Positions 1 to 64,000 of a stretch of DNA of 64,000 bases are shown piece after piece. The notes under the pieces are model-generated. The model did not search any database. It saw nothing but the letters and a program-made list of their open reading frames with translations, and was not told the origin of the DNA. Position 1 is the stretch's first letter. Each line of letters begins with the position of its first letter. A program made the translations under genes and the position numbers. This DNA comes from a virus. The stretch lies in IMG/VR virus record IMGVR_UViG_3300008108_000098; one strand, given 5' to 3'.

Positions 1-426
1 ACCACAACTAAAACACAAGTAATATGGGAACAAAATAGTTCGGCAGTTACTCAACACCAAAGAGCTTGTATGATTTTATTATCATCAGGTGTTGGTGGTT
101 TTAATGGTCAAAGTAATGATTTTCATAGTTCAGTACCATACTCAACAAACACATGGTATCATTGGGTTATAACAGTTGATAAAAATGCAGGAACTAATCC
201 AATAAAGATATATGTAAATGGTTCTTTATATACACAAGGAAACAGTAGTGCAAGTGCAAGTAATTTAAACGTTGGAACACATGGATCCGCTATAGGATAT
301 AAACTAAATGCAAATGATGAATATTTTGCTGGAGAAATTCCTATTGTTAGAGTTTACAACAGAATACTTCAACCAGATGAAATAAGTTTGAATTTTGCCG
401 GATATAAAAGAAGATATAATATATAA
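1..426 (+). CDS. C-terminal part of LamG/ConA-like jellyroll-domain protein (gene continues upstream of window)
   Basis: Frame open from nt 1. C-terminal motif ...YNRILQPDEISLNFAGYKRRYNI shared with the next two ORFs. Confidence 0.55.
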   Translation, partial: TTTKTQVIWEQNSSAVTQHQRACMILLSSGVGGFNGQSNDFHSSVPYSTNTWYHWVITVDKNAGTNPIKIYVNGSLYTQGNSSASASNLNVGTHGSAIGYKLNANDEYFAGEIPIVRVYNRILQPDEISLNFAGYKRRYNI

Positions 427-1078
427 TAATATGTCAGTATACGGAGGATCGAAAATATCAAAATTGGATTTAGTATTTAGTGTAGATGCCGGATCATACC
501 GTTCTTATATTGGTACAGGAACAGCATGGAACGATTTAAGTGGTAATAAATACAATGGAACCTTAACAAATGGACCAACATTTAGTGCAAATAATGGTGG
601 ATATTTTTCATTTGATGGTACAAATGATTATGTCGACACAACATATCCAGCTACTGACATAAGTTTCCCAACATTTGAAGCGTGGGTATATAGAACAAGA
701 AATGATGGTGCATATAAATCAATAGTGCAAATTAATAATAACTCTGATGATGCGTTGTACGCTTATCCCGGAAATAACTTAGGATTTTGGCCGTGTAGCT
801 CATCTTCACTTACTGTTCCATTAAACGAATGGGCATACGTTGCGGCTTCTTTTGATGGTACAAATATAACTTATTGTGTCAACGGAACAATGGAAGTTGT
901 TTCTAATAGTAGTTGTAGTCACATTACTGATTTTGATTATATAAGACTTGCGGCAATCAATGGAACTGATAGTGAAATATGGGGGGGAAGGATTGCCTCA
1001 GCAAGAGTTTATAAAAGATCTTTAAGTCAAACTGAAATGACACAAAACTATAATTCACAAAAAAGAAGATTTATATGA
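395..1078 (+). CDS. LamG/ConA-like jellyroll-domain protein, tandem paralog
   Basis: Ends ...ARVYKRSLSQTEMTQNYNSQKRRFI. Overlaps neighbours (ATGA at 1075). Confidence 0.55.
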   Translation: MPDIKEDIIYNNMSVYGGSKISKLDLVFSVDAGSYRSYIGTGTAWNDLSGNKYNGTLTNGPTFSANNGGYFSFDGTNDYVDTTYPATDISFPTFEAWVYRTRNDGAYKSIVQINNNSDDALYAYPGNNLGFWPCSSSSLTVPLNEWAYVAASFDGTNITYCVNGTMEVVSNSSCSHITDFDYIRLAAINGTDSEIWGGRIASARVYKRSLSQTEMTQNYNSQKRRFI

Positions 1079-2583
1079 AAGTTGGTCTTAATATAGTACA
1101 ATCAGGTCTTGTATTTGGAATAGATGTTGGAAATCACAGATATTATCCTGGTGAACCAACAACCAATCTTTTACCAAATGCTTCGACAAACGCAATCCCT
1201 AAACTTGGAAATGGGTGGGGGACATACAATACAAATCAATATGGTAGTGGAACATATTTTTCTATCGGTACTGTCAGTAGTGTATCAAGTAATATTGTAA
1301 CAATGTCTTTAGCTCATTCATTAAGAACATATGATGTTATGCAACCACAGACAACTGGAGGTGGAGTAACGGCAGGAACAAACTATTTTATAAAAAGAGT
1401 TAGTAGTACTCAATTCTCTTTACATGAGTACAATAGTAGTCAAGATGGGTCACAAGGTTATATAAATAGTACAACCGGAATGCATAAAGTACATGACAGT
1501 ATTGCAAATGACACAAGAATTTCAATAAACTCAACTAATTTTCCAACGATGTGGTGGGGATATCCACACTTACCAAATTCAGGATTGGTAAAAGAAATTA
1601 TTACAAATGGTTTCACTAATCCATTAACAGGAGAAGTTACAGATTGTATAAGACAACACATAACAAGAGATAGTGGTGCGGATCACATGGCGTATGGAGT
1701 AGATGCAAGTTTTACATCAAACTCACCTATATATTGTTCATTTTGGGCAAGATCCGTTAATGCTGCGGCAGTTGGTAAAAGTATAAATTATTATCATTAT
1801 ACCTACGGGGTACAGTCTGCAACTGCATATGCGGTTGGTTGTACGTTAGGTCCAGTTGGAGAATGGCAAAGATTTGGATACACTTTTACATCACCCAACA
1901 ACACAGCGATTTCATACTGGTTTAATCCCGATGGACCATACAAATATGATATTGCAAATATCCAAATAGAACAAAAAGATCACCCGACTAAATTTACAAC
2001 AGGAAGTAGGTCATCAACAGAATGTCTATTAGACATTGCCAAAGCATCAACAGTGAATGTATCGAACGCATCATTTAGTTCAAATAATTTTTTAACTTTT
2101 GATGGTACGGATGACAGAGTATCAATTGCAAATAATTCGTCAATTAATATTGCAGGTGATATAACAATAGAATTGGTTTTAAAAAGAACCTCAGGACAAA
2201 ACGGTGTTCCAATTCATAAAGAAGTACAATATACAATTAGAATTTACGATGATAATACTATTACATATGCCGACAGTAGTTTGTGGTCATATGCAACTTT
2301 CGGAGCACATGGAAATGCGGTAACACCTGGTGTATACCATCACATAATTGTAACAAAATCTGGCTCAACAGTAACAATATATGTTGATAACAGTGTTGTT
2401 ATTTCAAAATCCTTCGGAAGTGCGATAACACAAACCAATAATACATTATATATAGGATCTTACGACGGAAGTTCTAATTATTTCAAAGGTGATATACCCG
2501 TTGCAAGAATATATAACAGAGCTTTATCTTCTAATGAAGTTGCACAAAACTTTAATTCTTATAAAAAAAGGTTTAATATTTAA
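1075..2583 (+). CDS. Large LamG-like protein (502 aa), putative fibre/receptor-binding protein
   Basis: Ser/Thr/Asn/Gly-rich. C-terminal ...ARIYNRALSSNEVAQNFNSYKKRFNI matches the paralog motif. Confidence 0.55.
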   Translation: MKVGLNIVQSGLVFGIDVGNHRYYPGEPTTNLLPNASTNAIPKLGNGWGTYNTNQYGSGTYFSIGTVSSVSSNIVTMSLAHSLRTYDVMQPQTTGGGVTAGTNYFIKRVSSTQFSLHEYNSSQDGSQGYINSTTGMHKVHDSIANDTRISINSTNFPTMWWGYPHLPNSGLVKEIITNGFTNPLTGEVTDCIRQHITRDSGADHMAYGVDASFTSNSPIYCSFWARSVNAAAVGKSINYYHYTYGVQSATAYAVGCTLGPVGEWQRFGYTFTSPNNTAISYWFNPDGPYKYDIANIQIEQKDHPTKFTTGSRSSTECLLDIAKASTVNVSNASFSSNNFLTFDGTDDRVSIANNSSINIAGDITIELVLKRTSGQNGVPIHKEVQYTIRIYDDNTITYADSSLWSYATFGAHGNAVTPGVYHHIIVTKSGSTVTIYVDNSVVISKSFGSAITQTNNTLYIGSYDGSSNYFKGDIPVARIYNRALSSNEVAQNFNSYKKRFNI

Positions 2584-2608
2584 TAATATAAAATAAAAAT
2601 TTAAAATT

Positions 2609-2953
2609 ATGTTTGAAAATAGAAGGTGGTTAATTATACCAACAAGTTTAACAGGATCAATAAATTTCAGTGAGGTCCTTGAATCGGGTCCAGATTCTTT
2701 ACGAACATCAAATGATGGTTCTTTGACCTTTGTAAAATATGACACATACTATAGACAGTCTGATGAAGAAAAGACGTTTTTAAACCCTGAAACGGGGTTA
2801 ATTGAAACAGTAACATTACCTGAAGGTTTATATGGAAGACCATCATTTTACTCCGATAATTACCAAGAATGTAACCATGAAACGATACTTGAAATTTTAA
2901 ATGGTCCTGATTGGAGTAAAGAAGCAGATTACGGCCAACAAATTGGAAATTAA
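2609..2953 (+). CDS. hypothetical protein
   Basis: 114-aa ORF in the same-strand block. Confidence 0.4.
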   Translation: MFENRRWLIIPTSLTGSINFSEVLESGPDSLRTSNDGSLTFVKYDTYYRQSDEEKTFLNPETGLIETVTLPEGLYGRPSFYSDNYQECNHETILEILNGPDWSKEADYGQQIGN

Positions 2954-2992
2954 GGTATTTATAAAGAGTATTTATAGTAAATAGAAAATAGT

Positions 2993-3211
2993 ATGCCAGG
3001 TACTCTCCCCAACACGGGACAAGAAATTAGTTTAGGAAGAATCGGATATGCTTTAGGTATAAATCCAAATGCGACGACTCAAACGAGATTGAATGCTGAC
3101 GTTGGCGTTGGTAGAAATAGATCATTATCTGGTGTGGCAAGTATCGCTTCGGGATCCCAATCCGCTGAAAGTACGGATTTTGGTGGTTTACAAACTCCAA
3201 ACACATATTAA
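2993..3211 (+). CDS. hypothetical Gly/Ser-rich protein
   Basis: 72-aa ORF. Confidence 0.3.
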   Translation: MPGTLPNTGQEISLGRIGYALGINPNATTQTRLNADVGVGRNRSLSGVASIASGSQSAESTDFGGLQTPNTY

Positions 3212-3246
3212 TTTATTTTTTTAATTTTTTTTGTTATATTTTTTAT

Positions 3247-3693
3247 ATGTTTCTCACATATAAAAATTTTTCGTCTAAATATGAATTGTTCTATATAAAA
3301 TGGAACGGAATTGAGTTTGATAAGGAAAAACTAATAAAGTTTGTAAAAAGAATTAATTTACTCAAAATTACCTCCATTTTTATAAAATCTCATCGAGAAG
3401 AACTTAAAATTCTCCAAGAAATCTATTATTCATATAATGAACATAAATTAAGAGGTTTATTACAAAATGATTCACAAATTTCAAGATTATCACTAATTGA
3501 AAAATGGTCAAGAATTGGTGCTGTTGATATACTTTTGACCGGAGTTTTTTCAAGAAATACCTATACAGTTTTAATAAATTTACCCAATAAAGATTATCAA
3601 CTTGCAATGAAGAGAGTTGAGGAATTAGTTAAATTAGGTAAAGAAATGTCATATCAAACAGAAAACATAACCGATAACATACCAGGAACATGA
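3247..3693 (+). CDS. hypothetical protein
   Basis: 148-aa ORF; ATGA overlap with the next gene. Confidence 0.45.
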   Translation: MFLTYKNFSSKYELFYIKWNGIEFDKEKLIKFVKRINLLKITSIFIKSHREELKILQEIYYSYNEHKLRGLLQNDSQISRLSLIEKWSRIGAVDILLTGVFSRNTYTVLINLPNKDYQLAMKRVEELVKLGKEMSYQTENITDNIPGT

Positions 3694-4325
3694 TAAAATC
3701 AAATTTCAATAGAAGTGTTTGGGATTCGAAACAAACAAAATTATCAATATTAGTACCAACAAGAGAAATGATGCATTCACAATTTTCTTATTGTTTGGCA
3801 CAACTATTAAGAACAACAAGTGAAGTTAATTTAGACACTTATCTTTTTTTTGACTCAAGTACAATTTTACTGAATCAGAGAGAAAAATTAATTGAAAAGG
3901 CAAAAGAAGTGAGATCTGATTATGTTTTGTGGTTGGATAGTGATATGATGTTTCCATCAACGACCGCCATTCGTCTATTAGAACACGATAAGGACATTAT
4001 TGCATGTAATTACATGAAAAGGACTAAACCACTTAAAACGGTTGCATATACCGATTTAAATGATTGGGATAGTTGGTTAAAAATGCAACCACAGGATGAT
4101 TTAGTAAAAGTACAAGGTGTTGGTATGGGTTGTATGTTAATGAAAACGAAAGTATTTGAATCATTATCTAAACCTTATTTTGAATTTAGATATGATAATG
4201 AAACAAAAGATTGGCACGGAGAAGATTTCTTATTACAAAAAAAATTAAGAGATAATGGATATGAAATTTATATCGATACTTTATTGAGTATGGAAATAAA
4301 ACATGTTGGTTTATATGCGTATTAA
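3690..4325 (+). CDS. GT-A fold glycosyltransferase
   Basis: Motifs LSILVPTRE ... LWLDSDMMFP (DxD). Confidence 0.5.
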   Translation: MIKSNFNRSVWDSKQTKLSILVPTREMMHSQFSYCLAQLLRTTSEVNLDTYLFFDSSTILLNQREKLIEKAKEVRSDYVLWLDSDMMFPSTTAIRLLEHDKDIIACNYMKRTKPLKTVAYTDLNDWDSWLKMQPQDDLVKVQGVGMGCMLMKTKVFESLSKPYFEFRYDNETKDWHGEDFLLQKKLRDNGYEIYIDTLLSMEIKHVGLYAY

Positions 4326-5431
4326 ACTTTATTTCTAATTTCAATCATCATATTACCGAACTCATATTGACCAGGTTCATAATGTGGTAATGATAGTCTT
4401 AATCTATATAATTGAATTATATCTTGATCAGTAAAAGGTGATTTTTCATAAATCATAACGTCTACATTATCAGTCAGTATAAATTTTGATCTTAGATCAT
4501 ACCTTGTATTTTTCTGTTCGTTTTCTATATAATCATTAGGGATTTCACCAAGATCAATTTTATCGAATAGAGGTTCAACATCAAATAATCTTTCTCTATT
4601 TCTACTCGTTAATCCTAAATTAAATGTTTTAAATTCAAACTTCTCATCTTCCCAATATCGAATCTCATTAAAAACCGATATTGGTACTCCCCACTTTCTA
4701 ATAAAATTTCTATTTGAAGACAATTCAATTTTTAATCTGTCATTTTTATAATCATCACTAAACCTTGAGGTCTGCGAAACAAAATGATAAGTAATTGCCG
4801 ATTCTGTTGTTTTTAATTTATATCCTTTTAGTTTCGCACGAATAAGAAAATCATCATCTTCACAAAATGCGGGAACAAAACTAAACCCATCGAAAAATCC
4901 AACATCTTCAAACATTTTTTTGTAACCACTCATAAAGAAAACTGCACCATCATATAATGTTTTATTGTTTTTATTATACTCGACATAATGATCAAACTGT
5001 TCATATTTGAAATCATAAAAGGAACTACCAAGATCTTTAATTACTTTACCCGGTCTTTTATGTCCAGCAAAGATCGGTGGTTCAATTGTTGTATATGATA
5101 AAAGTGTGTTCTCATCTAAAAGTTCTTCTATATTCTCTAAGAAGTATCTACCAATTACCATGTCATTATGAATTAAAACCAATTTTTCTGTGTCAACAAG
5201 TTTAATGCCGACATTGTATGTTTCAGAAAATGTTAATCTATCGTCATCATGAAATATTGTCAAATAATCATCAACATCAGACATTTCCTCTAACCATTCT
5301 TTAGTTCCATCTGTAGATCCACCACTACTAATTACTAATGGTGCATTAGGATAAATCTCCCTTAATCTTTGATAACAACTTTTCGTTAGATCTAATTTAT
5401 TTAAAACTGCTAATACAAATGTTATATTCAT
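4322..5431 (-). CDS. family 2 glycosyltransferase (two-domain)
   Basis: N-terminus MNITFVLAVLNKLDLTKSCYQRL, HDDD motif. Convergent end-overlap with 3690..4325. Confidence 0.55.
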   Translation of the reverse strand: MNITFVLAVLNKLDLTKSCYQRLREIYPNAPLVISSGGSTDGTKEWLEEMSDVDDYLTIFHDDDRLTFSETYNVGIKLVDTEKLVLIHNDMVIGRYFLENIEELLDENTLLSYTTIEPPIFAGHKRPGKVIKDLGSSFYDFKYEQFDHYVEYNKNNKTLYDGAVFFMSGYKKMFEDVGFFDGFSFVPAFCEDDDFLIRAKLKGYKLKTTESAITYHFVSQTSRFSDDYKNDRLKIELSSNRNFIRKWGVPISVFNEIRYWEDEKFEFKTFNLGLTSRNRERLFDVEPLFDKIDLGEIPNDYIENEQKNTRYDLRSKFILTDNVDVMIYEKSPFTDQDIIQLYRLRLSLPHYEPGQYEFGNMMIEIRNKV

Positions 5432-5991
5432 CTTAATGAATTGTATGTTGATAAAATTTTATTTATGTATTTGTGACTATTTGATTTTTTAAAACATTCG
5501 GACGCAAAATATCCATCCGCTTCATATTTTGTTATATCAAATCTTGTGTTGTCAATAATATTTTTTTTGATGATGAAATTATGACTATCAATATTGTATA
5601 CACTTATCACATTACCTTTTAATCTAATTCGATGATCTTTTGTTTCTTGCATAAATGAGATAAAATCCTCAGTTGAATCTTTTATATTTTCCCATAAATC
5701 ATTATGAATTATGGTATCGTCATCATTGAAATATATGTATCCGGTTTCAATCATATCTAACGCAAAATTTCTTTGTGAGTGACCTGCAACACTTTTTACA
5801 TTCCTGTGTAGATAAACTTCACAGTTATCGGGAATTAAATCACTATCAGGTAAAGTATCACCATCATATATTATAACCCATCTATAATTTTCTTTAGGTA
5901 TGTTTATACTTTTAGAAATCGTTATTAGATTTTGTGGTCGACTACATGGTGTGATAATATTTAAAAACATCTTTATAATTTTTTTATCCAA
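5428..5991 (-). CDS. putative glycosyltransferase (GT-A-like)
   Basis: Motifs IIYDGD...FNDDDTIIHNDLW. Confidence 0.4.
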   Translation of the reverse strand: MDKKIIKMFLNIITPCSRPQNLITISKSINIPKENYRWVIIYDGDTLPDSDLIPDNCEVYLHRNVKSVAGHSQRNFALDMIETGYIYFNDDDTIIHNDLWENIKDSTEDFISFMQETKDHRIRLKGNVISVYNIDSHNFIIKKNIIDNTRFDITKYEADGYFASECFKKSNSHKYINKILSTYNSLR

Positions 5992-6518
5992 CTCGTATCT
6001 TTAAATGTTAAGTCGGGACTTCCTAATGTTTCATCAACGGCATCAATTACACCTTTCCATTTTTTGTGATAATCATGACCACCAATAAAACCATTAGAAT
6101 TTATTAATTGTATATAGTTTTTTATGTCTATTTTTACTTGATCATATGTATGTAAACCATCTATATAAACAAAATCAAATTTTTGATTTTTTAAATCCAC
6201 AAATGCCTCATCACTTGTTTTTTTTATGTGAGTGATGTTATCGTAATTAGATATCACTTCTACAAATTTATAATAGACATCTTCTAATTTCATATATGAA
6301 CATGTTATGTCATTTGGATCGTAATCATTTATGAAAGGATCGATTGAAATTACATTCTTGAAATATTTTGAAAAAAGTTCTGTAGATTCACCTACGTATG
6401 AACCAATTTCAATCATAGACAATTCTTTAGTATCTTGGTAACTTTGGATATGATTTATTAGATCAAGTAAACCATCCATGTACGATTCGCTTCTCATTTT
6501 ATAAACAACATCTACCAT
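5973..6518 (-). CDS. class I SAM-dependent O-methyltransferase (TylF/Methyltransf_24-like)
   Basis: Motifs IEIGSYVGEST ... YIDGLHTYDQV ... GGHDY. Confidence 0.55.
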   Translation of the reverse strand: MVDVVYKMRSESYMDGLLDLINHIQSYQDTKELSMIEIGSYVGESTELFSKYFKNVISIDPFINDYDPNDITCSYMKLEDVYYKFVEVISNYDNITHIKKTSDEAFVDLKNQKFDFVYIDGLHTYDQVKIDIKNYIQLINSNGFIGGHDYHKKWKGVIDAVDETLGSPDLTFKDTSWIKKL

Positions 6519-7129
6519 GTTTTTTGATTTAATATTGTGTTATGTGGATATATCGTACCATTAGTATAATCTTTAAAATTATTTAATATACGATCATTAT
6601 ATAAATGTATGTTATTAACATCTTTTATAAAAATTGAAATATAATCAGACCATATATCCGATTCCTTATCACTTGTATATTGTTCTATTACTGCCGTGTT
6701 ATAACCATTTCTTTTTGCCCAATTTGACATTGCATTTCCACTATCAGGAAAAAATCTCCAACAGTCTACTGGAAATCTATGAAAATCTCCATTAGATGGT
6801 GCGTTTAGATAGAATAATCCTGTTGGTTTTAAAACTCTAATTATTTCTAAAAACAACACCCAAAAAAATTCACTATGTTCAAAACAAGAAGAACTTATAA
6901 CATAATCAAACGAATTATCTTCAAAAGGTAATTTATATGGATCAGTTAATACAACATCAACACCAGGTCCTGGACCTAAATCTACACCAGTGTATTTTGA
7001 ATTTTCAGAAGATAATGAACGAATATTAAAACTACTCAAGTAAGAACCAATTTCCAAAAAAGTTTTACTTTCTTTAGGAACATATGTGTCAAAAAATCTT
7101 CTTGCGTTTTGTTCTGCGGTTTTATGCAT
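6512..7129 (-). CDS. SAM-dependent methyltransferase
   Basis: Motifs LEIGSY...GVDLGPGPGVD...RVLKPTGLFYLNAP. Confidence 0.6.
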   Translation of the reverse strand: MHKTAEQNARRFFDTYVPKESKTFLEIGSYLSSFNIRSLSSENSKYTGVDLGPGPGVDVVLTDPYKLPFEDNSFDYVISSSCFEHSEFFWVLFLEIIRVLKPTGLFYLNAPSNGDFHRFPVDCWRFFPDSGNAMSNWAKRNGYNTAVIEQYTSDKESDIWSDYISIFIKDVNNIHLYNDRILNNFKDYTNGTIYPHNTILNQKTW

Positions 7130-7132
7130 TTT

Positions 7133-7717
7133 TTAATTATGTACGTATAATAATTTATTTATTTTGACAACATCTTTTAATGGAAACTTTCTAATGTATT
7201 CCTCAACAAAAACACCATCAGCTTGCATATTAGTTACATCCAATCTCATCTGTTGTGCGTATTCTCTTTTAACCATAAAATTACCAACATCAATTTTACC
7301 CCATTTGGGTTGACAATCAATTGGGATATATTGAAAATCTGTCCAATTGTGTACCATGTTACAAAATACAAAATGTGAGTTGGGTGTTCCTAATGCCGCA
7401 TCAATCATGTTGTCCACAAAAACAGGTGTATAATAATTGTCTTCACCCGTCATTATAACCCAATCTTCGGTTGCATGCTCAAGACCGTAATTTCTTGGAG
7501 TGTGACCCCAATCATTATATCGTTTTGGTAATATTGTAAACTTTATTCTGTCGTCATCCTTATAAAAATCCATAATCTTGTCTAATGTACCTTCAGGTGG
7601 ACAATCAGCAACAACATGTATTTTCCATTTTTTACTACGTTGTGCCCTAATCGAACTAATGATACACATTAAGTGATCCGTTCTTTCATAAGTGGGTATT
7701 ATAAATTCTATTTTCAT
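7133..7717 (-). CDS. family 2 glycosyltransferase
   Basis: Motif IPTYERTDHLMCIISSIRAQ ... VVADCPP. Confidence 0.6.
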   Translation of the reverse strand: MKIEFIIPTYERTDHLMCIISSIRAQRSKKWKIHVVADCPPEGTLDKIMDFYKDDDRIKFTILPKRYNDWGHTPRNYGLEHATEDWVIMTGEDNYYTPVFVDNMIDAALGTPNSHFVFCNMVHNWTDFQYIPIDCQPKWGKIDVGNFMVKREYAQQMRLDVTNMQADGVFVEEYIRKFPLKDVVKINKLLYVHN

Positions 7718-7721
7718 AAAA

Positions 7722-8714
7722 CTATTTTTTCCAAAAATTATAAATTCCTTTTTCTAATTCGTAACTACTCCAAACAAATCTTTCTCTATTTGGTTGTTTT
7801 TTTGCCCATTCCCACATTAATTTTAATCCATCGTATAAAGATGTTTTATCTTCATAACCTAATAATTTTACAGATTTCTGCCAAGAAGGGATCGCATTTT
7901 TTACTTCGTGTCTTTGCTCTTCATATACAACCATAGAATCAGAAATAACCTCTCTTAAAACTTTATTCGCTTCATTGATTGTATAATGTTTTGTCCCACC
8001 AAGATTAATAATTTCTTTAGAACATTCAGGTAATTGAGATGATTTCCATAGACCTTCTAAACAATCATCCACAAAACTAAAAGATCGTTTTTGTTCACCA
8101 TTACCGAAAATTGTCATAGGTTGATTATTCATATATTGATACATCCAAATACCTAAAACATTTCTGTATTTATCCCAAATATTTTGTTTGATTCCGTATA
8201 CATTATGTGGTCTGATTATACACCAATCTAATCCATGTTGTTCACCTGCTACTTTAATATCCATTTCACATGCATATTTTGCGATACCATATGGATCAAT
8301 TGGGCATGGTATTTGTGATTCATCAAACACATCACCATTACCATGACCATAAACTGCCATAGTTGATGTGAAGATCAATCTTTTTACATCATGTTTTATA
8401 CATTCGTTAATAATCCTCGCAGTTGCAACTAAATTATTTTGATAGTTATAACTTCTTATGAATGGTGAAAGACCTTCGGCGGCATAAGCGGCAAAATGGT
8501 AAACGTAATCAAATTTATGTACCTCAAAACAATTTTCAATTGGATGAGAAACTAAATTCATTTGCCAAAACTCAACTTTAGGATTTATATTTTCACGATA
8601 TCCACCGCTTAAATCATCCATACCAACGATATGTACTTCAGGATGATTTTCAATAATCCAATCCGCAAGTCTTGATCCTATTAACCCCGCCACTCCTGTA
8701 ATTAATATCTTCAT
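7722..8714 (-). CDS. NAD-dependent sugar epimerase/dehydratase (extended SDR; RmlB/GalE-like)
   Basis: Rossmann motif MKILITGVAGLIGSRL and YGIAKYACE (YxxxK). Confidence 0.8.
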   Translation of the reverse strand: MKILITGVAGLIGSRLADWIIENHPEVHIVGMDDLSGGYRENINPKVEFWQMNLVSHPIENCFEVHKFDYVYHFAAYAAEGLSPFIRSYNYQNNLVATARIINECIKHDVKRLIFTSTMAVYGHGNGDVFDESQIPCPIDPYGIAKYACEMDIKVAGEQHGLDWCIIRPHNVYGIKQNIWDKYRNVLGIWMYQYMNNQPMTIFGNGEQKRSFSFVDDCLEGLWKSSQLPECSKEIINLGGTKHYTINEANKVLREVISDSMVVYEEQRHEVKNAIPSWQKSVKLLGYEDKTSLYDGLKLMWEWAKKQPNRERFVWSSYELEKGIYNFWKK

Positions 8715-9334
8715 AATGTATTATAATAATTGTTTTGTCTCTCTTGTTTTTCTATTGTTTTATGGTGATATATGAAATAAATTTCATCATCAGTTGGTAA
8801 AAGAGAGTACATCCTACCACTTGTGATTCTTTCGTGTACTTTACCAAACCATTGTAGACCTTTTTTATAAATTCTACCTTGAAAATCTGGAAAATTTATC
8901 CAACCTAATTCATTGACTCTCCATCTCCATTTGTTAATATGGTCTTCTGTTATACCATCAACCGTATTTTTCCTTGGTACATAAAATAAATCAACTTCAG
9001 GATTTAATTCTACAATTTCATATACGTTTTTAACTAAATAATCACTAATCATTTCATCTGCATCTAATTGAAAGATATAGTCACCATTACAATATGAGTT
9101 TAATTTATTTTTCCATTCTGCGAAATCATTATTAAAGCTAAAACCTCTATATGTTTGTACGTTTGGTAGTTTATTATAATCTAATAAGAATTTTAAAACA
9201 TCCTCATTACCATTTTTTTCATCAAATAAAATCACTATCTCATCCTCTACTCTTTTGTTTTCTAACAAAAATGGTAAAAGTTTTTTTATTTCTGTTAACT
9301 CGTTACATACTGTTATAGCAAAACTTATTTTCAT
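8711..9334 (-). CDS. family 2-like glycosyltransferase
   Basis: Motifs MKISFAITVCNE ... QLDADE (DxD). Confidence 0.55.
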   Translation of the reverse strand: MKISFAITVCNELTEIKKLLPFLLENKRVEDEIVILFDEKNGNEDVLKFLLDYNKLPNVQTYRGFSFNNDFAEWKNKLNSYCNGDYIFQLDADEMISDYLVKNVYEIVELNPEVDLFYVPRKNTVDGITEDHINKWRWRVNELGWINFPDFQGRIYKKGLQWFGKVHERITSGRMYSLLPTDDEIYFIYHHKTIEKQERQNNYYNTL

Positions 9335-9564
9335 ATTGTTTCTCTTGCAAAAATTTTAAATACTCTGTCATTATCGGTAAATGTGATATTTCCATTAGGT
9401 GTTGGTGATATTTGAATTCTTAACTCATTTGGACCCGTACCAAAAACTATTGGTTCATTATCATTAAATTGAAAACAAAACTCAACATTGTTTTGAAATA
9501 CGGGAGGATTGAATGTTAAAACCATTCTTTCCTGTTCACCTCTTAAAAATTTGAAATCAGACAT
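9331..9564 (-). CDS. hypothetical protein
   Basis: 77-aa ORF coupled within the glycan operon. Confidence 0.35.
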   Translation of the reverse strand: MSDFKFLRGEQERMVLTFNPPVFQNNVEFCFQFNDNEPIVFGTGPNELRIQISPTPNGNITFTDNDRVFKIFARETI

Positions 9565-10814
9565 TAACTTATTTTTTTTAATTGTGGTAGTACTAATTTT
9601 TTCTCTGTTGGTTTAATTATATAATTTTTTAAGATAGATTCAAACTTTTCCTTCATTTTTTCTGAAGAAAAATTCTCCATGTTGTCATTCTTTAAACTTT
9701 TTGATTTTTCTGTAAATTCGTCATATTTTTCATAAACTAATTTCATAACCGCAATAAATTCATCATAGTTTGCAGTAAACCACTTTGAACCATTAATTAT
9801 AAACTTGTCTTGCGAACTTTGATGGACATCAGTTAAATTACCACCAATTAATACTGCTTTATCTATTGGTAAAAAGTCTTTATGTCCTGACCAATTAGAA
9901 GCGAGAATGGGTTTACCTGTCATAGAAAACTCTAATAATGGTCTACCAAAACCTTCACCCTTAGTAATTGACACCATAGATTTTACTTTAGGATGATTGT
10001 ATAATTCATTCATCTCACTATCACTCAGTTCCCCAAAAAGTAAATAAATTGACGGTGGATTTTCTATTCCTTTAACAATAGTTTCAATTTTTTTTCTAAA
10101 GTTTTCTCTTTCTTTAATTGAAAAAACCGCTGAAGATGTTTTTAATATCAATGCTGGTTGAGACTCTTGATTTTTAAAGGCTTCTGCAAAACATTTTATA
10201 GTCATCCCAACATCTTTTCTATCTTGACCCATGTCACCCTTCAACCAATGACCAACAAATAAAAATGCAAAATCTTCTTTTATCTCCAAATCGATACCCG
10301 AATATTTGTCATTATATATTTCAGTGTTTACACCTTCAAATAAAATTTCAACAGGTTTAGTTATCTTATGTTGTTTAACTAATTTTTCAGTATTTTTTTC
10401 TACTTCATTATAAACAGAAGACAAAAGAACATCTCTTGAAAATACTGACGTTGTTATTACTAAATCCATAAGATTACAACCGTCTATCCATTCTTTAGGT
10501 GCAACGGTTGTTTCAATACCTGCGGTAACGCCTATATTAAATTTACCAATTCTTGTGAATTCATTGGGTACTGTTACTTGAATATAAACATCTGGTTGTT
10601 GAGATATATTAGTAACAATTCTCGATTCTATCCATTGATGAAAATTATTATCTTTATTTAGTGCGGTCATTGGAGTTCCTCCCCACCCACAACTATCAAT
10701 AATGATATCAAAAAAATCCATTTTATAAAGAGATTCTAATACATCTCTTGCGTGTGATCCATATCCACTTCTTGATTTAACAGGTCCCCTAAATAATAAT
10801 AAGTGTTTTTTCAT
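9564..10814 (-). CDS. GT4/GT1 glycosyltransferase
   Basis: C-terminal motif EGFGRPLLEFSMTGKPILAS. Confidence 0.6.
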   Translation of the reverse strand: MKKHLLLFRGPVKSRSGYGSHARDVLESLYKMDFFDIIIDSCGWGGTPMTALNKDNNFHQWIESRIVTNISQQPDVYIQVTVPNEFTRIGKFNIGVTAGIETTVAPKEWIDGCNLMDLVITTSVFSRDVLLSSVYNEVEKNTEKLVKQHKITKPVEILFEGVNTEIYNDKYSGIDLEIKEDFAFLFVGHWLKGDMGQDRKDVGMTIKCFAEAFKNQESQPALILKTSSAVFSIKERENFRKKIETIVKGIENPPSIYLLFGELSDSEMNELYNHPKVKSMVSITKGEGFGRPLLEFSMTGKPILASNWSGHKDFLPIDKAVLIGGNLTDVHQSSQDKFIINGSKWFTANYDEFIAVMKLVYEKYDEFTEKSKSLKNDNMENFSSEKMKEKFESILKNYIIKPTEKKLVLPQLKKIS

Positions 10815-12187
10815 ACTATTTTGTACAACTCATATTTTCTTTTTGGTGTGTAGTTTTTTGATGTCGTTTCAATTCCATCAATCATACTTTCACACATTAT
10901 TTTATTTGTTAAGTTTTTTAACATAAATTCTCTACCGAGTACTCCCCTACGTTTTCTTTCTTCTCGTGACCAATTATAAACTTTCATGATAGCGTCCGCA
11001 ACATCATAATCATTAACTCTGTCATCAAAAATGTATGGTGTTGCGGGTGAACCATTTATGTTATGTGCTGAAGACCATACAGGTACCACCCATTCACCAT
11101 AGTTTAAATGTCCCCATTTTGTTTTGTCGTGTAAAGTTCCAAATTTAACATAATCATCCGCAGAAAATTCTTTACCGTTTTCATTTAATCCCATTTGATC
11201 TTGAAGTCCACCTGTAACATTTGCAATGATAGGTGTACCCGACATCAACGATTCTGCAGTTGTTAAACCAAATCCCTCATTATTTGCAATGTTAATTGTA
11301 CAATCAACAATGTTATATAAATTATTCAAGACATCTGGTTCAACTTTCATGTTGGTAAACTTCACATTATACTCTGGACACAAATCATTAACAACAGCAT
11401 TTAAATCTGTACCGTTTGTATCCACTGGTGAAGTATGCATTAAAAGTAAACAACGATCGGATTTTTCTTTTGGGAGTTTATCACAAAATAATTTGAATGA
11501 ATAAATCACATCCGCAGGTAATTTTCTTCTGATATTTCTATTATTATAAAATAGAATAAAATCGAATTCCCTTTCACCAAAAATAATATCTTTTACTTTT
11601 TTATTTTCATCCGTAGAAGTTGGTTGAAAAACATTTGAGTTGATACCATGAGGAACATATGATATTTGCCAATCTTCTAATGGTTTATATGTTATATGAT
11701 CTTTTAATTTACCAACTCTATTAACTATTCCATATGTTTGTTTAGATATACAACCAATCCAATCACAACTTTCGTAGTAATCACGATTATATTTTGGATC
11801 AGGTAGATCATCCCATATGTGATAATATAGTACAGGTACCTCTTGTCTTATTTCATGTTCGTTATCATATAACCATTGCCAATAATGTGGATCGGTAAAA
11901 TGTAAGATAGCATCTGGTTTTTCCTGTTTGATTAATCTTCTCAACATAAGAATATCACCATATCCATTATATGGTATGATTTTAACATCGGCATCTTGAA
12001 CCCCTGTTCGCTCTCTGATGTCTTTATTTAAATCGACAATTTTACCATTTTCAGGATGATTAATTGCAGCACCCAATTGAACCCAATCGTACTTGTGTAC
12101 AGTTCCTAAAACAATTTCTTTAGATACTGTTGCAACACCTGAAGTCATTCTCAAATCATCAGATAATAGTAATATTTTTTTTTTCAT
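10811..12187 (-). CDS. GT4 glycosyltransferase
   Basis: Motif NEGFGLTTAESLMSGTPIIAN. Confidence 0.7.
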   Translation of the reverse strand: MKKKILLLSDDLRMTSGVATVSKEIVLGTVHKYDWVQLGAAINHPENGKIVDLNKDIRERTGVQDADVKIIPYNGYGDILMLRRLIKQEKPDAILHFTDPHYWQWLYDNEHEIRQEVPVLYYHIWDDLPDPKYNRDYYESCDWIGCISKQTYGIVNRVGKLKDHITYKPLEDWQISYVPHGINSNVFQPTSTDENKKVKDIIFGEREFDFILFYNNRNIRRKLPADVIYSFKLFCDKLPKEKSDRCLLLMHTSPVDTNGTDLNAVVNDLCPEYNVKFTNMKVEPDVLNNLYNIVDCTINIANNEGFGLTTAESLMSGTPIIANVTGGLQDQMGLNENGKEFSADDYVKFGTLHDKTKWGHLNYGEWVVPVWSSAHNINGSPATPYIFDDRVNDYDVADAIMKVYNWSREERKRRGVLGREFMLKNLTNKIMCESMIDGIETTSKNYTPKRKYELYKIV

Positions 12188-12190
12188 TAA

Positions 12191-12424
12191 TTAAAACTTT
12201 GAACCACTTGACGCAAGTCCGTTATGATTTGAAATCATTTCTCTGAATTTCTCATCCTTATTGAATAAATCTAAAGATCTGTTTACAAGTTTTTGTAAGT
12301 TGATCGACCCATCTAAAGACGTAATTTTAAATTTTTTGTAAACATCCTCAAGGATATTAACACTCGTTAATTTAGTTTCTGCTTTCATATTAGTATATAT
12401 ATTTTTATATATTATAACCGTCAA
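12191..12424 (-). CDS. hypothetical protein
   Basis: 77-aa ORF. Confidence 0.35.
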   Translation of the reverse strand: MTVIIYKNIYTNMKAETKLTSVNILEDVYKKFKITSLDGSINLQKLVNRSLDLFNKDEKFREMISNHNGLASSGSKF

Positions 12425-12454
12425 AAAAATTCACCAAAAGGTGAATTTTAATTT

Positions 12455-12631
12455 TTATTGTGACTGTTCGTTATTTTGTTCCTCTTCGACTGTTTTTAAT
12501 TTCTCCATGATCATATCAACAATCTGAGTGTCATTAGATGATTGTTGAGTTTCATTTTGTAATTGCACTTGATTTACATTTACTGTAGGAACTGTAGTCT
12601 GTGATTTGTTTTTTTTACATCCGCAACCCAT
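12455..12631 (-). CDS. small Gln/Asn-rich protein beginning MGCGCKKNK
   Basis: Start taken as the internal ATG. The longer ORF would leave only 9 nt to the divergent gene at 12722. Confidence 0.35.
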   Translation of the reverse strand: MGCGCKKNKSQTTVPTVNVNQVQLQNETQQSSNDTQIVDMIMEKLKTVEEEQNNEQSQ

Positions 12632-12721
12632 AATAATTTTTTTATAAATATTTTGTTTATTACTTTTTATTCGGTATATTTTAAATATAAAAAAATAAGC
12701 AACAAAAATCAATAGTAATAA

Positions 12722-13411
12722 ATGAAAATTGGGGTTGGTGGTTGTTCACATTCGTCTTCAGGTTATGGTAAACCTTGGCATTTTTATATGGGAAACAAAT
12801 TTGATGCCAAAATAGTTATATCCTCATCATCCGGTCAAGCCAATGAAATAAACATTGAAAAGGTCAAATACATATTTGAAAAGAATCCTGATTTAGATTA
12901 TTTCGTACTCCAATTAACTGAACCAAGTAGATTTCTTTTACCATTAAGAGAAGACAAGAAAGAAGATCTTATATTTTTAGAAAGTCCTGATACCTTTAAT
13001 GGTATGAAATTTTATAGTGCAAAGTATAATCAAAATGATCAGATCATTAGAAAATTAACAAAGATTGATGTAAAATTTAATGATTTTTTTAAAAATCATG
13101 TATACACATCGGATTTTAATGTGAAATATAAATTAATACATACGATGATGTCCATACAACATTTATCTGATCACTATAATAAAAAAATGATATTTTTTAG
13201 TTGGTTTGTAGATGTGAAAAAAATTGCACACTCCATAGGATATGAATCGATAATAAATAAAATGAATGTTTTAGATGGGTGTGTTGACACATTCATTAAA
13301 GAAAATAATGTTCAAAGTTTACCAAACGATTCACATTATGGATCAGAATCACACGAAATGATTTTTAATCAGTACATATACCCACAAATAAAAGATATTA
13401 TAAAACAATAA
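12722..13411 (+). CDS. SGNH/GDSL-like hydrolase family paralog
   Basis: N-terminus MKIGVGGCSHSS; C-terminus NDSHYGSESHEM (D-x-H). One of 4 paralogs. Confidence 0.45.
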   Translation: MKIGVGGCSHSSSGYGKPWHFYMGNKFDAKIVISSSSGQANEINIEKVKYIFEKNPDLDYFVLQLTEPSRFLLPLREDKKEDLIFLESPDTFNGMKFYSAKYNQNDQIIRKLTKIDVKFNDFFKNHVYTSDFNVKYKLIHTMMSIQHLSDHYNKKMIFFSWFVDVKKIAHSIGYESIINKMNVLDGCVDTFIKENNVQSLPNDSHYGSESHEMIFNQYIYPQIKDIIKQ

Positions 13412-13413
13412 GA

Positions 13414-14121
13414 ATGGATAACAATTTTAATTTAGTAAAAAGCGTTTATAAAAGTAATTTTGAAACTATTAGAAATATAATGGATTTGTATGGTATAGAA
13501 CAATTTGATTTAGACTGTACATATTCCAAAGGGAACTTTTGGAAAAACTTACCTCATCCAAAACATAAGTCGGATATCTATCCCATTAATGATACTGTTA
13601 TAAATGCGAGTTCAGAAAATCTACCATTTGAAGATAACTCCATGAAAAGTATTATGTACGATCCACCATTTGTAATTGTTGGGAGTGGTAAAGGACACAG
13701 AAATAGTAAAGAAGGAAGTTCTATAATTGCAAAGAGATTTGAGGGATATGGAACATTTGAAGAACTTAAATCAAACTATTATAATTCACTTAAAGAATTA
13801 TTTCGTATAACCGATAAGGGTGGTTTTGTGGTCATGAAATGCCAAGACACGGTTTCTGGTGGGAAACAACATTTTAGTCATGTTATGGTTATGAACATGG
13901 CATATTCAATAGGGTTTTACCCCAGAGATATGTTTGTTTTGACATCCAACATAAGATTAAACGCTTTCAACGGAACTAAGTGGACTAAACAATATCACGC
14001 AAGAAAATATCACTCTTATTTTTGGGTATTCGAAAAAGTAAAACCTAAAGTTACTTATGATTTTATACCACAGGGTTCTGTGGTGTACCAAGATACATAT
14101 TCACTCGATCCCCAACCTTAA
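13414..14121 (+). CDS. putative DNA N6-adenine/N4-cytosine methyltransferase (DPPF motif)
   Basis: Motifs IMYDPPFVIVGSG and RITDKGGFVVM. Confidence 0.5.
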   Translation: MDNNFNLVKSVYKSNFETIRNIMDLYGIEQFDLDCTYSKGNFWKNLPHPKHKSDIYPINDTVINASSENLPFEDNSMKSIMYDPPFVIVGSGKGHRNSKEGSSIIAKRFEGYGTFEELKSNYYNSLKELFRITDKGGFVVMKCQDTVSGGKQHFSHVMVMNMAYSIGFYPRDMFVLTSNIRLNAFNGTKWTKQYHARKYHSYFWVFEKVKPKVTYDFIPQGSVVYQDTYSLDPQP

Positions 14122-14428
14122 ATTTAGAGCAAGTACCACCAGGAAATTCTAATACATGATCTCCTATACCGGTATACCTTGGGGGATTTAACTGATGTGG
14201 ATCGGCTGGAGGACAATTATGATGTATTTTACTTATTCTGTTATTCAATATAAAGACAATATCTAATGGGATTAAACAGTTCTTCATCCAAAATGAATGA
14301 TGTCCCTTACCCATTTTAAAGACCATACAACCATCCAAAGAATCTTTTCCCATCATTCCCCTTCTGATTGATTCATCGTCTTGTAGATACTCCGCATTAA
14401 ATAATTTATCACCAATTCTAACTGACAT
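14063..14428 (-). CDS. DUF192 family protein
   Basis: Motifs GMMGKDSLDGCMVF ... FWMKNCLIPLDIVFI ... HVLEFPGG. Confidence 0.55.
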   Translation of the reverse strand: MSVRIGDKLFNAEYLQDDESIRRGMMGKDSLDGCMVFKMGKGHHSFWMKNCLIPLDIVFILNNRISKIHHNCPPADPHQLNPPRYTGIGDHVLEFPGGTCSKFKVGDRVNMYLGTPQNPVV

Positions 14429-14484
14429 ATCTATAACTATTTTGAAATATCAAAGTTTTTGTTTATTTTATAAAAAATGTCGAT

Positions 14485-15054
14485 ATGGATCTAATTGAAA
14501 GTATAAAAGAAGCTAAAAATAAATTTAATAATAAAAACGTAGTTGATGAAAACCTTCCTTTTTTACATTATACCGTAGAATGTTTTAACAAATGTTCACC
14601 TTCTTCATACGGATCTAAAATTCAAAGTAGAATAAAACGAGATTATAAATTTGAAAATTTAACAACATCAACAAATCAGGGAGACTGTGTAATAACCACA
14701 GATAGTTTAATAGAAAAATTTCCTTGTTTAAAGGTTGGGGATCGATTTGAATTGAAATCAAGTTACCTATACAAAGGACCATATAATGATTCGTACAATT
14801 TTATGCAATTAAGACCATACCAAGATTTTGAATATTATATGTTTTTGGCAATAGATATTGATTATAATGAAAATGAAGTTAATCATGAATGGTATATTTT
14901 AAATAAATCAGATGTTAACCCTGATAATTTTAAATTATATATTTCACATGGTACAGAAGAAACTATAAAAGAAAATAAAAATGTCGAATGGAAATTACAC
15001 ATTGTAAAAAATTCAATTTATCATGACAGGTTAAAAGAATTTAATTTATTATAA
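14485..15054 (+). CDS. hypothetical protein
   Basis: 189-aa ORF. Confidence 0.45.
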   Translation: MDLIESIKEAKNKFNNKNVVDENLPFLHYTVECFNKCSPSSYGSKIQSRIKRDYKFENLTTSTNQGDCVITTDSLIEKFPCLKVGDRFELKSSYLYKGPYNDSYNFMQLRPYQDFEYYMFLAIDIDYNENEVNHEWYILNKSDVNPDNFKLYISHGTEETIKENKNVEWKLHIVKNSIYHDRLKEFNLL

Positions 15055-15055
15055 T

Positions 15056-15244
15056 ATGGAAAATATTTTTGGTGGAATGATAGAATTCCAAAATGAAGAG
15101 GAGTTTGAAAGTTTTGTAAGTGAAATTAATCAAGAAAATGCATTCAAGATAATTGAGAAGGCAATTGAGTACGCATACTTAAACAATATGTTTACGGTAC
15201 AAGAAACATATGTAATATACAAATCACTTAAAAAATTAAAATGA
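15056..15244 (+). CDS. hypothetical small acidic protein
   Basis: 62-aa ORF. Confidence 0.35.
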   Translation: MENIFGGMIEFQNEEEFESFVSEINQENAFKIIEKAIEYAYLNNMFTVQETYVIYKSLKKLK

Positions 15245-15400
15245 AAAAAAAGTACGATAAAGATTTTTTTATATATAACAAAAGACATCATTGGTTTATT
15301 ATACCAACATTTGTATTTTTTTATAACAAAGAAACATTTTTGGAAACCGGTGTTTACACACCATCATGGGGAATTACGATTAGGTGGTTAACATTTATGA

Positions 15401-16525
15401 TTGGATTTCAAATTCAAGAAGTATATTAATATGAACAATATAGACAAACAATACCAACAACTCCTTAAAGATATAATCGATAATGGGGTTGAAAAAAAAG
15501 ATAGAACCGGAACAGGAACCATTTCAGTATTCGGCAGACAAATTCGTCATAAAATGAATGAAGGATTTCCATTACTAACAACCAAGAAAATGCATTGGAA
15601 TTCAGTTGTTGTGGAATTGCTATGGTTCCTTCGTGGAGATACTAACATCAAATTTTTATTGGATTACGATTGTCATATTTGGGATGGTGATGCTTATAAA
15701 AATTATTCAAAAAATATATTGGCAAATAATCTTGAATTGATGCCAGCATCTGATTTACCAAAAACAAAAGAAGAATTCATCAAAAGGATTAAAACCGATG
15801 ATGAGTTTGCTAAGACGTGGGGTGAGTTAGGACCAATCTATGGTAAGCAATGGAGAAATTGGGAAAGTGTGGATACCAGTCAATATTGGCAAGAAGATTG
15901 GAGTAGCAAAGATACTGACCAAATCGCAAACCTAATTGAACAACTCAAAACAAACCCAGATAGTAGAAGATTAATGGTTAATGCTTGGAATGTGGGTCAG
16001 TTAGATCAAATGGTTTTACCACCTTGTCATTATGGATTTCAAATTTATACGAGAGAGCTATCGATAATGGAAAGAGTTAATTTAGGTGATTTCAGATTTG
16101 GTTCAACTGTAACGGATGATATGTGTGATAAACAAGACCTTCCCAAAAGAGCAATCTCCTTAATGTGGAATCAAAGAAGTGTAGATACATTTTTAGGATT
16201 ACCATTCAACATCGCATCATATGGATTACTATTGGAAATCATAGCAAAGGAAGTGAATATGGTACCCGACGAATTGATTGGCAATTTAGGTGATGTTCAT
16301 TTATATTCTAACCATATTGAACAGGCGAAAGAACAGATTGGAAGAACACCATATGAATTACCATCAGTAAAGATCACCGAAAGAAACTGGTACATGCACG
16401 AAGCAGTTAAAGAACATTTAGGTGAAAAAACTTTGGATGAGAAACTTAAAAGTTATAGACCTGATTGTTTTGAATTAATAGATTACCAATCTCATCCTAA
16501 ATTAAGAGCACCATTATCTAATTAA
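15401..16525 (+). CDS. thyA: thymidylate synthase with extra insertions
   Basis: Motifs DRTGTGT, LLWFLRGDTN, LPPCH, LGLPFNIASY, DVHLYSNH. 374 aa. Confidence 0.9.
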   Translation: MDFKFKKYINMNNIDKQYQQLLKDIIDNGVEKKDRTGTGTISVFGRQIRHKMNEGFPLLTTKKMHWNSVVVELLWFLRGDTNIKFLLDYDCHIWDGDAYKNYSKNILANNLELMPASDLPKTKEEFIKRIKTDDEFAKTWGELGPIYGKQWRNWESVDTSQYWQEDWSSKDTDQIANLIEQLKTNPDSRRLMVNAWNVGQLDQMVLPPCHYGFQIYTRELSIMERVNLGDFRFGSTVTDDMCDKQDLPKRAISLMWNQRSVDTFLGLPFNIASYGLLLEIIAKEVNMVPDELIGNLGDVHLYSNHIEQAKEQIGRTPYELPSVKITERNWYMHEAVKEHLGEKTLDEKLKSYRPDCFELIDYQSHPKLRAPLSN

Positions 16526-16529
16526 AGAT

Positions 16530-17231
16530 ATGAAATTAGATTTGTTAAAAATAACCGCGATATGTTTACAAGGAAGGAAATCTGATTTTGATAATAATCT
16601 TATTTCAAGAGTAAAAAAGAATTTAACCTACATGACACGTTTCTTTAATTTTAAAGAAATAATCTACATAAGTGATATTGATCCTGAAGTAGAAGGGGTA
16701 AAGTTTATACATACGGATCCAATTAGTTACTACGAATATAACAAATGGTGTCTACATAATATATCTGATTATATTAACAGTGAATATGCATTATTATTTC
16801 AGGATGACGGTTGGCCAATCAATCCCGAATATTGGTCAGATGAATTTCTTGATTATGATTACGTAGGTGCACCAATCGGTGCTAAACAGAAGGGTGTGAT
16901 GTTTCATCCTGAAGATAGGATTGGTGGGGGCGGATTTACTTTAAGATCAAAAAGATTTATGGAATTCACAAAAAAATTTGAATTTCATGATGTATATGGA
17001 GATTCCCCTAATGAGGATACCTTCATTACATGTATGATTAGAAATGAGATCTTTAATAATGGTATGAAAATATGTCCATATAATATCGCAAGAAAATTTG
17101 TTGTGCAGATGCCAATAGACGATAATCACACCATTTACAATTCTTTCGGATATCACGGAAGAACTTTAGGTAACTTAGAGATTTCGGATTCTATTATATC
17201 GGAAAAATTAAAGTCTTTGGTGGAAACGTAG
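16530..17231 (+). CDS. hypothetical protein, possibly glycosyltransferase-like
   Basis: Motifs LFQDDGWP ... GGGGFTLRS. Confidence 0.35.
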   Translation: MKLDLLKITAICLQGRKSDFDNNLISRVKKNLTYMTRFFNFKEIIYISDIDPEVEGVKFIHTDPISYYEYNKWCLHNISDYINSEYALLFQDDGWPINPEYWSDEFLDYDYVGAPIGAKQKGVMFHPEDRIGGGGFTLRSKRFMEFTKKFEFHDVYGDSPNEDTFITCMIRNEIFNNGMKICPYNIARKFVVQMPIDDNHTIYNSFGYHGRTLGNLEISDSIISEKLKSLVET

Positions 17232-17235
17232 ATTA

Positions 17236-17370
17236 TTATCTACCTTGACCCCTATAGTTTCTTTCAGATCTGTCGTGTTTGTTCTTGGTTTTTGCAGCCT
17301 TTCCCCCTTTTCTTTTACCAAAAGAGATTTTTCTTGACTCACCACCTTTTGAAGATTTACCCTTAGCCAT
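17236..17370 (-). CDS. small highly basic protein (44 aa)
   Basis: Translates as MAKGKSSKGGESRKISFGKRKGGKAAKTKNKHDRSERNYRGQGR. Below the ORF-track cutoff. TTTTTTGTGAAAT element lies upstream. Confidence 0.35.
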   Translation of the reverse strand: MAKGKSSKGGESRKISFGKRKGGKAAKTKNKHDRSERNYRGQGR

Positions 17371-17444
17371 AAAATTAATTTTTTATATAAATAAGTATTT
17401 CACAAAAAATTTTCTTATATTTGTAATATAAATAAAATAAGATT

Positions 17445-19247
17445 ATGCAAGAACTTTTGACTCAAAAATTTCAGTATGCGGTCATAATTCCATATAAAGA
17501 TTATTGTAATATTTTAGACGAACCCGTTTTTAAAAATTTTAACGAAGATGAATACCTTTTTTCAAAAAGTCGACAGTTCCAAGTGGCGTTACCCCCACCA
17601 ACTAAAAAAAACATATCTTATTTTAACAAAGGGACAGAAAACGAAAAAGATATTAAAGTCAAACTAATAAACCCATTAAAAAGTGAGTTTTACACCACAA
17701 ATGATAGACAAATAAAGAGACACTTTGGGAGACCTTTTAGTGAAATATCAATCCATACGATTGAAAGAAAAATAGTAAAAAGAGGAGATAAGATAACCAT
17801 CAAAACATATAGAGGTCAAAAAATACGATCTGTTAATCACAAATTCTTTAGAAGGTTTTATACCAGCATATCAATCTCTATTAATATTAAAACGGGTAAT
17901 TTTATTATAACTAAATCTTCTAAGACAGGTAAGACCAGAAGTAGTACTTTCAAAACGAATTGTTTTAACCATTTAACAGAAAATTTTCTTGATCCAATGT
18001 TCTCAATAGGACTACACAGTTTAAGAGAAAAGGAGAAATCAAGATATAAAGTTGGTAAAATGTTTGAGAAACAATTTGACGATAAAGTTTTCATAACAGA
18101 ACTTGAAAAAGTATTAGGTGATCAAAGAGGAACACATAAGTGGGATAAGAAAAATTTTTATAATTCAGTTTTAAATTTATTTATTGATAAGAAAAAAATT
18201 AAAATACCAAACGGAAATTACAAATACTGGATCGAAAACTTTTATCCAACTGAAAAATATCTTAAAAAAAATGATAGAAAATTATTCGCATCTGTGTTAG
18301 ATATGATTGGTATTAAATCAAAAGTGACAGTAAAAATACTTCATGATAATCCTGAAATTGATTTACATGGTTTATATGTTATATGTAGATTATTTGGTAA
18401 TGATTATCAGAAATATGTTGGTAATATAAAAAGTGTGATTTTAACAAACTCATTAAGAGATTCATCCTCACATTTAAATTGTCAAAATAAACATTCAATA
18501 TTAAATGACACCATTAAAAATAGGATTTTTGACTTATCAACATCAGAAAAAGATTGTTTATTAAAATTAATAAATTCAACCAAAATAGGTGAGGATACTT
18601 TAATACAACATAATAAAATTAGTCTTCTAATGGATCATGTAAATATGATTCAAAAATTAAGACCGTTTGACCCTAACATTAAATTCAATGCAAGAAACAT
18701 GACGGAATTTCAAGACGAGCATAGAGAGTTTTCCAAAATGATTTCTGCAATTAGAAAGGGATGGGTCTTAGAATACAAATACGATGAAAGATTATTAAAA
18801 GAATTACAGGTTCCAATCAATAGTCATTATTTTCTCGATGAAAATGAAACTGAAGCGGCGATGGAAATAATATATCCTAAAGTACTAACAAGAGAGGAAG
18901 AATATGCCGAAGAGGGATCTTTCATGCATCACTGTGTGGCGAGTTATTCTGATAAAGATACATCAATGATAATTTCATTAAGAACCGAATCACATGAGAA
19001 TAGGGTAACTTGTGAATTTGAAATCCAAACAGGTAAGTGTATACAAACAAGACATTTTTGTAATGGAGTACCCCCGAAAATGTTTGATGAAGCAATTCTT
19101 ATTGTAAAAGAAAAGGTAATTAGGAATGCTAAATGGGGTACATTAAATTGGAAAGAAAAAATTAAAGTACCGGTGAAAGTTAATGGTAAAAGTATAGACA
19201 TTGAATTATTAAATCCAACCAGAAATGTTTTTGATATAATGTTTTAA
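17445..19247 (+). CDS. PcfJ-like protein
   Basis: C-terminus GSFMHHCVASYSDKDTSMIISLR. Central region paralogous to 19294..20688. TATATTTG -7 box at 17416-17423. Confidence 0.5.
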   Translation: MQELLTQKFQYAVIIPYKDYCNILDEPVFKNFNEDEYLFSKSRQFQVALPPPTKKNISYFNKGTENEKDIKVKLINPLKSEFYTTNDRQIKRHFGRPFSEISIHTIERKIVKRGDKITIKTYRGQKIRSVNHKFFRRFYTSISISINIKTGNFIITKSSKTGKTRSSTFKTNCFNHLTENFLDPMFSIGLHSLREKEKSRYKVGKMFEKQFDDKVFITELEKVLGDQRGTHKWDKKNFYNSVLNLFIDKKKIKIPNGNYKYWIENFYPTEKYLKKNDRKLFASVLDMIGIKSKVTVKILHDNPEIDLHGLYVICRLFGNDYQKYVGNIKSVILTNSLRDSSSHLNCQNKHSILNDTIKNRIFDLSTSEKDCLLKLINSTKIGEDTLIQHNKISLLMDHVNMIQKLRPFDPNIKFNARNMTEFQDEHREFSKMISAIRKGWVLEYKYDERLLKELQVPINSHYFLDENETEAAMEIIYPKVLTREEEYAEEGSFMHHCVASYSDKDTSMIISLRTESHENRVTCEFEIQTGKCIQTRHFCNGVPPKMFDEAILIVKEKVIRNAKWGTLNWKEKIKVPVKVNGKSIDIELLNPTRNVFDIMF

Positions 19248-19293
19248 TTAATTTAAACTACACATTTAAAATCCATCCATATATATTTTATGG

Positions 19294-20688
19294 ATGGATT
19301 TATTAATTAGGCACGAACAAGAAAAAAAAGATAAGAAGGGTACAGGAGTATCTATTTGTAAATTATATCTGTACTCGAATGATACAAACATACAATTCAA
19401 TTCAATGTTTGAATTAGACTATCATAGATATGGGTCCAAGAAACATATAACATTTGAACATTCATTTAATATTGATATAAAAAGTGGTGATCTTAAAACA
19501 TCATATAGAATTTTTAATGACGGATTAACCGATGATAAGTTATTTAGAAATTGTTATTTAGAAAAGTTAAATGACTTTAAATTATTTTTTGATTTAACAG
19601 AGAATGGTTTTTTACGTGGAGAAAAAAGAAATGGATTTTGGGGTGTAAAATACTATAAAGCAATTAATTCAGTGATCACTAAAACATATAACATTTTAAA
19701 AACTAATTTCATAAGTGATTATTATTTACAAAAAGATTACATAAATAAACCTGTGTTAAATTCTCTATATGATTTAATTGTGGATTTTCATTTAGATAGA
19801 AAAAAAATTAAATCACATGATAATGTCTACCATAACATACAATATGATTATCCCAAAAAGAAATATCTAATTGAGAATGATAACAAGTTTTTACCGGCAG
19901 TTCTTGATCAATATGGAATCAAATCAAAATATTTAATTTCCGAATTAAACAAACAAATTGATAGACCAATTTATATATCTACACTTAACTACATTTGTAA
20001 ATTATTCGGTGACAACTATCTTGATTATATAAAGAAATTTGATTGGGGGTTACATTGTTATGAATTACCATCAAATAGAAAAATTCACACGTTAAAAAAT
20101 GAATCAGAAAAAAGTTGTATGGTGAGTTTAATTAATAAATGGGAGAAAGACACACTTAGGACTGACTCGTTAGTTTATAACATAAATAAAATATTATCAA
20201 CAAGAGATCTATTAGAATCAAGAAATGTTAATTTGAAATTTAAAGCAAAGAACGATGCCGAATTCGAAAACCTAATGGAGACTTGGTCAGGTATCAAATT
20301 ACATTTTTCAAGAGGATTTAAAGTTAAATACAATTTTCCTGAATCATTTATTAAAGACATTGAAAGTCAAATAAAAATTGAAGACGATGTATATGAAGTT
20401 AAATTACTCACAAGCGAGGAAGATTTTAGAGTCGAGGGATTTGTTATGAAAAATTGTATGAGTAAACAATTTCCACACGGATCAATTTACATTTATGTCG
20501 CGGTCCAACATAAAAGAAAAAGAATAAATTTACAATATAGAAAAGGTAAACTTGTACAATCTTATGGAAAGGCAAATACACCAGTGACAGAAGATTTCGA
20601 GAACGCCATAGAAATATTAAGTAAAAGGTTTTATAATTATATGGATCTCGAATGGAACAAAGAAAAATATGACTTCCTAACCAATTGA
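19294..20688 (+). CDS. PcfJ-like protein, paralog
   Basis: Motifs GIKSKYLISELN...ICKLFGDNY and GFVMKNCMSKQF. Confidence 0.5.
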   Translation: MDLLIRHEQEKKDKKGTGVSICKLYLYSNDTNIQFNSMFELDYHRYGSKKHITFEHSFNIDIKSGDLKTSYRIFNDGLTDDKLFRNCYLEKLNDFKLFFDLTENGFLRGEKRNGFWGVKYYKAINSVITKTYNILKTNFISDYYLQKDYINKPVLNSLYDLIVDFHLDRKKIKSHDNVYHNIQYDYPKKKYLIENDNKFLPAVLDQYGIKSKYLISELNKQIDRPIYISTLNYICKLFGDNYLDYIKKFDWGLHCYELPSNRKIHTLKNESEKSCMVSLINKWEKDTLRTDSLVYNINKILSTRDLLESRNVNLKFKAKNDAEFENLMETWSGIKLHFSRGFKVKYNFPESFIKDIESQIKIEDDVYEVKLLTSEEDFRVEGFVMKNCMSKQFPHGSIYIYVAVQHKRKRINLQYRKGKLVQSYGKANTPVTEDFENAIEILSKRFYNYMDLEWNKEKYDFLTN

Positions 20689-20772
20689 TAGTCAATAAGT
20701 TATAAGATTATTATTGTACAATTTTTTATTTTCGAATTTATTTTCTATATTAGATATAAGTTATCAAACATC

Positions 20773-21054
20773 ATGGCAAAAAGTAAAAGACCAACAATAT
20801 TTGATATGGTGGACATATTATACAATTACCACCATGATTTATCAATTTCACTATACCCAAAAGGAACGGGTATTATGATTGATAGAACCATAACAAAAAT
20901 TGCATGTATTGCTTCAATCGAACACTGTGATCGTCAAATTAATACATTAAAGGAAAACAAAACAAAACCATCATATTCACCAAATAGATTTACGGATGAG
21001 TTAGTATATTGGATATCTGTAAAAGAAATTTTAAAAAACAAAATGTTATCATAA
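20773..21054 (+). CDS. hypothetical protein
   Basis: 93-aa ORF. Confidence 0.35.
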   Translation: MAKSKRPTIFDMVDILYNYHHDLSISLYPKGTGIMIDRTITKIACIASIEHCDRQINTLKENKTKPSYSPNRFTDELVYWISVKEILKNKMLS

Positions 21055-21220
21055 TGCAACCTAAAGAATCAAATTCAAAAACACATTTTTACATTAGTTT
21101 AGTTAAATCAGGATTTAGATTTGGTGCTGGGTTTACTTTAATTTTTGGTAATTTAGTATCTGCCGGTGCTTTGTTGATTATTGCTGAAACACTTGGAATT
21201 GCTGAAGAAATATTTTAAAT

Positions 21221-21529
21221 ATGAATTTTTATTTATTACAATCATTTATCAAAAAAATTAAAATGAAAACATTTAAAGATTTGGAATTTGAAAGTATGGT
21301 TTCCCCATTAATGAAAGGAAAAAAAACAAGAGTACATTTTAAAAATGGATACGGAGCCTCAGTTGTTTGTCATGACTTTTCTTACGGAGGTAAAGATGGT
21401 TTATATGAATTAGCGGTTTTGTTTGATAATGAACTTCATTATGATAATCCTGTTGCAAACGGTGATGTGAGAGGATATCTGACAGAAGAAGAAGTAACGG
21501 AATTATTAATTCAAATACAAAATTTATAA
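21221..21529 (+). CDS. hypothetical protein
   Basis: 102-aa ORF. Confidence 0.4.
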   Translation: MNFYLLQSFIKKIKMKTFKDLEFESMVSPLMKGKKTRVHFKNGYGASVVCHDFSYGGKDGLYELAVLFDNELHYDNPVANGDVRGYLTEEEVTELLIQIQNL

Positions 21530-21531
21530 AC

Positions 21532-21798
21532 ATGGATAAAATTACAGAAAAAACATTAAGAATTTTAATTGTTGTGTTTGGACTATTGTTTTGTTTTACT
21601 GCGATTATGTGGAGTAAAAAGGAACAAGAAGTAAAAATTCAAACAGTTACTATTGAAATTTTAAATAAAAAAGTAGATAGTTTAGGAGGTGAAATGTTTA
21701 TTAAAGACATTCAAATAGGATCCTATGAAATTATGTGGGGAATTTTAGAAGAAATAAACAAACCTTTGGCAGATTCAATAAACAATCAAGTTGAGTAG
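21532..21798 (+). CDS. small membrane protein
   Basis: Predicted N-terminal TM helix. Confidence 0.4.
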   Translation: MDKITEKTLRILIVVFGLLFCFTAIMWSKKEQEVKIQTVTIEILNKKVDSLGGEMFIKDIQIGSYEIMWGILEEINKPLADSINNQVE

Positions 21799-21800
21799 AA

Positions 21801-22100
21801 ATGGATTCAAATTATAATTTAACTAACAAATATGTTTCAATAAAAACGTCGACACTTGTAACGTTATCAGAACTTTTCATAGTTCAAACATTAGATGGTC
21901 CCATAACTTTAGAAGTTGAAATAAATGCAGATATGGAAAACATACCTGAAAGATATCGAGAAGTATTCTTAAATGTACTAACCTCAAAATATGCAAATCA
22001 GGTATCTTTTGGTGATAATCCCTTTTCAGAATGTAAACCTATTGTTAAAAGAAAGTGGTGGCAATTTTGGAAATCTAAATATTTTATGAGAAATCTTTAA
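21801..22100 (+). CDS. hypothetical protein
   Basis: 99-aa ORF. Confidence 0.4.
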   Translation: MDSNYNLTNKYVSIKTSTLVTLSELFIVQTLDGPITLEVEINADMENIPERYREVFLNVLTSKYANQVSFGDNPFSECKPIVKRKWWQFWKSKYFMRNL

Positions 22101-22236
22101 TTATGTTTTATATAGGCATCATATTCATTATAACTTCATTATGGATTGCGTATGAAATTTGGAGAGCACCATTGATGGAAGAAACTGAAGACGGTAAATT
22201 AATCACAAAAAGACCAACAAAAAAATTATCAGACCT

Positions 22237-22479
22237 ATGGCGAAAGCGATCTTAGAATATGATTTGAATGATTTTGATGACAAACAGGCCCATCTCCGTG
22301 CTGTTAAATCTTTTGATATGGCCGGTGCATTATGGGATATTACCCATAATACTAAAAAGAATTTAGAATGGTCTATGGAAGGAAAAGAAATGGATAAATA
22401 TGATGCTTTGGAAATGGTGTTTGATAAGATTTTTGAGATCCTTGAGGAACATGGAATAAAAACTGACGAATTATTTTAA
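22237..22479 (+). CDS. hypothetical acidic protein
   Basis: 80-aa ORF. Confidence 0.4.
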   Translation: MAKAILEYDLNDFDDKQAHLRAVKSFDMAGALWDITHNTKKNLEWSMEGKEMDKYDALEMVFDKIFEILEEHGIKTDELF

Positions 22480-22495
22480 TAAAATATTTATAATT

Positions 22496-22681
22496 ATGAT
22501 AGAATTTTTCAAAAAAAATCAAAAAAATATAACTATGGGAGGTGCAATTGTTCTCCTACTCATTTGTTATTTTCAACAAAAAGAATTGTCACGTCTCAGA
22601 AAGGAAGTACATTCTGTAAATGAGATAAAAACAGATAATAAGAGTTTAGACTCACTTTTGAATAAGGTGGAATTGAAATGA
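22496..22681 (+). CDS. small membrane protein
   Basis: TM helix. ATGA overlap with the IscA gene. Confidence 0.35.
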   Translation: MIEFFKKNQKNITMGGAIVLLLICYFQQKELSRLRKEVHSVNEIKTDNKSLDSLLNKVELK

Positions 22682-23010
22682 TTACTATTAGTGAAAGTGC
22701 ATTAAAACATTTGAAGGATCTTATAAAAGACGAAGGTATTGATATCCAAACTCATTTTTTAAGGGTCGGGGTAAAAGGTGGTGGTTGTAGTGGATTGTCA
22801 TATATTATGGATTTTGATGATAATAAAACCGACATGGATGAAGTAGTGGAAGTTGATGATCAATTAAAAGTGGTGATAGATAAAAAATCAGTTCTTTATT
22901 TGTTTGGTACTGAACTTCAATATTCCTCAGGATTAAATGGAAAAGGTTTTCAATGGGTAAACCCAAATGCCTCTCGAACCTGCGGATGTGGTGAAAGTTT
23001 CGCAGTATAA
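22678..23010 (+). CDS. A-type Fe-S cluster carrier (IscA/HesB family)
   Basis: Near full-length match to IscA: GGGCSGLSY ... NPNA ... CGCGESF. Confidence 0.85.
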   Translation: MITISESALKHLKDLIKDEGIDIQTHFLRVGVKGGGCSGLSYIMDFDDNKTDMDEVVEVDDQLKVVIDKKSVLYLFGTELQYSSGLNGKGFQWVNPNASRTCGCGESFAV

Positions 23011-23064
23011 TTTTTTTTATTACAAAATTTTTCTTATTTTTTTAAAAAACTAAATAGAATTACT

Positions 23065-23343
23065 ATGCCAGAATTTACAACAGAAATTGATATTGACCCA
23101 AGTGAATTTATTGATTTGTGCTCTCGTAAAGAAAAAGAGAGATTAATCGAAATTCTTATTGAGGATGGTCATATCCAACCAGATCAAACAACATTAAATG
23201 GTGAAAAAGTTCGCAAACAAAATATCAACGACAAGATATTTTTTGAGAGTTTAGAAAAACTATCCAAATGTCGTGACTTATTAACTCTTGAAGAAGAAAA
23301 TTTTATAAACAATCTTGCAAACAAATTTAAATATCTTAGATAA
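23065..23343 (+). CDS. hypothetical protein
   Basis: 92-aa ORF. Confidence 0.4.
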   Translation: MPEFTTEIDIDPSEFIDLCSRKEKERLIEILIEDGHIQPDQTTLNGEKVRKQNINDKIFFESLEKLSKCRDLLTLEEENFINNLANKFKYLR

Positions 23344-24103
23344 GATGTTCAACAAGATATATGTAAATGGTGGGAGTCAATGTATTGCCGCGGGATTCAT
23401 ATGGAATAACGTCAAAGATGTCTATAAAGAAAATGGAGTGGTTATAAATAATCATTTAGAATTTTCATATCCATACATATTATCAGAAAAATTGAATGTT
23501 GAATTAGTAAATGAGGGATCACCAGGTGGTTCGATTTCAAGAATGATAAGAAAAACCTATGATTATATTTTTAATAATGACGTTTCAAATACATTATTTA
23601 TTTTGGAAGTTCCACCAGGTTGGAGGGAAGAATATTTTTCATTGGAGTTGAATCGTTATGTTAATATGACCATAGGAAACATTTTATCTGCCGATGATGA
23701 AACTGATACGGCTTGTGGTCATAGTGGGAAAGATTTACATAAGATACATAAAAACATAACAAATTATTTTTATAATTTTATTGACGACAAAGTTGAATTA
23801 GAAAAAAATATGTTTCATTTATTAGGTTTGTTGTCTTATTTAAAATTGAATAATATAAAATATTTGATAATTGATACGGGTGATTTTCATACGTATCTTT
23901 ATAGAAGAAAACAACCATTAAATTATAATTTTGTTTGGTTTGATGTGGAACCAATGCCAATGTGGGATTGGATAAATAAAAACAATTTAAAGATTGTAAA
24001 CGAAACAAATGGTTTATCAAGAGATGAACATATGGGGATTGAAGGTAACAAATTAGTAGCTGAAAAACTTTTTAAAATAATAAGTAATGAAAATTTCAAA
24101 TGA
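23315..24103 (+). CDS. SGNH-like hydrolase family paralog
   Basis: N-terminus KIYVNGGSQC ...; C-terminus RDEHMGIEGN. Confidence 0.45.
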   Translation: MQTNLNILDKMFNKIYVNGGSQCIAAGFIWNNVKDVYKENGVVINNHLEFSYPYILSEKLNVELVNEGSPGGSISRMIRKTYDYIFNNDVSNTLFILEVPPGWREEYFSLELNRYVNMTIGNILSADDETDTACGHSGKDLHKIHKNITNYFYNFIDDKVELEKNMFHLLGLLSYLKLNNIKYLIIDTGDFHTYLYRRKQPLNYNFVWFDVEPMPMWDWINKNNLKIVNETNGLSRDEHMGIEGNKLVAEKLFKIISNENFK

Positions 24104-24776
24104 TCTTGTTGAGGGTGTTGTTGAGGAAGTTCTACCTAAAATATTTTGTGTATTTATTGATGACAGTTACCAAAGGTCAATGTTGTTTTGTAAATACCAA
24201 GAATTTTATGAGTCACCCTTTAAAGAAATAAGAGGGAAAACATTTACATTGGAACAATATATGTCATTGTATAGACAAAAGAATAACGAACAGGTTTTTA
24301 CATATCCAAAAGATTGGTCAGGTTTTAACATACCATCAAATATAATTCAAAAAGGTATGTCGGCCTTTTCAAAACGTGGGTGGGGACCCTATGACGAAAT
24401 CATGAGTGATATTTGGTATTCATGTGAAAACTATCCACTAAGATTTGAAAAACCAAGAACAAAATGGTACTTAATTGGATCAAGTAAGTGTGATCTCGAT
24501 ACCATGAAACATGAAATTGCTCACGGTTTATATTATACAAATAAAGAATATAAAAAAAATTGTGATAAATTATTAGATAGAATAAAAGCGAGAGATTATA
24601 AGTTTTTAAAATTATGTCTAATAGAAATGGGATATGCTGATGACGATAAAATTATATCTGACGAGATACAGGCTTTTATGTCAACAGGACTTTATAGTAA
24701 ATTAAAAACAGAAGAAACACAAAAATATACTAAAAAATTTATAGAAAACTTTAAAAATTTTTACAATGAAAAATAA
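24087..24776 (+). CDS. putative zinc metallopeptidase-like protein (HExxH)
   Basis: Motif MKHEIAHGLYY. Confidence 0.4.
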   Translation: MKISNDLVEGVVEEVLPKIFCVFIDDSYQRSMLFCKYQEFYESPFKEIRGKTFTLEQYMSLYRQKNNEQVFTYPKDWSGFNIPSNIIQKGMSAFSKRGWGPYDEIMSDIWYSCENYPLRFEKPRTKWYLIGSSKCDLDTMKHEIAHGLYYTNKEYKKNCDKLLDRIKARDYKFLKLCLIEMGYADDDKIISDEIQAFMSTGLYSKLKTEETQKYTKKFIENFKNFYNEK

Positions 24777-24902
24777 ATCAACCCTTGAAAAAATTATATT
24801 ATTTTTTGTATTCTTATTCGGTATGTATCTTTTATTTACCGGATTTAGAATGATTTTTTTTATGATAAGTGAAATATTCAAATAATATTTTATCTTTACT
24901 TA

Positions 24903-25430
24903 ATGAGACGAAAGGTTATTTTCATAGATGTAGACGGACCATTGGCATGGGGTACATGGGGAAACGGTAGAGTTACACTTAACGAAGGGACTTCTCATTT
25001 GTTTACAATACCATATCCTTGGGTTGAGGACGATTGCCAAGCCCTCCAAAAGATTTGCAATGAAACAAATGCAAGTTTGGTGGTTAGTTCAGATTGGAGA
25101 AAACATTTTAGTTGGATTCAATTGAAACGTATTTTTCAATACTATGGAATTACCGCACCTATTGTGGATATAACTACACATCAGGATCTATGGAATAAAT
25201 TGAGTAGACCGTCAATTGAGTGGGAAAGAGCCTCGGAAATTTGTAAGTGGGTTAAAGATAACAAAATCAGTAATTGGATTTCAATTGATGATATGAAGTT
25301 AGATCAACAATACAAGTGGATGAGACCGAGAGTCCCAATGTGGAGACACGTTCAAGTAGATGGTGATTGGGGAACAGGTGGTAGATTGAGGGACAAAATT
25401 GAAGAATGTATTTTTAAATTAAACCGTTAG
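24903..25430 (+). CDS. HAD-like hydrolase
   Basis: Motifs FIDVDGPL ... VVSSDWR. Confidence 0.5.
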   Translation: MRRKVIFIDVDGPLAWGTWGNGRVTLNEGTSHLFTIPYPWVEDDCQALQKICNETNASLVVSSDWRKHFSWIQLKRIFQYYGITAPIVDITTHQDLWNKLSRPSIEWERASEICKWVKDNKISNWISIDDMKLDQQYKWMRPRVPMWRHVQVDGDWGTGGRLRDKIEECIFKLNR

Positions 25431-25677
25431 TTATGAATTACTTAGTTGCCATTTTGATAACAATTATAATAGTTACACCAATTTCGTGGTTGTGGGTTAA
25501 AGGTATTGATAACATGAAAAAAAATCATCCTGATTATAAAGGCAATGATCTGTTTAATTGGGATGAAGATGACGATTCAAAGAATGTGTAGATAGTACAC
25601 GATGATTCGTAATATTTTAAAAAACCTTTGATATTATAAAATAATTTATATAAATTAGGTGTATAAAATTTACAATC

Positions 25678-26022
25678 ATGGGAAATCAACATGTACCACT
25701 TTCAATCAATGAAGATGGATTAGTAACATCAGTTGGAAAACAACAATTATCAGATGACGATTACGAAGTTTGTATCATCTGCGGAGGAAAAACAAACGTA
25801 CTAAAAACTACACACATCGATTATCGATATGGTTATGTAGAAGGTGCTGGTCAATGTTGTAGAGAATGTTACAACAAGTCGAGTGATAATTATAGTGACA
25901 GGATAATGAAACTTAGAACGACTTTAATTACCATATCGGCAGAAGATATTCAAAACACTCCAAACGATATGGAATTAGGTGCTCTTGTTAGAAACAAATA
26001 TTGGGATAGTTTAGAAAGATGA
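25678..26022 (+). CDS. Cys-rich zinc-finger protein
   Basis: Motifs CIICGG ... CCRECYNK. Confidence 0.45.
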   Translation: MGNQHVPLSINEDGLVTSVGKQQLSDDDYEVCIICGGKTNVLKTTHIDYRYGYVEGAGQCCRECYNKSSDNYSDRIMKLRTTLITISAEDIQNTPNDMELGALVRNKYWDSLER

Positions 26023-26483
26023 ATATTTTTTATTTAGATAAGAATGTAAGTAAATGTGCTCAATACCACAATGATAAACATGTGGTGAAGATGATACTTG
26101 AAACTGCCCAATTACTTTGTGGATCACATTGGGCAACTGGTGGGACCGCACCATATAAACTATCACATAAGAATCATCCCTGTTCTATATGGGTTAGAAG
26201 TGATTTGAATAACTATATGTGGTTATGTGAGTTGGGTATGGAGTTATGTGCGGAGTATACCTATAGGTACGGGAAGCATCATAAAACTGAGGAGGTTATT
26301 GATTGGTGTTGTCAAAATCATCCCGACATCCCAAATGTAAAATTTACTGAGCCTCCTTTGGCCATGCCTGATGTTTGTAAGATCGGTACAAGTACTATTT
26401 TATCCTATAGGAACTACTATATAATAGAAAAAAGATCGTTTTGTAGTTGGAAAAACAGAGATATTCCGGATTGGTTTAGATAA
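26019..26483 (+). CDS. hypothetical protein, possibly pyrimidine-dimer DNA glycosylase (Pyr_excise)-like
   Basis: Weak resemblance: YLD...KHVVKMILETAQLL ... HKNHPCSIW. Confidence 0.35.
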   Translation: MNIFYLDKNVSKCAQYHNDKHVVKMILETAQLLCGSHWATGGTAPYKLSHKNHPCSIWVRSDLNNYMWLCELGMELCAEYTYRYGKHHKTEEVIDWCCQNHPDIPNVKFTEPPLAMPDVCKIGTSTILSYRNYYIIEKRSFCSWKNRDIPDWFR

Positions 26484-26521
26484 CGAAGTATTTATATACA
26501 TATAAGTAAATTCGGAGTAAA

Positions 26522-27688
26522 ATGAAAGTAATTAAAGTTAAAAACCTAAAGAAGTTAGTCGAGGAAATTTCTTCCGATTATATGGAAATGGCCTATCAGG
26601 CCAAGGGAGTACAAAAAGCTAAAATTGACCCCAAAACAGGAGAAGAAATTATACCTAAGTATAAACCTTATTGGAAGGAGGGTAATGACACTCCAGTTCC
26701 TGATTATTGGATTATAAATAAAAATCAGGTTAAAGGTGAGGAGGTCTTGCTTGTTCCTTTAGATTGTTATGAATATGAACAATTCGTAAATGAAAATAGA
26801 GAATGGTTAGATCAAATTGGTGCTTTACATAATTTGAACCCGAGTTTAAATCCTTGTAAAAGAACAAAAGAACACCCAAGAAATAAAAAAGTTGGAACAA
26901 CATATGTTCCTTCAGGTGAAAAATACAGTTTACAGGAGAAATTAAAGAGAGATTTACATGATTTAGTTGAAAGATATTTGGGTAATGAGGAAGTATCTAA
27001 AAGATTGGAAAAATGTAGTATACCTGAAATCAAATCAAGGGACAGAAAACACTTGAATAGATACGGTAAAATGGATAATACATCAATTGAATATAACACA
27101 CACACTTTTAATTCATATACAAGTTCTAAACAATTTTTACAATTTGTAACTGCAAGAATTACAGGTAAACCTTTGGATCCACAATTTAAGTCCTATCACT
27201 TAGCAAGACAATTCAACGACATATATAGGAATTGGTCAGAAACAAAAAAGAATGATGTTCAGTATGTTGGAAAAACTGAGGCATACATGTTAGATAGATT
27301 TGGATTTGATCCTGATAACTTAGATGTAACAGTTAGAAGTGATTTCAGCATAAAAGGAGAAAACGATGCACAAAATAAAGTGTATAAATGGACAATAACT
27401 TTAACCACTAAATTTGGTAGAAAACTTAAAGAAGAATCCGCAATTGCTGGTAGAAAATTGAATCCTGACATTAACATTGTGATTCAAAAAGAGGCACAAT
27501 ATGAACTTGAAGAAAATGAAGTTTTCAATGAAATGAGAACCGTTTTAGATAAATTAGAAATCAAACAAGCACTTATTGAGGCATTAAGTGAACTCGCAGA
27601 TAAAATAATGACAGAAATTAAACCCGTCCAAGCCCTGAAATTGGCCAACGTCCAAAACTACGACATAACAAAAAAGAACGTCGAATAA
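26522..27688 (+). CDS. hypothetical protein (388 aa)
   Basis: Long ORF followed by an intrinsic terminator. Confidence 0.5.
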   Translation: MKVIKVKNLKKLVEEISSDYMEMAYQAKGVQKAKIDPKTGEEIIPKYKPYWKEGNDTPVPDYWIINKNQVKGEEVLLVPLDCYEYEQFVNENREWLDQIGALHNLNPSLNPCKRTKEHPRNKKVGTTYVPSGEKYSLQEKLKRDLHDLVERYLGNEEVSKRLEKCSIPEIKSRDRKHLNRYGKMDNTSIEYNTHTFNSYTSSKQFLQFVTARITGKPLDPQFKSYHLARQFNDIYRNWSETKKNDVQYVGKTEAYMLDRFGFDPDNLDVTVRSDFSIKGENDAQNKVYKWTITLTTKFGRKLKEESAIAGRKLNPDINIVIQKEAQYELEENEVFNEMRTVLDKLEIKQALIEALSELADKIMTEIKPVQALKLANVQNYDITKKNVE

Positions 27689-27692
27689 AGGA

Positions 27693-27720
27693 ATCCCCGA
27701 GAAATCGGGGATTTTTTTTT
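27693..27720 (+). terminator. intrinsic terminator: ATCCCCGA-GAAA-TCGGGGAT plus T9
   Basis: Perfect 8-bp GC stem with a T-run, seen directly. Confidence 0.8.
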
Positions 27721-27758
27721 GAAATATTTTGGGATATTCAAAATAATTTTTACATTTG
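27721..27758 (+). promoter_or_regulatory. class A promoter: GAAATATTTTGGGATATTCA element plus TACATTTG -7 box
   Basis: Matches the Bacteroidetes -33 TTTG / -7 TAnnTTTG architecture. Element recurs at 38790 and 41311. Confidence 0.55.
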
Positions 27759-27775
27759 TATAAACTTACTAACAA

Positions 27776-28276
27776 ATGGGTACAAATTATTACAGGATAC
27801 CCCCAAAAGGGGAAATGGAAGATAGAAAACGCGTTCTAATTCAACAAGTTACAGATTTAGAACTAACCCCTTCAAATATTCAAAGAGAGTTCAAAGTTGA
27901 AAAGTCATCATCATGGGACTATGAAAATCCTTGGGATGTTTTTCTTGAAGACACCAATATACATTTAGGTAAAAGAAGTGGGGGTTGGAAGTTTTGTTGG
28001 AATTTTCATAATAACAAATATTATTCTAACAAAGAACAATTACTTCGTTTCATTCGTACTGGTAGGGTTGTTGATGAGTATGGTGAAGAATGGAACGTTG
28101 AGGAATTTATAAGTATGTCACTTGAATGGAGTCAACCGAATGGATTAATTCTTAATGAAGAATATAGAAAAGATTTAATATCAAAAGGTAGTAAAATGTT
28201 TTGGTTGTATGATGAAAAACATGACGATTTAAATATTGATGGACTAAGGGTAAGTACATCAAATGCGTTTTCATAA
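27776..28276 (+). CDS. hypothetical protein
   Basis: 166-aa ORF; HLGKRSGGWKFCW motif not recognised. Confidence 0.5.
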   Translation: MGTNYYRIPPKGEMEDRKRVLIQQVTDLELTPSNIQREFKVEKSSSWDYENPWDVFLEDTNIHLGKRSGGWKFCWNFHNNKYYSNKEQLLRFIRTGRVVDEYGEEWNVEEFISMSLEWSQPNGLILNEEYRKDLISKGSKMFWLYDEKHDDLNIDGLRVSTSNAFS

Positions 28277-28342
28277 TTAAAAAAAAAAGAAAAACGCTGA
28301 AGTGGAAATCGAGGTGGATCCTCAAAACGGACAAATGAATTT

Positions 28343-28996
28343 ATGATAAAGTTAGATCGAAATATAAAAGTATGGATTACCTCCGATACACACTATTCAC
28401 ATAAAAATATATGTAGAGGTGTAACTAATTGGCGTATGCCAGATGGTTCAGTACCCGAAAAACAAACTCGTCCGTTTGATACAATTGAAAAAATGAACTC
28501 ATCAATTGTTGATAACATAAATGAAGTTGTCGGTCAAGACGATGTGTTAATACATTTGGGTGATTGGTCTTTTGGTGGATTTGAAAATATAGAGGAATTT
28601 CATAACAGATTAATTTGCAAGAATATACATTTAGTTCTTGGTAATCATGATCATCATATTGATAGGAACAGAGGAAATGTAAGAGACCTATTCAAAAGTG
28701 TAAGTTGGTTTGAACAATTTGAATTTATGGGTGAAACAATTGAATGTTGTCATTACCCAATATCAAGTTGGAATGGTCTTCGTAAAGGTCGTATTCATTT
28801 ACATGGACATTGCCATTTACCACATGATCAAAAAATAAGTAACGGTAGAAGAATGGATATTGGTATGGACGGCAATCCTGATTTTGCACCGTATAACTTG
28901 CACGAAGTTATTAAGATGTTGAAAAAAAGAGAAATAGGTAGTGAGATGGGTCCTTTAGATCATCACTTAGATGATATTGTGGGAATTGTTGGTTAA
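28343..28996 (+). CDS. calcineurin-like metallophosphoesterase
   Basis: Motifs ITSDTHYSH ... GDWSFGG ... LVLGNHDHH. Confidence 0.75.
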   Translation: MIKLDRNIKVWITSDTHYSHKNICRGVTNWRMPDGSVPEKQTRPFDTIEKMNSSIVDNINEVVGQDDVLIHLGDWSFGGFENIEEFHNRLICKNIHLVLGNHDHHIDRNRGNVRDLFKSVSWFEQFEFMGETIECCHYPISSWNGLRKGRIHLHGHCHLPHDQKISNGRRMDIGMDGNPDFAPYNLHEVIKMLKKREIGSEMGPLDHHLDDIVGIVG

Positions 28997-29035
28997 GTAT
29001 TTTTTTATTTCAATTATTTTTTCTATATTTTTTAT

Positions 29036-29278
29036 ATGACTTTGGAAGAAATAATTGAAAGATATCCCGATACAGAAATTTTGAAGGCAGATGGATTTGA
29101 TGATGCGGTTATTGGGATAGAAGAAAGATCTGGTCGATTGGTTTATGATGTTGATATGATGATTCACATTCTTATAAAAGACGAAGAGATGAGTGAGGAA
29201 GATGCTATTGAATATCTTGATTATAATGTGATCGGGGCATATGTAGGAGAACAAACACCAATATACATAACAACATGA
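29036..29278 (+). CDS. small acidic protein
   Basis: 80-aa ORF. Confidence 0.4.
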   Translation: MTLEEIIERYPDTEILKADGFDDAVIGIEERSGRLVYDVDMMIHILIKDEEMSEEDAIEYLDYNVIGAYVGEQTPIYITT

Positions 29279-29305
29279 AGAAATTTATAAACTTTCTCAA
29301 ATTGG

Positions 29306-29800
29306 TTGAACATTACAGATTACTGTGTATGGAAAAATCAGGTTGGGGTAAAATCTAAAAATATGAATATTAAACAAGCACTTAAAAAGAAAAACAAACT
29401 CGTTGGGTTAATGACTGAAGAGTTTTACAAAGCAACTCAATATAATGTTGTTGATGAAGGTAATCCTCGTCCATATTCTGCAACTGAAGCTATTGGTAAA
29501 TGGATGCAATTATCAAATGAATTGATTGTTTTAAAAGCAAAAATCCATAAAGCAAATCAACCGGTTTATTATCAAATTTTTGAATTGTCGGAATTAAAAA
29601 GTCAGGTTAAACTTTTGAAATCACTAAACTGTACATCAGGTAAAGTTAGTGGAGGTAGATGGGGTGAAGGTGATCCTGTTGTGAAACATGCCGAAATCAA
29701 TGTAGTAGAAAAAGATCAAATGGTTAAAAATCTTGAATCAAGAATTGAACAGCTTCAAGATGAACTTGATCAATGGAATCATAATACACTAATTGATTAA
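29306..29800 (+). CDS. hypothetical protein
   Basis: 164-aa ORF with C-terminal coiled-coil-like segment. Confidence 0.45.
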   Translation: MNITDYCVWKNQVGVKSKNMNIKQALKKKNKLVGLMTEEFYKATQYNVVDEGNPRPYSATEAIGKWMQLSNELIVLKAKIHKANQPVYYQIFELSELKSQVKLLKSLNCTSGKVSGGRWGEGDPVVKHAEINVVEKDQMVKNLESRIEQLQDELDQWNHNTLID

Positions 29801-30026
29801 AAAATATTGGTTGGGGGATGAGGGACGATTTATAAATCAACAGAAATGGTTTCATACCATTTTGACAATCAATTCTATAAAGTCTGATAAAAAGATATCG
29901 TTAACGAATTCAAAAATTAACCAATCAAGATATCAACAGTTAAATGTCAAACTTTAAAATTCTATTAAGATTTATTTAATCAAAACTTTGAACCCAATCA
30001 TACTTTAACTTACTAAACTAAACACA

Positions 30027-30380
30027 ATGAACAATTTACTTAAAAAAATTTTTGATCGAAAAATCGTTAGTCCCGTTTTTGTTGGATTTGGTGGATTTGC
30101 AATATTCACATTTATTGTTTTTCCAGGATTAACCGTTGCAAATGGTGTATTGAATATTCTCTCATCACTTATTGGTATTTTTACTTTAGTTTATATTTTT
30201 TATTACATTGATGGTGATAAACTTTATAAATCTATTATTGAAATTGAGTCGGGTGAAACAGAATTAGATTATGTGAACCCTGATGAATTAAAACCAAAGA
30301 AAAAAAGAAACATTAAACAATTTCCTGAGGTTGAAAGTAAAGAACCCTTTGTAAAAACAAGAAAAAAATTAAAAAAATAA
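30027..30380 (+). CDS. membrane protein
   Basis: Two predicted TM helices and a Lys-rich tail. Confidence 0.45.
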   Translation: MNNLLKKIFDRKIVSPVFVGFGGFAIFTFIVFPGLTVANGVLNILSSLIGIFTLVYIFYYIDGDKLYKSIIEIESGETELDYVNPDELKPKKKRNIKQFPEVESKEPFVKTRKKLKK

Positions 30381-30582
30381 ATATGAAAAGATTTACAATT
30401 ACAGGTGTTAGAACTATAGATGAATATGTTACATATACCGTTGAAGCTGAAACCGAAGATGAGGCTATGGAAATAGTCGAGAACGGGGAAGTAGACGACA
30501 ATAATGATCATTGGCAACGGGAAACTTCTGGTGGTGAAGATTTTACCGTAACAAAAGTCGAAGATATAGAAAATTAAAAATT

Positions 30583-31527
30583 ATGGCAAAATTTAATAGG
30601 TACGACAATCGATGGGATAACCACGGTAATAAAAGGTCGGATGAAGAATTGGATCGAATGGAAAAAGAATACAATCAACAACAAAATATAATAAAACAAA
30701 AAATTATGAGAAACATTTTAATCGGGGTCGGAGTATTTTTTATATTAACTTTTTTATTTTTTTCTTGTGAAAGAATTGACGCAGGACACGTCGGAGTTAA
30801 GGTAAATCAATATGGTGATAACAAAGGTGTTAGTGATGTAGTAGAAGTAACGGGTATGGTATTTTATAACCCAATTACACATAGTATTTATGAGTTCCCA
30901 ACGTTTATTCAACACAAAGAATATACGGGAGATAATTCATTTGTGGTAAACTCCAAAGATGGTAGTGAATTTCATGTGGCACCTATCATCAATTATTCAG
31001 TACAAAGAGAGAAAGTTCCCGCAATCTTTTCGAAGTATCGTAGAAGTTTGGAACAGATTGAAGAAGGATTTTTAAAAACTGCGGTGTTTGATGCATTTAG
31101 ATTGGCAACCAACGTATACACAGCAGATGAATTGATTAGTAATAGAGAGAAATTCGAGATCGAAGTTCGTAAAATTTTAGAGTCACAATTAATGAAAGAA
31201 GGTTTTGTGGTTAATCAGTTTACATCTAATCTCGTTTATCCTGAAACATTTAAACAAGCAATCGAAGCCAAAAACAACGCAGTTCAAGCGGCATTAAGAG
31301 CTGAGAATGAAGTTAAAACTGCGGAGGCACAAGCGAAGATTAAAGTGGCAACTGCGGAAGGTAATGCTCAGGCAATGTTAACTTCAGCGAAAGCAGAGGC
31401 GGAGGCGAATCGATTGAAACAACAAACATTAACACCACTATTATTACAACTTGAATGGATTAATAAATGGGATGGTAAGTTACCAGTATATGGACAGTCA
31501 CCAATTCTCTATAAACCTGTAAATTAA
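30583..31527 (+). CDS. SPFH/band-7 (prohibitin/HflC-like) membrane protein
   Basis: TM helix, SPFH core and Ala/Glu-rich coiled-coil tail. Confidence 0.7.
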   Translation: MAKFNRYDNRWDNHGNKRSDEELDRMEKEYNQQQNIIKQKIMRNILIGVGVFFILTFLFFSCERIDAGHVGVKVNQYGDNKGVSDVVEVTGMVFYNPITHSIYEFPTFIQHKEYTGDNSFVVNSKDGSEFHVAPIINYSVQREKVPAIFSKYRRSLEQIEEGFLKTAVFDAFRLATNVYTADELISNREKFEIEVRKILESQLMKEGFVVNQFTSNLVYPETFKQAIEAKNNAVQAALRAENEVKTAEAQAKIKVATAEGNAQAMLTSAKAEAEANRLKQQTLTPLLLQLEWINKWDGKLPVYGQSPILYKPVN

Positions 31528-31532
31528 AATAT

Positions 31533-32111
31533 ATGGCAAAGTTCACAAAAAAATGGTTGAAAGATTTTGAAAAAAGGTACAAAGACGCCTTCAAATCAAT
31601 TAAGAGTTTAGAAGAAGAACATGCTGAAATGAGAGCGGATAATCCGGATGTTTATGAAATAAACGGTTTGTTTATGAACATCTCTCATTTAGAGTTTGAC
31701 AATTCATCTGATCTAACAATTTATCATAAAGAAAAATCAGATGAAAGTGATGAATATGTTGAAATTGGTGTAGATGGTAGTGAATTGGGTTCATTCGCTT
31801 TTAAAATTAAAAGTTTAAAAGAATTAAAAGAATTCAGAAATAAATTAATTGAAGCAATAGATAATTTTGAAAGACCGGTTGAGTTGGACAACACCATAGA
31901 TCCTGATGATTGTGAAGAGGAAGAGGGATGGGAAGACAATGAAGAAACGGAATATACAATTCAATGTAGTAGAACTTGTGTACAAAGTTGGACACATACT
32001 GTTATTGCAAAGACTACTTGTGAGGCAATAAGAAAGGCACAAGATGGTGAAGGTCATGATGAAAATGATGATTTTGATCAATATGGTGAAATAGATTATG
32101 AATCAATTTAA
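31533..32111 (+). CDS. acidic protein
   Basis: 192-aa ORF with Asp/Glu-rich C-terminus. Confidence 0.45.
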   Translation: MAKFTKKWLKDFEKRYKDAFKSIKSLEEEHAEMRADNPDVYEINGLFMNISHLEFDNSSDLTIYHKEKSDESDEYVEIGVDGSELGSFAFKIKSLKELKEFRNKLIEAIDNFERPVELDNTIDPDDCEEEEGWEDNEETEYTIQCSRTCVQSWTHTVIAKTTCEAIRKAQDGEGHDENDDFDQYGEIDYESI

Positions 32112-32113
32112 GT

Positions 32114-32653
32114 ATGAAATTTATTAAGACTGACATCGACGGATGTTACTTGATCACATTTAAGACGTTTCATGACGATAGAGGTTACTTTGGTGTTCCA
32201 TTCAATACTAATGACTTCAACGAAGGTGTTGGAAAGAAAGTTAATTTTGTTCAAGATAATATGTCCTATTCATATAAGAATGTGATTAGGGGACTACATT
32301 TTCAAAAAGGAGACTTTGAACAAGCTAAATTAGTTACATGTACATATGGTAGGGTTTATGATGTGGTAGTTGATATTAGAAAAGATTCGTATACATATGG
32401 AAACGTGGTTAAAGTTGAACTTGGCCTTGGATTAGAAAGACAACTCTTTATTCCAAGAGGATGTGCACACGGGTTTTCAGTATTAAGCGAGAAAGCTATT
32501 TTCCAATATAAAGTCGACAATATATATAATAAGGAGAGTGAAGGTGGAATCATATACAATGACAACGTTTTAAATATAAATTGGGGAGTAGAACGAAATA
32601 AAGAGATTGTTTCACCAAAAGACCTTGAATTACCCTCTTTTATTTCATTGTGA
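32114..32653 (+). CDS. dTDP-4-dehydrorhamnose 3,5-epimerase-like cupin (RmlC family)
   Basis: Motifs FHDDRGYF, IRGLHFQ, GRVYDVVVDIR, PRGCAHGF. Confidence 0.8.
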   Translation: MKFIKTDIDGCYLITFKTFHDDRGYFGVPFNTNDFNEGVGKKVNFVQDNMSYSYKNVIRGLHFQKGDFEQAKLVTCTYGRVYDVVVDIRKDSYTYGNVVKVELGLGLERQLFIPRGCAHGFSVLSEKAIFQYKVDNIYNKESEGGIIYNDNVLNINWGVERNKEIVSPKDLELPSFISL

Positions 32654-32947
32654 TATTTATATAAAAACGTCAAATTATGTCAAAGATCATTAAGTTAAAA
32701 CAGTCAGATATTGAAAATATTGTTGAGGATATTGTACAAAAGGAATTAGAAAAAATATCCGATGTATCCGAAACAGGAGATGTGTCATCCGCATCTGATG
32801 TTTTAATAGGAAAAGATGAAAAAACAGGTAAAATTGTTGTATTCAACAAAAACACAGGCACAGTTTTAGGTCAAAAATAACTAACCATATTTCAAATTGG
32901 TTTGGTTATGGTTTCGTATATTTCTTAATTTTTAATATATTTGTCTC

Positions 32948-33265
32948 ATGAGTTACATTATTGGGAATAAGTGTATATCTGTGTGCGACACAGCATGTGC
33001 AAAAGTTTGTCCTGTTGATTGTATAAACGGACCAATCGACATTCAAGGTATGGGATTGGAAATCAAATCAATGAGTAAGGAAGAAATTGATGGTAAACAA
33101 TTATTTATCAACCCAAACGATTGTATCGATTGTGGGGCGTGTGTACCTGAATGTCCCGTAGATGCGATATATTCTAACGAAAAAGAAGCAATAGATCTGG
33201 GTGATATTGAATCAGTTTATAAAAATTATAACTTTTACGGTCTCGAATATATCCAAAAAAAATAA
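32948..33265 (+). CDS. 2x[4Fe-4S]-type bacterial ferredoxin
   Basis: CxxCxxxCxxxCP and CxxCxxCxxxCP motifs. Leaderless-like TATATTTG box 4 nt before the ATG. Confidence 0.75.
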   Translation: MSYIIGNKCISVCDTACAKVCPVDCINGPIDIQGMGLEIKSMSKEEIDGKQLFINPNDCIDCGACVPECPVDAIYSNEKEAIDLGDIESVYKNYNFYGLEYIQKK

Positions 33266-33339
33266 AAAAATTTTTTTGATTTACGGATAATTCATTATTT
33301 TCGACTTCACATTTATTCTAAACCATAAAACCAAATTAC

Positions 33340-34245
33340 ATGTTGAAATTTAACAACGTATTGTCTTGTTTCGATGGAGCAAGTTGTGCTCAAATGGCAT
33401 TAAAAAGAGCAGGAATCAAGTACAAAAATTATTACGCAAGTGAAATTGAAGAATCGGCAATCACAGTTGCAGAACACAATTTCCCTAACACAATTAATTT
33501 AGGTGACATCAGAAACATCAAAGCAAAAGATCTACCAAAAATAGATATCATTTTTGCTGGTAGTCCTTGTACTGATTTAAGTATTGCGGGTGAAATGAAT
33601 GGAATGACAACAGAAGATGGTACAACTTTGACAACACTAAAATCATATCTCATTTGTAAAAAGAAGGGTGTTAAGTTTGTTGGTCAATCATATCTATTTT
33701 GGGAGTTTGTTAGATTGATCAAAGAGTTAAAACCAAAGTATTTCTTTTTAGAGAATACAAGAATGAGTAAAATCTATTTGTATATTATCACAAGAGAACT
33801 TGGTGTTGAACCGGTTTTAATTAACTCTTCAGTTCTATCCGCACAAAATCGTGAAAGATACTATTGGACAAATCTACCCGGATTCATACCTCCTGTTGAT
33901 AAAAATATCACATTAAATAAAATCATTCCTGGTGCGGTTTCTTGTGGAACAAGAGGCCGTAAATTGAAAGGTGACGATTTCTATACACAAGTATTCACAA
34001 AAAGAAATGATGGTAAAGCAAACTGTGTTGTAACAAGTCCCGGTTCAACAAACCAATATGTTAAAAACAACAAGGTTCATACGTATTCAATAGAACTCGC
34101 TGAAAAGTTACAAACTTGGCCCGTAGGTTATACCAATGTGAAGGGTGTTAGTAAAACAGAACGATACAGAATGATTGGAAATGGTTGGACCGTTGATGTT
34201 ATATCACACTTTTTAAGATGTGCAAACAAATTATTAAAAAAATAA
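33340..34245 (+). CDS. DNA (cytosine-5)-methyltransferase
   Basis: Motifs GSPCTDLS (PC motif), FLENT (ENV-like), QNRERYY (QxRxR). Confidence 0.75.
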   Translation: MLKFNNVLSCFDGASCAQMALKRAGIKYKNYYASEIEESAITVAEHNFPNTINLGDIRNIKAKDLPKIDIIFAGSPCTDLSIAGEMNGMTTEDGTTLTTLKSYLICKKKGVKFVGQSYLFWEFVRLIKELKPKYFFLENTRMSKIYLYIITRELGVEPVLINSSVLSAQNRERYYWTNLPGFIPPVDKNITLNKIIPGAVSCGTRGRKLKGDDFYTQVFTKRNDGKANCVVTSPGSTNQYVKNNKVHTYSIELAEKLQTWPVGYTNVKGVSKTERYRMIGNGWTVDVISHFLRCANKLLKK

Positions 34246-34251
34246 TTCAAG

Positions 34252-35184
34252 ATGTCAAGAGCAAAAAACTTAAGAGAAAATTCAGATAACAATTTGAATC
34301 TATATGAGTTCATTTCATTATTCACACCAGATAATAAATCAAAGTATGCTGAGTTATTATTAAAATTAATGAAAAAAACTCCTAATCTAAAATCTCATGT
34401 TGATGAGATTAGATATAGATTTAAAAATGAGTTTGGTGTAAATGAATCAAAATTAAATGATCTCAATGAGTTACATTTAATTATGTTTTATAGAATACTT
34501 GATACAACGTTTAATTTCAGTGATTTAAAATCTTTCCAAAAATTTTGTCAACTGAATGAGAGAAATTTAATAAATCAGAATGACCTTTCAAGGTATAGTA
34601 GTTTTGATGAAATAATTAATCAATTGAGTTTAGCTGAGATAAATGCAGAAACGAAAGATTTAGAAAAACAAGTCAAAATTATATTTGAAGATGATGAATG
34701 GATATTGGTTAGACCTTTAACATACCTATCATCAAAAAAATATGGTGCAAATACTAAGTGGTGTACAACTCAATACAACAACCCTGAATATTTTATAAAA
34801 TATTCAACTAAGGGAGTTTTGATATATTGTATCAATAAAAAGACCGGATACAAAGTTGCGTCATTCTATTCATTAGATCGTGAAAATCCTGAATTTTCAT
34901 TTTGGAATCAAAAAGATTCTCGTATAGATTCATTGGATACTGAGCTAACAGAAAGTCTAAAAAAGATTATTTTTACGGAATCTAAAGACATAAATGCAAA
35001 GACAAATAGATTTTTATTATCAGATGATGAGAGAATGAAAGAAGATCTGATTTTGGAGACTTTAAGAGAAAATGACGTGATGCTAAGACCAGTGGAAGCA
35101 ACAATGGATGTAAATGTGGAAGCTCCAATGAATGAAATTGCATCACCTGACATGGATATTCATGAACAAACAGAATTAAACTAA
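34252..35184 (+). CDS. PcfJ-like protein (third paralog)
   Basis: Motif KWCTTQYNNPEYFIKYSTKGVLIYCI. Confidence 0.4.
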   Translation: MSRAKNLRENSDNNLNLYEFISLFTPDNKSKYAELLLKLMKKTPNLKSHVDEIRYRFKNEFGVNESKLNDLNELHLIMFYRILDTTFNFSDLKSFQKFCQLNERNLINQNDLSRYSSFDEIINQLSLAEINAETKDLEKQVKIIFEDDEWILVRPLTYLSSKKYGANTKWCTTQYNNPEYFIKYSTKGVLIYCINKKTGYKVASFYSLDRENPEFSFWNQKDSRIDSLDTELTESLKKIIFTESKDINAKTNRFLLSDDERMKEDLILETLRENDVMLRPVEATMDVNVEAPMNEIASPDMDIHEQTELN

Positions 35185-35189
35185 ATAAT

Positions 35190-35561
35190 ATGGTAAGTCC
35201 TTATGTTTTTCCTGGTATTAAAGAATTACACAAATCAAATTGTAATTTCAAATTGAAGAGAAATGAATTTACACCACAAATTGTTATGGAGCTTGTGGCA
35301 AATAATTGTGGTTTAACAGTTAACGACATCGTTTCAAAAACAAGAAAGAGTATGATTGTTGATGCCAGATATATTTTTTGTGGAATTATGAAAAAATATT
35401 TTAACTATCCATACAAGAATATTGGTGATTTTGTTGGTCACAGGGATCACACTACTGCTATTCATGCAGTTAAGACCTTTCAAAATAGATATGATCTTGA
35501 GGATGGTTATAGAGAGTTAGTTGAATCAATCATTTACGATTTAAACATCAAATTTAAATAG
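35190..35561 (+). CDS. standalone DnaA domain IV (DnaA-box binding HTH) protein
   Basis: SKTRKSMIVDARYIFCGIMKKYF...IGDFVGHRDHTTAIHAVKTF matches the DnaA C-terminal signature. Confidence 0.7.
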   Translation: MVSPYVFPGIKELHKSNCNFKLKRNEFTPQIVMELVANNCGLTVNDIVSKTRKSMIVDARYIFCGIMKKYFNYPYKNIGDFVGHRDHTTAIHAVKTFQNRYDLEDGYRELVESIIYDLNIKFK

Positions 35562-35574
35562 TTATTTTAAAATT

Positions 35575-36120
35575 ATGAAAACACTAATCGTACATCCAAA
35601 AGATGAATCTACAAGTTTCTTGGATATTGTTTACTCACCCATAGAGAACAAAACTGTAATCACTGGTGGGATAACAAAGAATGAACTAAATAAACTAATT
35701 CAAGAACATGATAGAGTGATGATGATGGGACATGGTTCACCTGGTGGATTATTTTCTGTGGGTCAATTTAAAAATTCAGGTGGGTATATAATTGACAGAA
35801 CAAATGTTCCTTATCTAAAAAATAAACAGAACAATGTATACATATGGTGTAACGCCGATAAGTTTGTAGACGAGTTTGGATTAAAAGGGTTCTATAGTGG
35901 AATGTTTATTAGTGAAACATATGAAGCAAGTTATTGTGGTTTACCCGGCACACCACAAGAAGTTGTTGACGAATCGAATTTTGGATTCTGTAATATCATA
36001 TCAAAATATATTGACAATCAAAAAGATGTGATTTATGAGAATGTAAAAAAAGAGTACGGGTTAATCGCTGAGAATAATCCTGTTGCTTATTATAATAATA
36101 AAAGATTATACATGGCGTAG
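35575..36120 (+). CDS. hypothetical protein
   Basis: 181-aa ORF. Confidence 0.45.
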   Translation: MKTLIVHPKDESTSFLDIVYSPIENKTVITGGITKNELNKLIQEHDRVMMMGHGSPGGLFSVGQFKNSGGYIIDRTNVPYLKNKQNNVYIWCNADKFVDEFGLKGFYSGMFISETYEASYCGLPGTPQEVVDESNFGFCNIISKYIDNQKDVIYENVKKEYGLIAENNPVAYYNNKRLYMA

Positions 36121-36335
36121 TATGCAATCCCAATCCATAAAAGACGAAAAAGAATATTACAGAAAAAAAATTATTGAGATGTCTATTGAAAGTAAAAAAA
36201 CCATAACAATAGACACAGAAATGGTTTTAAGTTGTGAAGACTATTGTGAGTTGGGTAAGTTGATAACTGATTTAGTTAATAAAAAAATAAAAGATTGTGA
36301 TGATCACATAGAGCATATGAAAAACATCTAATTAA

Positions 36336-37439
36336 ATGTTATCAGAATTAAAAGGAAAAAAAATTATTTTTAATATTAGTGATGACGTTTCCAATTATTG
36401 GATTCATAGTTTGACTAAAGATCTTAAATTGTTAACCTCAACTAATTTTTATAATCTATTCTATTCAAGCAGATTCGATTTTTATGTTTTGAATTTTGAT
36501 AATAAACAATTTAGTTATGTTGTTTCACTAATAAATGATACTATAAAAAATAATTACGTACATTTTATCATATCGGATTTTACTGATATCAATGACCTTA
36601 TAAGTTATCTTGATGAAATTAAATCTGATAATTTTAATTATTCTTTTCTAAATTATTATTCCGAGGTTTTCTATGATGAGGATCCAATCGACATTACCAA
36701 GTTAAAAAATTTTAAATACCTTTTCACATCTGTGAATTTATTATCCAAGAAAGGTGGTACAATAAAAGAATCGGATCTCATTACACAATTAGGTGATAGG
36801 TACATTTTAGATTACAAATATTCTTTAATTTATTATTACATAAAGTTAGGGTTTTGTTATTTTCAAAAAGGAGAACACTTATTTGATAATTGCAATAGAC
36901 TTAACAAAGTTTTTATGTATACTAAAACTAAGGATGCACATAGAGAAAATCAAATTAATATTGCAATAGAAACAGGAAAAATTTACAACAAAGAATTTGA
37001 TCAGGATGATTGGTATTGGTATTATCACAATTACAACAATTATCACATACCATTTATAATCGATTATAATATATGTAAGTTGAATATCATTAACGAAACT
37101 AACCCCATAATATTTGAAGACGAAAAAAATACACCTCACTTCTTAAGTGAGAAAACATTGAAGGGTTTATTCGTACCAACGCCATCCTATTTATTGTTAC
37201 AAAAACAAGTATATAACGATTTAAAATCGTATGGATTTTATTTCCTGAATGAAGAGTTTGAATCTGATGGGATTGAGAATTATAAGAACTTTTGTAGTTT
37301 TTTAAAGAATGCGACAGATGATGAAATAGATCAGATGTATCAAAAAACAAAAGTTAAAAGTGAACAAAATAAAATTACATTAGAAAAATATATCTCATCA
37401 GATAAGACAAAAGAAATTAATTTACTTATTAATATATAA
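36336..37439 (+). CDS. hypothetical Asn/Tyr-rich protein
   Basis: 367-aa ORF. Confidence 0.45.
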   Translation: MLSELKGKKIIFNISDDVSNYWIHSLTKDLKLLTSTNFYNLFYSSRFDFYVLNFDNKQFSYVVSLINDTIKNNYVHFIISDFTDINDLISYLDEIKSDNFNYSFLNYYSEVFYDEDPIDITKLKNFKYLFTSVNLLSKKGGTIKESDLITQLGDRYILDYKYSLIYYYIKLGFCYFQKGEHLFDNCNRLNKVFMYTKTKDAHRENQINIAIETGKIYNKEFDQDDWYWYYHNYNNYHIPFIIDYNICKLNIINETNPIIFEDEKNTPHFLSEKTLKGLFVPTPSYLLLQKQVYNDLKSYGFYFLNEEFESDGIENYKNFCSFLKNATDDEIDQMYQKTKVKSEQNKITLEKYISSDKTKEINLLINI

Positions 37440-37474
37440 TTTTTTAATTAGAGTATTTTTTATTATATTTCATT

Positions 37475-37822
37475 ATGGACTATAATAAAATATTTTTTGG
37501 TATACTATTCGGTATATTCGGACAAATCGGAACATTTTTACAATTACAAGGATCTTACAAGTATGGTTGGCACGAAAAGTACCAATGGATTATTATTTTG
37601 GCAAGTGTACCTCTCGGTTTTTTGTACATTAAGTCTGTCAATTATTTTATCGAAGGATTTGGTGGACAGATATGGCCAAGTAGGTTAATTGGGTTTGGTG
37701 TCGGTGTAATCATTTTTACTTTGATGTCATATTATATCTTTAAAGAACCGTTGAACCTTAAAAACGTATTGTGTTTAATATTAGGGTTTTGTATTGTTTT
37801 GATCCAACTTTTTGTTAAATAG
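37475..37822 (+). CDS. integral membrane protein
   Basis: 3-4 predicted TM helices. TACATTTG box at about 37832 serves the next gene. Confidence 0.45.
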   Translation: MDYNKIFFGILFGIFGQIGTFLQLQGSYKYGWHEKYQWIIILASVPLGFLYIKSVNYFIEGFGGQIWPSRLIGFGVGVIIFTLMSYYIFKEPLNLKNVLCLILGFCIVLIQLFVK

Positions 37823-38056
37823 AAAATATTCGTTACATTTGTTATGAAATATTAAAACATGACAAAAAAAGGAAAAAAAATATCTGAATTTTATGAAGTG
37901 ATTTGTGATGAAGGCACTATAAAATATGAAGATTTTAAAAAGGCGGAAGAAAAAGTGAAAAGATTATACCAGTCAGAATCTTTTGGGTATTTAGTAAAAA
38001 AAGAAATCGACGAAACTGGTAAGATTTTATCTGAGTTGTTCGTCGGATAAGTTATT

Positions 38057-38773
38057 ATGAAATCATTATGGACATTTGGTTGTAGTTACACTGAGGGTTA
38101 CACAGAGACATCTAAAACCTTTCGAGAGTATAAGAGTTATTGTGGAGATAAGTTCCCAAAAACTTGGCCAGAAATACTCGCAGATAAATTAGAATTGGAA
38201 CTTAAGAATAGAGGTGAAGGTGCAAGTGGTAATCATCAAATCTTTCAAGAGTTTTGTAAACATTCAAATGAATTTTCACAAAATGATATTATAATAATTG
38301 GTTGGACATTCTTAGAAAGATATAGAATTGCAAAAGATGATCAAACGTGGATAAAACTTGGTTCAGGTAAGATCAATGAACAAATACCAATTTCAGAAGA
38401 ATGTCATGAGAGTTTAGTAGTAAACAGAACACTAAAACCCTACATAGACGAAATATACAATTATCAGAAATTAATAGATAGATTTTGTGAATCATTATCG
38501 ATCAATGTTTATTATTGGACAATGATAAACGAATTGATATATGACCAACCAAGAGACATTCTAAATAATAGGAAGTATCTAATAAATGATTTGATCAAAG
38601 ATCAATATGATAATGTTTTTACCGTATCAAAAAAATACGGTGGGTATAATATATTTGAAGAAACAAATGAATTAATTAACGATTTTCATCAAGGCGGAAC
38701 CGGACACGAGGTTCAAGCAAATTTATTTTATAATCATATAGTAGAAAATAATCGCAAGTGGACAAGTCTTTGA
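38057..38773 (+). CDS. SGNH-like hydrolase family paralog
   Basis: N-terminus MKSLWTFGCSYTEGY; C-terminus NDFHQGGTGHE. Confidence 0.5.
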   Translation: MKSLWTFGCSYTEGYTETSKTFREYKSYCGDKFPKTWPEILADKLELELKNRGEGASGNHQIFQEFCKHSNEFSQNDIIIIGWTFLERYRIAKDDQTWIKLGSGKINEQIPISEECHESLVVNRTLKPYIDEIYNYQKLIDRFCESLSINVYYWTMINELIYDQPRDILNNRKYLINDLIKDQYDNVFTVSKKYGGYNIFEETNELINDFHQGGTGHEVQANLFYNHIVENNRKWTSL

Positions 38774-38789
38774 TTATCAATTTGTTATA

Positions 38790-38827
38790 GAAATATTTTG
38801 TGATATCATAAATAATCCATACATTTG
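38790..38827 (+). promoter_or_regulatory. class A promoter: GAAATATTTTGTGATATCATA plus TACATTTG
   Basis: Same element as 27721 and 41311. -7 box 17 nt before the ATG at 38844. Confidence 0.55.
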
Positions 38828-38843
38828 TGTATAATATCAAAGT

Positions 38844-39134
38844 ATGAAAAAGTTTTCTTTTTTTAGAGGTTATGAAAATTCAGAATCACCAAACGTGATT
38901 TCTTATGCTGAATATCACAGATTAAGAGATCAGATGGCAGAAGAACAATATAGAATCAATTTCTATAAACAAATGATGGAAAGGGAACATAAACCATACC
39001 ATAGGAAAATCATTAGTTATTTCAAAAACAAAAGAGATAAACTAATTGAAAACTTCATGATTTTTATAGGGTCAATTGTTGCTTTTATATTCTTATTGGC
39101 CTTTATTGGTTTTATAACAATGTTTTTTAAATAA
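38844..39134 (+). CDS. small C-terminally membrane-anchored protein
   Basis: 96-aa ORF. Confidence 0.4.
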   Translation: MKKFSFFRGYENSESPNVISYAEYHRLRDQMAEEQYRINFYKQMMEREHKPYHRKIISYFKNKRDKLIENFMIFIGSIVAFIFLLAFIGFITMFFK

Positions 39135-39173
39135 CATCACTTAAATTTAAGTTACATGGGAAACACAATTCAA

Positions 39174-39227
39174 CCTATCAAACCATTAGAACCTATCAAA
39201 CCTCTTGAACCAATTAAACCATTAAAA
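39174..39227 (+). repeat. 3 x 18-bp tandem repeat (CCTATCAAACCATTAGAA-like)
   Basis: Seen directly. Lies in a 27-aa micro-ORF (39156..39239) encoding MGNTIQ(PIKPLE)3. Confidence 0.6.
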
Positions 39228-39413
39228 CCAAGAAATTAATATGTTTCTTGTTTTTTCGAATATTTATTATTACATTAATAAAATAAATAAAATTCGATGA
39301 GACAAAACAAACATATTACATCATCATTTAACTGGTCAAAATGGTCAGATGATCGTTCTACGTCCAAAAGTCTCAGAAATTAAAATATTTAAAGTTGTAA
39401 ACTTTAATACTAA

Positions 39414-39441
39414 CCCTGAGACAAAAATCTCGGGGTTTTTT
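39414..39441 (+). terminator. intrinsic terminator: CCCTGAGA-CAAAAA-TCTCGGGG plus T6
   Basis: 8-bp stem with one GU pair, then T-run. Confidence 0.7.
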
Positions 39442-39470
39442 ATTTTATAAATGGTTTAATGTCGGAAATA

Positions 39471-39508
39471 TCATGCATTAGTTAACAAAAATCATTTTAA
39501 TGCATGAA
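39471..39508. repeat. 10-bp perfect inverted repeat TCATGCATTA...TAATGCATGA
   Basis: 16 nt before tRNA-Trp. Possible processing or regulatory stem. Confidence 0.5.
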
Positions 39509-39523
39509 TTAAACGACAAATTT

Positions 39524-39596
39524 GCGGGTGTGGTGCAATGGTTAGCATAGAAGTCTCCAAAACTTTTGATGGGAGTTCGAATCTCTCCACCCGTGC
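39524..39596 (+). tRNA. tRNA-Trp (anticodon CCA)
   Basis: Hand-folded cloverleaf. Loop CTCCAAA with U33; T-loop TTCGAAT; CCA not encoded. Confidence 0.8.
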
Positions 39597-39609
39597 ACAA
39601 AATAAAAAT

Positions 39610-39856
39610 TATGGAACAGGATAACGTTTTAAGTAGATTAGTACCAAGATTAAAAAAGATAGGGATTACCATTGAAATGGTTGGTAACTATCCTTGGATC
39701 TATCTTGAGAAAGTTAATGGTAATAGAATCCAAAGGGAAGATTATTTCTGTGGGAATCACGGATTTACAATTGCATTCCTACCAATTAAGAATGATCAAA
39801 AAATGGAACTAACAGATATAAAAGAAGTTTTTAAAGTAATAAGAAAATATAAATAA
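39610..39856 (+). CDS. hypothetical protein
   Basis: Starts at the ATG just after the tRNA. The longer ORF uses a TTG inside the tRNA. Confidence 0.4.
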
Positions 39857-39857
39857 A

Positions 39858-40283
39858 ATGGAAACTGAAAAATTAGAGTTTATGATGAAGGCAGATGCCC
39901 AATTCAAACAACTTAAAGAAGAAAGATTAAAAAGGATTAAAGAATATTGGAATAATGAATTACCAAAATTCAACGAACCACATGATGTTCCAGATCTACC
40001 ACAAGTAGATGAAAAGGAATGGAAAGAATTTTATGTCCCTAAATTAATTGAGGCTGGTGCCATTCCTAAGAAAGATTTGATTGATGGTCAAATTTACATC
40101 GGTAACCACAGAAATACTACGGTTGCAAGATGGAATCAAGAGACCAATAAGTTTGATCATATGAGACACAAATTTGGTTGGAGAGAGGATGTGTGTAATC
40201 ATTTTGAAGATGATGATGGGTTTGCGTTATTTGTTCCAATTAGATTAGGAACACAAGAAGATTGGGATGAAAAAATAAAATAA
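39858..40283 (+). CDS. hypothetical protein
   Basis: 141-aa ORF. Confidence 0.45.
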   Translation: METEKLEFMMKADAQFKQLKEERLKRIKEYWNNELPKFNEPHDVPDLPQVDEKEWKEFYVPKLIEAGAIPKKDLIDGQIYIGNHRNTTVARWNQETNKFDHMRHKFGWREDVCNHFEDDDGFALFVPIRLGTQEDWDEKIK

Positions 40284-40334
40284 TTAATCAGTATATTTTG
40301 ATTTATAAAGAAAATTATTTATCTTTGTATATAT

Positions 40335-40406
40335 CGCAAGGTAGAGCAGCGGTAGCTTACGAGGCTCATAACCTCGGGGTCGGGGGTTCGAGTCCCTCCC
40401 TTGCAA
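40335..40406 (+). tRNA. tRNA-Met (CAT), initiator-like (C1-A72 mismatch, A11-U24)
   Basis: Hand-folded. Anticodon loop CTCATAA; T-loop TTCGAGT. Confidence 0.75.
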
Positions 40407-40596
40407 CAAAACAGGTGACGACGGCGGTGAAACCCCACTGTCTATAAATCTCAACACCCGCCTTGATTCGCGGTATTATAGCGGTGAGAGTAGAGTTACT
40501 ATAAGTCGGGAGTAGCTATCCAATGACGAAAATGTAACCACAGATATAGAGATATATTTGTTATGATGTACAAAAGGGTACGAAAAACCTGTTAAA

Positions 40597-40670
40597 GGAT
40601 CGGTAGTTCAGTTGGTTAGAATGCTGCCCTGTCACGGCAGAGGTCGCGAGTTCGAGTCTCGTCCGGTCCG
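40597..40670 (+). tRNA. tRNA-Asp (GTC)
   Basis: Hand-folded. Anticodon loop CTGTCAC; T-loop TTCGAGT. Confidence 0.8.
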
Positions 40671-40774
40671 CTCGAAGAGTTTTATAGATTTTCAAACCCA
40701 TTATGGGTCTCAATCGAAAATCCAATCATTGTCTCACTGGTGATTGGGCTAAATGTGAAAGAAAAAATCTATAC

Positions 40775-40862
40775 GGAGAGATGGCAGAGTTGGTCTATCG
40801 CACTTGACTTGAAATCAAGAGAACGGGAAACTGTTCCGTGGGTTCGAATCCTACTCTCTCCG
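40775..40862 (+). tRNA. tRNA-Ser (TGA), long variable arm
   Basis: Hand-folded. Anticodon stem CTTGA/TCAAG, loop CTTGAAA, 88 nt. Confidence 0.8.
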
Positions 40863-41224
40863 CATTAGAAAAGTATTTATTACTATGATCATCGTAGTAA
40901 TAGTTAGTGGAATGTTAATTGGATATATTGTAGGTTGTTTTTTTCTCGATAGATGGATTAATAACGAATCAGAACACATAGATAACCAATAAATAAAACT
41001 TATGACACCAAGGCAGTACAATGAATTAATGAGACAAGCTGATGTTCTTGAAAAAGATAAAATAAACAAAGAATTTCATGATTTGTGGGAACAGTTTACA
41101 ATTGAAAACCCAAATACTATTGGTGGTTTTAAAGAACAATTTGAGTCATTTAAATGGTTGTGGTTTAAATTAAAAGAAAATAAGAAATATTAAATATTTA
41201 ATTAATATAGGTGACTAATCATAA

Positions 41225-41254
41225 CCCCTTGAAAATCAAGGGGTTTTTTATTTT
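41225..41254 (+). terminator. intrinsic terminator: CCCCTTG-AAAATC-CAAGGGG plus T6
   Basis: Perfect 7-bp stem plus T-run. Confidence 0.8.
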
Positions 41255-41257
41255 GAC

Positions 41258-41291
41258 AAACTCGGAAGCAAAACACGTCCAAACTCGGAAG
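41258..41291 (+). repeat. direct repeat CAAACTCGGAAG x2, 22 bp apart
   Basis: Seen directly, just upstream of the class A element. Confidence 0.55.
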
Positions 41292-41310
41292 TTACGAATA
41301 AAATTATTTT

Positions 41311-41330
41311 AAAATATTTTGTGATATCAT
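41311..41330 (+). promoter_or_regulatory. class A element AAATATTTTGTGATATCATA
   Basis: Third copy of the element. The -7 box is degenerate here. Confidence 0.45.
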
Positions 41331-41370
41331 AACTTTTATGTATTTTTACATTACAATTAAATCATTGAAG

Positions 41371-41841
41371 ATGAAAAATAAATCAATTGTAAACCAACTG
41401 AAAAATTTTCCTAAAGATTCAGAAGTGTCTTTGAAATTGAAATTAACAAAATACTCTTTGACTGAGATTTGTTATCATTCAGGCATTTGGGACGGTAAAA
41501 ACTTTTTTTGTGAGTCACAATCAAATTGGAAACATTCGGAAGCCGAATCATCTGAAGTTAATCTCGAAGAACTTATTGAATTACTATCGAGTAAAACAAT
41601 AGATGAGATGTCAAGTGATAATTTTTCAAACTTATCTTTAGGTGATTCCACTGATGGTAATATTGAGGTTAGTGAAATTGAATGGGAAGGTGATATAAAT
41701 GAAGAAGAACAATCGGATGTAGATCCAATGGATCTATATTGGAATTCTGATATTAATGATTCGGACATTACATTTGCACCAAGTTCAATTTGGTTTATGG
41801 AAATTGATGTCAATGGTGAAAAGTTTTCAATTGAAAATTAA
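41371..41841 (+). CDS. acidic protein
   Basis: Start placed at MKNKSIV. Asp/Glu/Ser-rich. Confidence 0.4.
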   Translation: MKNKSIVNQLKNFPKDSEVSLKLKLTKYSLTEICYHSGIWDGKNFFCESQSNWKHSEAESSEVNLEELIELLSSKTIDEMSSDNFSNLSLGDSTDGNIEVSEIEWEGDINEEEQSDVDPMDLYWNSDINDSDITFAPSSIWFMEIDVNGEKFSIEN

Positions 41842-42013
41842 AACACTCATATGAAAAAGATATTCTTGTTTTTATTTGTTATGATAGTTTTAACATCATG
41901 TAATCCCATGATGCACATTATCGGAGTCGGTATGAGAAAATTCAATACCTCTCAAAACAAATATTCAAAATCAAATCCATATTACAAACCCAATCAAAAA
42001 AATAATTAGTTAT

Positions 42014-42541
42014 ATGTTAATCAGATCCACCATATTATTAATTTTTTTATTCTCATCTATAGTTGGGATGTCTCAAAATAATATCGACAAAGACTCCGTT
42101 CAATATTATTTTACAAAGATTCTTAATAACTATAGACAGTCTAATGGTTTATCTAATATTAAACTAAATGATAAACTAAAACAATTCTCGGATGATCATG
42201 CAAAATACATGGCAACTATTAATAGAGTAACTCATGGTGAAAATGAATATAGTTTCCATAATCGATTTAATAAAAATTTTGTTGGATATGGAGGAGAAAA
42301 TTGTAGTGAAGTTTTAATATCAAAAAACATAAGATCTAATTTCAATAATCTAAATGTTGTTTTAGACAAAATAACAACACAAGGAATAACTAATGAATTG
42401 TTTGCACAATACACATTCTTAACTTGGAAGAATTCAAATTCACACAATAAATTTCTTTTAGATAAAGAAGTAACGTGTTTTTATCTTTCATATGAGAAAG
42501 TTAAAAACACGTACTATCTTGAATATTTTGCAATGAAATAA
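42014..42541 (+). CDS. secreted CAP/SCP/PR-1-domain protein
   Basis: Signal peptide MLIRSTILLIFLFSSIVG; CAP motifs ...HAKYMATINRVTHG. Confidence 0.55.
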   Translation: MLIRSTILLIFLFSSIVGMSQNNIDKDSVQYYFTKILNNYRQSNGLSNIKLNDKLKQFSDDHAKYMATINRVTHGENEYSFHNRFNKNFVGYGGENCSEVLISKNIRSNFNNLNVVLDKITTQGITNELFAQYTFLTWKNSNSHNKFLLDKEVTCFYLSYEKVKNTYYLEYFAMK

Positions 42542-43816
42542 TTACCACTTTGGACACCTCGCGAATTTAGGTGTGACACTCATCAATCTACCAATTCTTA
42601 TAGTCGGAAGTTCAAAACGGAAACTTGGTATTTCGATATGTAATTTTTTTCTACCTGTTGCGGTAAATCTAATAATGTAATCATTAACAGTTTTGGGTTC
42701 ATATTCATCAGGAGACCCTGGTGTGGTTGTAACACTCTTTGATTCTTTTTTTGTATCGATAACAAATTGTAAATTTATTTTAGTGTATTTGTACTGATCA
42801 TAACTTTGTTTATCTGCCATGTTTCCCGACCATTCAGGACCACTTGTACCATCCCCATTTTGACCATTGGAATTGATTGATATTTCTCCTTTAGAAAAAT
42901 CAATTGAATTTCTTTTTAATTCATTTAAAACATAATTACGAGCAGCTTCCGCTCTTGCCTTAGACAACGTCATAAATGTTGGACATGCTGCATATGGTTT
43001 TTTTGTTCTTGGATCTATTGCACAATCTTTTCCATCATTTTGTACGGTTCTACTTGGACCATTTTTTAACTTAGAACAAGATGATTCAACCACCATATTA
43101 ATTAACTTTCCTGTATTCAAACCACCTTTATCTTGTAACGCCTCTTTTGCTCTTTGTAGTGCCGCAACAATATGTTCGTTTACGAAAGTTCTAAATTCAG
43201 GTGTAAGTGTTGCCTCATTATCCACAAAAAAGTTAGATGTTTTTACTCCATCAATAGTTGATAAAATATAACCCGGTTCAATAACCTCATTTGTGACAGG
43301 TTCTGTTCCTTTTTTTACTAATTGTTTTTCTATTGTTTCCACATTGTCAACAACAATTTTTTTATCTTTTACCCCTCTTTCACTTTGAAAATCCAATTGA
43401 AAACGTTTTAAAACATGAAAATAAAACTTACGTAAGTTTTCATCTGAACTTTGTGATAATTTATTGAACGCATCTTTAGAATCAGGATCCATTCTACTTA
43501 CCATAGATTCAACAAGTTTGTAATAATCTTTGGATTCGTCTTCTTTAATTGCACCAGCGGCACCGTATTTTTTTATTTCTTCTCGAGTCCGTGCTCTATA
43601 CAAGTACGCACGTCTTTCTAAATCAATTAGTTTTGCGTTTATGTATTGTCTTTGAGTTTTAGGATCTTTTGTGGAATAGAAAAGATTTATATCTTTATTT
43701 TTTTCAATTGATATAAGTTGTTCAGATAAGATATAGTGATTTTTAGTCGCGTCTTGGTGTAATTTTAGAATTCTTTTAGATTCTTCTTCACTTAAATTAA
43801 AATTCTGTTTTATCAT
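42542..43816 (-). CDS. hypothetical protein (424 aa), opposite-strand insert
   Basis: N-terminus MIKQNFNLSEEESKRILKL carries the leader motif shared with 4 neighbours. Confidence 0.5.
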   Translation of the reverse strand: MIKQNFNLSEEESKRILKLHQDATKNHYILSEQLISIEKNKDINLFYSTKDPKTQRQYINAKLIDLERRAYLYRARTREEIKKYGAAGAIKEDESKDYYKLVESMVSRMDPDSKDAFNKLSQSSDENLRKFYFHVLKRFQLDFQSERGVKDKKIVVDNVETIEKQLVKKGTEPVTNEVIEPGYILSTIDGVKTSNFFVDNEATLTPEFRTFVNEHIVAALQRAKEALQDKGGLNTGKLINMVVESSCSKLKNGPSRTVQNDGKDCAIDPRTKKPYAACPTFMTLSKARAEAARNYVLNELKRNSIDFSKGEISINSNGQNGDGTSGPEWSGNMADKQSYDQYKYTKINLQFVIDTKKESKSVTTTPGSPDEYEPKTVNDYIIRFTATGRKKLHIEIPSFRFELPTIRIGRLMSVTPKFARCPKW

Positions 43817-43879
43817 TTTAAGAGTTTTTTATATAAATATTTGAAAAGTTATTAGGTTTTATAAATATATTTATTAAGA

Positions 43880-44416
43880 GTGAATTTACAAGAAAACATA
43901 GAAAGAATCAAGGAAATGATGGACATTTCATCACAAAATGTCAAATATGATGCTATTCTTATTGGTGGATTAGATTATAGAAAGGATAAAAAGGGGAAAT
44001 TAATTGACAAAACTATAGATGAACAAGTAGAATTATTAAAACAAGGTTTTGGGAAAGATAAAAAGATAAAAGGTTTTCAATTTAATGTCAGTTCTTCTAC
44101 ATTACTTGAATTTTTAGAGACGAATCCCAAAGTTCCTGTGTTTTTATTCAGTGCAGGTTGTAAAATGGCTTTTGATATATCAAGAAGTCCATTTGTGGAT
44201 AAGAAGAAGATTTACATAATTGAACCTTGGGGTCTTGGGGAGATCACTCCTAATATTGTAAAAAATGCGGTTAAAGGTGGTGTACCACCAAGACATGTAT
44301 TTGTTGGAATAAGTAAAGGTACGGGTGTTGGTATTGTAGATGGGGCTGTCCCATCTGGTGCAACAGATCATTGGAGTGCACTTACTCTTGTGGGTAAAAT
44401 GATGAGTACAAAATAA
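43880..44416 (+). CDS. hypothetical protein
   Basis: N-terminus MNLQENIERIKEMM. Confidence 0.45.
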   Translation: MNLQENIERIKEMMDISSQNVKYDAILIGGLDYRKDKKGKLIDKTIDEQVELLKQGFGKDKKIKGFQFNVSSSTLLEFLETNPKVPVFLFSAGCKMAFDISRSPFVDKKKIYIIEPWGLGEITPNIVKNAVKGGVPPRHVFVGISKGTGVGIVDGAVPSGATDHWSALTLVGKMMSTK

Positions 44417-44443
44417 AACATATTTTCTCTATTTATATATAAC

Positions 44444-45658
44444 ATGAAGAAGATTATCATTACCGAATCACAATTAAAAAGAATATTTCTCGAAGAACAA
44501 TCTGAGGAATATGTTGAACATAAACTTTATGAAGATCATTTGGTAAAGACCACATATTTTGCACCTAAGGATAAAATCTCAAAGTTATTTCATGGTCATG
44601 GGTATACATTTACAATTGATATTTTAAACAAATCAAAATTACCTATGACTCTTTTGGCTAAGACACCATCAGATTGGGGTTATAGAGGAGAAAAAGATTT
44701 GAATTTTTCAAAACATGCGGTACGTCCAAATGATTTAGGTGAGGTTGAATTCAGTATTGACGCAAATAAAAGAAGTGAAGGCGGTTTCTTTACAACAACA
44801 GTGAATATCACATATATTATTGGGAAAACAAAGAAATCATTCGATGTTAGTTTATCTTTTCAAAAACCAAGTAGAGAAGAAACTATAAATTATTGTAAAA
44901 AGTTTTATAATGATGGTGTTTTGAACAAAGCTAAATCAACAGTATTGAAGTGGTTAGATGACCCAATAACCATTCAAAAATATATAAAGAATTGGGATAT
45001 GTCAAAATCTGTAGTGGATTATTATTTTCATCACTATAAAAAGACAATAAAAGATGTCAAATTAGAATATGTGATTGATCCAGATGGTGAATATTTGGCC
45101 CAAGTTGCACCAAGAAATTTTAACAAAATATTCAATACTGCAAAGTTTGTTCCTGTAACAATAAATTGTGTTGATAAGTATTTAAACCAATCTTTAAATG
45201 CGAAAGATTTTGAATCGGTATTAATACATGAGATGCAACATTTATTAAATATAATACATCCGTGGCATCCTGAGTCTGAATCACCGATAAAAAAAACTTC
45301 TAATCTTTACGACATAGCAAAATCACAGATAGGTAAAATCACAAATACTGATCAAAGTTTTTATATTATTAAAAGATTAATTAGTGATGGATTTAATGAA
45401 AAAGACGCAAAAACCTTGGCCACGGATTATGTTTGGTCAAGTTATTTAAAATCACATACAGAATATTTGAATAGTGGTAATGAACTTGCGTCATTCGTAT
45501 TAGGACTAAGAAGATCTTTAAATTTAAGACCAGGACAAGAAATTACTAAAGACAATATTATTAAGAATATAGATAATCCAAATGCGACTTGGATAATAAG
45601 ATTCTATATTAAAAGTGAATTACCTCTTGAGACATTCCTAAGAAGAACAGATTCTTGA
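44444..45658 (+). CDS. putative zinc metallopeptidase (HExxH)
   Basis: N-terminus MKKIIITESQLKRIFLEE; motif IHEMQHLLN. Confidence 0.5.
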   Translation: MKKIIITESQLKRIFLEEQSEEYVEHKLYEDHLVKTTYFAPKDKISKLFHGHGYTFTIDILNKSKLPMTLLAKTPSDWGYRGEKDLNFSKHAVRPNDLGEVEFSIDANKRSEGGFFTTTVNITYIIGKTKKSFDVSLSFQKPSREETINYCKKFYNDGVLNKAKSTVLKWLDDPITIQKYIKNWDMSKSVVDYYFHHYKKTIKDVKLEYVIDPDGEYLAQVAPRNFNKIFNTAKFVPVTINCVDKYLNQSLNAKDFESVLIHEMQHLLNIIHPWHPESESPIKKTSNLYDIAKSQIGKITNTDQSFYIIKRLISDGFNEKDAKTLATDYVWSSYLKSHTEYLNSGNELASFVLGLRRSLNLRPGQEITKDNIIKNIDNPNATWIIRFYIKSELPLETFLRRTDS

Positions 45659-45855
45659 ATATAGTATAATGATTGACAGTTTGATGGATGAACAACATTA
45701 TTTCCTCGAGTATTTAAAAATTGAAAAACAATGGAACTATCCGAAAGAGAAAAAGATGACATATGGGCAGGAGTAATTGTGATTACTATGGTGTCTTTTT
45801 TTATTATCATGAGTTTTATGTCAACATAAACCCGGTGAAGAATTCGGCCACTAAC

Positions 45856-45884
45856 TATATAATGGGCATGATGTGATCCAAGAA
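45856..45884 (-). pseudogene. remnant of the 3' end of an SGNH-family gene
   Basis: 27/29 nt identical to the last codons and stop of 47095..47712. Encodes ..VLGSHHAHYI* versus ..QILDHIMPNI*. Confidence 0.45.
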
Positions 45885-45930
45885 CTAATCACGGATTCTT
45901 TTATTTATACTTGTTGAATATTTATAAAAG

Positions 45931-47088
45931 ATGAGAATTTTAGTCACTGAAAACCAATTATTAAGATTAATTGAAGAATCAAAACCGGGACCCCTTCAAT
46001 ACTTAGGTAAGAAATTAGCAAGTGCCGCTAAAGATGCATTAGGAATGACACCTAAGGTTACAGATCTAAGAGATCTCAGGTTTAAATATTTAAAATTAAA
46101 AGATGCAATTGGTAGGTTCAAATATGAGTATATAAAAAAGAATTCATCCAACAAATACGATGAATTGGTCTCAAAATATAAACTTGGATTAATTTCTTCA
46201 GATGATTTTATCAAAACTTTAGAGATAGGAACAAGAATAAACTTTATAAAACCCGTTACTAAAGTTTATTCATATAAAGGCGTGAAGTTTAGTGAAAAGG
46301 AACACGATGACATTATAAAAATTCTTGATCAAATTGATTACAGGGTAAATAATGGTGGTATAAACACAAATGAGGCCCAGGTACTTGGTTCGTTAGAAAT
46401 AAAAACAACAAGAGGAAATGAAAGTGATATAATTGGATATAACGATCAATGGGTTGATAATGTTGCCAAACAATATAATTGGGATCAGATATCCATCGAT
46501 GCTTGGAAGAGTGCTGGTGGATTTGCACCTGACGGAACATCAAATATTTATATCAACCTTCAAAAAATATATTACACAAAACCGGATTTGAGGTTCATAT
46601 TTTTTCATGAGTTTGCACACATGAAAGATCCGGCAATGATACCATCAGTATCACCTAAATATCGTAAAAATTATGTTCCAAAAGATTTTCCACTCACAAA
46701 AAAATATGAATTTCACCAAGCAGAATTGGTTGCAAATAGGGCATCTTTAGTAAATTCTATTGTAGACATAACGAATACTTGGTTAAAAAATAAAGTACCT
46801 AAACAAACCATTATATTAAAGTTACAAGAGTTGGTAAAACTTCTTCGACAAGGTAAAATTGATAAAGAATCTGTTGGAAAAGTTATCGGGAACAATGAGG
46901 CTGAGGGGTACATTTCAGATAAATTACATATCTTTTTTTCAAAAAAGAAAGAATTTCCTAAAGAAGTAAATAAAACCATAACAGATTTGGTTGTACAAAT
47001 AGACAGGATTATATTACAACTAAATAATCAAAGATTAAAGGAATCTGTACATTCTTCCGAGTCTATTATGGTGACCCATTTCCGTTAA
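45931..47088 (+). CDS. putative zinc metallopeptidase (HExxH), paralog of 44444..45658
   Basis: N-terminus MRILVTENQLLRLIEESK; motif FFHEFAHMKDP. Confidence 0.5.
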   Translation: MRILVTENQLLRLIEESKPGPLQYLGKKLASAAKDALGMTPKVTDLRDLRFKYLKLKDAIGRFKYEYIKKNSSNKYDELVSKYKLGLISSDDFIKTLEIGTRINFIKPVTKVYSYKGVKFSEKEHDDIIKILDQIDYRVNNGGINTNEAQVLGSLEIKTTRGNESDIIGYNDQWVDNVAKQYNWDQISIDAWKSAGGFAPDGTSNIYINLQKIYYTKPDLRFIFFHEFAHMKDPAMIPSVSPKYRKNYVPKDFPLTKKYEFHQAELVANRASLVNSIVDITNTWLKNKVPKQTIILKLQELVKLLRQGKIDKESVGKVIGNNEAEGYISDKLHIFFSKKKEFPKEVNKTITDLVVQIDRIILQLNNQRLKESVHSSESIMVTHFR

Positions 47089-47094
47089 CCAAGA

Positions 47095-47712
47095 TTATAT
47101 ATTGGGCATAATGTGATCCAAGATTTGACCTTGGACTCCTTTGGTATAATGGCAACACTGATGTTTATTATATCCATTATCAACCAACCACCGATTAAAT
47201 CCAACATCGAACTTGATGTGTTTACCGCATTTTAATAACTGATCCGACCATTCGGTGTTCTCGTTGTAGATATAAAATATCTTAACTCCCCTACTTTCCA
47301 ACTGTTCAAAGATTATATTGAATTGGTGGAATAGTCTTCTATTATAATCCTCACTATAATCTAAAAGGTGGGTGATGATATCAAACATATGTTTTTCATT
47401 AGTCAGGATCTTTCCATTCTCGTCCATACCATCCACATAGAATCTGTTGGTTGATTTGATTTCGTTATCGTTTTTATCGTAGAAACATCCTCTAACGAAA
47501 TAACTGAAGTTAAAGAATAGGATATCATTTGGTTTGAACTCGAATAGTTTTTGTAGGAGACGATGGAGGATCATTTCGTTGGATCCGCCGGGGAGTATAC
47601 TGTTATTACAATTATATTCATAACCAATTCTATGGGACAGAAGTTCAACGAAGTGAGGTTCCTTATTTTCTGTGTACCCATAACTGTCCCCGAAGTGATA
47701 TATTGTGTTCAT
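47095..47712 (-). CDS. SGNH/GDSL-like hydrolase paralog
   Basis: N-terminus MNTIYHFGDSYGY. Convergent with 45931..47088 with a 6-nt gap. Confidence 0.5.
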   Translation of the reverse strand: MNTIYHFGDSYGYTENKEPHFVELLSHRIGYEYNCNNSILPGGSNEMILHRLLQKLFEFKPNDILFFNFSYFVRGCFYDKNDNEIKSTNRFYVDGMDENGKILTNEKHMFDIITHLLDYSEDYNRRLFHQFNIIFEQLESRGVKIFYIYNENTEWSDQLLKCGKHIKFDVGFNRWLVDNGYNKHQCCHYTKGVQGQILDHIMPNI

Positions 47713-47781
47713 ATGTTTAAATAATAAATAAATTTTGGGATATTGCGAATAATATTATATATTTGGGGTATAATACTAAAT

Positions 47782-47910
47782 TATGGATATGTTTCAATTT
47801 ATTTGGGGATTCTTAATAGGAATCGGAGTAGGTTTTATAATTGGGTTGCTTATAGCAAAACGAATTGTAAAAGATACAATTAGAAAAGTTTTAAATAATG
47901 TGAGACCATG
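47782..47910 (+). CDS. small YneF/UPF0154-like membrane peptide (42 aa)
   Basis: Translates MDMFQFIWGFLIGIGVGFIIGLLIAKRIVKDTIRKVLNNVRP. ATGA overlap with the next gene. Not in the ORF track. Confidence 0.4.
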
Positions 47911-48222
47911 AGCAATTTTAATTTGGTACCAGACAACGGTAGTTTGACAATGAAAGGAAGTGGTTTGGTGAAAATCAAAACCCGAATAAAGATTTATGGT
48001 ACGGGTACGGAATTGCCGGTGGAGATTACTGCAGACTTTAACAACATACCACATCATTTACACCAATCCTATCTTCAATCCTTAACCTACCAATACAATA
48101 CATCGGTTAGTGTATATAACAACACAGAAGAAGAACCATACCCAATGACAATTAAAGAGAGACAAAGGGAATGGAGATTGAATAAGATTGTGGATATTAT
48201 TTGTAAAGGATTAAAAAAATAA
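47908..48222 (+). CDS. hypothetical protein
   Basis: 104-aa ORF. Confidence 0.4.
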   Translation: MSNFNLVPDNGSLTMKGSGLVKIKTRIKIYGTGTELPVEITADFNNIPHHLHQSYLQSLTYQYNTSVSVYNNTEEEPYPMTIKERQREWRLNKIVDIICKGLKK

Positions 48223-48225
48223 AAT

Positions 48226-48411
48226 ATGTCAGGAGATATTGAAATGGGTAAATGTGATTTCTGTAAAGAAATTAAACCTGTACAAAGAACGTACTTGGAA
48301 CCAACCAAATATTCAAAACCCGAACATCCCAACAATGTTAAATTATATAATGAGGGTAATTACTTTTTCATTATAAGAACTTGCAGTGATTGTGGTGAAC
48401 CAAAAATATAA
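48226..48411 (+). CDS. zinc-ribbon small protein
   Basis: Motifs CDFC ... CSDC. Confidence 0.4.
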   Translation: MSGDIEMGKCDFCKEIKPVQRTYLEPTKYSKPEHPNNVKLYNEGNYFFIIRTCSDCGEPKI

Positions 48412-48498
48412 ACATATGTCACAATCAGATGGGATTTTATTTTTTATTGCAATATGGATTCTTGGATTTTTGGCTGGATACTTTAAAGGAAAAAATAA

Positions 48499-49098
48499 AT
48501 GATAGACAACATTGAATTAATAAAACCATTATTAAACTTTGAGAAAGAAGGTGACTTCTATATGCTTTATGTTTTCAAACGTAAGAAAGATCAACCAGAG
48601 GATGAGAGAGATAATCATCAGTCGGTAAGAACTATTAAAACATATTGTATTGAAAGTATTGATCATCTTAATAGAAGGTACGATGAAATCAAACAGTTAT
48701 GTGAAATGTTCAAAGCACGTGCATACATTCATGTTCAGAAACAGAATCACTTTGACGTATCATTGAGTATGATGGTTGATCTTGCTCAACGAATTCAGAA
48801 TGGACAACACAATCAAAAAGGATTGTTTGATAGTGTTGTTGGTCAAATTAAAACACAAGAAAAAAGATGGATTGTTGATTTAGATACAAAGGATGAAAAT
48901 GAAATTGTAAGAATGACTAAAGTAATCAATGTTACAAGACCTGAAGGTGATAAAATTGAGGCAATTATTCCTACAAAGAATGGTTACCACTTTATCACTA
49001 AAAGATTTGATGTTCAGATGTTTGGTAATGTTTATCCTGATATTGATATTCAAAAAAAGAACCCAACATTACTTTATCTTCCAAATTCTTTAAATTAG
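48499..49098 (+). CDS. hypothetical protein
   Basis: 199-aa ORF. Confidence 0.45.
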   Translation: MIDNIELIKPLLNFEKEGDFYMLYVFKRKKDQPEDERDNHQSVRTIKTYCIESIDHLNRRYDEIKQLCEMFKARAYIHVQKQNHFDVSLSMMVDLAQRIQNGQHNQKGLFDSVVGQIKTQEKRWIVDLDTKDENEIVRMTKVINVTRPEGDKIEAIIPTKNGYHFITKRFDVQMFGNVYPDIDIQKKNPTLLYLPNSLN

Positions 49099-49404
49099 GA
49101 AAATAATATGATACAAAAACTTTCAATAAAAGGATGGAGAATAAACTTTGTTTTCAGACACAAGTTTGAAAAAGAAATGGAACTCCTTGACAAAATGCGT
49201 TGGAATAAATACGAACTTGGACTTTGGTTTAAGAAATACAAAGCAATTGGTCGTCCCAAAGAAGGTCCAGCAATAATCGGAAAGGATGCACATTTAACCA
49301 ATTGTTATATGTTCGGAGTTGAGTTACTCATTTGCAAGTTTTGGATAGACATTTCCTATAGACCACTCACATTAAAGATTGATTAAATTTTAAAAACAAA
49401 TAAT

Positions 49405-49740
49405 ATGAAAAATCAAATGATTGAAACTGAAATTAACTATGACTACATCAATGCTTTGGTAGAAATTGAACAAAAAAAAGCAGAGTATGAAATGGGTCAT
49501 CCGTTACCAACAATAGCACAAACATTTATTGAACTTGGTCAAAAAAGAGGTATAGCCATAGATATTGAGTATGGCGTATCTAAAAACACGGTTGGATATT
49601 TTATTACCGCCTTTGACAAGAGATTATTTCTACCTGATTTATGGATAGAAGATAATTCTCCTTCTAATGTAGCTATGGCTACACAATGGTTTGAAAATAT
49701 GCTCAACAAATTATCTTCCCCTAACACACAAAACAAATAA
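49405..49740 (+). CDS. hypothetical protein
   Basis: 111-aa ORF. Confidence 0.4.
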   Translation: MKNQMIETEINYDYINALVEIEQKKAEYEMGHPLPTIAQTFIELGQKRGIAIDIEYGVSKNTVGYFITAFDKRLFLPDLWIEDNSPSNVAMATQWFENMLNKLSSPNTQNK

Positions 49741-50179
49741 TATGAAACTATATACAGAAGAACAAGTAAAGAACTTTCTTAAAGAAAGAACATTTATGAC
49801 AGAAGATGCTATTGATAAATTATGTGCTCCTTTGACACCAATAGAACTACCAAGTGATGAGTATATTGATGAAGTATTTCAACCAATGACAGAGTTACAC
49901 CAATATTACAAAGATGGGTTTATTAATGGTGCTAAATGGATGAAAGAACAAATACTTAACCAAAACAAATAATATGTCACAACAAACACCGGTGGAGTGG
50001 CTTGAGAAATTATACAAAGAAGGGATATTGATTCCCAAATCATTTGAATTGGCCAAACAAATGGAACAAGATATTATCTCCGAGTCATGGAACGATGGAA
50101 ATCTAATTGGAAGGAATGGATGGATCATAGAGGAATATAGCACGGGGAAACAATATTATAAGAAGAAGTATAAGGATAA

Positions 50180-50497
50180 ATGAAATCATTTAAGTTTTTG
50201 GATAACAATGGGGATGACTACACCTTAATACCTGATGAAACGGCATCATGGATGTGGCATAATGACTTTATGTTAAGAGATAACATAGAGGGTTACACTT
50301 GGCAGTTAAAAACAATTAGGTGTGATGGAATAATCAATTTTTTGAATCAGTTTCCAAATTTGTACATTGTTCCCGTATATTCGATCACGGGGAATAACAT
50401 TCGTCACGATTCATTTAATCAGGGACACGGCTGGGGTTTTAATATACAAACGGAACATTTAAATATAGAATACTTTCAATTGGTACCAAATAATTAA
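50180..50497 (+). CDS. hypothetical protein
   Basis: 105-aa ORF. Confidence 0.4.
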   Translation: MKSFKFLDNNGDDYTLIPDETASWMWHNDFMLRDNIEGYTWQLKTIRCDGIINFLNQFPNLYIVPVYSITGNNIRHDSFNQGHGWGFNIQTEHLNIEYFQLVPNN

Positions 50498-50554
50498 ATA
50501 GTTTAGGTGATAGTGTGTGAAGATGGAGAAATATAATAGGATATTTATAAGGAT

Positions 50555-50953
50555 ATGGATAAGATTGACACAGAACATAAAAAAGGAATACGTGATCTTG
50601 CGATTATGATGGAAATTATCATAAGAGATGGAATGGAGGATATTCATGCGAGTGGTGAACTTGATCAGGAGGATATGAAGAGTATGAACATATCCCTAAG
50701 AAATAATTTCTTTACTTATTTAACAAGAACTAATAAATTTGACATCCATGATGTTCACGGTATGTTAAAGAAGGTCATGTTACCATTTCGTGATAAGGTT
50801 AAAAATAAACGAAACTTTGATAAAGCACTTTTAAATGCGGTTCACGAATTGAGAACAATATTAAAAGACGCCCTTAAAGACCCGAGTATTTTAAGTATAC
50901 TATATGCGAGGGTAAAAGGATTTAAGTACGAGGAACCTGAATTTATAATATGA
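50555..50953 (+). CDS. hypothetical protein
   Basis: 132-aa ORF; ATGA overlap with the next gene. Confidence 0.4.
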   Translation: MDKIDTEHKKGIRDLAIMMEIIIRDGMEDIHASGELDQEDMKSMNISLRNNFFTYLTRTNKFDIHDVHGMLKKVMLPFRDKVKNKRNFDKALLNAVHELRTILKDALKDPSILSILYARVKGFKYEEPEFII

Positions 50954-51294
50954 AAATCTTAATCACCGAGCAACAGTATAATAGATTGATGGAAGGGTTT
51001 GTGGACATTCCGGTGGAGGAAGATATTACACTTGAACTATGGGAAGATAAGAATAGATTGGAACTATCCACAATAGTAATTCCCAAACATCTAAGAGGTC
51101 AGGGTAAGGGAACTGAGATAATGAATAAGGTTATTGAATACTCCGAACAAGTTAACAAACCGATCTATCTAACCCCTGACACCAGTTTCGGGGGAACATC
51201 TATAAACAGACTTAAAAGATTCTATAGAAGATTCGGATTTACAAAGAACACAGACCAAGAGGTTTCACATAGTATGGTGAGATATCCTAATTAA
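50950..51294 (+). CDS. GNAT-fold acetyltransferase-like protein
   Basis: N-terminus MKILITEQQYNRLMEGF; motif RGQGKGTEIM...FYRRFGF. Confidence 0.5.
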   Translation: MKILITEQQYNRLMEGFVDIPVEEDITLELWEDKNRLELSTIVIPKHLRGQGKGTEIMNKVIEYSEQVNKPIYLTPDTSFGGTSINRLKRFYRRFGFTKNTDQEVSHSMVRYPN

Positions 51295-51414
51295 GAAAGT
51301 CCTCACCTGTAATGGGTGGGGATAATTGGGAGAGAATAGAGAGATAGGTACCAGAAGACAGGAAAGATTTTCACTTCTTTAAAGGTTCACACTTTCCCGA
51401 ATAGATCCCCTGAA

Positions 51415-51432
51415 GGGGTCCGTCAGGACCCC
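51415..51432. other. perfect GC hairpin GGGGTCC-GTCA-GGACCCC
   Basis: Seen directly. Overlaps the CCCCTGAAGGGG hairpin at 51407-51418. Confidence 0.7.
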
Positions 51433-51682
51433 GTAAATTACCCCCGATTTATTCCGTCTAACTACCCTGAAAACCCTATAAAATTCCCCCTGTTTTTAGG
51501 TACATTTTGTCGTAGTTATTTTATATACAGATATAACCATATAAACTTGTTAAATTCCGTGTAGGATATATACCAGCCACGATTTGGGGAAAAAGTGGGG
51601 AAAAGTGGTAATATGTGGGGGATTGACCCTTGCGTGAATTAAGACCCATATTATAAAAATTTATATGCATAACTGTTATTGC

Positions 51683-51699
51683 GGGGTCCTTCGGACCCC
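51683..51699. other. perfect GC hairpin GGGGTCC-TTC-GGACCCC
   Basis: Same stem sequence as 51415. Confidence 0.7.
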
Positions 51700-51847
51700 T
51701 TCAGGACTGACATAGTGTCCGTTTTCATTATATATACGTATATATTATATGTGTAATACGGTGAGTGTCATACGATTAGTTTCTACTTAACATAATCGTA
51801 GTTATAAGACACAATATAACCCCCTCACGTCATACGAACGGGATGAA

Positions 51848-51866
51848 GGGCCACCGAAGGTGGCCC
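51848..51866. other. perfect GC hairpin GGGCCACC-GAA-GGTGGCCC
   Basis: 8-bp stem, seen directly. Confidence 0.7.
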
Positions 51867-51911
51867 GTAATTCTGTTTAACTTTTTAAGATCGTTGTTTA
51901 AACAACTATTA

Positions 51912-52006
51912 ATATTGTCTGGCAAATGTCATACGAAGTTTTTGCCAAACAATATTGGCGAGGACCAGTCTGACCCCAGTGTTGTCATACGAATGTTGTT
52001 TGGCAA
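51912..52006. repeat. IR-family copies: ATATTGTCTGGCAA ... TTGCCAAACAATAT ... TTGTTTGGCAA, with GTCATACGAA x2
   Basis: Seen directly. Same half-sites as the copies in the 52-64 kb block. Confidence 0.65.
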
Positions 52007-52018
52007 AATGGTCGGGTA

Positions 52019-52987
52019 TTAACTAAAGTCGATTTCGTATTTAGCGAACTGTTTTTTTAGGTGATCTTTAATTTCTCTATAAAGGTCCCAATCATCAGTT
52101 GCTGTAAGTGGTTTCCCGTCATACGACTCAAATGACGCAGTAAGTGAAATACTATAATCGGGGATGATGGTATTTGTTCGAGGGTCTATCAATGTTGCGG
52201 GATTATAGTCGTATTTGCTGGTTGAATATAGATATATACCATTACCCATACCCATTCGTAATACGTATGGTTTCCCTTTGTACATACCCTTGGATAATGC
52301 TTTGAGAATTACTTTTCCTCTTTTAACGGATCTTAATCTTTCCTCATCAAAATTATCAGAGAACTTAGCAATTAAGTTTTCAGGGATAACAAGTGTATTA
52401 CGAATGGCCTGTCTTTGAAAACTATTTAAATCATTAAACGACTTAACCTCTTGTTTGGGTACGTCGAATATGTTTTCCTGTATTGTTTGTCCGTGACCGA
52501 AAAGAAACTTCATATCTAATTCCGTCATCAAAGTTTTTGCAACCTGACTTGGAATTACTTCTCTTAAATTAAAATTAAACGAACCATTGTCATACGTTCT
52601 AAACCCTTCGATTGGATAATCCACATCTGGCATTGACATTGACATTTTACCATTACCTATGGCTTCATTGGTGAACAGGTGTAATCCATGTTTTATACCT
52701 AAGTTATATATGTGTACAAAAATATCGAACATACATGTGGGACTTATTTGTGCACCTCCGTCTAATCTAAAATCAGGTAATATTCTTAAGTTACCCTCAT
52801 GGGAACTACTTGAGCTGATTGCACATTTTGCTTCAGCGTTTTCAATTCTGAAGTCTAACGATGAAAAGTCTTTTGAAATTTTAAATATAGCCTCTTCAAA
52901 ATCAACCTTACTATCATTGAATTCAAATTCCTTCTTTGGTTCTTGGTTCTCCCCGTCTTCCATTAGTATGTCATACATCTTGATCAT
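52019..52987 (-). CDS. hypothetical protein
   Basis: Start moved to the first ATG (MIKMYDIL). The track start is a TTG inside the repeat. Confidence 0.45.
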   Translation of the reverse strand: MIKMYDILMEDGENQEPKKEFEFNDSKVDFEEAIFKISKDFSSLDFRIENAEAKCAISSSSSHEGNLRILPDFRLDGGAQISPTCMFDIFVHIYNLGIKHGLHLFTNEAIGNGKMSMSMPDVDYPIEGFRTYDNGSFNFNLREVIPSQVAKTLMTELDMKFLFGHGQTIQENIFDVPKQEVKSFNDLNSFQRQAIRNTLVIPENLIAKFSDNFDEERLRSVKRGKVILKALSKGMYKGKPYVLRMGMGNGIYLYSTSKYDYNPATLIDPRTNTIIPDYSISLTASFESYDGKPLTATDDWDLYREIKDHLKKQFAKYEIDFS

Positions 52988-53056
52988 AATAATAAATACT
53001 TTTGCCAAACAATATCTACCGTCTTCTTGGATCCTGAATCAGGAGACACTGTTTAA

Positions 53057-53083
53057 TAAAAAAATCCCAAGTGCAGACTTGGG
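53057..53083 (-). terminator. intrinsic terminator (minus): CCCAAGT-GCAG-ACTTGGG plus U-run
   Basis: 7-bp stem. A-run on the plus strand gives a U-run for minus-strand transcripts. Confidence 0.65.
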
Positions 53084-53149
53084 GGTCTACACGTTGGGAT
53101 TTAACGACCGATATATAATTAAAGGGCTTTAAAACCCTCAAATCATATA

Positions 53150-53338
53150 TTAGGCTGTTGCAAGGAGCTGATTGCGATAAGCAATTGCATTTCTCTTAGA
53201 AGAGAAATTCTTGCTGTATTTAGTTCCAGCTACACTTACACGTACACGATAGGATGAACCATCGAAGTACACATTGCTTGAAACCGGTACATAAGTAGTT
53301 TTAGTACGACGGTTTCGGTTGGTTGTTGATTTTTTCAT
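53150..53338 (-). CDS. AP2/integrase-arm-type DNA-binding domain protein (62 aa)
   Basis: YFDGSSYRVRVSVAGTKYSKNFSSKRNAIAYRNQL fits the 3-strand-plus-helix AP2-like pattern. Confidence 0.5.
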   Translation of the reverse strand: MKKSTTNRNRRTKTTYVPVSSNVYFDGSSYRVRVSVAGTKYSKNFSSKRNAIAYRNQLLATA

Positions 53339-53639
53339 ATAACATTTGGTTTATATTAAAATATAACATCCAAAAGTCATAAAAAAAAATATCCGGCAAC
53401 TTTTTTTAAAAAAGTTTTTGCCAAGCAATATCGCCCGATCATCTCCTCCCTCAGGGTTTCTTCTTATATCGAGAACCCCACTTGATGGACATGTATGCAT
53501 CATACCTGTGTCTCTTCATCCCATTGAAGAGAAAGTACACAAAGTAGTAATCCCAAATCCATTCCAACTCTTTAAAGAACTTCTTCATAAGCATAATTTT
53601 GCCAAACAATATCCGACAGACTCATCCTGATCTGAACCG

Positions 53640-53840
53640 TCAGATATTATTATGATACTCGAGATCTTCTTTGTTTATTGATTCAAGATTGAACTCATCG
53701 TACAATTGTTTCAGGACCCTGAGTTCACCTTCAGATCGATACTCTTCTTCAGGGCTGTCGAAATATCCTAAATCAATTCTGTTTGTTAATGAGTCGATCT
53801 TAGTAACGATCCACAACATTAAAATGGGTTTATTTATCAT
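53640..53840 (-). CDS. hypothetical acidic protein
   Basis: 66-aa ORF. Confidence 0.35.
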   Translation of the reverse strand: MINKPILMLWIVTKIDSLTNRIDLGYFDSPEEEYRSEGELRVLKQLYDEFNLESINKEDLEYHNNI

Positions 53841-53886
53841 GATATAATAGTTTTACAATTTTATGGGACAAAAAAAAGGACTCTTG

Positions 53887-54474
53887 TTAGAGTCCGTGTA
53901 AAGCTGGATGAATCTTTCCTTTTACTCCCCTTGGTCGATACTTACCCTCCTCATCGATGTAGAAGTCAATAATCAATCCAACCACCTTACGGTTAACTCT
54001 TGCCACATACAGTGTATATGACCCATCTCCAATTCCTGAACGAGTCACCACACCATTTTCATATGAACCCCACTCAAGTTTTGCTAAAGTGATCTTACAC
54101 ATCTTCAGGTACCAATCGTCCCCGTCTTTGGTGACAGGAAGCTCGAACGGTCTTCCATCATATGTTTCTGTTGGTACATCCATATCAATACCGTCGACTC
54201 TGTAAGTTTCCTTACTGAAGATACCGGCCTGACCTGAATCAACACCAATCTCAGCAGAATACTTTCTCCACGTGAGATCCTGATCAAGATAATCCTCGTG
54301 GATAGCTGTTAGATACGCAATTCTGTTGCCCCAACCATCTGTTTCCATTTCAGTGGCATTAGCAACATAGGATCCAGGTAATACATTCTTTACAATGGCT
54401 TGGCACCAAGTTGGAATGGTGTAGCAGGGATCGGATACTACTACTTCTTTTCCGAGTGTGATTTTGTTTGTCAT
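53887..54474 (-). CDS. hypothetical protein
   Basis: 195 aa. Start embedded in the conserved TATTCGTATGACA context. Confidence 0.5.
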   Translation of the reverse strand: MTNKITLGKEVVVSDPCYTIPTWCQAIVKNVLPGSYVANATEMETDGWGNRIAYLTAIHEDYLDQDLTWRKYSAEIGVDSGQAGIFSKETYRVDGIDMDVPTETYDGRPFELPVTKDGDDWYLKMCKITLAKLEWGSYENGVVTRSGIGDGSYTLYVARVNRKVVGLIIDFYIDEEGKYRPRGVKGKIHPALHGL

Positions 54475-54479
54475 ACGAA

Positions 54480-54710
54480 TCAGGGTTTTAATGTTTCTAA
54501 TATTCTTTCGTAAATCTTTCTTGTTAAAGAACTGTCCACTGTTCCACCAGGTATTACACGGTCCCTACAGACGATATCACCTGATAAACAATCAACCTCT
54601 TTTACCAAAACAGAATCAAAAAGTATTGGAGATGGGAATCTAACAATACCCTTTGTTCCTTTTGATAATCCAACTTGGAGTGCTTCATTTCTAAGCTCTA
54701 AGAATTCCAT
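54480..54710 (-). CDS. hypothetical protein
   Basis: 76-aa ORF. Confidence 0.35.
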   Translation of the reverse strand: MEFLELRNEALQVGLSKGTKGIVRFPSPILFDSVLVKEVDCLSGDIVCRDRVIPGGTVDSSLTRKIYERILETLKP

Positions 54711-54746
54711 ATGATAAAGGTATTACATTAACTGGAATATTCCAAA

Positions 54747-55247
54747 TTAATTTGTGATATTTTTATAGATGCTTTCGTACTTCTTGATATTCTCCTGAAT
54801 TTCAACATCCATAGCTTTTACTAACTTGGAATATGCTTTATCCATAAAGTCCTGATTGCCAGACAATTTATCAAGATCACCGTCCCAAAACTCGAGGTTA
54901 TCTACAATGACACGTATATCCTTAGTTGTCTTATCAGTTCTAAAAAATGGACAACGAGCGTAGATATATTCATTACGTACTATGTTGAGCTTGATGTCAT
55001 CGTTCGTCAGATTTTCCTTGGACCTGATTTGCATGATGATCACTTCAAGATCAGCAAGTTGCTGAATCTCTGTCTTTGTCTTCGTGATTAGATCCTGATA
55101 TGATTTAACAAACTGACCCAACTTCTTGGATTCCTTATTTGCCAGTGAACTTCCATAATCCATGAACCTGTCGTAAGAACTTTTTTCTTTTTCATTACCT
55201 ACGACATTTACAAACACACCTTCGATGTTCTTGTTTACTCTACCCAT
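54747..55247 (-). CDS. hypothetical protein
   Basis: 166-aa ORF. Confidence 0.45.
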   Translation of the reverse strand: MGRVNKNIEGVFVNVVGNEKEKSSYDRFMDYGSSLANKESKKLGQFVKSYQDLITKTKTEIQQLADLEVIIMQIRSKENLTNDDIKLNIVRNEYIYARCPFFRTDKTTKDIRVIVDNLEFWDGDLDKLSGNQDFMDKAYSKLVKAMDVEIQENIKKYESIYKNITN

Positions 55248-55478
55248 AATTGCAGTTTTTGTTTTTTGTTTTAAAAATTATTTTGCCAAACAATATTGGA
55301 CATCTCCTCAGATCTGTTGTTCTTGAGATGTTCAATGTACTCGAGAAACGTCATTCCGAATCCATTCGGAACATCGTGCAACCTCCTACCGACATTGAAT
55401 TCGTTAATCCAATCTTGTTCCGATGGTTGATCCACGGGATACGTGCTTGTCATGATGTTAATACTCATTTGTTATGAT

Positions 55479-55709
55479 TTAACGGTTATAAATTTTTTTA
55501 TATTCCTTATCGGTCAAGAACCTGAAAGGTGAAGTAATCTTCTTACCAAGAAGCAAGAGTCCCATCACATGGTCAATTTTCTCGATGTCATCAATAAGAG
55601 CTCGATTACCCTGTGCAGGATGTTTGATGTTGTTGATTGTTGTGTACAATCTTTCTTCGATGGAATCAACTACATAAGTTGACTCGAAGGTTTCTTTTTT
55701 CTTTGCCAT
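55479..55709 (-). CDS. hypothetical protein
   Basis: 76-aa ORF. Confidence 0.4.
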   Translation of the reverse strand: MAKKKETFESTYVVDSIEERLYTTINNIKHPAQGNRALIDDIEKIDHVMGLLLLGKKITSPFRFLTDKEYKKIYNR

Positions 55710-55721
55710 GGTTTTTTGTTT

Positions 55722-56140
55722 TTAAAATTTAGTTACGAAAAGTTTATAATCAACTGTACCGATTTCAATGAAACTAAGGTTATCCGCATTTACACTATCA
55801 TTATAAATCCAATTGGGATTCTCTCTCGGATTATATTTCAACCTAACACACATGGAGTACGTGTCATACGGATCAAACCCATCAAACTTTACATCTATCG
55901 AATCACACAAGATCCATGCACAAACTGTCTTGTGTTCACCGTCAAAGATCTTCTGTGCGGTCTTCTTATTGTTCTTGAGTGTACATCCTTTCATCACGAG
56001 CTGCGTTGATGTAGGTGATACATATTCCACCTCACCAGATGGATACTGTATTTTCCATTTCATATAATTCTGACCTCGCCCAAGATTAAAACGAACTTTA
56101 ATTTTCTTGCTCATGTTTTTGATCTGTGTCATACGAATAA
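55722..56140 (-). CDS. hypothetical protein
   Basis: Start moved to MTQIKNMSKK at the conserved TATTCGTATGACA motif. Confidence 0.45.
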
Positions 56141-56207
56141 TATTAGGAGTTACAAAGATATAACAGGGATACGAATATACCAAATATATCCCTGTTATTT
56201 TTTTATA

Positions 56208-56987
56208 TTATTGGATTACAAATTTATTTGTATCCACGAGTTTATTTCGGACCCGTTTAAATTTCAAACCGACAATGACGTTTTTATCATCTCTGTACCT
56301 CATGTCATAAAGATCTCCATTGATTACAGGACGACCCCAAAAGGTTTCGGGTACATCTTTAAAAACTACCGCCACCCTGATGTCATTGTTCAACATACTA
56401 ATACAGTCCTGAAAATTAGAACCACTGTAGGAAAATGTGATATCATAATTCGGATACTTCTTTACCAACTCCAAACGTTTAGCAACCTTTGTGTAATCGT
56501 AAAATTGAACGTCAGAAAAGATCTCCAAAATATTTTGTTTGCGACCGTCAACATCTAAGTAAAATGATTCAGGTGAGATGTCACTCGTGTTATTCAGACG
56601 TACACTGAAATGAAGATCTTCATTGATCGATCTTTGCCAGGCATTATAGATCTCATCGATCATCCACTTCATAAAGAATTCTCGATGTTCAAAAAACAGT
56701 TTTGTCTTCTTGATTCGTGATGCATTAATCTTGTTCTCCTTAACGTCCATTTTATTACGCCCTGATTCATTCAAACACAATTGTGTACATTCAGGGGTCC
56801 TTTTCGGACAAACTTCGTATCCACTCATTTTAGCAGGTGCGAGATAAAGTGTGTAAACAAGTTCGTCATACTTATAAGCTTTCTCATGTTTGGTCGAATT
56901 GTTAACCATTCCGAGGTATGACAAACCTGTCAACTTCTTTGCTTGTGCAATTGATTTGTATTCCATATAATTTGATTTGTGATACAA
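56208..56987 (-). CDS. hypothetical protein with Cys cluster (CPKRTPECTQLC)
   Basis: 259 aa. TATCTTTG -7 box upstream. Confidence 0.5.
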   Translation of the reverse strand: MYHKSNYMEYKSIAQAKKLTGLSYLGMVNNSTKHEKAYKYDELVYTLYLAPAKMSGYEVCPKRTPECTQLCLNESGRNKMDVKENKINASRIKKTKLFFEHREFFMKWMIDEIYNAWQRSINEDLHFSVRLNNTSDISPESFYLDVDGRKQNILEIFSDVQFYDYTKVAKRLELVKKYPNYDITFSYSGSNFQDCISMLNNDIRVAVVFKDVPETFWGRPVINGDLYDMRYRDDKNVIVGLKFKRVRNKLVDTNKFVIQ

Positions 56988-57016
56988 AGATATAAATTTT
57001 ATTTAATTCTACAAAA

Positions 57017-57628
57017 TTAATCCTCAGCTTTAGCAACTTCCTGCATGTCCTCAATAAATTGTGCAACAGATTTAGGGAGTTGTTTCAGGTCATATGACTT
57101 GATCATTTTAACAGGTGAATACTCTCCCTCATTTTTCATGTGATAAAATCTATCTTCTTTAGTTAAAGGATTTGTATTAAAACCCTCATAGATCTCGAAA
57201 GTATTCTTATCAAGGTCGATAACATAAGCCCACTCACAGAACAAACTATCTGCAGCAAAATCCTCGCTATTGTTCAGCCAAATAAGTTTATCCGTGTCAT
57301 CCTCATAAACCATGTTCAAAATATTTGCACCATTGTCACGAGTAAGGAGTGGATATTTTTTATGATACTTTTGTGCTTGTTCACCATTCATCCAACCATC
57401 AGAAGCGTCGATTTTTGCCAGAAAATTTTCCATCTCCTTTTGCTTCCGTGGACTCTTTTCAATAAATCGGCAACGTTCCAAAGTTTGTTTAAACTTTTCC
57501 ATGTCGGAGTTCAACAAAAATTCTACAACTGTTACCCCTTGTCCTGATGGATACCCATCCCATTGTCCGTACTGTGCGATCTTGGTTTCTCCGTTTGAGA
57601 TTACCATCGTGAGGTTTCTTGTTCCCAT
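57017..57628 (-). CDS. hypothetical protein
   Basis: 203-aa ORF. Confidence 0.5.
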   Translation of the reverse strand: MGTRNLTMVISNGETKIAQYGQWDGYPSGQGVTVVEFLLNSDMEKFKQTLERCRFIEKSPRKQKEMENFLAKIDASDGWMNGEQAQKYHKKYPLLTRDNGANILNMVYEDDTDKLIWLNNSEDFAADSLFCEWAYVIDLDKNTFEIYEGFNTNPLTKEDRFYHMKNEGEYSPVKMIKSYDLKQLPKSVAQFIEDMQEVAKAED

Positions 57629-57640
57629 GTGTGTGTTTAT

Positions 57641-57961
57641 TTAAAGTAAAGCAATGATTTGTTTTCTTTTATCTACGTATTTTACAAGTCGTTTGATAAA
57701 TGCATCGGCACCCTGTTTGCTCTTGAAGTAAGCAAAGAATTGACAGTACTCACTATCCTCGTCCGCAGATTTAGTAAGAACTTTGTTTTCTTTAAGACGT
57801 TCAACAACATCGTAATTACTTTCGCAGTTGTCAAATGTTTCGAGTGCTCTAAGATCTGCAGTGACGGTCCAATGTTTGTCATCACTACCCTTGTACGGTT
57901 TCAAACTTTCAGCCTTAAATGATCTCCCTTCTGTTGAGAGAGAATAGAATACTTTGTCCAT
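57641..57961 (-). CDS. hypothetical protein
   Basis: 106 aa. First gene behind a class B promoter. Confidence 0.45.
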   Translation of the reverse strand: MDKVFYSLSTEGRSFKAESLKPYKGSDDKHWTVTADLRALETFDNCESNYDVVERLKENKVLTKSADEDSEYCQFFAYFKSKQGADAFIKRLVKYVDKRKQIIALL

Positions 57962-57981
57962 GGTTATAATGTTTTAGGATA

Positions 57982-58039
57982 CAAATATACTACGTATAAA
58001 TTGATAATCCAAATTTAATTTGTTAAAATTTTGTGAAGG
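57982..58039 (-). promoter_or_regulatory. class B promoter: CCTTCACAAAATTTTAACAA element, -33 TTG, TATATTTG -7 box
   Basis: Bacteroidetes-type TTG-N20-TAnnTTTG. Near-identical copies at 59548, 60297, 62615 and 63605. Confidence 0.6.
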
Positions 58040-58066
58040 TGAATTCACCTGTGCCGGGATTCGTTG

Positions 58067-58119
58067 ATATTGTCTGGCAAGTCGAGTAGATCCCGTCCAA
58101 CCTATTTGCCAAACAATAT
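58067..58119. repeat. inverted-repeat pair ATATTGTCTGGCAA-N25-TTGCCAAACAATAT
   Basis: Seen directly. 31-nt right arm plus flank identical to 60418-60448. Confidence 0.7.
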
Positions 58120-58163
58120 CCTTAGCTGTTGCTGCGCACAGTAGAAGATGAGGTAACAGCAAT

Positions 58164-58191
58164 AAAAAACCCCCTGAAACCAGGGGGTTTT
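58164..58191 (-). terminator. bidirectional intrinsic terminator: A6-CCCCCTG-AAAC-CAGGGGG-T4
   Basis: Perfect 7-bp stem flanked by A- and T-runs. Confidence 0.8.
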
Positions 58192-58226
58192 GACACTTAC
58201 TAAACCATTAGAAAAAAAACCAAATG

Positions 58227-58460
58227 TTACTTCTTTTTCACAGTAACGATTTCGAATAGGTTCTTATAGTTGTTATTTATAATTTCATCTTGGTACATCA
58301 TAGCATCATCTAATGAAAGTTTGGACTTTGATATTTCCCAATTCTTCTTTGTTTTAGATGTCCATACTTCCCAATACTTTTTCGCATCGTCTAATTTGAT
58401 ACGAACGAAAACTTGTTTGGAGTGATCAAACAATGCTTTTCTTTTTTCTGGTTCTACCAT
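58227..58460 (-). CDS. hypothetical protein
   Basis: Start set to the ATG (MVEPEK). The track start is a TTG. Confidence 0.4.
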   Translation of the reverse strand: MVEPEKRKALFDHSKQVFVRIKLDDAKKYWEVWTSKTKKNWEISKSKLSLDDAMMYQDEIINNNYKNLFEIVTVKKK

Positions 58461-58646
58461 ACGTTTGTTTTTTTGGTTATGCAAAAGTAGTGAAATATAT
58501 TAAATAAACAATAAAATATTTTAAATGTTTAATTTTAGGTAAAAAAAAACTAAACAAATCTTTTATCTAATTGATTACCATTGTCATACGAATTGCCAAA
58601 CAACTTGTGCGATCGGATTTCCCGCTGCGGGTTTTAGGTAATACAA

Positions 58647-58673
58647 ATAAAAAGGGACACCTTTCGGTGCCCC
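58647..58673 (-). terminator. intrinsic terminator (minus): GGGACACC-TTTC-GGTGCCCC
   Basis: Stem with one mismatch. A-run on the plus strand. Confidence 0.6.
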
Positions 58674-58704
58674 TCTGTTCTTACTAACACTATTCACAAC
58701 AAAC

Positions 58705-59490
58705 TTAAATCAAACGAAGATTCAACTTCTCATTTTCCCTACGGCGATAATTGTAAATGTCCTCAATCATCACAGAGTAAGCTCTCTTATCACCGCAAAG
58801 ATGAATTGAACCCGGACGAAGTTTAACCTTATGGATAAATTCATCAAACTTAAATCCCTTCTTCTTCTCGGCAATAGTGAGAATTGCTCTCACAAAGTTT
58901 GACTTATTGTACCCCTTTTCAAAGTAAGGTTTAATTTCAAGAAGGTGATTTGCCCACTTCTCAGCGGTTTTCACACTTGCGATATTAAACTTACCTTTTT
59001 GGAATTGCTCCGTACTTGGATGCTTTGTTCCGCTATTTTGCAGAAGCATCATTCTTTCGGTAAGTGAGAACATTGGGTACTTATCACCAAACTCTTGGAG
59101 AATTTGGAAGTTCTCATTTCCCATTTCGGAGTAACCATGAATATAATCGTTCTTACGAACTTTCTTCTTCCACATATTATATTTGAGGAAGGCGTCAAAG
59201 ATACCCTTTTTGGTGAGAGGAATTTCCTCATCAATTACATAATACACACCAACACCCGCGAGTCTTGCTGCGGACAATCTATGTTGTCCATCGGCAGTCC
59301 AATGAACACCATTCTTATCTTTTCTTGTTACAACAATAGGTTCAGTATAACGAAACCCATTGACCTTCATGTCATCAGCGATTTCACGAATTTGGTTTTG
59401 AGATTGAGAATCCGTGATTTCACGATTAACTTTTACGAGTTGAAATCTATCAAGATTCGTTTCGTAGAGAATACTTTTATTCTTACTCAT
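58705..59490 (-). CDS. ParB-like nuclease (ParB/Srx) domain protein
   Basis: Motifs YTEPIVVTR ... ADGQHRLSAARLAGV. Confidence 0.65.
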   Translation of the reverse strand: MSKNKSILYETNLDRFQLVKVNREITDSQSQNQIREIADDMKVNGFRYTEPIVVTRKDKNGVHWTADGQHRLSAARLAGVGVYYVIDEEIPLTKKGIFDAFLKYNMWKKKVRKNDYIHGYSEMGNENFQILQEFGDKYPMFSLTERMMLLQNSGTKHPSTEQFQKGKFNIASVKTAEKWANHLLEIKPYFEKGYNKSNFVRAILTIAEKKKGFKFDEFIHKVKLRPGSIHLCGDKRAYSVMIEDIYNYRRRENEKLNLRLI

Positions 59491-59547
59491 AGTAAGTGAT
59501 GTTCAGAACACCTGTCCCCGTGTTTGTTGTGAATTTGTTTACGAGTA

Positions 59548-59618
59548 CAAATATATAACATTAATAACTCCAATCCAAATTTATTTTTTTATATTCTGTT
59601 AAAATAATGTTAAGGTAA
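59548..59618 (-). promoter_or_regulatory. class B promoter (TATATTTG) with degenerate upstream element
   Basis: Plus-strand CAAATATA at 59548-59555. 5' UTR shares AAACACGGGGACAGGTNTTCTGAACA with the 63566 copy. Confidence 0.5.
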
Positions 59619-59672
59619 TACAAATGATATCTTGATGACACCAGTCTGATCGCCTGGGCTGCCTGGGCAATG

Positions 59673-59725
59673 TTGTTTGGCAAATTGATCTACTCGAGAT
59701 CTCCTCACTGTTAATTGCCAAACAA
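59673..59725. repeat. degenerate IR pair TTGTTTGGCAA-N31-TTGCCAAACAA
   Basis: Spacer contains GATCTACTCGAG, the reverse complement of the spacer in the 58067 copy. Confidence 0.55.
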
Positions 59726-59762
59726 ATTTCGTAATCCGATGACGATCGTCAACATCTTGGAA

Positions 59763-59792
59763 ATAAAAAAGGGAGATACGAAATGTATCTCC
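59763..59792 (-). terminator. intrinsic terminator (minus): GGGAGATAC-GAAAT-GTATCTCCC
   Basis: Perfect 9-bp stem with A-run. Confidence 0.75.
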
Positions 59793-59872
59793 CAAACAAA
59801 ACACCAAACACAGATTATGAACAACTAATAAAATATAGTTATATTATTTCAATAAATCAAGTGTACTATCAA

Positions 59873-60079
59873 TCAAATAGTTTTGAATGTACAATAATCT
59901 TCTAAACGATCTAATGAAATTCTACCATAGTTTGTTGAACTATAATAACCTTGAACGGAATACCTTTGTTTCCATTTGTTGAAGGACTCCATCATTTGTT
60001 TCTTTGATGGATATGTCCACTTGTCGAACTCAATAGTAAAACCATCGGGTGACAATACTTGATACTTTTTATTTTTCAT
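59873..60079 (-). CDS. hypothetical protein (68 aa)
   Basis: Start set at MKNKKYQ. 11-nt overlap with the upstream gene. Confidence 0.4.
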   Translation of the reverse strand: MKNKKYQVLSPDGFTIEFDKWTYPSKKQMMESFNKWKQRYSVQGYYSSTNYGRISLDRLEDYCTFKTI

Positions 60080-60278
60080 CTTCTTGTGTTTTAATAATTG
60101 TTTGTGAATATTCAACCTCAATTCGTGTATCCATATGTTGCATACCACTATATCGGTTTTGTCTATGAATTTCGACAACCGAATGTCCACCAAATGGTTT
60201 CCATCCTTCTTGAATAAATTCATTTACTTTTCTTGTCAGTTCTTCGGGAGAACGTGATGATACGATTTTGTATTCCAT
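60069..60278 (-). CDS. DUF1737-like small protein
   Basis: MEYKIVSSRSPEELTRKVNEFIQEGWKPFGG pattern. Confidence 0.45.
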   Translation of the reverse strand: MEYKIVSSRSPEELTRKVNEFIQEGWKPFGGHSVVEIHRQNRYSGMQHMDTRIEVEYSQTIIKTQEDEK

Positions 60279-60296
60279 TGTTATTAATTTAGATTA

Positions 60297-60354
60297 CAAA
60301 TATACAACGAATAAATTAATATTCCAAATAATAATTGTTAAAAATTTGTGAAGG
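60297..60354 (-). promoter_or_regulatory. class B promoter
   Basis: Contains TTGTTAAAAATTTGTGAAGG ... TTGGAATAT ... TATATTTGTA. Confidence 0.6.
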
Positions 60355-60389
60355 AAATCAATGGTTTCAGCCGATCTGATTCGGCGCCA

Positions 60390-60440
60390 ATATTGTTTGG
60401 CAAGTGAATATGGTCGTCCAACCTATTTGCCAAACAATAT
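60390..60440. repeat. IR pair ATATTGTTTGGCAA-N23-TTGCCAAACAATAT
   Basis: Seen directly. GC hairpin GCCGA-TCTGAT-TCGGC sits just upstream. Confidence 0.7.
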
Positions 60441-60473
60441 CCTTAGCTCACGGTACCCCAAATTGCACAAAAC

Positions 60474-60497
60474 AAAAAACCCCAGCAAGTGCTGGGG
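60474..60497 (-). terminator. intrinsic terminator (minus): CCCCAGC-AAGT-GCTGGGG
   Basis: Perfect 7-bp stem with A6 on the plus strand. Confidence 0.75.
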
Positions 60498-60524
60498 TAA
60501 ATCAAAAACACTATGAAAACAAAA

Positions 60525-61223
60525 CTAACTTTCCAACTCCAAAAGAGTTTTATATTCTTCTTCGGTAAGGTGTCGTGTATTTTCACTTCTTACTCCTTCC
60601 TTCTTCTTAATCAAAATACAATCACCTTGCCTAACAATCTTTTCAATACAACCCTTTGGAATATCAGTTTGAATTGTCCAAGCAATTGCGTCAATTGCCG
60701 TGATTTTACTTCCATAATCATCTTCACTACTATACCAACGATTTGTTGTTCTGTTATCGTTTGTTTCAAACACACTACGGGCGTCAATCCAAATCATATA
60801 CTCTCTATCGGTTGAGGTGTCTTTACACTTTACATAATAAACTGGTTGTGGTTTCCGCCAAGCGTTCTCAACTCCTTTACTCCAAACATCGCCATCTACT
60901 TTGTAAAGTTCATAAGTATCGTTGAACTCTTTTGTAATCAACTCACCACTTTGAGTTACCCAAGTAGTTTGTTTCTTCAAAGTTTCCTTATCAATCAATT
61001 TAGGTTTGACTTCTTTAACCAATCTTTCCAATCCAAGACAACCAACCGCCACTCGTCTCTGTTCTGTATTACGAAACAATGTGGCAATTTCTTTGAAGGT
61101 CATTGGAACAATATCGTTCCAAATATCTTCAATCTCTTTCATTGGACATTCGTTATATTTCAATTTCAAAAGGCGACAACCTTCGTTGTACGGAAATTCA
61201 ATGTTGTTGATAATAATTTTCAT
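60525..61223 (-). CDS. hypothetical protein
   Basis: 232-aa ORF. Confidence 0.5.
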   Translation of the reverse strand: MKIIINNIEFPYNEGCRLLKLKYNECPMKEIEDIWNDIVPMTFKEIATLFRNTEQRRVAVGCLGLERLVKEVKPKLIDKETLKKQTTWVTQSGELITKEFNDTYELYKVDGDVWSKGVENAWRKPQPVYYVKCKDTSTDREYMIWIDARSVFETNDNRTTNRWYSSEDDYGSKITAIDAIAWTIQTDIPKGCIEKIVRQGDCILIKKKEGVRSENTRHLTEEEYKTLLELES

Positions 61224-61244
61224 TTGTTTTGTTTTTAATTGTTT

Positions 61245-61925
61245 TTAATCTTCGCTTGGTCTGTAAATAGTAAAACTGCGACTGACTTGAATTGTAATAC
61301 CTTTCTTTGTGAACTCCATATCTGTTTCACTATTTTCCAAGTTAGTAGTCCAATTAAACCACTCACTCGCCTCGCCATTAGTATCTTCGTTTGTGAAAGT
61401 ATGAGTGTCGGCTTCATATTCAAACTTTTTCAAAAGTTTATCAATGATATTAGCTTCATCATTGTTAATCACACAATCAATTTTGTAATTAACATTCTTC
61501 TCGCCATCACCGCCATTCATACTACCAATCTTTGATTGTAATACTTCCTTTTCTTCTTTACTCAAAACAACTTCAAAAGTATCAGTAAAGGTTTCACTAA
61601 ACTCAGCCTGAGCGTCTTTGTGATAATCAAAGTCAGGTTCATCTTCATCATCATTAAATGTAATGATAACCTTACCAGCTTCACCCATATAGTAGCCATC
61701 ACTATTCACATAGAACTCCACACGCTTAAACACTTCGTCCTCAAAGAAATTTTTAAGTTCTTCTGTTTTCTTATTACTAATCTTCTTTGCTTTACTATCG
61801 TAAAAATTAAATTCATAGTCGTTCATACTATCGCCACCAGCGGAAAATTCCATTTCACACTCAGCGACTTTTGCTTCTTTCCAAAGCAACATTTCGGGGG
61901 TAAGTTTCAAGTTTTCAGTTTGCAT
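61245..61925 (-). CDS. highly acidic protein
   Basis: Asp/Glu/Phe-rich. Start trimmed to MQTENLK. Confidence 0.45.
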   Translation of the reverse strand: MQTENLKLTPEMLLWKEAKVAECEMEFSAGGDSMNDYEFNFYDSKAKKISNKKTEELKNFFEDEVFKRVEFYVNSDGYYMGEAGKVIITFNDDEDEPDFDYHKDAQAEFSETFTDTFEVVLSKEEKEVLQSKIGSMNGGDGEKNVNYKIDCVINNDEANIIDKLLKKFEYEADTHTFTNEDTNGEASEWFNWTTNLENSETDMEFTKKGITIQVSRSFTIYRPSED

Positions 61926-62313
61926 GAATTTTGTTATTAAGTTGTTGAACAATAAGTTTTCCTTCTTCGGTATCAAGTTCTTTTACTCCATTACACATCC
62001 AGGGTTGGACTTCCAAATGTTTCAAATAATCTTGTGGTGTTGGTACGAACTTCATACGAAAGTCCTCTGCGATATGTAACATCGCCACATCAACTACATC
62101 AACACTTTTGCCATCACTATTAGTGATATTGTAACCAAAAATTTTTGGTACAATAGTATAAGCGAACCAAGTGTTATGAGTAAGGAGCCGTGAACTATTA
62201 TTGTTCATTGTCGCTTTTGGACTATCAATCAATTCGTGGATAGCGAGGTAATCTTCTACTTTACCACCCCAACGCTTGACCGAAGATTTTGAATGAATGA
62301 GAGGATTTGCCAT
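61915..62313 (-). CDS. hypothetical protein
   Basis: 132-aa ORF. Confidence 0.45.
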   Translation of the reverse strand: MANPLIHSKSSVKRWGGKVEDYLAIHELIDSPKATMNNNSSRLLTHNTWFAYTIVPKIFGYNITNSDGKSVDVVDVAMLHIAEDFRMKFVPTPQDYLKHLEVQPWMCNGVKELDTEEGKLIVQQLNNKIHAN

Positions 62314-62331
62314 AGTGTTTTGTTTTGTTGG

Positions 62332-62595
62332 TTAATCCCAAACTCTTTCAATAGTTTGTGTAAATGGATTGTACTCAACTTGTTTTCCCATTGACCACTC
62401 ACCTTTTTCAATTTTCAATGTTTGGTGTTCATTACTGAATGAGCCGTCAGGTTGTTCGTGTTTCAACAAACTATCTTTTGTTACAACCAGATCAGTAAAT
62501 TCGGTTTCCGTTTCATCAATTTTGAAATCACCATACAAAGTGTGTTGATTTACTCCTTCACCTTTGAGGAGCGTGTGTTTCTTTTTTGCTTTCAT
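62332..62595 (-). CDS. hypothetical protein (87 aa)
   Basis: First gene behind a class B promoter. Confidence 0.4.
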   Translation of the reverse strand: MKAKKKHTLLKGEGVNQHTLYGDFKIDETETEFTDLVVTKDSLLKHEQPDGSFSNEHQTLKIEKGEWSMGKQVEYNPFTQTIERVWD

Positions 62596-62614
62596 TGTTT
62601 AATAATTTAGAATA

Positions 62615-62672
62615 CAAATATAAAGATAATAAATGAATAAAACAAATTTATTTTGTTAAAATTTTGTGAAGG
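62615..62672 (-). promoter_or_regulatory. class B promoter
   Basis: Contains TTGTTAAAATTTTGTGAAGG ... TATATTTGTATTC. Confidence 0.6.
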
Positions 62673-62698
62673 AAGAAGACAGGTGTGGCCCAGTTTTG

Positions 62699-62800
62699 AT
62701 ATTGTCTGGCAACCCCTTCCACATCTGTCCCTGTCATACGAATCTTTGCCAAACAATATCGGCGCATGCGCACGCTGCGATCGACAGCAACTTCAGAGCA
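62699..62800. repeat. IR pair with GTCATACGAA, then GC-rich palindrome GCGCATGCGC
   Basis: About 75 nt near-identical to 63663-63735. Confidence 0.7.
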
Positions 62801-62853
62801 TAAAAAAACCCCACCATTTCTGATGAGGTCTTTCTATTATGAACCACTAATGT

Positions 62854-63555
62854 TTATCTTTTAGTTAATATTGTTAAATCAGACACTTCAAAATATTCAT
62901 CATTCATATTTTTTGATTCGTAAACTTTTTTTGTGTCAAAATCTTTACCATCATAAAGGGTTGTTGGTAATAAAAATCGATAAACAATTTTACCCTCTGA
63001 CATTGTTTTCTTTATTTTCATTACATAATTAAATTTAGATGATTTTTTATTTAACACATCTTTTAATCTAACTCTTAATCCTCTATCAACAATATCTACA
63101 TTAGACTCGTCGATGTTTGTTATACTCTCACATCTAATTGTTTGTATTGTTAATTCACCTTCAATATTTTTTAATTTATTAAAATCGGATTCATCTATAA
63201 CATAACCAGTAATTTTTTTAAATTCAACAGGGTCTTGTCTAATAGCAGGATATTTGTAATAATTATCTAATTCATCAATTAATAAAACATAATAATTTTT
63301 ATTCTCAAAATTTAAATTTTTGATTTGAATCTTTGTAAAATTAACCGAACCATAAAACATATAATTAAGTTTTTTTGGGTATATCATATTTTCATTACCC
63401 ACCCATATTCCCATATCGGTATTATATTTCCATCCAGTTGATTTAAGAATCGGTTGATACTCACCACTCCAAGTTGGGATTGTTGTATTAACTCTGTCTT
63501 GTCCGTATGATACGAACGATACTAAAACCATTGTTAATACTAATAACTTTTTCAT
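62854..63555 (-). CDS. secreted protein (N-terminal signal peptide)
   Basis: N-terminus MKKLLVLTMVLVSFVSYGQD. Confidence 0.55.
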   Translation of the reverse strand: MKKLLVLTMVLVSFVSYGQDRVNTTIPTWSGEYQPILKSTGWKYNTDMGIWVGNENMIYPKKLNYMFYGSVNFTKIQIKNLNFENKNYYVLLIDELDNYYKYPAIRQDPVEFKKITGYVIDESDFNKLKNIEGELTIQTIRCESITNIDESNVDIVDRGLRVRLKDVLNKKSSKFNYVMKIKKTMSEGKIVYRFLLPTTLYDGKDFDTKKVYESKNMNDEYFEVSDLTILTKR

Positions 63556-63604
63556 AATAGATTGTGTTCAGTAAACCTGTCCCCGTGTTTGATTGGTTAG
63601 AATA

Positions 63605-63662
63605 CAAATATACAATGTATATAATCATATTCCAAATAATAATTGTTAAAAATTTGTGAAGG
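63605..63662 (-). promoter_or_regulatory. class B promoter with conserved 5' UTR element
   Basis: TATATTTG box. UTR has AAACACGGGGACAGGTTTACTGAACA (plus 63566-63591). Confidence 0.6.
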
Positions 63663-63735
63663 TGTCATACGAATCTTTGCCAAACAATATCGGCGCATGC
63701 GCGCGCTGCGATCGACAGCAACTTCAGAGCAAAAA
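63663..63735. repeat. duplicate of the 62733-62800 segment (GTCATACGAA, TTGCCAAACAATAT, GCGCATGCGC)
   Basis: Seen directly, with only a few mismatches. Confidence 0.7.
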
Positions 63736-63738
63736 AAA

Positions 63739-63760
63739 GCCCCTCGTAGAAACGAGAGGC
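63739..63760 (-). terminator. intrinsic terminator (minus): GCCCCTCG-TAGAAA-CGAGAGGC
   Basis: Stem with one mismatch. A8 on the plus strand. Confidence 0.6.
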
Positions 63761-63800
63761 GTGGTTAAAAAGATTAACCTAAACCAACATCTTATGTCTT

Positions 63801-64000
63801 ACACCAGTTGAGCCAAGTCATTAAAGATTTCAAGTTCTCTTTTACCATACACATTAAACATCTTCTCATCAGACCTATCATCTTTTGAAACCGAATGTGT
63901 AGTGTATTTTGTTACGCCACTAAACAATCCCCAAAGGTTCTCACCCTTTGTTCTCAATTCACCATTAAGGTCAATATAAAAGCGAGAGAGTTTGTTACGA
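63801..64000 (-). CDS. hypothetical protein, 3' part (gene continues beyond window)
   Basis: Open frame to the window edge; ends ...DLAQLV*. Confidence 0.4.

Follow-up and report, generated by a model that had tools for sequence, protein, structure and literature searches.

A gene cassette rich in glycosyltransferases at the edge of a phage sequence raises the question of what its enzymes modify. The sequence examined here, called the window, is a stretch of 64,000 nucleotides (64 kb; IMG/VR record IMGVR_UViG_3300008108_000098) out of a genome of at least 178 kb. We suggest, with about an even chance of being right, that the beginning of the window is one half of a combined region for virion glycosylation and tail fibres in a large aquatic phage of the myovirus type, whose enzymes would O-glycosylate virion fibre proteins in the cytoplasm; this target is the one that we infer from gene content and order.

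Between positions 3690 and 12424, the window encodes seven glycosyltransferases (five GT-A and two GT4/GT-B enzymes), two SAM methyltransferases, one SDR epimerase-like enzyme, and two small conserved ORFs (Table 1). As a preliminary description of this DNA had stated, eleven minus-strand ORFs (4322..12424) run in the same direction and converge on a plus-strand unit with GT-A and LamG genes. The eleven are tightly packed or overlapping, and a twelfth ORF follows at 12455..12712. The plus-strand unit is a tail-fibre operon whose last gene encodes a GT-A enzyme of its own.

Table 1. Genes and other features of the window, with the matches and conservation counts on which their naming rests.
Feature	Position	Strand	Evidence
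LamG/ConA-like protein (416 aa), C-terminal part, cut by window edge	1..426	+	Open from base 1; Laminin_G_3 60.2 bits
LamG/ConA-like protein, 227 aa	395..1078	+	Laminin_G_3 52.2 bits; phrog_24074, phrog_8510 "virion structural protein"
LamG/ConA-like protein, 502 aa	1075..2583	+	Laminin_G_3 67.3 bits; lectin/CBM-type jelly-rolls plus C-terminal helix (AF2)
114-aa ORF of fibre operon	2609..2953	+	Called as gene in L083-L086
72-aa ORF, follows fibre gene in relatives	2993..3211	+	Kept beside fibre and GT-A genes
148-aa ORF, conserved partner of GT-A gene	3247..3693	+	Homologs 53-56% identical, same position in relatives
GT-A glycosyltransferase (Anp1/Mnn9-like), last fibre-operon gene	3690..4325	+	Anp1 33.3 bits; phrog_1574 1.2e-22; DSD motif
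GT2 glycosyltransferase, 369 aa, distal frame end	4322..5431	-	Glycos_transf_2 31.8 bits; 64/82 loci
Divergent GT-A glycosyltransferase, variable slot	5428..5991	-	Glycos_transf_2 16.9 bits (sub-cut-off); DDD motif
SAM methyltransferase, Methyltransf_24 class, variable slot	5973..6518	-	52.5 bits
SAM methyltransferase, Methyltransf_11 class, variable slot	6512..7129	-	48.0 bits
GT2 glycosyltransferase, variable slot	7133..7717	-	Glycos_transf_2 58.0 bits; 23/82 loci
Extended-SDR nucleotide-sugar epimerase-like enzyme, variable slot	7722..8714	-	Epimerase 144.8 bits
GT2 glycosyltransferase, frame gene	8711..9334	-	Glycos_transf_2 34.6 bits; DAD motif; 80/82 loci
77-aa conserved small protein	9331..9564	-	48/82 loci; conserved core EFCFQF...FKLFARE
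GT4b, GT4-type GT-B glycosyltransferase, frame gene	9564..10814	-	Glycos_transf_1 25.2 bits; EX7E at residue 287; 82/82 loci
GT4a, GT4-type retaining GT-B glycosyltransferase, frame gene	10811..12187	-	Glycos_transf_1 31.6 bits; EX7E at residue 304; 82/82 loci
Small conserved protein, first cassette gene	12191..12424	-	65 aa from ATG at 12388 (65 aa also in L083); 80/82 loci
Perfect 10-bp hairpin directly upstream of cassette	12426..12449	.	Perfect hairpin (7 bp or more) at this position in 61/80 relatives scanned
Small ORF upstream of cassette, 58 aa as called	12455..12712	-	Poorly conserved: 6/82 loci, 34-37% identity
dTDP-4-dehydrorhamnose 3,5-epimerase (RmlC), remote from cassette	32114..32653	+	TIGR01221 206.1 bits (cut-off 155.75); dTDP_sugar_isom 204.9 bits

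The enzyme classes first assigned by eye were supported by HMM searches (Pfam and hhalign), which bring the total to seven glycosyltransferases. Pfam Glycos_transf_2 scores exceed the curated cut-off for 4322-5431, 7133-7717, and 8711-9334. The family profile of the divergent enzyme at 5428-5991 aligns with that of the 7133 family with an hhalign probability of 96.5% (E = 1e-9; 167 columns, including the DxD position). GT4b, which falls slightly short of the curated Glycos_transf_1 cut-off (25.2 versus 26.4 bits; the cut-off for Anp1 is 28.8 bits), is a distant paralog of GT4a (E = 9e-7), and its homolog in phage immuto carries an RfaG-like annotation. The AF2 model of GT4a (pLDDT 78.8) shows a GT-B fold; the modelled fold is generic and thus carries no information on the acceptor. 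Best PDB sequence matches are chlorovirus B736L for GT4a (E = 2e-7), GalT1 of the Fap1 glycosylation pathway for the GT2 at 4322 (E = 5e-5), and Mnn9 for the fibre-operon GT-A (E = 0.006). The first two of these matches, both weak, are to enzymes tied to protein glycosylation. The top NCBIfam match of the SDR is GalE at 112.7 bits, under the cut-off of that model, and its substrate is therefore left unassigned. The RmlC-like epimerase reported at 32114 is genuine (TIGR01221, 206 bits versus a cut-off of 156). Pfam and PHROG gave no family match for the ORFs at 2609..2953, 3247..3693, and 9331..9564, and a PDB profile search with the 12191..12424 protein returned nothing; read by eye, the latter is possibly a regulator of the ribbon-helix-helix type.

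The cassette is a lineage-wide phage module. Its frame, s12191-GT4a-GT4b-(s9331)-GT2-[variable slot]-GT2, recurs in the 82 loci fetched; the four frame glycosyltransferases are conserved across the phage lineage, with varying genes in between. Slot length runs from 8 bp to 6.8 kb, the slots hold 68 ORF clusters, and 31 gene arrangements occur among 61 loci. The slot representatives tested with Pfam (n = 20) are sugar-modifying enzymes or gave no match; their content includes Glf mutase, SDRs, O-methyltransferases, further glycosyltransferases, and an AMP-binding enzyme. Methyltransferases in the slots of relatives also match rhamnosyl O-methyltransferase/CmcI, and aminotransferases are annotated in immuto. 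So large a glycosylation locus had been called unusual for a phage, but it is common within this lineage: relatives of GT4a occur in 193 IMG/VR contigs, at least 7970 times in metagenomes, and in the cultured phages immuto, Mel-JY01, and RM378 (47 to 51% identity in phages of Flavobacterium and Microcystis, 28% in a Rhodothermus phage). Only 1 of 185,579 bacterial and archaeal species genomes contains one. Because GT4a is kept across such hosts and is so rare in cellular genomes, its acceptor is more probably carried by the phage than specific to a host. Recent capture of host CPS genes, a scenario raised in the preliminary description, is contradicted, because viral contigs share the frame, bacterial genomes almost never carry it, and its composition is phage-like (cassette GC, 0.28 to 0.31, as in the remaining window).

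A candidate acceptor lies just upstream. Contig L083 is 100% identical to positions 1-12583 of the window and extends beyond its edge, with the gene order methyltransferase-GT9 protein, fibre, LamG array, GT-A. The fibre is a collagen-like protein of 1391 aa, with 651 residues in Gly-Ser/Thr-Ser triplets and matches to Collagen (8.5e-90) and Peptidase_S74. The first gene of the operon, about 8 kb outside the window, encodes a methyltransferase fused to a TibC-type protein O-glycosyltransferase (GT9 domain). In the cytoplasm, TibC attaches heptose to serine residues of an adhesin with a repetitive sequence. The TibC-like GT9 domain is also present in the window's own genome, and that of the copy in a related contig, L043, matches TibC with E = 1.8e-51 over 340 residues and keeps all four iron-finger cysteines. 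This gene, which precedes the fibre, is thus clearly homologous to TibC/AAH (PDB 4rap and 4rb4), the bacterial autotransporter heptosyltransferases. Unlike those enzymes, it is phage-encoded and fused to a methyltransferase (in other clades, to a GT1 domain), and no autotransporter is nearby, its neighbours being collagen-like fibres or a tail sheath protein. The order TibC-like (BAHT) gene, fibre, (GT-A), then convergent cassette is found in 14 viral loci, and in a second clade TibC-like genes adjoin collagen-like ORFs. Mel-JY01 has the cassette, a TibC-like multi-glycosyltransferase protein, and G-S/T-S collagen repeats beside a structural protein, with about 75 kb between the cassette and the fibre/TibC region. 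Because the cassette converges on a module that starts with a TibC-type enzyme and a Ser/Thr-rich collagen-like fibre, fibre glycosylation gains circumstantial support.

The preliminary description had offered the LamG proteins, beside the fibre, as candidates for self-glycosylation, but no feature singles them out as a glycan acceptor. Its three paralogs all match Laminin_G_3 (60, 52, and 67 bits), but the tandem array in the full genome counts six, and the first ORF in the window is cut by its edge (the full ORF is L083:8102-9352). The C-terminal motif that it noted is real and common to all six, with departures in the 227-aa protein, which ends in KRRFI, and in the 416-aa protein, which has LQ for LS. 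The label "fibre-like" does not fit, since the AF2 model of the 502-aa paralog (pLDDT 85.1) is a globular stack of lectin/CBM-type jelly-rolls. Its Foldseek matches are lectin, CBM, and botulinum HCN domains and phage LamG proteins, and some of its 1330 homologs have a CBM_4_9 match. The LamG proteins are more likely lectin-like tail/baseplate modules of the fibre operon, and glycan binders rather than fibres. Farther along the operon, the 72-aa ORF adjoins fibre and GT-A genes in the relatives L037, L044, L052, L089, L096-L102, and L106.

The main rival to fibre glycosylation is remodelling of the host surface. The cassette enzymes would then work on the cytoplasmic side of the host membrane, where their substrates would be lipid-linked precursors of O-antigen, capsule, or protein glycans, and would use the host's initiating enzyme, flippase, and ligase, with an outcome such as a superinfection block or altered grazer recognition. 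GT2, GT4, SDR, sugar methyltransferases, and RmlC are indeed the enzyme classes of Und-P-dependent O-antigen and capsule loci, which likewise have conserved flanks around a variable centre. Unlike such loci, and contrary to the "complete-looking" assembly locus first described, the window contains no initiating lipid-carrier transferase, flippase, polymerase, or exporter (phosphoglycosyl transferase, Wzx, Wzy, Wzz, ABC exporter). Pfam matched no flippase, polymerase, exporter, or polyprenyl-phosphate transferase family in any of the 20 slot representatives, and no initiating transferase, flippase, polymerase, or exporter is annotated in immuto or Mel-JY01. No cassette protein of the window has a predicted membrane segment, which suits soluble cytoplasmic enzymes and is also compatible with a host target, since soluble GT2/GT4 enzymes may be peripheral membrane proteins acting on host lipid-linked acceptors; many O-antigen glycosyltransferases have no membrane segment. 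JGI labels GT4a homologs "glycosyltransferase involved in cell wall biosynthesis," and comparable gene sets in cyanophages have been interpreted as host-surface modification (PMC12801897). Moreover, a fibre gene is not beside the cassette in most relatives: among 53 cassette loci with downstream sequence, a collagen/S74 fibre adjoins it in only 5, another large Gly/Ser-rich ORF in 16, and unrelated genes in 32. On the other hand, conservation of the frame enzymes extends over phages that infect three phyla of differing envelope structure, GT4a is almost missing from bacterial genomes, and the cassette adjoins a fibre operon with its own GT-A gene and a protein O-glycosyltransferase. We therefore regard a host-surface target as improbable, though worth serious consideration.

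A phage-borne acceptor need not be the fibre. Immuto has the cassette, but neither a TibC-like gene nor collagen repeats in the tail region were found in it, so that a collagen-like fibre need not have been the original acceptor of the four frame enzymes. The cassette might instead modify a capsid, sheath, or baseplate protein or make a soluble glycoconjugate, with fibre adjacency incidental and the TibC-like enzyme and fibre-operon GT-A forming a separate fibre-specific system. In keeping with this, the frame enzymes are far commoner than the TibC-like gene (193 versus 83 IMG/VR contigs, the latter from several unrelated clades), which in a third clade adjoins a 1327-aa tail sheath protein. 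In mycobacteriophages, one or two enzymes modify the C-termini of capsid and tail tube proteins (Freeman et al. 2023, Cell Host Microbe, PMC10527164, as cited in PMC12619734). There, phage glycosyltransferases lie near structural genes and modify proteins of the phage's own virion in the cytoplasm, as is proposed here; the present region differs in its seven glycosyltransferases, methyltransferases, and SDR, its frame around a variable slot, its TibC-type enzyme, and its likely collagen-like fibre acceptor. The convergent arrangement in 14 loci argues against an incidental neighbourhood, one pathway is more economical than two independent glycosylation systems side by side, and no alternative acceptor was identified, so that we hold another acceptor to be a minority prospect.

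Glycosylation of DNA was considered as a third alternative, in which the glycosyltransferases would place oligosaccharides on hydroxymethylated phage DNA bases to evade restriction. Such hypermodification systems have reportedly been surveyed by Pyle et al. in 2024, with the T-even phages as the comparable case. Phage glycosyltransferases are classically known for glycosylating DNA (PMC12619734), a DNA-methylase-like gene (13414-14121) is conserved beside the cassette, in divergent orientation, in 57 of the 82 loci, and a thymidylate-synthase-family gene lies 3 kb away. However, the latter scores 313 bits against the thymidylate synthase equivalog (cut-off, 108) and therefore looks like a true thymidylate synthase, not a hydroxymethylase, and the subset of window ORFs submitted to Pfam contained no other pyrimidine hydroxymethylase, base kinase, or similar enzyme. 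The window also encodes a C5-cytosine methylase, which would be pointless on 5-substituted cytosine. T4 alpha- and beta-glucosyltransferases are absent from the best 50 structural matches of GT4a, and seven glycosyltransferases with sugar O-methyltransferases suggest a complex oligosaccharide. A DNA target is thus very unlikely.

Under fibre glycosylation, the TibC-like enzyme would place the first sugar on Ser/Thr residues of the fibre in the cytoplasm late in infection, and the fibre-operon GT-A and cassette enzymes would lengthen the glycan. The four frame enzymes may build a common core, the slot enzymes may add lineage-specific sugars and O-methyl caps, and the SDR and RmlC may supply modified nucleotide sugars. 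This would yield a fibre dense in O-linked glycans, with a glycan chemistry differing between related phages; possible roles of the glycan are stabilising a triple helix poor in proline, shielding the fibre, or tuning adsorption.

Parts of this scheme have precedents. On serine-rich-repeat adhesins, soluble GT-B and GT-A enzymes (GtfA/GtfB, GalT1 of the Fap1 pathway) build O-glycans step by step in the cytoplasm, and BclA of Bacillus anthracis is a collagen-like filament bearing rhamnose-containing, methylated oligosaccharides. The likeness, a repetitive Ser/Thr-rich fibre with a soluble GT-B and GT-A set, is one of mechanism and not of family: GtfA/GtfB are not among the PDB matches of GT4a, indicating no specific homology, and unlike serine-rich-repeat systems the phage region has no accessory Sec system. 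Chloroviruses use soluble glycosyltransferases and sugar methyltransferases to assemble a glycan whose core is conserved and whose decorations differ between strains. These are virus-encoded as in the phage (B736L of NY-2A, PDB 3oy2; A064R), but chloroviruses infect eukaryotes, attach their glycans to the capsid protein by N-linkage, and have the genes dispersed instead of gathered in one cassette; in structure, GT4a resembles B736L weakly (Foldseek rank 12, 16% identity). A further comparison is offered by the "Moraphages," large aquatic phages with predicted Bacteroidota hosts, for which four core orthologous groups of putative glycosyltransferases were reported and their target left open (Arch Virol 2025, PMC12619734). 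Their number matches that of the four frame enzymes, whereas the accessible text of that paper describes no variable slot, TibC-like enzyme, or collagen-like fibre and does not mention immuto, Mel-JY01, or RM378. If the fibre reading is true, fixed cassette ends around a changeable middle suggest phage "glycan types" as a testable idea.

Scans for promoters and terminators did not exceed the results for shuffled sequence. In 61 of 80 relatives scanned, the position upstream of the cassette holds a perfect hairpin (7 bp or more), in many different sequences, and the hairpin at 12426..12449 probably acts as a terminator, separating the cassette as an independent unit.

The eleven minus-strand ORFs that the preliminary description had placed between 12424 and 4322, tightly packed or overlapping and convergent on a plus-strand unit ending at 4325, were all recovered. 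The last gene of this cassette, GT2_4322 (numbers in gene names are start coordinates), and the convergent plus-strand GT-A gene have overlapping stop codons in the TTAA at 4322-4325. Pfam, hhalign, and motif searches together give seven glycosyltransferases, with the DxD-type motifs of the GT-A enzymes read from translations; for the ORF at 5428, the GT-A assignment is reached solely by profile-profile comparison. The two GT1/GT4 enzymes, GT4a and GT4b, are distant paralogs that both carry EX7E in the C-terminal domain. Modeled with AF2 (pLDDT 78.8), GT4a adopts the fold of retaining GT-B enzymes and matches MshA, GlgM, BshA, and B736L; as a clue to the acceptor the structure search gave no hint, since the matches are generic retaining GT-B enzymes only. 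The extended SDR matches GalE best, but below the family cut-off, and we therefore leave its substrate unassigned. The RmlC homolog noted earlier at 32114 is genuine. Several glycosyltransferases and nucleotide-sugar-modifying enzymes are grouped here in one operon, as in O-antigen and capsule loci, and the cassette does not differ in GC content from the rest of the window.

Predicted genes of the cassette and of other parts of the window
Feature	Coordinates	Strand	Basis or remark
Anp1-like GT-A	3690-4325	+	Pfam above curated cut-off; final gene of the fibre operon
GT2 (GT2_4322)	4322-5431	-	Pfam above curated cut-off
Weak glycosyltransferase candidate	5428-5991	-	Distant paralog of the 7133 GT2; hhalign probability 96.5%, E = 1e-9, DxD position aligned
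SAM methyltransferase	5973-6518	-	Pfam
SAM methyltransferase	6512-7129	-	Pfam
GT2	7133-7717	-	Pfam above curated cut-off
Extended SDR	7722-8714	-	Pfam
GT2 (GT2_8711)	8711-9334	-	Pfam above curated cut-off
GT1/GT4 (GT4b)	9564-10814	-	Pfam marginal, 25.2 bits vs 26.4 cut-off; EX7E at residue 287
GT1/GT4 (GT4a)	10811-12187	-	Pfam; EX7E at residue 304
N6/N4 DNA-methylase-like	13414-14121		24.9 bits, just below cut-off
Thymidylate synthase	15401-16525		374 aa
DUF5672 protein	16530-17231		58.5 bits
PcfJ-like	17445-19247		600 aa
PcfJ-like	19294-20688		464 aa
HAD_SAK_2 phosphatase-like	24903-25430
SPFH/Band 7	30583-31527
C5-cytosine DNA methylase	33340-34245		Match to profile positions 3-112 of 324
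Four-tRNA cluster	39524-40863		Trp-CCA, Met-CAT, Asp-GTC, Ser-TGA
CAP-domain protein	42014-42541
GP88	56208-56987

The first cassette gene (12191-12388, 65 aa; s12191) had seemed a possible ribbon-helix-helix regulator, a guess that the PDB profile search did not support (best E 0.8). Directly upstream of it lies a perfect hairpin (12426-12449). Of 80 scanned relatives, 61 likewise have a perfect hairpin there, with a stem of 7 bp or more, and its sequence takes many forms among them. Scans of 1-14000 found no excess over shuffled sequence, either of sigma-70 promoters (91 versus 93, in a scan whose coverage excludes Bacteroidota-type promoters) or of terminators (5 versus 4.6). The DNA-methylase-like ORF is the divergent neighbor of the cassette in 57 of 82 related loci. 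A contig of the same phage from another metagenome (L085) has a 58-bp deletion in the gene of the 416-aa LamG protein (window 92-149) and a 204-bp deletion inside GT4a (window 11458-11661; product of 390 aa), and its ORFs for the 434- and 416-aa LamG proteins are split; either natural variation in the population or an error of assembly could account for this.

The cassette had been described as a complete-looking polysaccharide assembly locus, a view that the gene content contradicts. Among the cassette ORFs of the window and 20 representatives of variable-slot gene clusters from its relatives, Pfam matched neither an initiating polyprenyl-phosphate sugar transferase of the WbaP/WecA type nor the Wzx, Wzy, Wzz, or ABC exporter families (flippase, polymerase, chain-length regulator, and exporter), and no initiating transferase is annotated in Flavobacterium phage immuto or Microcystis phage Mel-JY01. 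The peak 19-residue hydropathy is below 1.6 in every cassette protein of the window, so that no membrane segment is predicted. Because membrane segments and carrier and export families are lacking, the cassette is not a self-sufficient polysaccharide-assembly locus. Nor is it host capsule DNA of recent acquisition, as had been considered: its GC content is window-like, and of 185,579 genomes representing bacterial and archaeal species, only 1 has a GT4a relative, which lies on a contig of 248 kb assigned by binning to a Flavobacteriaceae MAG. The cassette is nearly restricted to viruses.

Window 1-12712 had no megablast match among 50,697 phage records. At the protein level, GT4a homologs exist in Mel-JY01 (51% identity), immuto (47.5%), and Rhodothermus phage RM378 (28%), with 193 relatives in IMG/VR and at least 7970 homologs in metagenomes. 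The cassette is a module shared across the lineage, with a constant frame of genes around a variable middle: in 82 fetched loci the gene order is s12191, GT4a, GT4b, (s9331), GT2_8711, a slot of variable genes, and GT2_4322. The distance from GT2_8711 to GT2_4322 ranges from 8 bp to 6.8 kb, and the interval between GT4b and GT2_4322 holds 68 ORF clusters in 31 arrangements over 61 loci. By Pfam, slot representatives of the relatives encode UDP-galactopyranose mutase, additional SDRs, an AMP-binding enzyme, an FAD oxidoreductase, DUF3431, rhamnosyl O-methyltransferase/CmcI-type methyltransferases, and TOD1/MUCI70-like and other glycosyltransferases; WecE-type aminotransferases are annotated in immuto. 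Rapid swapping of slots among near-identical phages was tested and rejected, as slot content mostly tracks flank divergence: it is identical in 83 of 85 pairs at 85% nucleotide identity or more, with a mean Jaccard index of 0.27 for pairs at 70-80%, and a single recent change was noted, where the flanks were 96% identical. Thus, the slot is variable between species-level lineages rather than hypervariable within populations. Downstream of the cassette, most relatives (L017, L030, and others) have another convergent block, which comprises an ORF of 155 aa, a multi-pass membrane protein, ORFs that resemble outer-membrane proteins and whose signal peptides were judged by eye, and, by Pfam, a radical SAM protein. 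Of the genes that typically follow the cassette in most relatives (clusters D0-D11), none lies within the 64-kb window.

The plus-strand unit on which the cassette converges, here called the fibre operon, extends upstream of base 1. The exact sequence of its 502-aa LamG protein (LamG502) occurs in 68 blocks of public assemblies, in contigs of up to 178,617 bp. Contig L083, from the window's own genome, is 100% identical to window 1-12583, base 1 being L083:8927. Its upstream genes, tightly packed on the same strand, encode an 895-aa protein with Methyltransf_23 and Glyco_transf_9 matches, a 1391-aa protein, small ORFs, and LamG proteins. The 1391-aa protein matches Collagen (E = 8.5e-90), ends in a Peptidase_S74 chaperone domain, and has 651 residues in Gly-X-Y triplet runs composed almost wholly of Gly, Ser, and Thr; many phages have annotated long tail fibre proteins that match its C terminus. 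Judged by these sequence features, it is a tail fibre of collagen-like type. A collagen/S74 fibre gene lies directly downstream of, and convergent on, GT2_4322 in five cassette loci.

The LamG proteins are a different matter. All three plus-strand ORFs of 1-2583 match Laminin_G_3 (52 to 67 bits by Pfam); the first runs past the window edge and is 416 aa in full, and the order in L083 is 434, 416, 227, and 502 aa, with two more LamG-like ORFs (258 and 231 aa) between the fibre and the 434-aa protein. The C-terminal motif previously noted in three of them is common to all six paralogs as YN(R/K)xL(S/T)xxE....N..K(K/R)R, and in an AF2 model of LamG502 (pLDDT 85.1), a globular jelly-roll stack, it forms the terminal helix. 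Foldseek neighbors of this model are a trans-sialidase lectin domain, botulinum toxin HCN, CBM16, CBM22, and many LamG proteins of aquatic phages, among them an annotated baseplate wedge subunit and an annotated minor tail protein. The model and its neighbors thus indicate ordinary lectin-like tail or baseplate modules and not the fibre-like proteins proposed at first, and nothing in the LamG proteins marks them as glycan acceptors.

Glycosyltransferase genes lie within and beside this structural module: the GT-A gene ends the fibre operon, the cassette converges on it, and a TibC-like gene precedes the fibre. It is unlikely, in our judgment, that the cassette enzymes serve to remodel the host surface. 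Soluble GT2 and GT4 enzymes are able to act on lipid-linked acceptors, and the genes downstream of the cassette are unrelated in most relatives, both of which would suit host-surface remodeling; however, the enzymes have been conserved in phages whose hosts span three phyla, the representatives tested include no carrier or export genes, and the cassette is linked to the fibre operon.

TibC and AAH carry out cytoplasmic O-glycosylation of serines in repetitive adhesins. The gene beyond the fibre in the relative L043 (19877-21334, minus strand) matches TibC (4rap) with an E value of 1.8e-51 over about 340 residues (141-479 against 40-380 of TibC), and the four cysteines of its iron finger all fall opposite TibC C339, C342, C358, and C370. 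In the window's own genome the same domain (L083:3-752, upstream of window base 1) forms the C-terminal 250 residues of the 895-aa ORF and keeps the four cysteines as VCNSCW...WCPEH...FEC. TibC and AAH use ADP-heptose as donor and assemble as dodecamers; Pfam and NCBIfam searches with window ORFs revealed no gene of a heptose pathway. Whereas the acceptor of TibC and AAH is an adjacent autotransporter adhesin, the neighbors of the phage enzyme are Peptidase_S74 collagen-like fibres or a tail sheath protein.

TibC-like genes are confined, among the 50,697 phage records, to Mel-JY01 and three huge uncultured phages; in IMG/VR they occur on 83 contigs, which form three groups. In group 1 (14 loci) the TibC-like gene is followed by the fibre gene, the set [o2993, o3247, GT-A], and then the convergent cassette; three more loci end after the fibre. 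In group 2 (43 to 49% identity) the enzyme adjoins collagen-like ORFs, the longest with 2569 aa, and LamG arrays occur as well. In group 3 (about 39% identity) the gene of a 1327-aa tail sheath protein comes immediately after those of an FkbM methyltransferase, a GT1 protein, and a GT1-GT9 (TibC-like) fusion (L121:6009-15186; similarly in L119 and L136). Sheath domains cover only about the last 280 residues of the sheath protein, which may be a glycosylated, extended sheath. Elsewhere (L161:5742-11266), a carbamoyltransferase adjoins a 1317-aa protein with GT9 and GT1 domains. In Mel-JY01 a 1226-aa protein with GT1, GT9, and TibC_1st domains adjoins a structural protein, with G-S/T-S collagen-like repeats alongside. 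The repeats lie in a 1016-codon open frame (L087:2-3049, plus strand, from record PP395634.1) beneath CDSs annotated on the opposite strand, and a gene for a collagen-like fibre may have been overlooked in the deposited annotation.

From these data we infer a mechanism of fibre glycosylation to which we would give about an even chance. The TibC-like enzyme would prime Ser and Thr residues of the fibre in the cytoplasm, the GT-A enzyme and the cassette enzymes would lengthen the glycan, the methyltransferases would cap it, and the SDR and RmlC would supply modified sugars. The observations on which this scheme is built are the enzyme inventory, the soluble nature of the proteins, the frame and slot, the near-restriction to viruses, the arrangement of the fibre operon, and the TibC homology. 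A serious alternative, though an improbable one, is that the cassette acts on a different phage acceptor or makes a different product: the TibC-like gene is far less widespread than the frame enzymes, and immuto lacks both this gene and, in its tail region, collagen repeats. If fibre glycosylation does occur, the glycan could stabilize the triple helix, as glycosylated threonine does in annelid cuticle collagen; this would fit the sequence because the fibre repeats are almost without proline. Shielding of the fibre or tuning of adsorption is equally possible.

In its likeness to cytoplasmic protein glycosylation, the proposed system resembles virion glycosylation in mycobacteriophages, chlorovirus capsid glycans, TibC/AAH glycosylation of autotransporters, and the glycosylation of serine-rich-repeat adhesins and of BclA. 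The cassette is organized similarly to an O-antigen locus but without the defining features of such loci. To our knowledge, protein glycosylation in tailed phages has been demonstrated experimentally mainly in mycobacteriophages, with one or two enzymes. No paper describing a phage-encoded enzyme of the TibC family was found, nor anything relevant on immuto, Mel-JY01, or glycosylated collagen-like tail fibres. In the literature searched, three features seem not to have been described before: the frame-and-slot architecture, the TibC-type enzyme of phages, and the pairing of that enzyme with a Ser/Thr-rich collagen fibre. A 2025 paper on “moraphages”, which are large aquatic phages with predicted Bacteroidota hosts, reports that their core includes four orthologous groups for glycosylation and leaves the role of these groups open (PMC12619734).

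We tentatively suggest, as a wider and rather doubtful extension, that an abundant lineage of large aquatic phages carries mucin-like glyco-fibres, in which a TibC-type enzyme primes hundreds of Ser/Thr residues of a proline-poor collagen-like fibre, an O-antigen-like cassette of four fixed enzymes and a swappable slot extends the glycan, and related phages differ in glycan type. Such types would be a phage counterpart of bacterial serotypes and would influence how stable the fibre is, how the phage adsorbs, and whether it escapes recognition by hosts or predators. Widespread environmental phages would then spend about 10 kb or more on complex glycans of their host-recognition apparatus, built by enzymes of bacterial adhesin-glycosylation ancestry and varying among related phages much like O-antigens among bacteria. 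This would open direct tests of glycan effects on phage adsorption, stability, and ecology and provide soluble, lipid-carrier-independent protein glycosylation enzymes for glycoengineering. As cultured Mel-JY01 appears to hold all components, the idea is testable now.

DNA as a target of the glycosyltransferases we consider very improbable. The only thymidylate-synthase-family gene in the window scores 313 bits on the equivalog TIGR03284 (cut-off, 108), as expected of a true thymidylate synthase and not of a hydroxymethylase, and the other window ORFs put to Pfam gave no match to this family. A C5-cytosine methylase is present, and T4 alpha- and beta-glucosyltransferases are absent from the PDB sequence matches and from the best 50 Foldseek matches of the GT4a model. 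Pfam searches with 20 further window ORFs added no sugar or DNA-modification genes, and most other window ORFs scanned had no family match. The C5-cytosine methylase itself may be divergent or truncated. The two PcfJ-like paralogs are adjacent, and the DUF5672 gene directly follows the thymidylate synthase gene. The latter product is matched in two or three separate stretches by profiles of 264-296 positions, which suggests an insertion of roughly 100 aa.

Follow-up and report, generated by a model that had tools for sequence, protein, structure and literature searches.

Genes of the locus

We analyzed a stretch of 64,000 nucleotides (the window) from an uncultured phage of ~179 kb, a member of a large clade whose contigs reach ~335 kb and originate from JGI, ENA, and Logan metagenomes. 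All five ORFs of the initial annotation were recovered at identical coordinates, and they are listed here along with the neighboring genes relevant to their interpretation.

15401..16525, plus strand: thymidylate-synthase-like gene, 374 aa (Pfam Thymidylat_synt, E 7e-93)
17445..19247, plus strand: ORF1, PcfJ-family protein 1, 600 aa (PF14284, 51.1 bits)
19294..20688, plus strand: ORF2, PcfJ-family protein 2, 464 aa, divergent tandem paralog (BLASTP to ORF1)
32948..33265, plus strand: 4Fe-4S ferredoxin, 105 aa (Pfam Fer4 families)
33340..34245, plus strand: orphan C5-cytosine DNA methyltransferase (MTase), 301 aa (PF00145, TIGR00675, PADLOC)
34252..35184, plus strand: ORF3, conserved core protein of an unnamed family, 310 aa (not a PF14284 member)
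35190..35561, plus strand: standalone DnaA domain IV protein, 123 aa (PF08299, 64.5 bits)
35575..36120, plus strand: p181, conserved 181-aa protein, near-constant neighbor of the DnaA domain IV gene

The flagged genes constitute three independent features rather than one unit and lie in an accessory and nucleotide-metabolism region of the phage. The features are an old tandem pair of PcfJ genes, a recently inserted orphan C5-MTase, and a conserved protein made up of DnaA domain IV only. All are ordinary save the last, the function of which is predicted.

The PcfJ pair

The Pfam PcfJ model (PF14284) matches residues 455-545 of ORF1 with 51.1 bits against a gathering cut-off of 25 (E 1.7e-13), and the domain is present in 481/481 ORF1 homologs. 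In ORF1, a beta-rich domain at the N-terminus and a helical middle precede the C-terminal PcfJ domain, which contains EG..MHHCVASY, and a Foldseek search of BFVD with the AlphaFold model of the protein (AF2, pLDDT 78) matched entries named “PcfJ like protein”. ORF2 scores 20.8 bits with the same Pfam model, under the 25-bit gathering cut-off, and aligns to ORF1 over 329 residues, the PcfJ region included, with 26% identity (BLASTP, E 3e-23). Judged by these alignments, it is a true but divergent homolog of ORF1 and the PcfJ family. The Pfam score of ORF1 and the ORF1-ORF2 alignment bear out the two adjacent PcfJ paralogs that had been proposed. An ORF2 ortholog lies directly 3' of the ORF1 ortholog in 79/80 related viral loci, and the pair is an ancient tandem duplication of which both copies are kept clade-wide.

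The C-terminal EG..M.HC..SY domain of ORF1 and ORF2 is also that of known PcfJ-like proteins (PF14284), including pCF10 PcfJ and the “PcfJ-like protein” of Bacillus Herelleviridae. The pair differs from these in being tandemly duplicated, and ORF2 also lacks the HH of HHC and falls below the Pfam cut-off. The thymidylate-synthase-like protein, which exceeds the Pfam profile by ~100 residues, is encoded by a conserved 5' neighbor of the pair, which precedes ORF1 in most of the related loci. PcfJ-like genes likewise neighbor thymidylate synthase in the Bacillus phages SWEP1, Kamfam, and BCU4, and in Bacillus and Streptococcus phages they lie close to thymidylate synthase, SSB, or genes of replication. 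Because they repeatedly occur beside thymidylate synthase, SSB, and replication-initiator genes in unrelated phages, their placement suggests, by association alone, that PcfJ may contribute to DNA replication or to the metabolism of nucleotides.

ORF3 and its possible relation to PcfJ

At its N-terminus ORF3 has a helical domain, followed by an alpha/beta domain that contains RPLT..SKKYG.NTKWCTT, and its acidic tail is disordered. The protein founds a very large uncharacterized family, apparently viral, for which a pattern-limited scan of 185,579 species genomes gave only one weak match. The initial annotation had counted ORF3 as a third PcfJ gene, which found support in none of the sequence or profile tests (Pfam, BLASTP, hhalign, HMM). 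A Pfam scan did not find PcfJ in ORF3, BLASTP gave no similarity to ORF1 or to ORF2, and hhalign against PcfJ yielded probabilities of 0.7-1.3% across four set-ups (E 0.04-0.33). The Pfam PcfJ model reached 1/41 diverse members of the ORF3 family (E 0.16), and HMM cross-searches were negative. With Pfam and BLASTP nil and an hhalign probability of ~1%, membership of ORF3 in PF14284 was rejected. The H/W-C...Y...G..IY signature that the three genes were said to carry turned out to be a composite: HHC and Y occur in ORF1 without G..IY, NC and GSIYIY in ORF2, and WC, Y, and GVLIY in ORF3, leaving [EY]-G-x5-C as the only shared part.

A deeper relationship, in which the three genes have a common ancestry and ORF3 belongs, very distantly, to a broader PcfJ-like superfamily outside PF14284, is possible but less likely than not. 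The [EY]-G-x5-C motif has the same spacing in all three proteins, and the predicted order of secondary structure is similar (long helix, beta-hairpin, helix, aromatic-Cys, three strands, helix). With broadened profiles, the best hhalign alignment falls on the very motif singled out earlier, pairing WlvvrPLT..KYGsnTKWCTt with ..EG..MhhCvasy, and runs on collinearly into the next strands. Foldseek linked ORF3 marginally (E 0.045 and 0.053, probability 0.38-0.57) to two proteins that ORF1 matches strongly; the first two BFVD matches of ORF3 past its own family, M4M992 and A0A6J5LA76, occupy ranks 8 and 1 for ORF1. However, the hhalign and Foldseek scores are non-significant throughout, and the significant BFVD matches of ORF3 (n = 18) and ORF1 (n = 10) have zero overlap. 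Moreover, Pfam PcfJ matched 0/5 scanned Salicola phage genes of the ORF3-paralog cluster, and ORF3 is without the PcfJ hallmarks HHC and VQxRGxxN.

The C5-cytosine methyltransferase

The MTase scores 110.8 bits with Pfam DNA_methylase (PF00145, cut-off 22) and 102.1 bits with TIGR00675 (cut-off 100.65), and it is matched by the PADLOC MTase_II/oMTase models. Its translation contains PC at 76-77, QNRER at 169-173, and GNGW. Thus, two of the previously named motifs, PC and QxRxR, are present as described, and the third, ENV, reads ENT (motif VI, E138-N139-T140), with the Glu retained. The enzyme was also correctly described as having no partner nuclease, as the adjacent genes are ferredoxin and ORF3, and Pfam and PADLOC gave no nuclease or defense-system match for these immediate neighbors. 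In this respect, and in having motifs I, IV (PC), VIII (QNRER), and X (GNGW), the MTase resembles orphan phage C5-MTases (PF00145; PHROG phrog_116; PADLOC oMTase). It differs from them in being short (301 aa), in carrying FDGAS as motif I and ENT rather than ENV as motif VI, and in having ~20 additional residues between motifs IV and VI. From what is known of the family, the MTase most likely methylates phage DNA and would thereby help it to evade host restriction.

All near-identical contigs of the source phage carry the MTase, and a relative of it was found within 4 kb of an ORF3 homolog in 0/79 related IMG/VR loci. The MTase is therefore lineage-specific, and the unit of MTase, third PcfJ, and DnaA domain IV protein put forward in the initial annotation is not conserved. 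In four relatives (L001-L004) the MTase is missing and ferredoxin directly abuts ORF3, so ferredoxin marks the point of MTase insertion, which lies between its gene and ORF3. In the contig that carries the closest relative of the MTase (53% identity), this relative and the ORF3 homolog are ~50 kb apart.

The DnaA domain IV protein

Pfam Bac_DnaA_C (PF08299) matches residues 30-95 of the 123-aa protein with 64.5 bits (cut-off 31.5), covering profile positions 2-67/69, and the protein aligns to E. coli DnaA domain IV (PDB 1J1V) with an E of 1.3e-7, both of which confirm the standalone DnaA domain IV protein proposed earlier. The domain is preceded by an N-terminal extension of 29 residues with a conserved SPYVFPGIK motif. 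A full-length DnaA initiator is ruled out by the length of 123 aa and by the score with TIGR00362, which lies far under the cut-off (61.3 against 343.9 bits) and comes from model positions 340-434 only.

In the 1J1V structure of Fujikawa et al. (2003), the E. coli protein reportedly contacts the DnaA box through R399, P423, D433, H434, T435, and H439. Equivalents of all but P423 are kept in the 123-aa protein (R52, D86, H87, T88, and H92), and the P423 position is K76. Among 55 distinct viral homologs retrieved with a pattern that included D/H/T and H439, D/H/T is present in 55/55 and the H439 equivalent in 52/55; for residues outside the pattern, the R399 equivalent is R in 52/55, the R407 equivalent R in 55, and the K415 equivalent K or R in 48. 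The P423 equivalent varies over the family. As P423 is a base-contact residue that is replaced by K here, box specificity may differ from TTATCCACA.

In comparison with E. coli DnaA (domain IV, 374-467), the protein belongs to the same fold family by sequence, with both the RDHTT..H recognition helix and the R399-equivalent Arg of the basic loop conserved. It differs in being phage-encoded, in the Lys at the P423 equivalent, in its 29-residue N-terminal extension, and in the absence of domains I-III, without which it cannot oligomerize, bind ATP, or load helicase. PRK06030 (NCBIfam, a 123-aa “hypothetical protein”) and phrog_16091 (PHROG, unknown function) have a similar size and architecture, i.e., a short N-terminus followed by the DnaA_C helix-turn-helix. 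As these match only weakly (E 0.0014 and 5.8e-4, respectively), the 123-aa protein represents a subfamily of its own, set apart by the N-terminal motif. A literature search found no tested function for either of these small standalone DnaA_C families.

The DnaA domain IV gene lies 3' of ORF3 in 41/79 related loci, including most close relatives. p181, which had no match in any family library searched or in PDB, is present in 46/79 loci and adjoins the DnaA domain IV gene even where the order is reversed (L046, L052-L056). Within the clade, ORF3, the DnaA domain IV gene, and p181 are a syntenic block. Many standalone DnaA_C-like proteins of 113-226 aa occur in unrelated viral contigs, and in many other viral contigs DnaA domain IV is found without ORF3 or an MTase. 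The SPYVFPGIK motif is kept throughout the clade and also by ~68-kb phages of an unrelated group.

Interpretation

Taken jointly, the locus is probably best explained as a PcfJ pair, an MTase insertion, and a block of ORF3, DnaA domain IV protein, and p181, with the DnaA domain IV protein possibly directed at the host. For this protein by itself, our leading but tentative reading is that it interferes with host initiation in the course of infection, either blocking or rewiring it. As the basic-loop Arg and RDHTT..H are kept and the domains for oligomerization, ATPase activity, and helicase loading are missing, it is expected to bind 9-mers of the DnaA-box type as a monomer but to be incapable of initiating replication. 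It would then plausibly compete with DnaA, occupying DnaA boxes at host oriC or at DnaA-regulated promoters. The analysis establishes the identity of the domain, the conservation of its residues, and the synteny, and DNA binding, the target, and the effect are inferences.

Somewhat less likely, the protein acts on the phage's own DNA, as an origin-binding protein or as a transcription factor at DnaA-box-like phage sites, possibly recruiting partners via the SPYVFPGIK motif or p181. DnaA boxes are used in the origins of many plasmids and phages, which speaks for this role, as do the conservation of the N-terminal motif outside the clade and the adjacency of p181 in nearly all cases, reversed order included. 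The box frequencies speak against it. A search for TTATCCACA-like boxes, as the initial annotation had proposed, showed neither enrichment nor clustering: 33 boxes with ≤1 mismatch were observed against 30.5 expected, the relaxed consensus occurred 7 times against 15 expected, and 1.49 Mb (the window and fetched loci) contained no cluster of ≥3 relaxed boxes within 400 bp. The canonical box, with 15 observed and 15.3 expected, is neither enriched nor avoided, so phage DNA bears no trace of selection for or against it, which weighs against the host-directed reading. Thus, a DnaA-box phage origin is unmarked within the 64-kb window, but the scan covered just 36% of the ~179-kb genome, and the lack of a cluster in the window and related loci is only a weak argument against a target on the phage in the vicinity of these genes. 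Also, the host-type RDHTT..H reading head is strictly kept across unrelated phage groups, for which a fixed host target is the easier explanation.

It is very unlikely that the MTase, ORF3, and the DnaA domain IV protein act as one functional module, e.g., for methylation-coupled control of DnaA-box occupancy. The three genes are on the same strand with gaps of only 6 and 5 bases, but the entire 30-kb plus-strand block is packed as tightly. An unrelated ~68-kb phage group does have a different C5-MTase ~0.8 kb 3' of its DnaA domain IV homolog; however, MTases are common mobile accessory genes. Synteny largely refutes such a module, since the related loci that keep the DnaA domain IV gene have no MTase beside ORF3, the nearest MTase relative is remote from ORF3, and the DnaA domain IV gene occurs without either in many other viral contigs. 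That the 123-aa ORF is a decaying, functionless fragment of a captured host dnaA, as its restriction to the last DnaA domain might imply, is hardly credible and is refuted by its conservation, with an intact ORF of 121-142 aa throughout the clade (33-68% identity), invariant functional residues, and an N-terminal motif that is family-specific and not derived from DnaA.

Simple competition for DnaA boxes would not explain the conserved N-terminal motif and the constant neighbor p181, which hint that the function may depend on a partner.

Genomic context

The ORFs considered here are all present on the + strand at the positions first assigned to them, within a long and tightly packed + strand block of ~12.7 to 42.5 kb, and the window has a G+C content of ~30%. 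The features are as follows:

4322-12721, - strand: block of glycosyltransferase genes of the GT2 and GT4 families
15401-17231: thymidylate-synthase-like (ThyA-like) gene, 15401-16525, followed by a DUF5672 gene
17445-19247, + strand: ORF1 (PcfJ1)
19294-20688, + strand: ORF2 (PcfJ2)
33340-34245, + strand: C5-cytosine methyltransferase (MTase), 301 aa
34252-35184, + strand: ORF3
35190-35561, + strand: standalone DnaA domain IV protein (DnaA-IV), 123 aa
35575-36120: conserved 181-aa protein (p181)
39524-40863, + strand: cluster of four tRNA genes (Trp-CCA, Met-CAT, Asp-GTC, Ser-TGA)

The genes surrounding the ORFs have accessory or nucleotide-metabolism functions and further include a DenV-like glycosylase, a HAD phosphatase, a metallophosphoesterase, an SPFH/Band 7 protein, RmlC, and a ferredoxin. 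A sequence-identical ORF3 product is encoded on contigs from numerous metagenome samples of JGI, Logan, and NCBI (60 index blocks); at 178,617 bp, JGI 3300057212, Ga0568938_000001 is the longest of these contigs. DNA-level comparison with a phage collection of 50,697 records yielded no close isolate. Scans for sigma-70 promoters and terminators over 31.5-38.2 kb gave nothing informative. The glycosyltransferase block terminates in a 535-bp AT-rich divergent intergenic region (12188-12721), into which the minimum of the cumulative GC skew falls. A strand switch or an origin-like element may lie here; DnaA boxes were not found in the region.

A standalone DnaA domain IV family

The 123-aa protein had been read as a DnaA domain IV standing alone, and this identity was borne out by a score of 64.5 bits against Bac_DnaA_C (cut-off 31.5) and an alignment to E. 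coli DnaA domain IV (1J1V) with an E value of 1.3e-7. Against the full-length DnaA model it scores 61 bits, far under 344, and domains I-III are absent. Among the E. coli DnaA residues from R399 to H439, whose roles were reportedly described by Fujikawa et al. in 2003, R399, K415, D433, H434, T435, and H439 correspond to the identical residues R52, K68, D86, H87, T88, and H92 of DnaA-IV, and P423 is not conserved (K76). The equivalents of R399 and R407, both outside the search pattern that gathered the viral sequences, are arginine in 52/55 and 55/55 distinct viral sequences, respectively.

The family has an N-terminal motif of its own, [IL]SPY[VI][FY]PG[IL][KR], which is not derived from DnaA. 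A 130-aa homolog with the same motif (PY[IV][YF]PG) is found in an unrelated group of ~68-kb phages, and standalone DnaA-IV-like proteins of 113-226 aa are encoded on many other viral contigs. Within the clade of related uncultured phages, the DnaA-IV gene is kept in 41 of the 79 ORF3-bearing loci, including nearly all in which ORF3 has at least 47% identity. It lies 3' of ORF3, mostly behind an ORF of ~77 aa that is missing in the window. We rejected a gene remnant because the family is conserved, carries its own N-terminal motif, and has retained the contact residues; judged by its sequences, DnaA-IV is a functional family under selection. No paper characterizing a standalone DnaA domain IV protein of phages was found in the literature. 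Human faecal “Bacteriophage sp.” contigs of 4-7 kb (MT837747, MT838540, MT839331, MT838945) also contain DnaA-IV-like coding regions; this contig size is typical of microviruses and suggests that standalone DnaA-IV proteins are spread over very different phage types.

In relatives, the p181 gene almost always adjoins the DnaA-IV gene, including in loci where their order is swapped. Searches of p181 against Pfam, PHROGs, NCBIfam, PADLOC, and PDB sequences gave no match. The protein contains the pattern MMGHGSPGG ... IWCNADKF, which could be a His/Cys dyad.

Proposed role of DnaA-IV

The initial annotation offered two roles for this protein, sequestration of host DnaA boxes or the marking of a phage origin. 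Nothing in the box searches marks a DnaA-box origin in the DNA scanned, which covers about one third of the genome. In the window, TTATCCACA with at most one mismatch occurs 33 times (30.5 expected) and TTWTNCACA 7 times (15 expected), and the 1.49 Mb made up of the window and the fetched loci contain no cluster of three or more relaxed boxes in 400 bp. The relaxed consensus thus appears depleted, at 0.47-0.52 of expectation. This depletion was not accepted as DnaA-related, since canonical TTATCCACA is found 15 times in the window and non-redundant related loci against 15.3 expected (0.98).

A serious alternative, though we think it somewhat unlikely, is that DnaA-IV is directed at the phage itself, as an origin or transcription factor that possibly works through the N-terminal motif or p181. 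Against this, no phage box cluster is visible in the DNA scanned, and phages unrelated to one another have strictly kept the host-type reading head. For these two reasons we tentatively favor, at less than even confidence, a host-directed role. DnaA-IV would bind DnaA-box-like 9-mers as a monomer, would be unable to initiate replication, and would occupy host DnaA boxes so that host initiation is blocked or rewired.

Members of the SPYVFPG-motif DnaA-IV family are encoded by the big uncultured phages of a large clade and by smaller phages unrelated to them. It is conceivable, if rather doubtful, that the family is a host-takeover decoy acting on the boxes of oriC and the DnaA regulon and stopping chromosome initiation; such a decoy would be the initiator's own reading head, in non-initiating form, placed on host DnaA boxes. 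We found no description of a phage strategy of this kind in the literature. If DnaA-IV competes with host DnaA, it would give phages a simple and widespread means of stopping host replication at initiation, and would supply a minimal DnaA-box blocker ready for use as a tool.

Overall, the observation made in the initial annotation is partly confirmed and its interpretation partly supported. Most of it amounts to routine annotation of families already known; two families, standalone DnaA-IV and the large one of ORF3, are uncharacterized and merit modest follow-up.

ORF3 and its relation to PcfJ

ORF3 had been taken for a third PcfJ-like protein, and every sequence test for PcfJ was negative. 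ORF3 had no PcfJ match in Pfam, BLASTP detected no resemblance to either ORF1 or ORF2, and the family HMMs did not cross-match. Of 41 diverse ORF3 family members, a single one matched PcfJ in Pfam (E 0.16). Probabilities from hhalign were 0.7-1.3% and non-significant over four alignment designs, among them alignments restricted to the core, controlled by column shuffling, and profiles widened by PcfJ proteins of Bacillus and Streptococcus and by Salicola paralogs. By these sequence and profile tests, ORF3 is not a member of the PcfJ family.

The motif behind the proposal has some basis: [EY]-G-x5-C preceded by LT is common to ORF1, ORF2, and ORF3. ORF3 and the PcfJ domain are also alike in the order of their predicted secondary structures, and with the widened profiles the best-ranked hhalign alignment was exactly the one implied by the motif, though its score was non-significant. 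In a Foldseek search of the BFVD structure set, the first two ORF3 matches below its own family (E 0.045 and 0.053) were ranks 8 and 1 of ORF1. Because of these likenesses, a remote relationship short of family membership is possible, although we lean against it. The ORF3 profile had no match among PDB sequences.

ORF3 is the best-conserved gene of its region in the clade, with 956 close homologs (54-68% identity) whose contigs reach ~335 kb, and its family splits into no fewer than 3773 clusters at 50% identity (E <= 0.001). A pattern-limited scan of 185,579 bacterial and archaeal species, one genome each, gave one weak match. ORF3 apparently belongs to a very large, unnamed, and uncharacterized viral family. 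One metagenomic member (P0292, 1844 aa) has five tandem copies of the core, and the 440-kb jumbo Salicola phage SCTP-2 carries six paralogs in ~12 kb (L090, 15700-29000). With such paralog arrays in jumbo phages, the family lends itself well to structural and functional study. One SCTP-2 paralog is fused to DUF4116 repeats. The acidic C-terminal tail of ORF3 contains a 24-nt tandem duplication (79% identical, 35092-35139) encoding VEATMDVN / VEAPMNEI, and tail length is highly variable among homologs.

The PcfJ pair

ORF1 and ORF2 are adjacent PcfJ paralogs, as first proposed. ORF1 scores 51.1 bits against Pfam PcfJ (PF14284; cut-off 25), a domain present in all 481 of its homologs, and its AlphaFold model (pLDDT 78) matches BFVD entries named “PcfJ like protein” (E 1e-5 to 1e-8). 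ORF2 falls under the same cut-off (20.8 bits) and is assigned through ORF1, to which it is clearly homologous in sequence because BLASTP aligns them at E 3e-23 (26% identity across 329 residues, PcfJ region included). The ORF1 family led to 80 IMG/VR loci, and in 79 of them an ORF2 ortholog lies immediately 3' of the ORF1 ortholog; the duplication is therefore an old one, and the two copies count among the core genes of the clade.

In most of these 80 loci a thymidylate-synthase-like gene lies 5' of ORF1. In Bacillus Herelleviridae, PcfJ-like genes are near thymidylate synthase, SSB, or exonuclease genes; the thymidylate synthase association is seen in Bacillus phages SWEP1, Kamfam, and BCU4, and in a Streptococcus prophage a PcfJ-like gene adjoins a replication-initiation gene (loci L332, L333, L334, and L336). 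This recurrent placement hints, by gene association only, at a role of the PcfJ family in DNA replication or nucleotide metabolism. Nothing functional on PcfJ was found in the literature, and the ORF1 profile matched no PDB sequence. The thymidylate-synthase-like protein of the window is 374 aa long against a Pfam profile of ~266 positions, leaving roughly 100 extra residues, and may be either a genuine ThyA or an enzyme of the pyrimidine hydroxymethylase type that serves DNA modification.

The C5-methyltransferase

The methyltransferase is supported by Pfam (110.8 bits), TIGR00675 (102.1 bits), and the PADLOC MTase_II and orphan-MTase models. Its translation contains PC (76-77), QNRER (169-173), and GNGW; of the motifs first reported, PC and QxRxR are present, but motif VI reads ENT, not ENV. 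The MTase is an orphan by context, as neither of its neighbors, the ferredoxin and ORF3, had a nuclease or defense match. Family knowledge makes the shielding of phage DNA against restriction its most likely role.

The proposal that MTase, ORF3, and DnaA-IV form one unit fails on synteny. In relatives the ferredoxin gene directly abuts the ORF3 homolog, a relative of the MTase lies within 4 kb of ORF3 in none of the 79 related loci, and the closest IMG/VR relative (53% identity) is ~50 kb away from the ORF3 homolog on the same contig, all of which marks the MTase as a lineage-specific insertion. Tight gene packing in phages is by itself no proof of a unit, and here synteny comparison dissolved the proposed module. 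In the ~68-kb phages (L276, 3486-5662; also L277-L279 and L296), the 130-aa DnaA-IV homolog lies ~0.8 kb 5' of a C5-methyltransferase, a 335-aa protein different from that of the window. This second, independent case of DnaA-IV near a C5-MTase may be coincidence.

Follow-up and report, generated by a model that had tools for sequence, protein, structure and literature searches.

A conserved composite DNA locus with hairpin modules and a dif-like site at a convergent gene junction of large uncultured phages

The largest gene-free gap in a 64-kb stretch of viral DNA (64,000 nt; hereafter, the window) can be read, with moderate confidence, as a composite cis-acting DNA locus that would unite a terminus-like character, the resolution of genome dimers and insulated protein-binding DNA. 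The lineage carrying it consists of large uncultured phages with Bacteroidota-type promoters. Four parts can be distinguished, namely hairpin modules, a ~280-bp core, a dif-like XerC/XerD site and a set of motif arms (Table 1), and the locus is neither a plain terminator pair nor an RNA gene. Neither the core nor the hairpins specific to this locus have been annotated; both are strongly conserved as DNA, and no counterpart of either has been described.

Table 1. Features of the gene-free gap by position and strand (., no strand assigned)
Feature	Position	Strand	Description
Extra G-rich repeat unit GTGGGGATAATTGG	51316-51329	+	Minus strand reads TTATCCCCA, 1 mismatch from DnaA box
H1 module	51409-51436	+	CCTGAAGG-GGTCC GTCA GGACC-CCGTAA; left edge of core; sense for rightward transcription
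H1 perfect hairpin	51415-51432		GGGGTCC-GTCA-GGACCCC
Core	51431-51718	.	Non-coding; homologues at the syntenic position of >60 phage and metagenome contigs
Block A AAATTACCCCCGATTTATTCCGTCTAAC	51434-51465	+	C-rich conserved box, from alignments
Block B TACATTTTGTCGTAGTT	51501-51517	+	TCG invariant; many relatives TCGTGATC, containing a GATC
Block C ATATATACCAGCCACGATTT	51567-51586	+	Degenerate DnaA box here; perfect TTATCCACA in 6/28 non-redundant relatives
Block D GGGGAAAAAGT / GGGGAAAAGT GG ... GTGGGGGA	51587-51622	+	Phased G-rich repeats, spacing 10-11 bp
Block E GGGGATTGACCCTTGCGTGAATTAAGACCCAT	51617-51648	+	Most conserved box, many invariant columns; unique in window
AT-rich tract	51649-51678	.	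Between block E and H2; length differs among relatives
H2 module	51679-51705	-	Minus strand CCTGAAGG-GGTCC GAA GGACC-CCGCAA; sense for leftward transcription
H2 perfect hairpin	51683-51699		GGGGTCC-TTC-GGACCCC; 268 bp start-to-start from H1 hairpin
AT palindrome ATTATATATACGTATATATTAT, then conserved motif TATATGTGTAATACGG	51727-51762	+	
GTCATACGAT	51767	+	
GTCATACGA copies in gap	51767, 51829, 51928, 51984	+	Span 51767-51992
dif-like site	51785-51812	-	GTGTCTTATAA-CTACGA-TTATGTTAAGT (11-6-11, 28 bp); XerD-type arm towards core
GTCATACGAA	51829, 51928, 51984	+	
H3 module	51838-51870	+	ACGGGATGAAGG-GCCACC GAA GGTGGC-CCGTAATTC
H3 perfect hairpin	51848-51866		GGGCCACC-GAA-GGTGGCCC
Palindrome TTGTTTAAACAA	51894-51905		In ATATTGTTTGGCAAA-family cluster 51894-52008
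ATATTGTTTGGCAAA-family arms	51911-51926, 51940-51956, 51992-52008	+, -, +	

Spanning 724 bp between a GNAT gene on the left (50950-51294, +) and a 322-aa ORF on the right (52019-52987, -), the gap is followed in size by one of 718 bp, which is occupied by tRNA genes. An earlier note, made from the sequence of the window, had singled it out as the largest non-coding stretch, at a switch from + to - genes, and was right on both counts; the hairpins, repeats, palindrome, motif copies and inverted-repeat arms it had listed were likewise all found in place, far above chance. Two features, the dif-like site at 51785-51812 and a larger inverted repeat of 27-28 nt, were absent from that list. The note had also proposed an analysis of GC skew which, run on the 64-kb window, revealed an inflection, with the cumulative maximum at 51-52 kb. 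As a point against the main reading, skew tracked gene orientation, and other strand switches in the window also showed flips. A divergent switch at ~12.5 kb has the geometry of an origin, whereas the gap, with its convergent genes and skew maximum, has that of a terminus. The locus marks both the convergence of two gene blocks and the flip in skew. Of the two options of origin and terminus raised in the note, the terminus gained real support, since the switch of skew and gene orientation coincides with a dif-like Xer site; an origin is possible, the layout of repeats, conserved box, AT-rich tract and palindrome being origin-like.

The chromosomal dif sites predicted for Bacteroidota by Kono et al. 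(2011, PMC3025954), at which XerC/XerD resolve dimers of circular genomes, share with the candidate site the 28-bp 11-6-11 arrangement, an inner ...TATAA / TTATG... dyad (present here as inverted ATAA/TTAT), an intergenic position, a single copy per stretch (one in the 64-kb window and one per related locus) and a location at a GC-skew shift point; chromosomal dif sites are intergenic and placed at this point of cumulative GC skew (PMC3091885), and Bacteroidetes have XerC/XerD homologues. Chromosomal dif is bacterial and has a near-invariant TTTATA center, whereas the candidate is phage-borne and its center variable and GC-containing. Scored with a position weight matrix (PWM) from the 11 Bacteroidetes chromosomal dif arms in the PMC3025954 supplement, the site reached 22.1 bits, compared to 10.0 for the next best position in the 64 kb, 19.4-30.8 for genuine dif sites, and a mean of 12.6 (highest, 19.3) for the maxima of simulated 64-kb sequences. 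It recurred in 22 related loci, where its distance from the start of the core ranged from +195 to +571 and its strand never changed. Across these loci the arms were near-invariant and accompanied by eight different central hexamers (CTACGA, CGTACT and CGTGTA among them), and a free center between conserved arms is what characterizes the core sites of tyrosine recombinases. In some relatives, the arms were identical to those of a Flavobacteriaceae dif (AAGTCCTATAA ... TTATGTTAAAT), and the XerD-type arm of the window (TTATGTTAAGT) was identical to the Pedobacter heparinus arm. Matching such arms to host dif arms offers a handle for host prediction.

In the mechanism we propose, host XerC and XerD would occupy the two 11-bp arms, and two copies of the site within one molecule, i.e. 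a dimer of a circular or plasmid-like phage genome, could undergo strand exchange across the 6-bp center to yield monomers. A center unlike the host-type TTTATA would disfavor crossover with the host chromosome. ColE1 cer, pSC101 psi and Acinetobacter pdif likewise equip a mobile replicon with its own Xer site, composed of host-type arms and an own center, which lets host recombinases resolve multimers without chromosomal crossover. Yet, cer and psi require ~180 bp of accessory DNA next to the XerC arm, to which PepA binds together with ArgR or ArcA, whereas here the conserved core adjoins the XerD side, with H3 and motif arms on the XerC side (51813-52000); and Acinetobacter pdif sites form arrays of alternating sites, as opposed to one site per locus here. 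Should the site be functional, an entire lineage of large phages would depend on the host machinery for chromosome-dimer resolution. Phages that otherwise look virulent would then be expected to pass through a circular form, possibly as a plasmid or in a carrier state. One would not expect a dif-like site in a large tailed phage, and our main reading has against it that dimer resolution is of no obvious use to a virulent phage with headful packaging. The window ORFs scanned included no integrase, ParA or replication gene; a ParB-like gene lies ~7 kb from the locus. Moreover, all 29 'C-type' relatives possess the core and the hairpins and no dif-like site in the fetched DNA (at up to 5 mismatches or by PWM), so that the function of the core cannot depend on that site.

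Arms this close to those of Bacteroidetes chromosomal dif could alternatively belong to an attachment site, at which the phage or a plasmid-like form would integrate into host dif via XerCD, as filamentous vibriophages and Bacteroidetes microvirus proviruses do. Xer-exploiting phages are known, Bacteroidetes included (PMC3091885; PMC3025954), and CTX-phi, VGJ-phi and Bacteroidetes microvirus proviruses also carry dif-like sequences for host XerCD (PMC3091885). We nevertheless regard integration as unlikely. Phages of the CTX-phi type are small, single-stranded and integrating, with degenerate XerD arms or long centers, as is usual for phage pseudo-dif; here, the XerD arm is intact, the center non-host and the DNA double-stranded (178 kb), and for genomes of 178-335 kb Xer-exploiting integration would be unprecedented. 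The central hexamers vary freely and lack XerC-proximal identity to TTTATA, the type predicted for the host. Neither was an integrated copy found, as the block E pattern returned only chance 20-mer matches and no core from 185,579 bacterial and archaeal genomes.

The hairpin modules share the architecture TGAAGG-[GC stem, loop usually GAA]-CCGYA, which occurs three times in the window (0.48 expected). GGGGTCC...GGACCCC was found twice, compared to 0.00 expected from shuffles, and the H1 and H2 hairpins are nested in the larger inverted repeat, whose 27-28-nt arms coincide with the two modules (51409-51436 / 51679-51705). A covariance model built from relatives assigned 31.8 bits to H1 (+) and 33.4 bits to H2 (-), against at most 10.6 elsewhere in the window; H3 reached 43.6 bits, this copy having belonged to the training set of the model. 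Modules are tied to this locus: in 20 loci, 52 copies fell between -400 and +1200 relative to the core, as opposed to none in the remaining 276 kb, and all 15 stretches with the exact pattern among 2.9 million viral contigs adjoined a core. By pattern search, a minus-oriented module sat directly right of the core in 15 of the 20 relative loci and a plus-oriented one directly left of it in six. The covariation check suggested in the earlier note came out positive, an 8-bp stem covarying among relatives with 98% of cells paired, 23 double changes and no one-sided ones.

Could the gap be nothing but two or three convergent terminators plus neutral spacer? Its position between convergent 3' ends and its GC-rich hairpins would suit this explanation, and with intrinsic terminators the modules share a GC-rich stem-loop at such ends as well as orientation-specific placement. 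They differ from them, however, in their conserved TGAAGG / CCGYA flanks, in their restriction to one locus and in lacking a T-run (the 3' flanks read CCGTAA or CCGCAA), while canonical T-run terminators serve other operon ends in the window. A consensus terminator scan identified none in the 724-bp gap, its sole hit within 50000-53500 being at 53083-53066. Furthermore, the supposed spacer is as conserved as the best neighboring protein, in >60 contigs. Conservation and exclusivity hence contradict this explanation, to which we give next to no credence, and uphold the view of the earlier note that there is more here than a plain terminator pair. From their orientation alone, we infer that the hairpins act as transcription stops; facing outward around the core, the GC-rich modules would halt incoming transcription from both gene blocks.

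Within the core are phased G-rich repeats, a GGGATTGACCC box that hardly varies, and a tract rich in AT. It was recovered in about 65 loci; nhmmer matches covering all or nearly all of its length had E-values of 1e-19 to 1e-59. Block E was also used as a search pattern. The core's degree of conservation equals that of the best neighboring protein. Conservation in relatives, on which the earlier note had staked its proposal, was thereby confirmed for a syntenic locus, and in 17 of 17 loci examined the core occupied a convergent junction, where rightward meets leftward genes. G-rich repeats (51587-51609) and GTGGGGG (51615-51621) fall in block D, which is present as its reverse complement in the 'C-type' clade and replaced by an AT-rich repeat in a third group. 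To the right of the core, the conserved motif that follows the AT palindrome (together 51727-51762) takes the form TATATGT[A/C]ATAC in nearly all relatives. Coding capacity was not apparent: six-frame translation found no frame open across 28 core homologues, and a 49-aa minus-strand ORF in the window is not conserved.

Structured non-coding RNA, another option of the earlier note, with the core as an RNA gene and the hairpins as RNA elements, fared poorly. Stem covariation would fit it, as would a tandem GA/GA internal mismatch retained with covarying neighbors in some hairpin copies, and a near-consensus σ70-like promoter match points leftward at 51771-51744. The latter carries little weight, since the host uses Bacteroidota-type promoters, whose TAnnTTTG element has no exact match in the gap (only two one-base-longer variants). 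The stems, on the other hand, showed not a single one-sided change and no G-U intermediates in 168 cells. Rfam 15 at gathering scores retrieved four tRNAs elsewhere in the window and nothing else, and a permissive scan of the region (E up to 10) only three chance-level hits. RNAalifold gave no consensus fold of the core on either strand (3-4 pairs), and its folding energy equaled that of shuffles (single-sequence z-scores, -0.09 and +1.02). Lastly, the inversion of the repeat block from one clade to another has no partner that would compensate for it, which fits protein-binding DNA rather than RNA. An RNA gene is highly improbable, and the core would work as DNA rather than as RNA or protein, a binding platform of phased repeats, invariant box and AT-rich tract whose role might be accessory, or else that of a terminus or an origin.

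The last of these roles deserves closer consideration. If the core were the replication origin of the phage, its repeats would bind an initiator, the AT-rich tract would melt, and the hairpins would exclude transcription or prime synthesis, leaving the dif-like site as a neighboring maintenance function; on plasmids, a resolution site may indeed sit near the origin. The order of repeats, conserved box, AT-rich tract and GC palindrome recalls lambda-type and iteron origins. Specifically, lambda ori, P1 oriR and plasmid oriV likewise combine short phased repeats, of a type that depends on the lineage, with a neighboring AT-rich tract and palindrome, and some relatives have DnaA boxes as in iteron/DnaA origins: a perfect TTATCCACA occurred at block C in six of 28 non-redundant relatives (shuffle mean, 0.08), and matches with at most one mismatch numbered 18 in these 28 relatives (3.1 expected). 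Repeat orientation and type depend on the clade, as for a specificity module, and the modules on both sides of the core can be read as a transcription shield. Against this, the repeats of the window itself come no closer to a DnaA box than 1-2 mismatches, block C being degenerate, and DnaA boxes in the window were at chance level (33 vs. 30.5). AT-rich tracts are commonplace in a genome of 30% GC, and the ORFs scanned nearby encode no initiator, helicase or primase. Unlike iteron/DnaA origins, the core has no adjacent initiator gene and lies at a convergent junction with a skew maximum, the origin-type switch being the one at ~12.5 kb. An origin is possible, albeit doubtful.

Returning to the terminus-like reading, we tentatively entertain a bolder version, in which a portion of the genome of these large Bacteroidota phages would be laid out as the terminus of a bacterial chromosome is, with a host-type dif site at the skew switch, oriented G-rich repeats on its XerD side that could load or orient an FtsK-like translocase, and a dedicated family of directional DNA hairpins as barriers to transcription or replication forks around a protein-bound core. 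If true, this bolder version would mean that the phages persist for part of their life as stable plasmid-like circles, and it would add a class of cis-elements not described before, comprising the core and the TGAAGG-hairpin-CCGYA modules.

Relatives were found as contigs of ~80-335 kb, seemingly for the most part from lake metagenomes, judging by sample names. BLAST of the region against annotated phages and plasmids returned no match, and the nearest isolates, identified in a phage collection via a single protein, the neighboring GP88, were at most ~40% identical. For a 329-aa right-hand neighbor no relatives were found in viral contigs, and local BLAST gave weak homologues from one clade; the neighboring small proteins had no match in Pfam or PHROGs.

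Many assembled relatives end near the locus: 18 of 42 complete metagenome contigs had an end within 300 bp of the core (7.8 expected), 16 of these 18 on one side. This could reflect a packaging or injection feature, i.e. a pac/cos site, a terminal-repeat boundary or a T5-like injection stop after a first-injected early block. The injection stop region of T5 (Davison 2020, bioRxiv 10.1101/866236) is similarly extensive and untranslated, contains repeats, inverted repeats, palindromes and DnaA boxes, and follows a block of small early genes, and the leftward block here, too, consists of small genes with many promoters. However, the two regions are not similar in sequence, a dif-like site is absent from T5, its region lies inside the terminal repeat, and a T5-type ordered set of eight DnaA boxes was not detected in the window. 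The break points were scattered (model positions 22 to 174, and 0-219 bp upstream) and fell on the side that lacks conserved gene content, which fits assembly forks between strains; there is no terminase gene nearby, and the 178.6-kb contig and several contigs of >300 kb continue straight through the locus. We thus consider a packaging or injection feature very unlikely, and the pac/cos site or fixed physical end envisaged in the earlier note is not indicated by breaks at varying positions on a hypervariable side. Core and hairpins mark a border, with conserved early genes on one side and a hypervariable block on the other, at which metagenome assemblies tend to break.

At its right end, the gap carries a cluster of an operator- or promoter-like motif of the leftward gene block. 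GTCATACGA occurred 10 times in the window (0.23 expected), always on the + strand and always within 51767-63672. Its minus-strand form is TCGTATGAC, inside which start codons of genes elsewhere fall. Reading the TTGGCA motif as a σ54 or ECF promoter was ruled out by spacing, as judged by eye. The inverted-repeat arm family counted 18 copies in the window, compared to 1.2 expected. Elsewhere, single copies of the ATATTGTTTGGCAAA family lie 10-40 nt upstream of leftward genes, and relatives have equivalent arm pairs at the same locus; the arms belong to a promoter/operator-like family dispersed through the leftward gene block. A 15-mer scan with ATATTGTTTGGCAAA produced mostly single chance hits, and also yielded the first relative of the locus (L046).

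According to its sequence, the stretch between 51295 and 52018 is a conserved cis-acting DNA locus at a terminus-like junction; among the functions considered for it, that of a putative host-Xer-dependent resolution site beside an insulated, putative protein-binding core has the best support. As the earlier note had it, this is the largest gene-free region of the window, the sole comparable gap holding tRNA genes (a Trp, Met, Asp and Ser cluster at 39524–40863, inside the second-largest gene-free stretch), and all sequence features listed there lie within it, including three perfect GC hairpins; GGGGTCC...GGACCCC occurs twice vs. 0.00 times expected from shuffles. The proposed skew analysis placed the cumulative GC skew maximum of the 64-kb window at 51–52 kb. 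The run of rightward genes is broken by a separate leftward block (4322–12187, minus strand), which encodes glycosyltransferases, a nucleotide-sugar epimerase and methyltransferases and flips the GC skew locally.

Features of the gene-free locus and of the adjoining leftward gene block (window coordinates)
Feature	Position	Strand	Sequence or remark
GNAT-type acetyltransferase gene, left flank	50950-51294	+	
GC hairpin of module H1	51415-51432	+	
Conserved noncoding core	51431-51718		
GC hairpin of module H2	51683-51699	-	
dif-like site	51785-51812	-	GTGTCTTATAA-CTACGA-TTATGTTAAGT
GC hairpin of module H3	51848-51866	+	
322-aa ORF, right flank	52019-52987	-	
GTCATACGA copies	54470, 56128, 58583, 62733, 63664	+	four further copies in the gap
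ATATTGTTTGGCAAA copies, e.g.	53001, 53417, 53598, 55282, 58105, 58592, 59673/59714, 60393/60426, 62745, 63676		

A chance 15-mer match led to a first relative, a 335-kb viral contig with a 234-bp stretch 80% identical to window 51567–51796. From there, about 65 loci with the element, viral and metagenomic, were collected by profile searches and by two patterns, one a 20-mer out of the best-conserved box (GGGATTGACCCNTNCGTNAA) and the other based on the hairpins; conservation in relatives, a point raised in the earlier note, was thus found. In all 17 loci with gene maps drawn, rightward genes end 10–250 bp left of the element and leftward genes several hundred bp right of it. Right-side genes are syntenic among relatives. 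Of the proteins encoded nearby, the best conserved is a 62-aa product of 53150–53338 (minus strand; 57–95% identity in 33 related loci, no family match), which might be the partner of one of the DNA elements. Left-side genes (47908–51294 in the window) are essentially without homologues among relatives; the locus borders a hypervariable gene block, on whose side metagenome contigs tend to stop. Of 42 complete metagenome contigs, 18 have an end no more than 300 bp from the element (7.8 expected), 16 of them on this left side. Their scattered positions are read as assembly forks between strains rather than a fixed DNA end, which leaves the suggestion of a pac/cos site unsupported.

The Bacteroidota –7 promoter motif TAnnTTTG precedes many window genes (TTTG ... 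TAnnTTTG, e.g. before 17445, 27776, 38844, 56966, 57961, 58460, 59490, 62595 and 63555), and the phage host is therefore probably a member of the Bacteroidota. The window DNA is about 30% GC, and its scanned ORFs include virion-protein, sugar-modification, methyltransferase and thymidylate-synthase genes; it also has four tRNAs and numerous small ORFs without an assigned function. Two large PcfJ-like proteins (17445–19247 and 19294–20688, plus strand) are encoded, and ParB-like and DUF932 proteins are also present (positions given: 58705–59490, minus strand, and 3860–4708 of the related contig L331), a set commoner in leading regions of conjugative plasmids than in phages. Several contigs, among them one of 178,617 bp from JGI, encode an identical GNAT protein, and the locus region was 100% identical in all six that were retrieved. 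In the phage collection, no isolate closely related to this phage came up by nucleotide BLAST of the locus region or by searching with GP88, a neighbouring protein.

The core appears to act at the DNA level. No reading frame is free of interruptions in all of 28 non-redundant homologues, RNAalifold returned only 3–4 base pairs on either strand, the window core folds no better than shuffles (z-scores –0.09 and +1.02), and Rfam matched nothing at the locus. Conservation is blockwise: a C-rich box is followed by TTTTGTCG, TATATACCA-CCAC-ATTT, the repeats, a box reading GGGGATTGACCCTT-CGTGAAT that hardly varies and, last, an AT-rich tract whose length differs among relatives. The repeat block (GGGGAAAAAGTGGGGAAAAGTGG in the window) is replaced in place by its reverse complement, CCCACTTTCTCCCAC, in another clade ('C-type') and by an AT-rich repeat in a third group. 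Because the block inverts between clades while its flanks keep their orientation in all of them, such orientation-free, short phased repeats would fit protein-binding sites rather than an RNA helix, and the structured noncoding RNA envisaged earlier finds no support. The main live alternative is that the core is a replication origin, which would be compatible with the rest of the locus. The block before the repeats is a perfect DnaA box (TTATCCACA) in 6 of the 28 non-redundant relatives (shuffle mean 0.08); the window's own core has no perfect box, its sites being 1–2 mismatches off, and DnaA boxes occur at chance level across the window.

All three window hairpins share the flanks TGAAGG and CCG(T/C)A, a pattern that by itself matches these three places and nothing else in the 64 kb (three matches vs. 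0.48 expected). A covariance model built from relatives and H3, with H1 and H2 excluded from training, scored the three at 31.8–43.6 bits in a single orientation each, vs. at most 10.6 elsewhere in the window. In 20 loci, the interval from –400 to +1200 relative to the core has 52 modules, and the remaining 276 kb has none; among 2.9 million viral contigs, each of the 15 exact hits of a generic module pattern adjoins a core, some on contigs >300 kb without a second copy. The hairpins thus form a locus-specific module. In the covariation check that the note had proposed, stems covary in related phages: 98% of cells in the 8-bp stem are paired, with 23 two-sided and no one-sided (G-T type) changes, in copies chosen beforehand for their hairpin potential (within the window, though, flanks alone pick hairpins only). 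In a module subclass (e.g. L127, L222, L281 and L316), a tandem GA/GA internal mismatch is kept (GGACC-GA-CC GAA GG-GA-GGTCC) as the flanking pairs covary, suggestive of a specific recognised shape over mere stability. By pattern search, 15 of 20 loci have a minus-oriented copy immediately right of the core and 6 a plus-oriented copy immediately left; additional copies lie farther right. As sense-oriented modules face outward on both sides of the core, they may stop incoming transcription. Plain terminators, which the note had disfavoured, remain unsupported: the composite locus is conserved, and its locus-specific hairpins lack the T-run of canonical terminators elsewhere in the window.

Right of the core, close relatives share TTTAACATAAT-N6-TTATAGG, whose minus strand, xxxxCCTATAA-N6-TTATGTTAAAT, matches a XerC/XerD dif site in its 11-6-11 layout; its XerD arm is identical to that of E. 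coli dif. Predicted chromosomal dif sites read AAGTCCTATAA-TTTATA-TTATGTTAAAT in a Flavobacteriaceae bacterium and TAGTCACATAA-TTAATA-TTATGTTAAGT in Pedobacter (Kono et al. 2011, PMC3025954, supplement). On an arms-only weight matrix from 11 predicted Bacteroidetes chromosomal sites, the window site scored 22.1 bits (runner-up 10.0), vs. 19.4–30.8 for genuine dif sites and maxima averaging 12.6 and peaking at 19.3 in simulated 64-kb sequences. Among related loci, 22 have their best-scoring site (16.5–30.0 bits) between +195 and +571, counted from where the core starts, on a constant strand, with near-invariant arms and central hexamers of eight kinds, which has the look of a tyrosine-recombinase core site. 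Since none of the centres is the host-type TTTATA, integration at the host dif would be less likely than recombination of one phage copy with another, i.e. dimer resolution as at plasmid cer, psi and pdif sites. A search of 185,579 genomes of bacteria and archaea with the block E pattern, which derives from the best-conserved box, found no copy of the core. All 29 'C-type' loci lack the dif-like site, making core and hairpins independent of it. Xer is exploited by small ssDNA phages, Bacteroidetes cases included (PMC3091885); the literature searched held no description of dif-like sites in large tailed phages.

The leftward block carries its own motifs. GTCATACGA has 10 window copies (0.23 expected), all on the plus strand within 51767–63672, and the inverted-repeat arms form a family, TTTGCCAAACAA, with 18 copies at ≤1 mismatch (1.2 expected). 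The motif of this family, ATATTGTTTGGCAAA, is confined to the block (51915–63687) and is often followed by TCGTATGAC, the minus strand of GTCATACGA, which supplies the ATG start of several leftward genes (e.g. 53887–54474), suggesting that these genes share a promoter-plus-start cassette or have very short leaders. Single ATATTGTTTGGCAAA copies lie 10–40 nt upstream of genes, preceded by GC-rich, GATC-containing DNA; others form inverted pairs 21–35 nt apart. The gap contains three arms and a palindrome of abutted half-sites, TTGTTTAAACAA, and relatives have equivalent arm pairs at the corresponding locus. We read ATATTGTTTGGCAAA as a putative promoter or operator specific to this block; it differs from the host's TAnnTTTG promoter. 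At 55722–56183, a TCGTATGAC start implies a gene shorter than the called 153 aa. Finally, 62700–62760 and 63630–63690 share a near-identical ~55-bp segment (TGTCGATCGCAGCG[T/C]GCGCATGCGCCGATATTGTTTGGCAAAGATTCGTATGACA), 931 bp apart, a duplicated regulatory cassette with the GCGCATGCGC palindrome.
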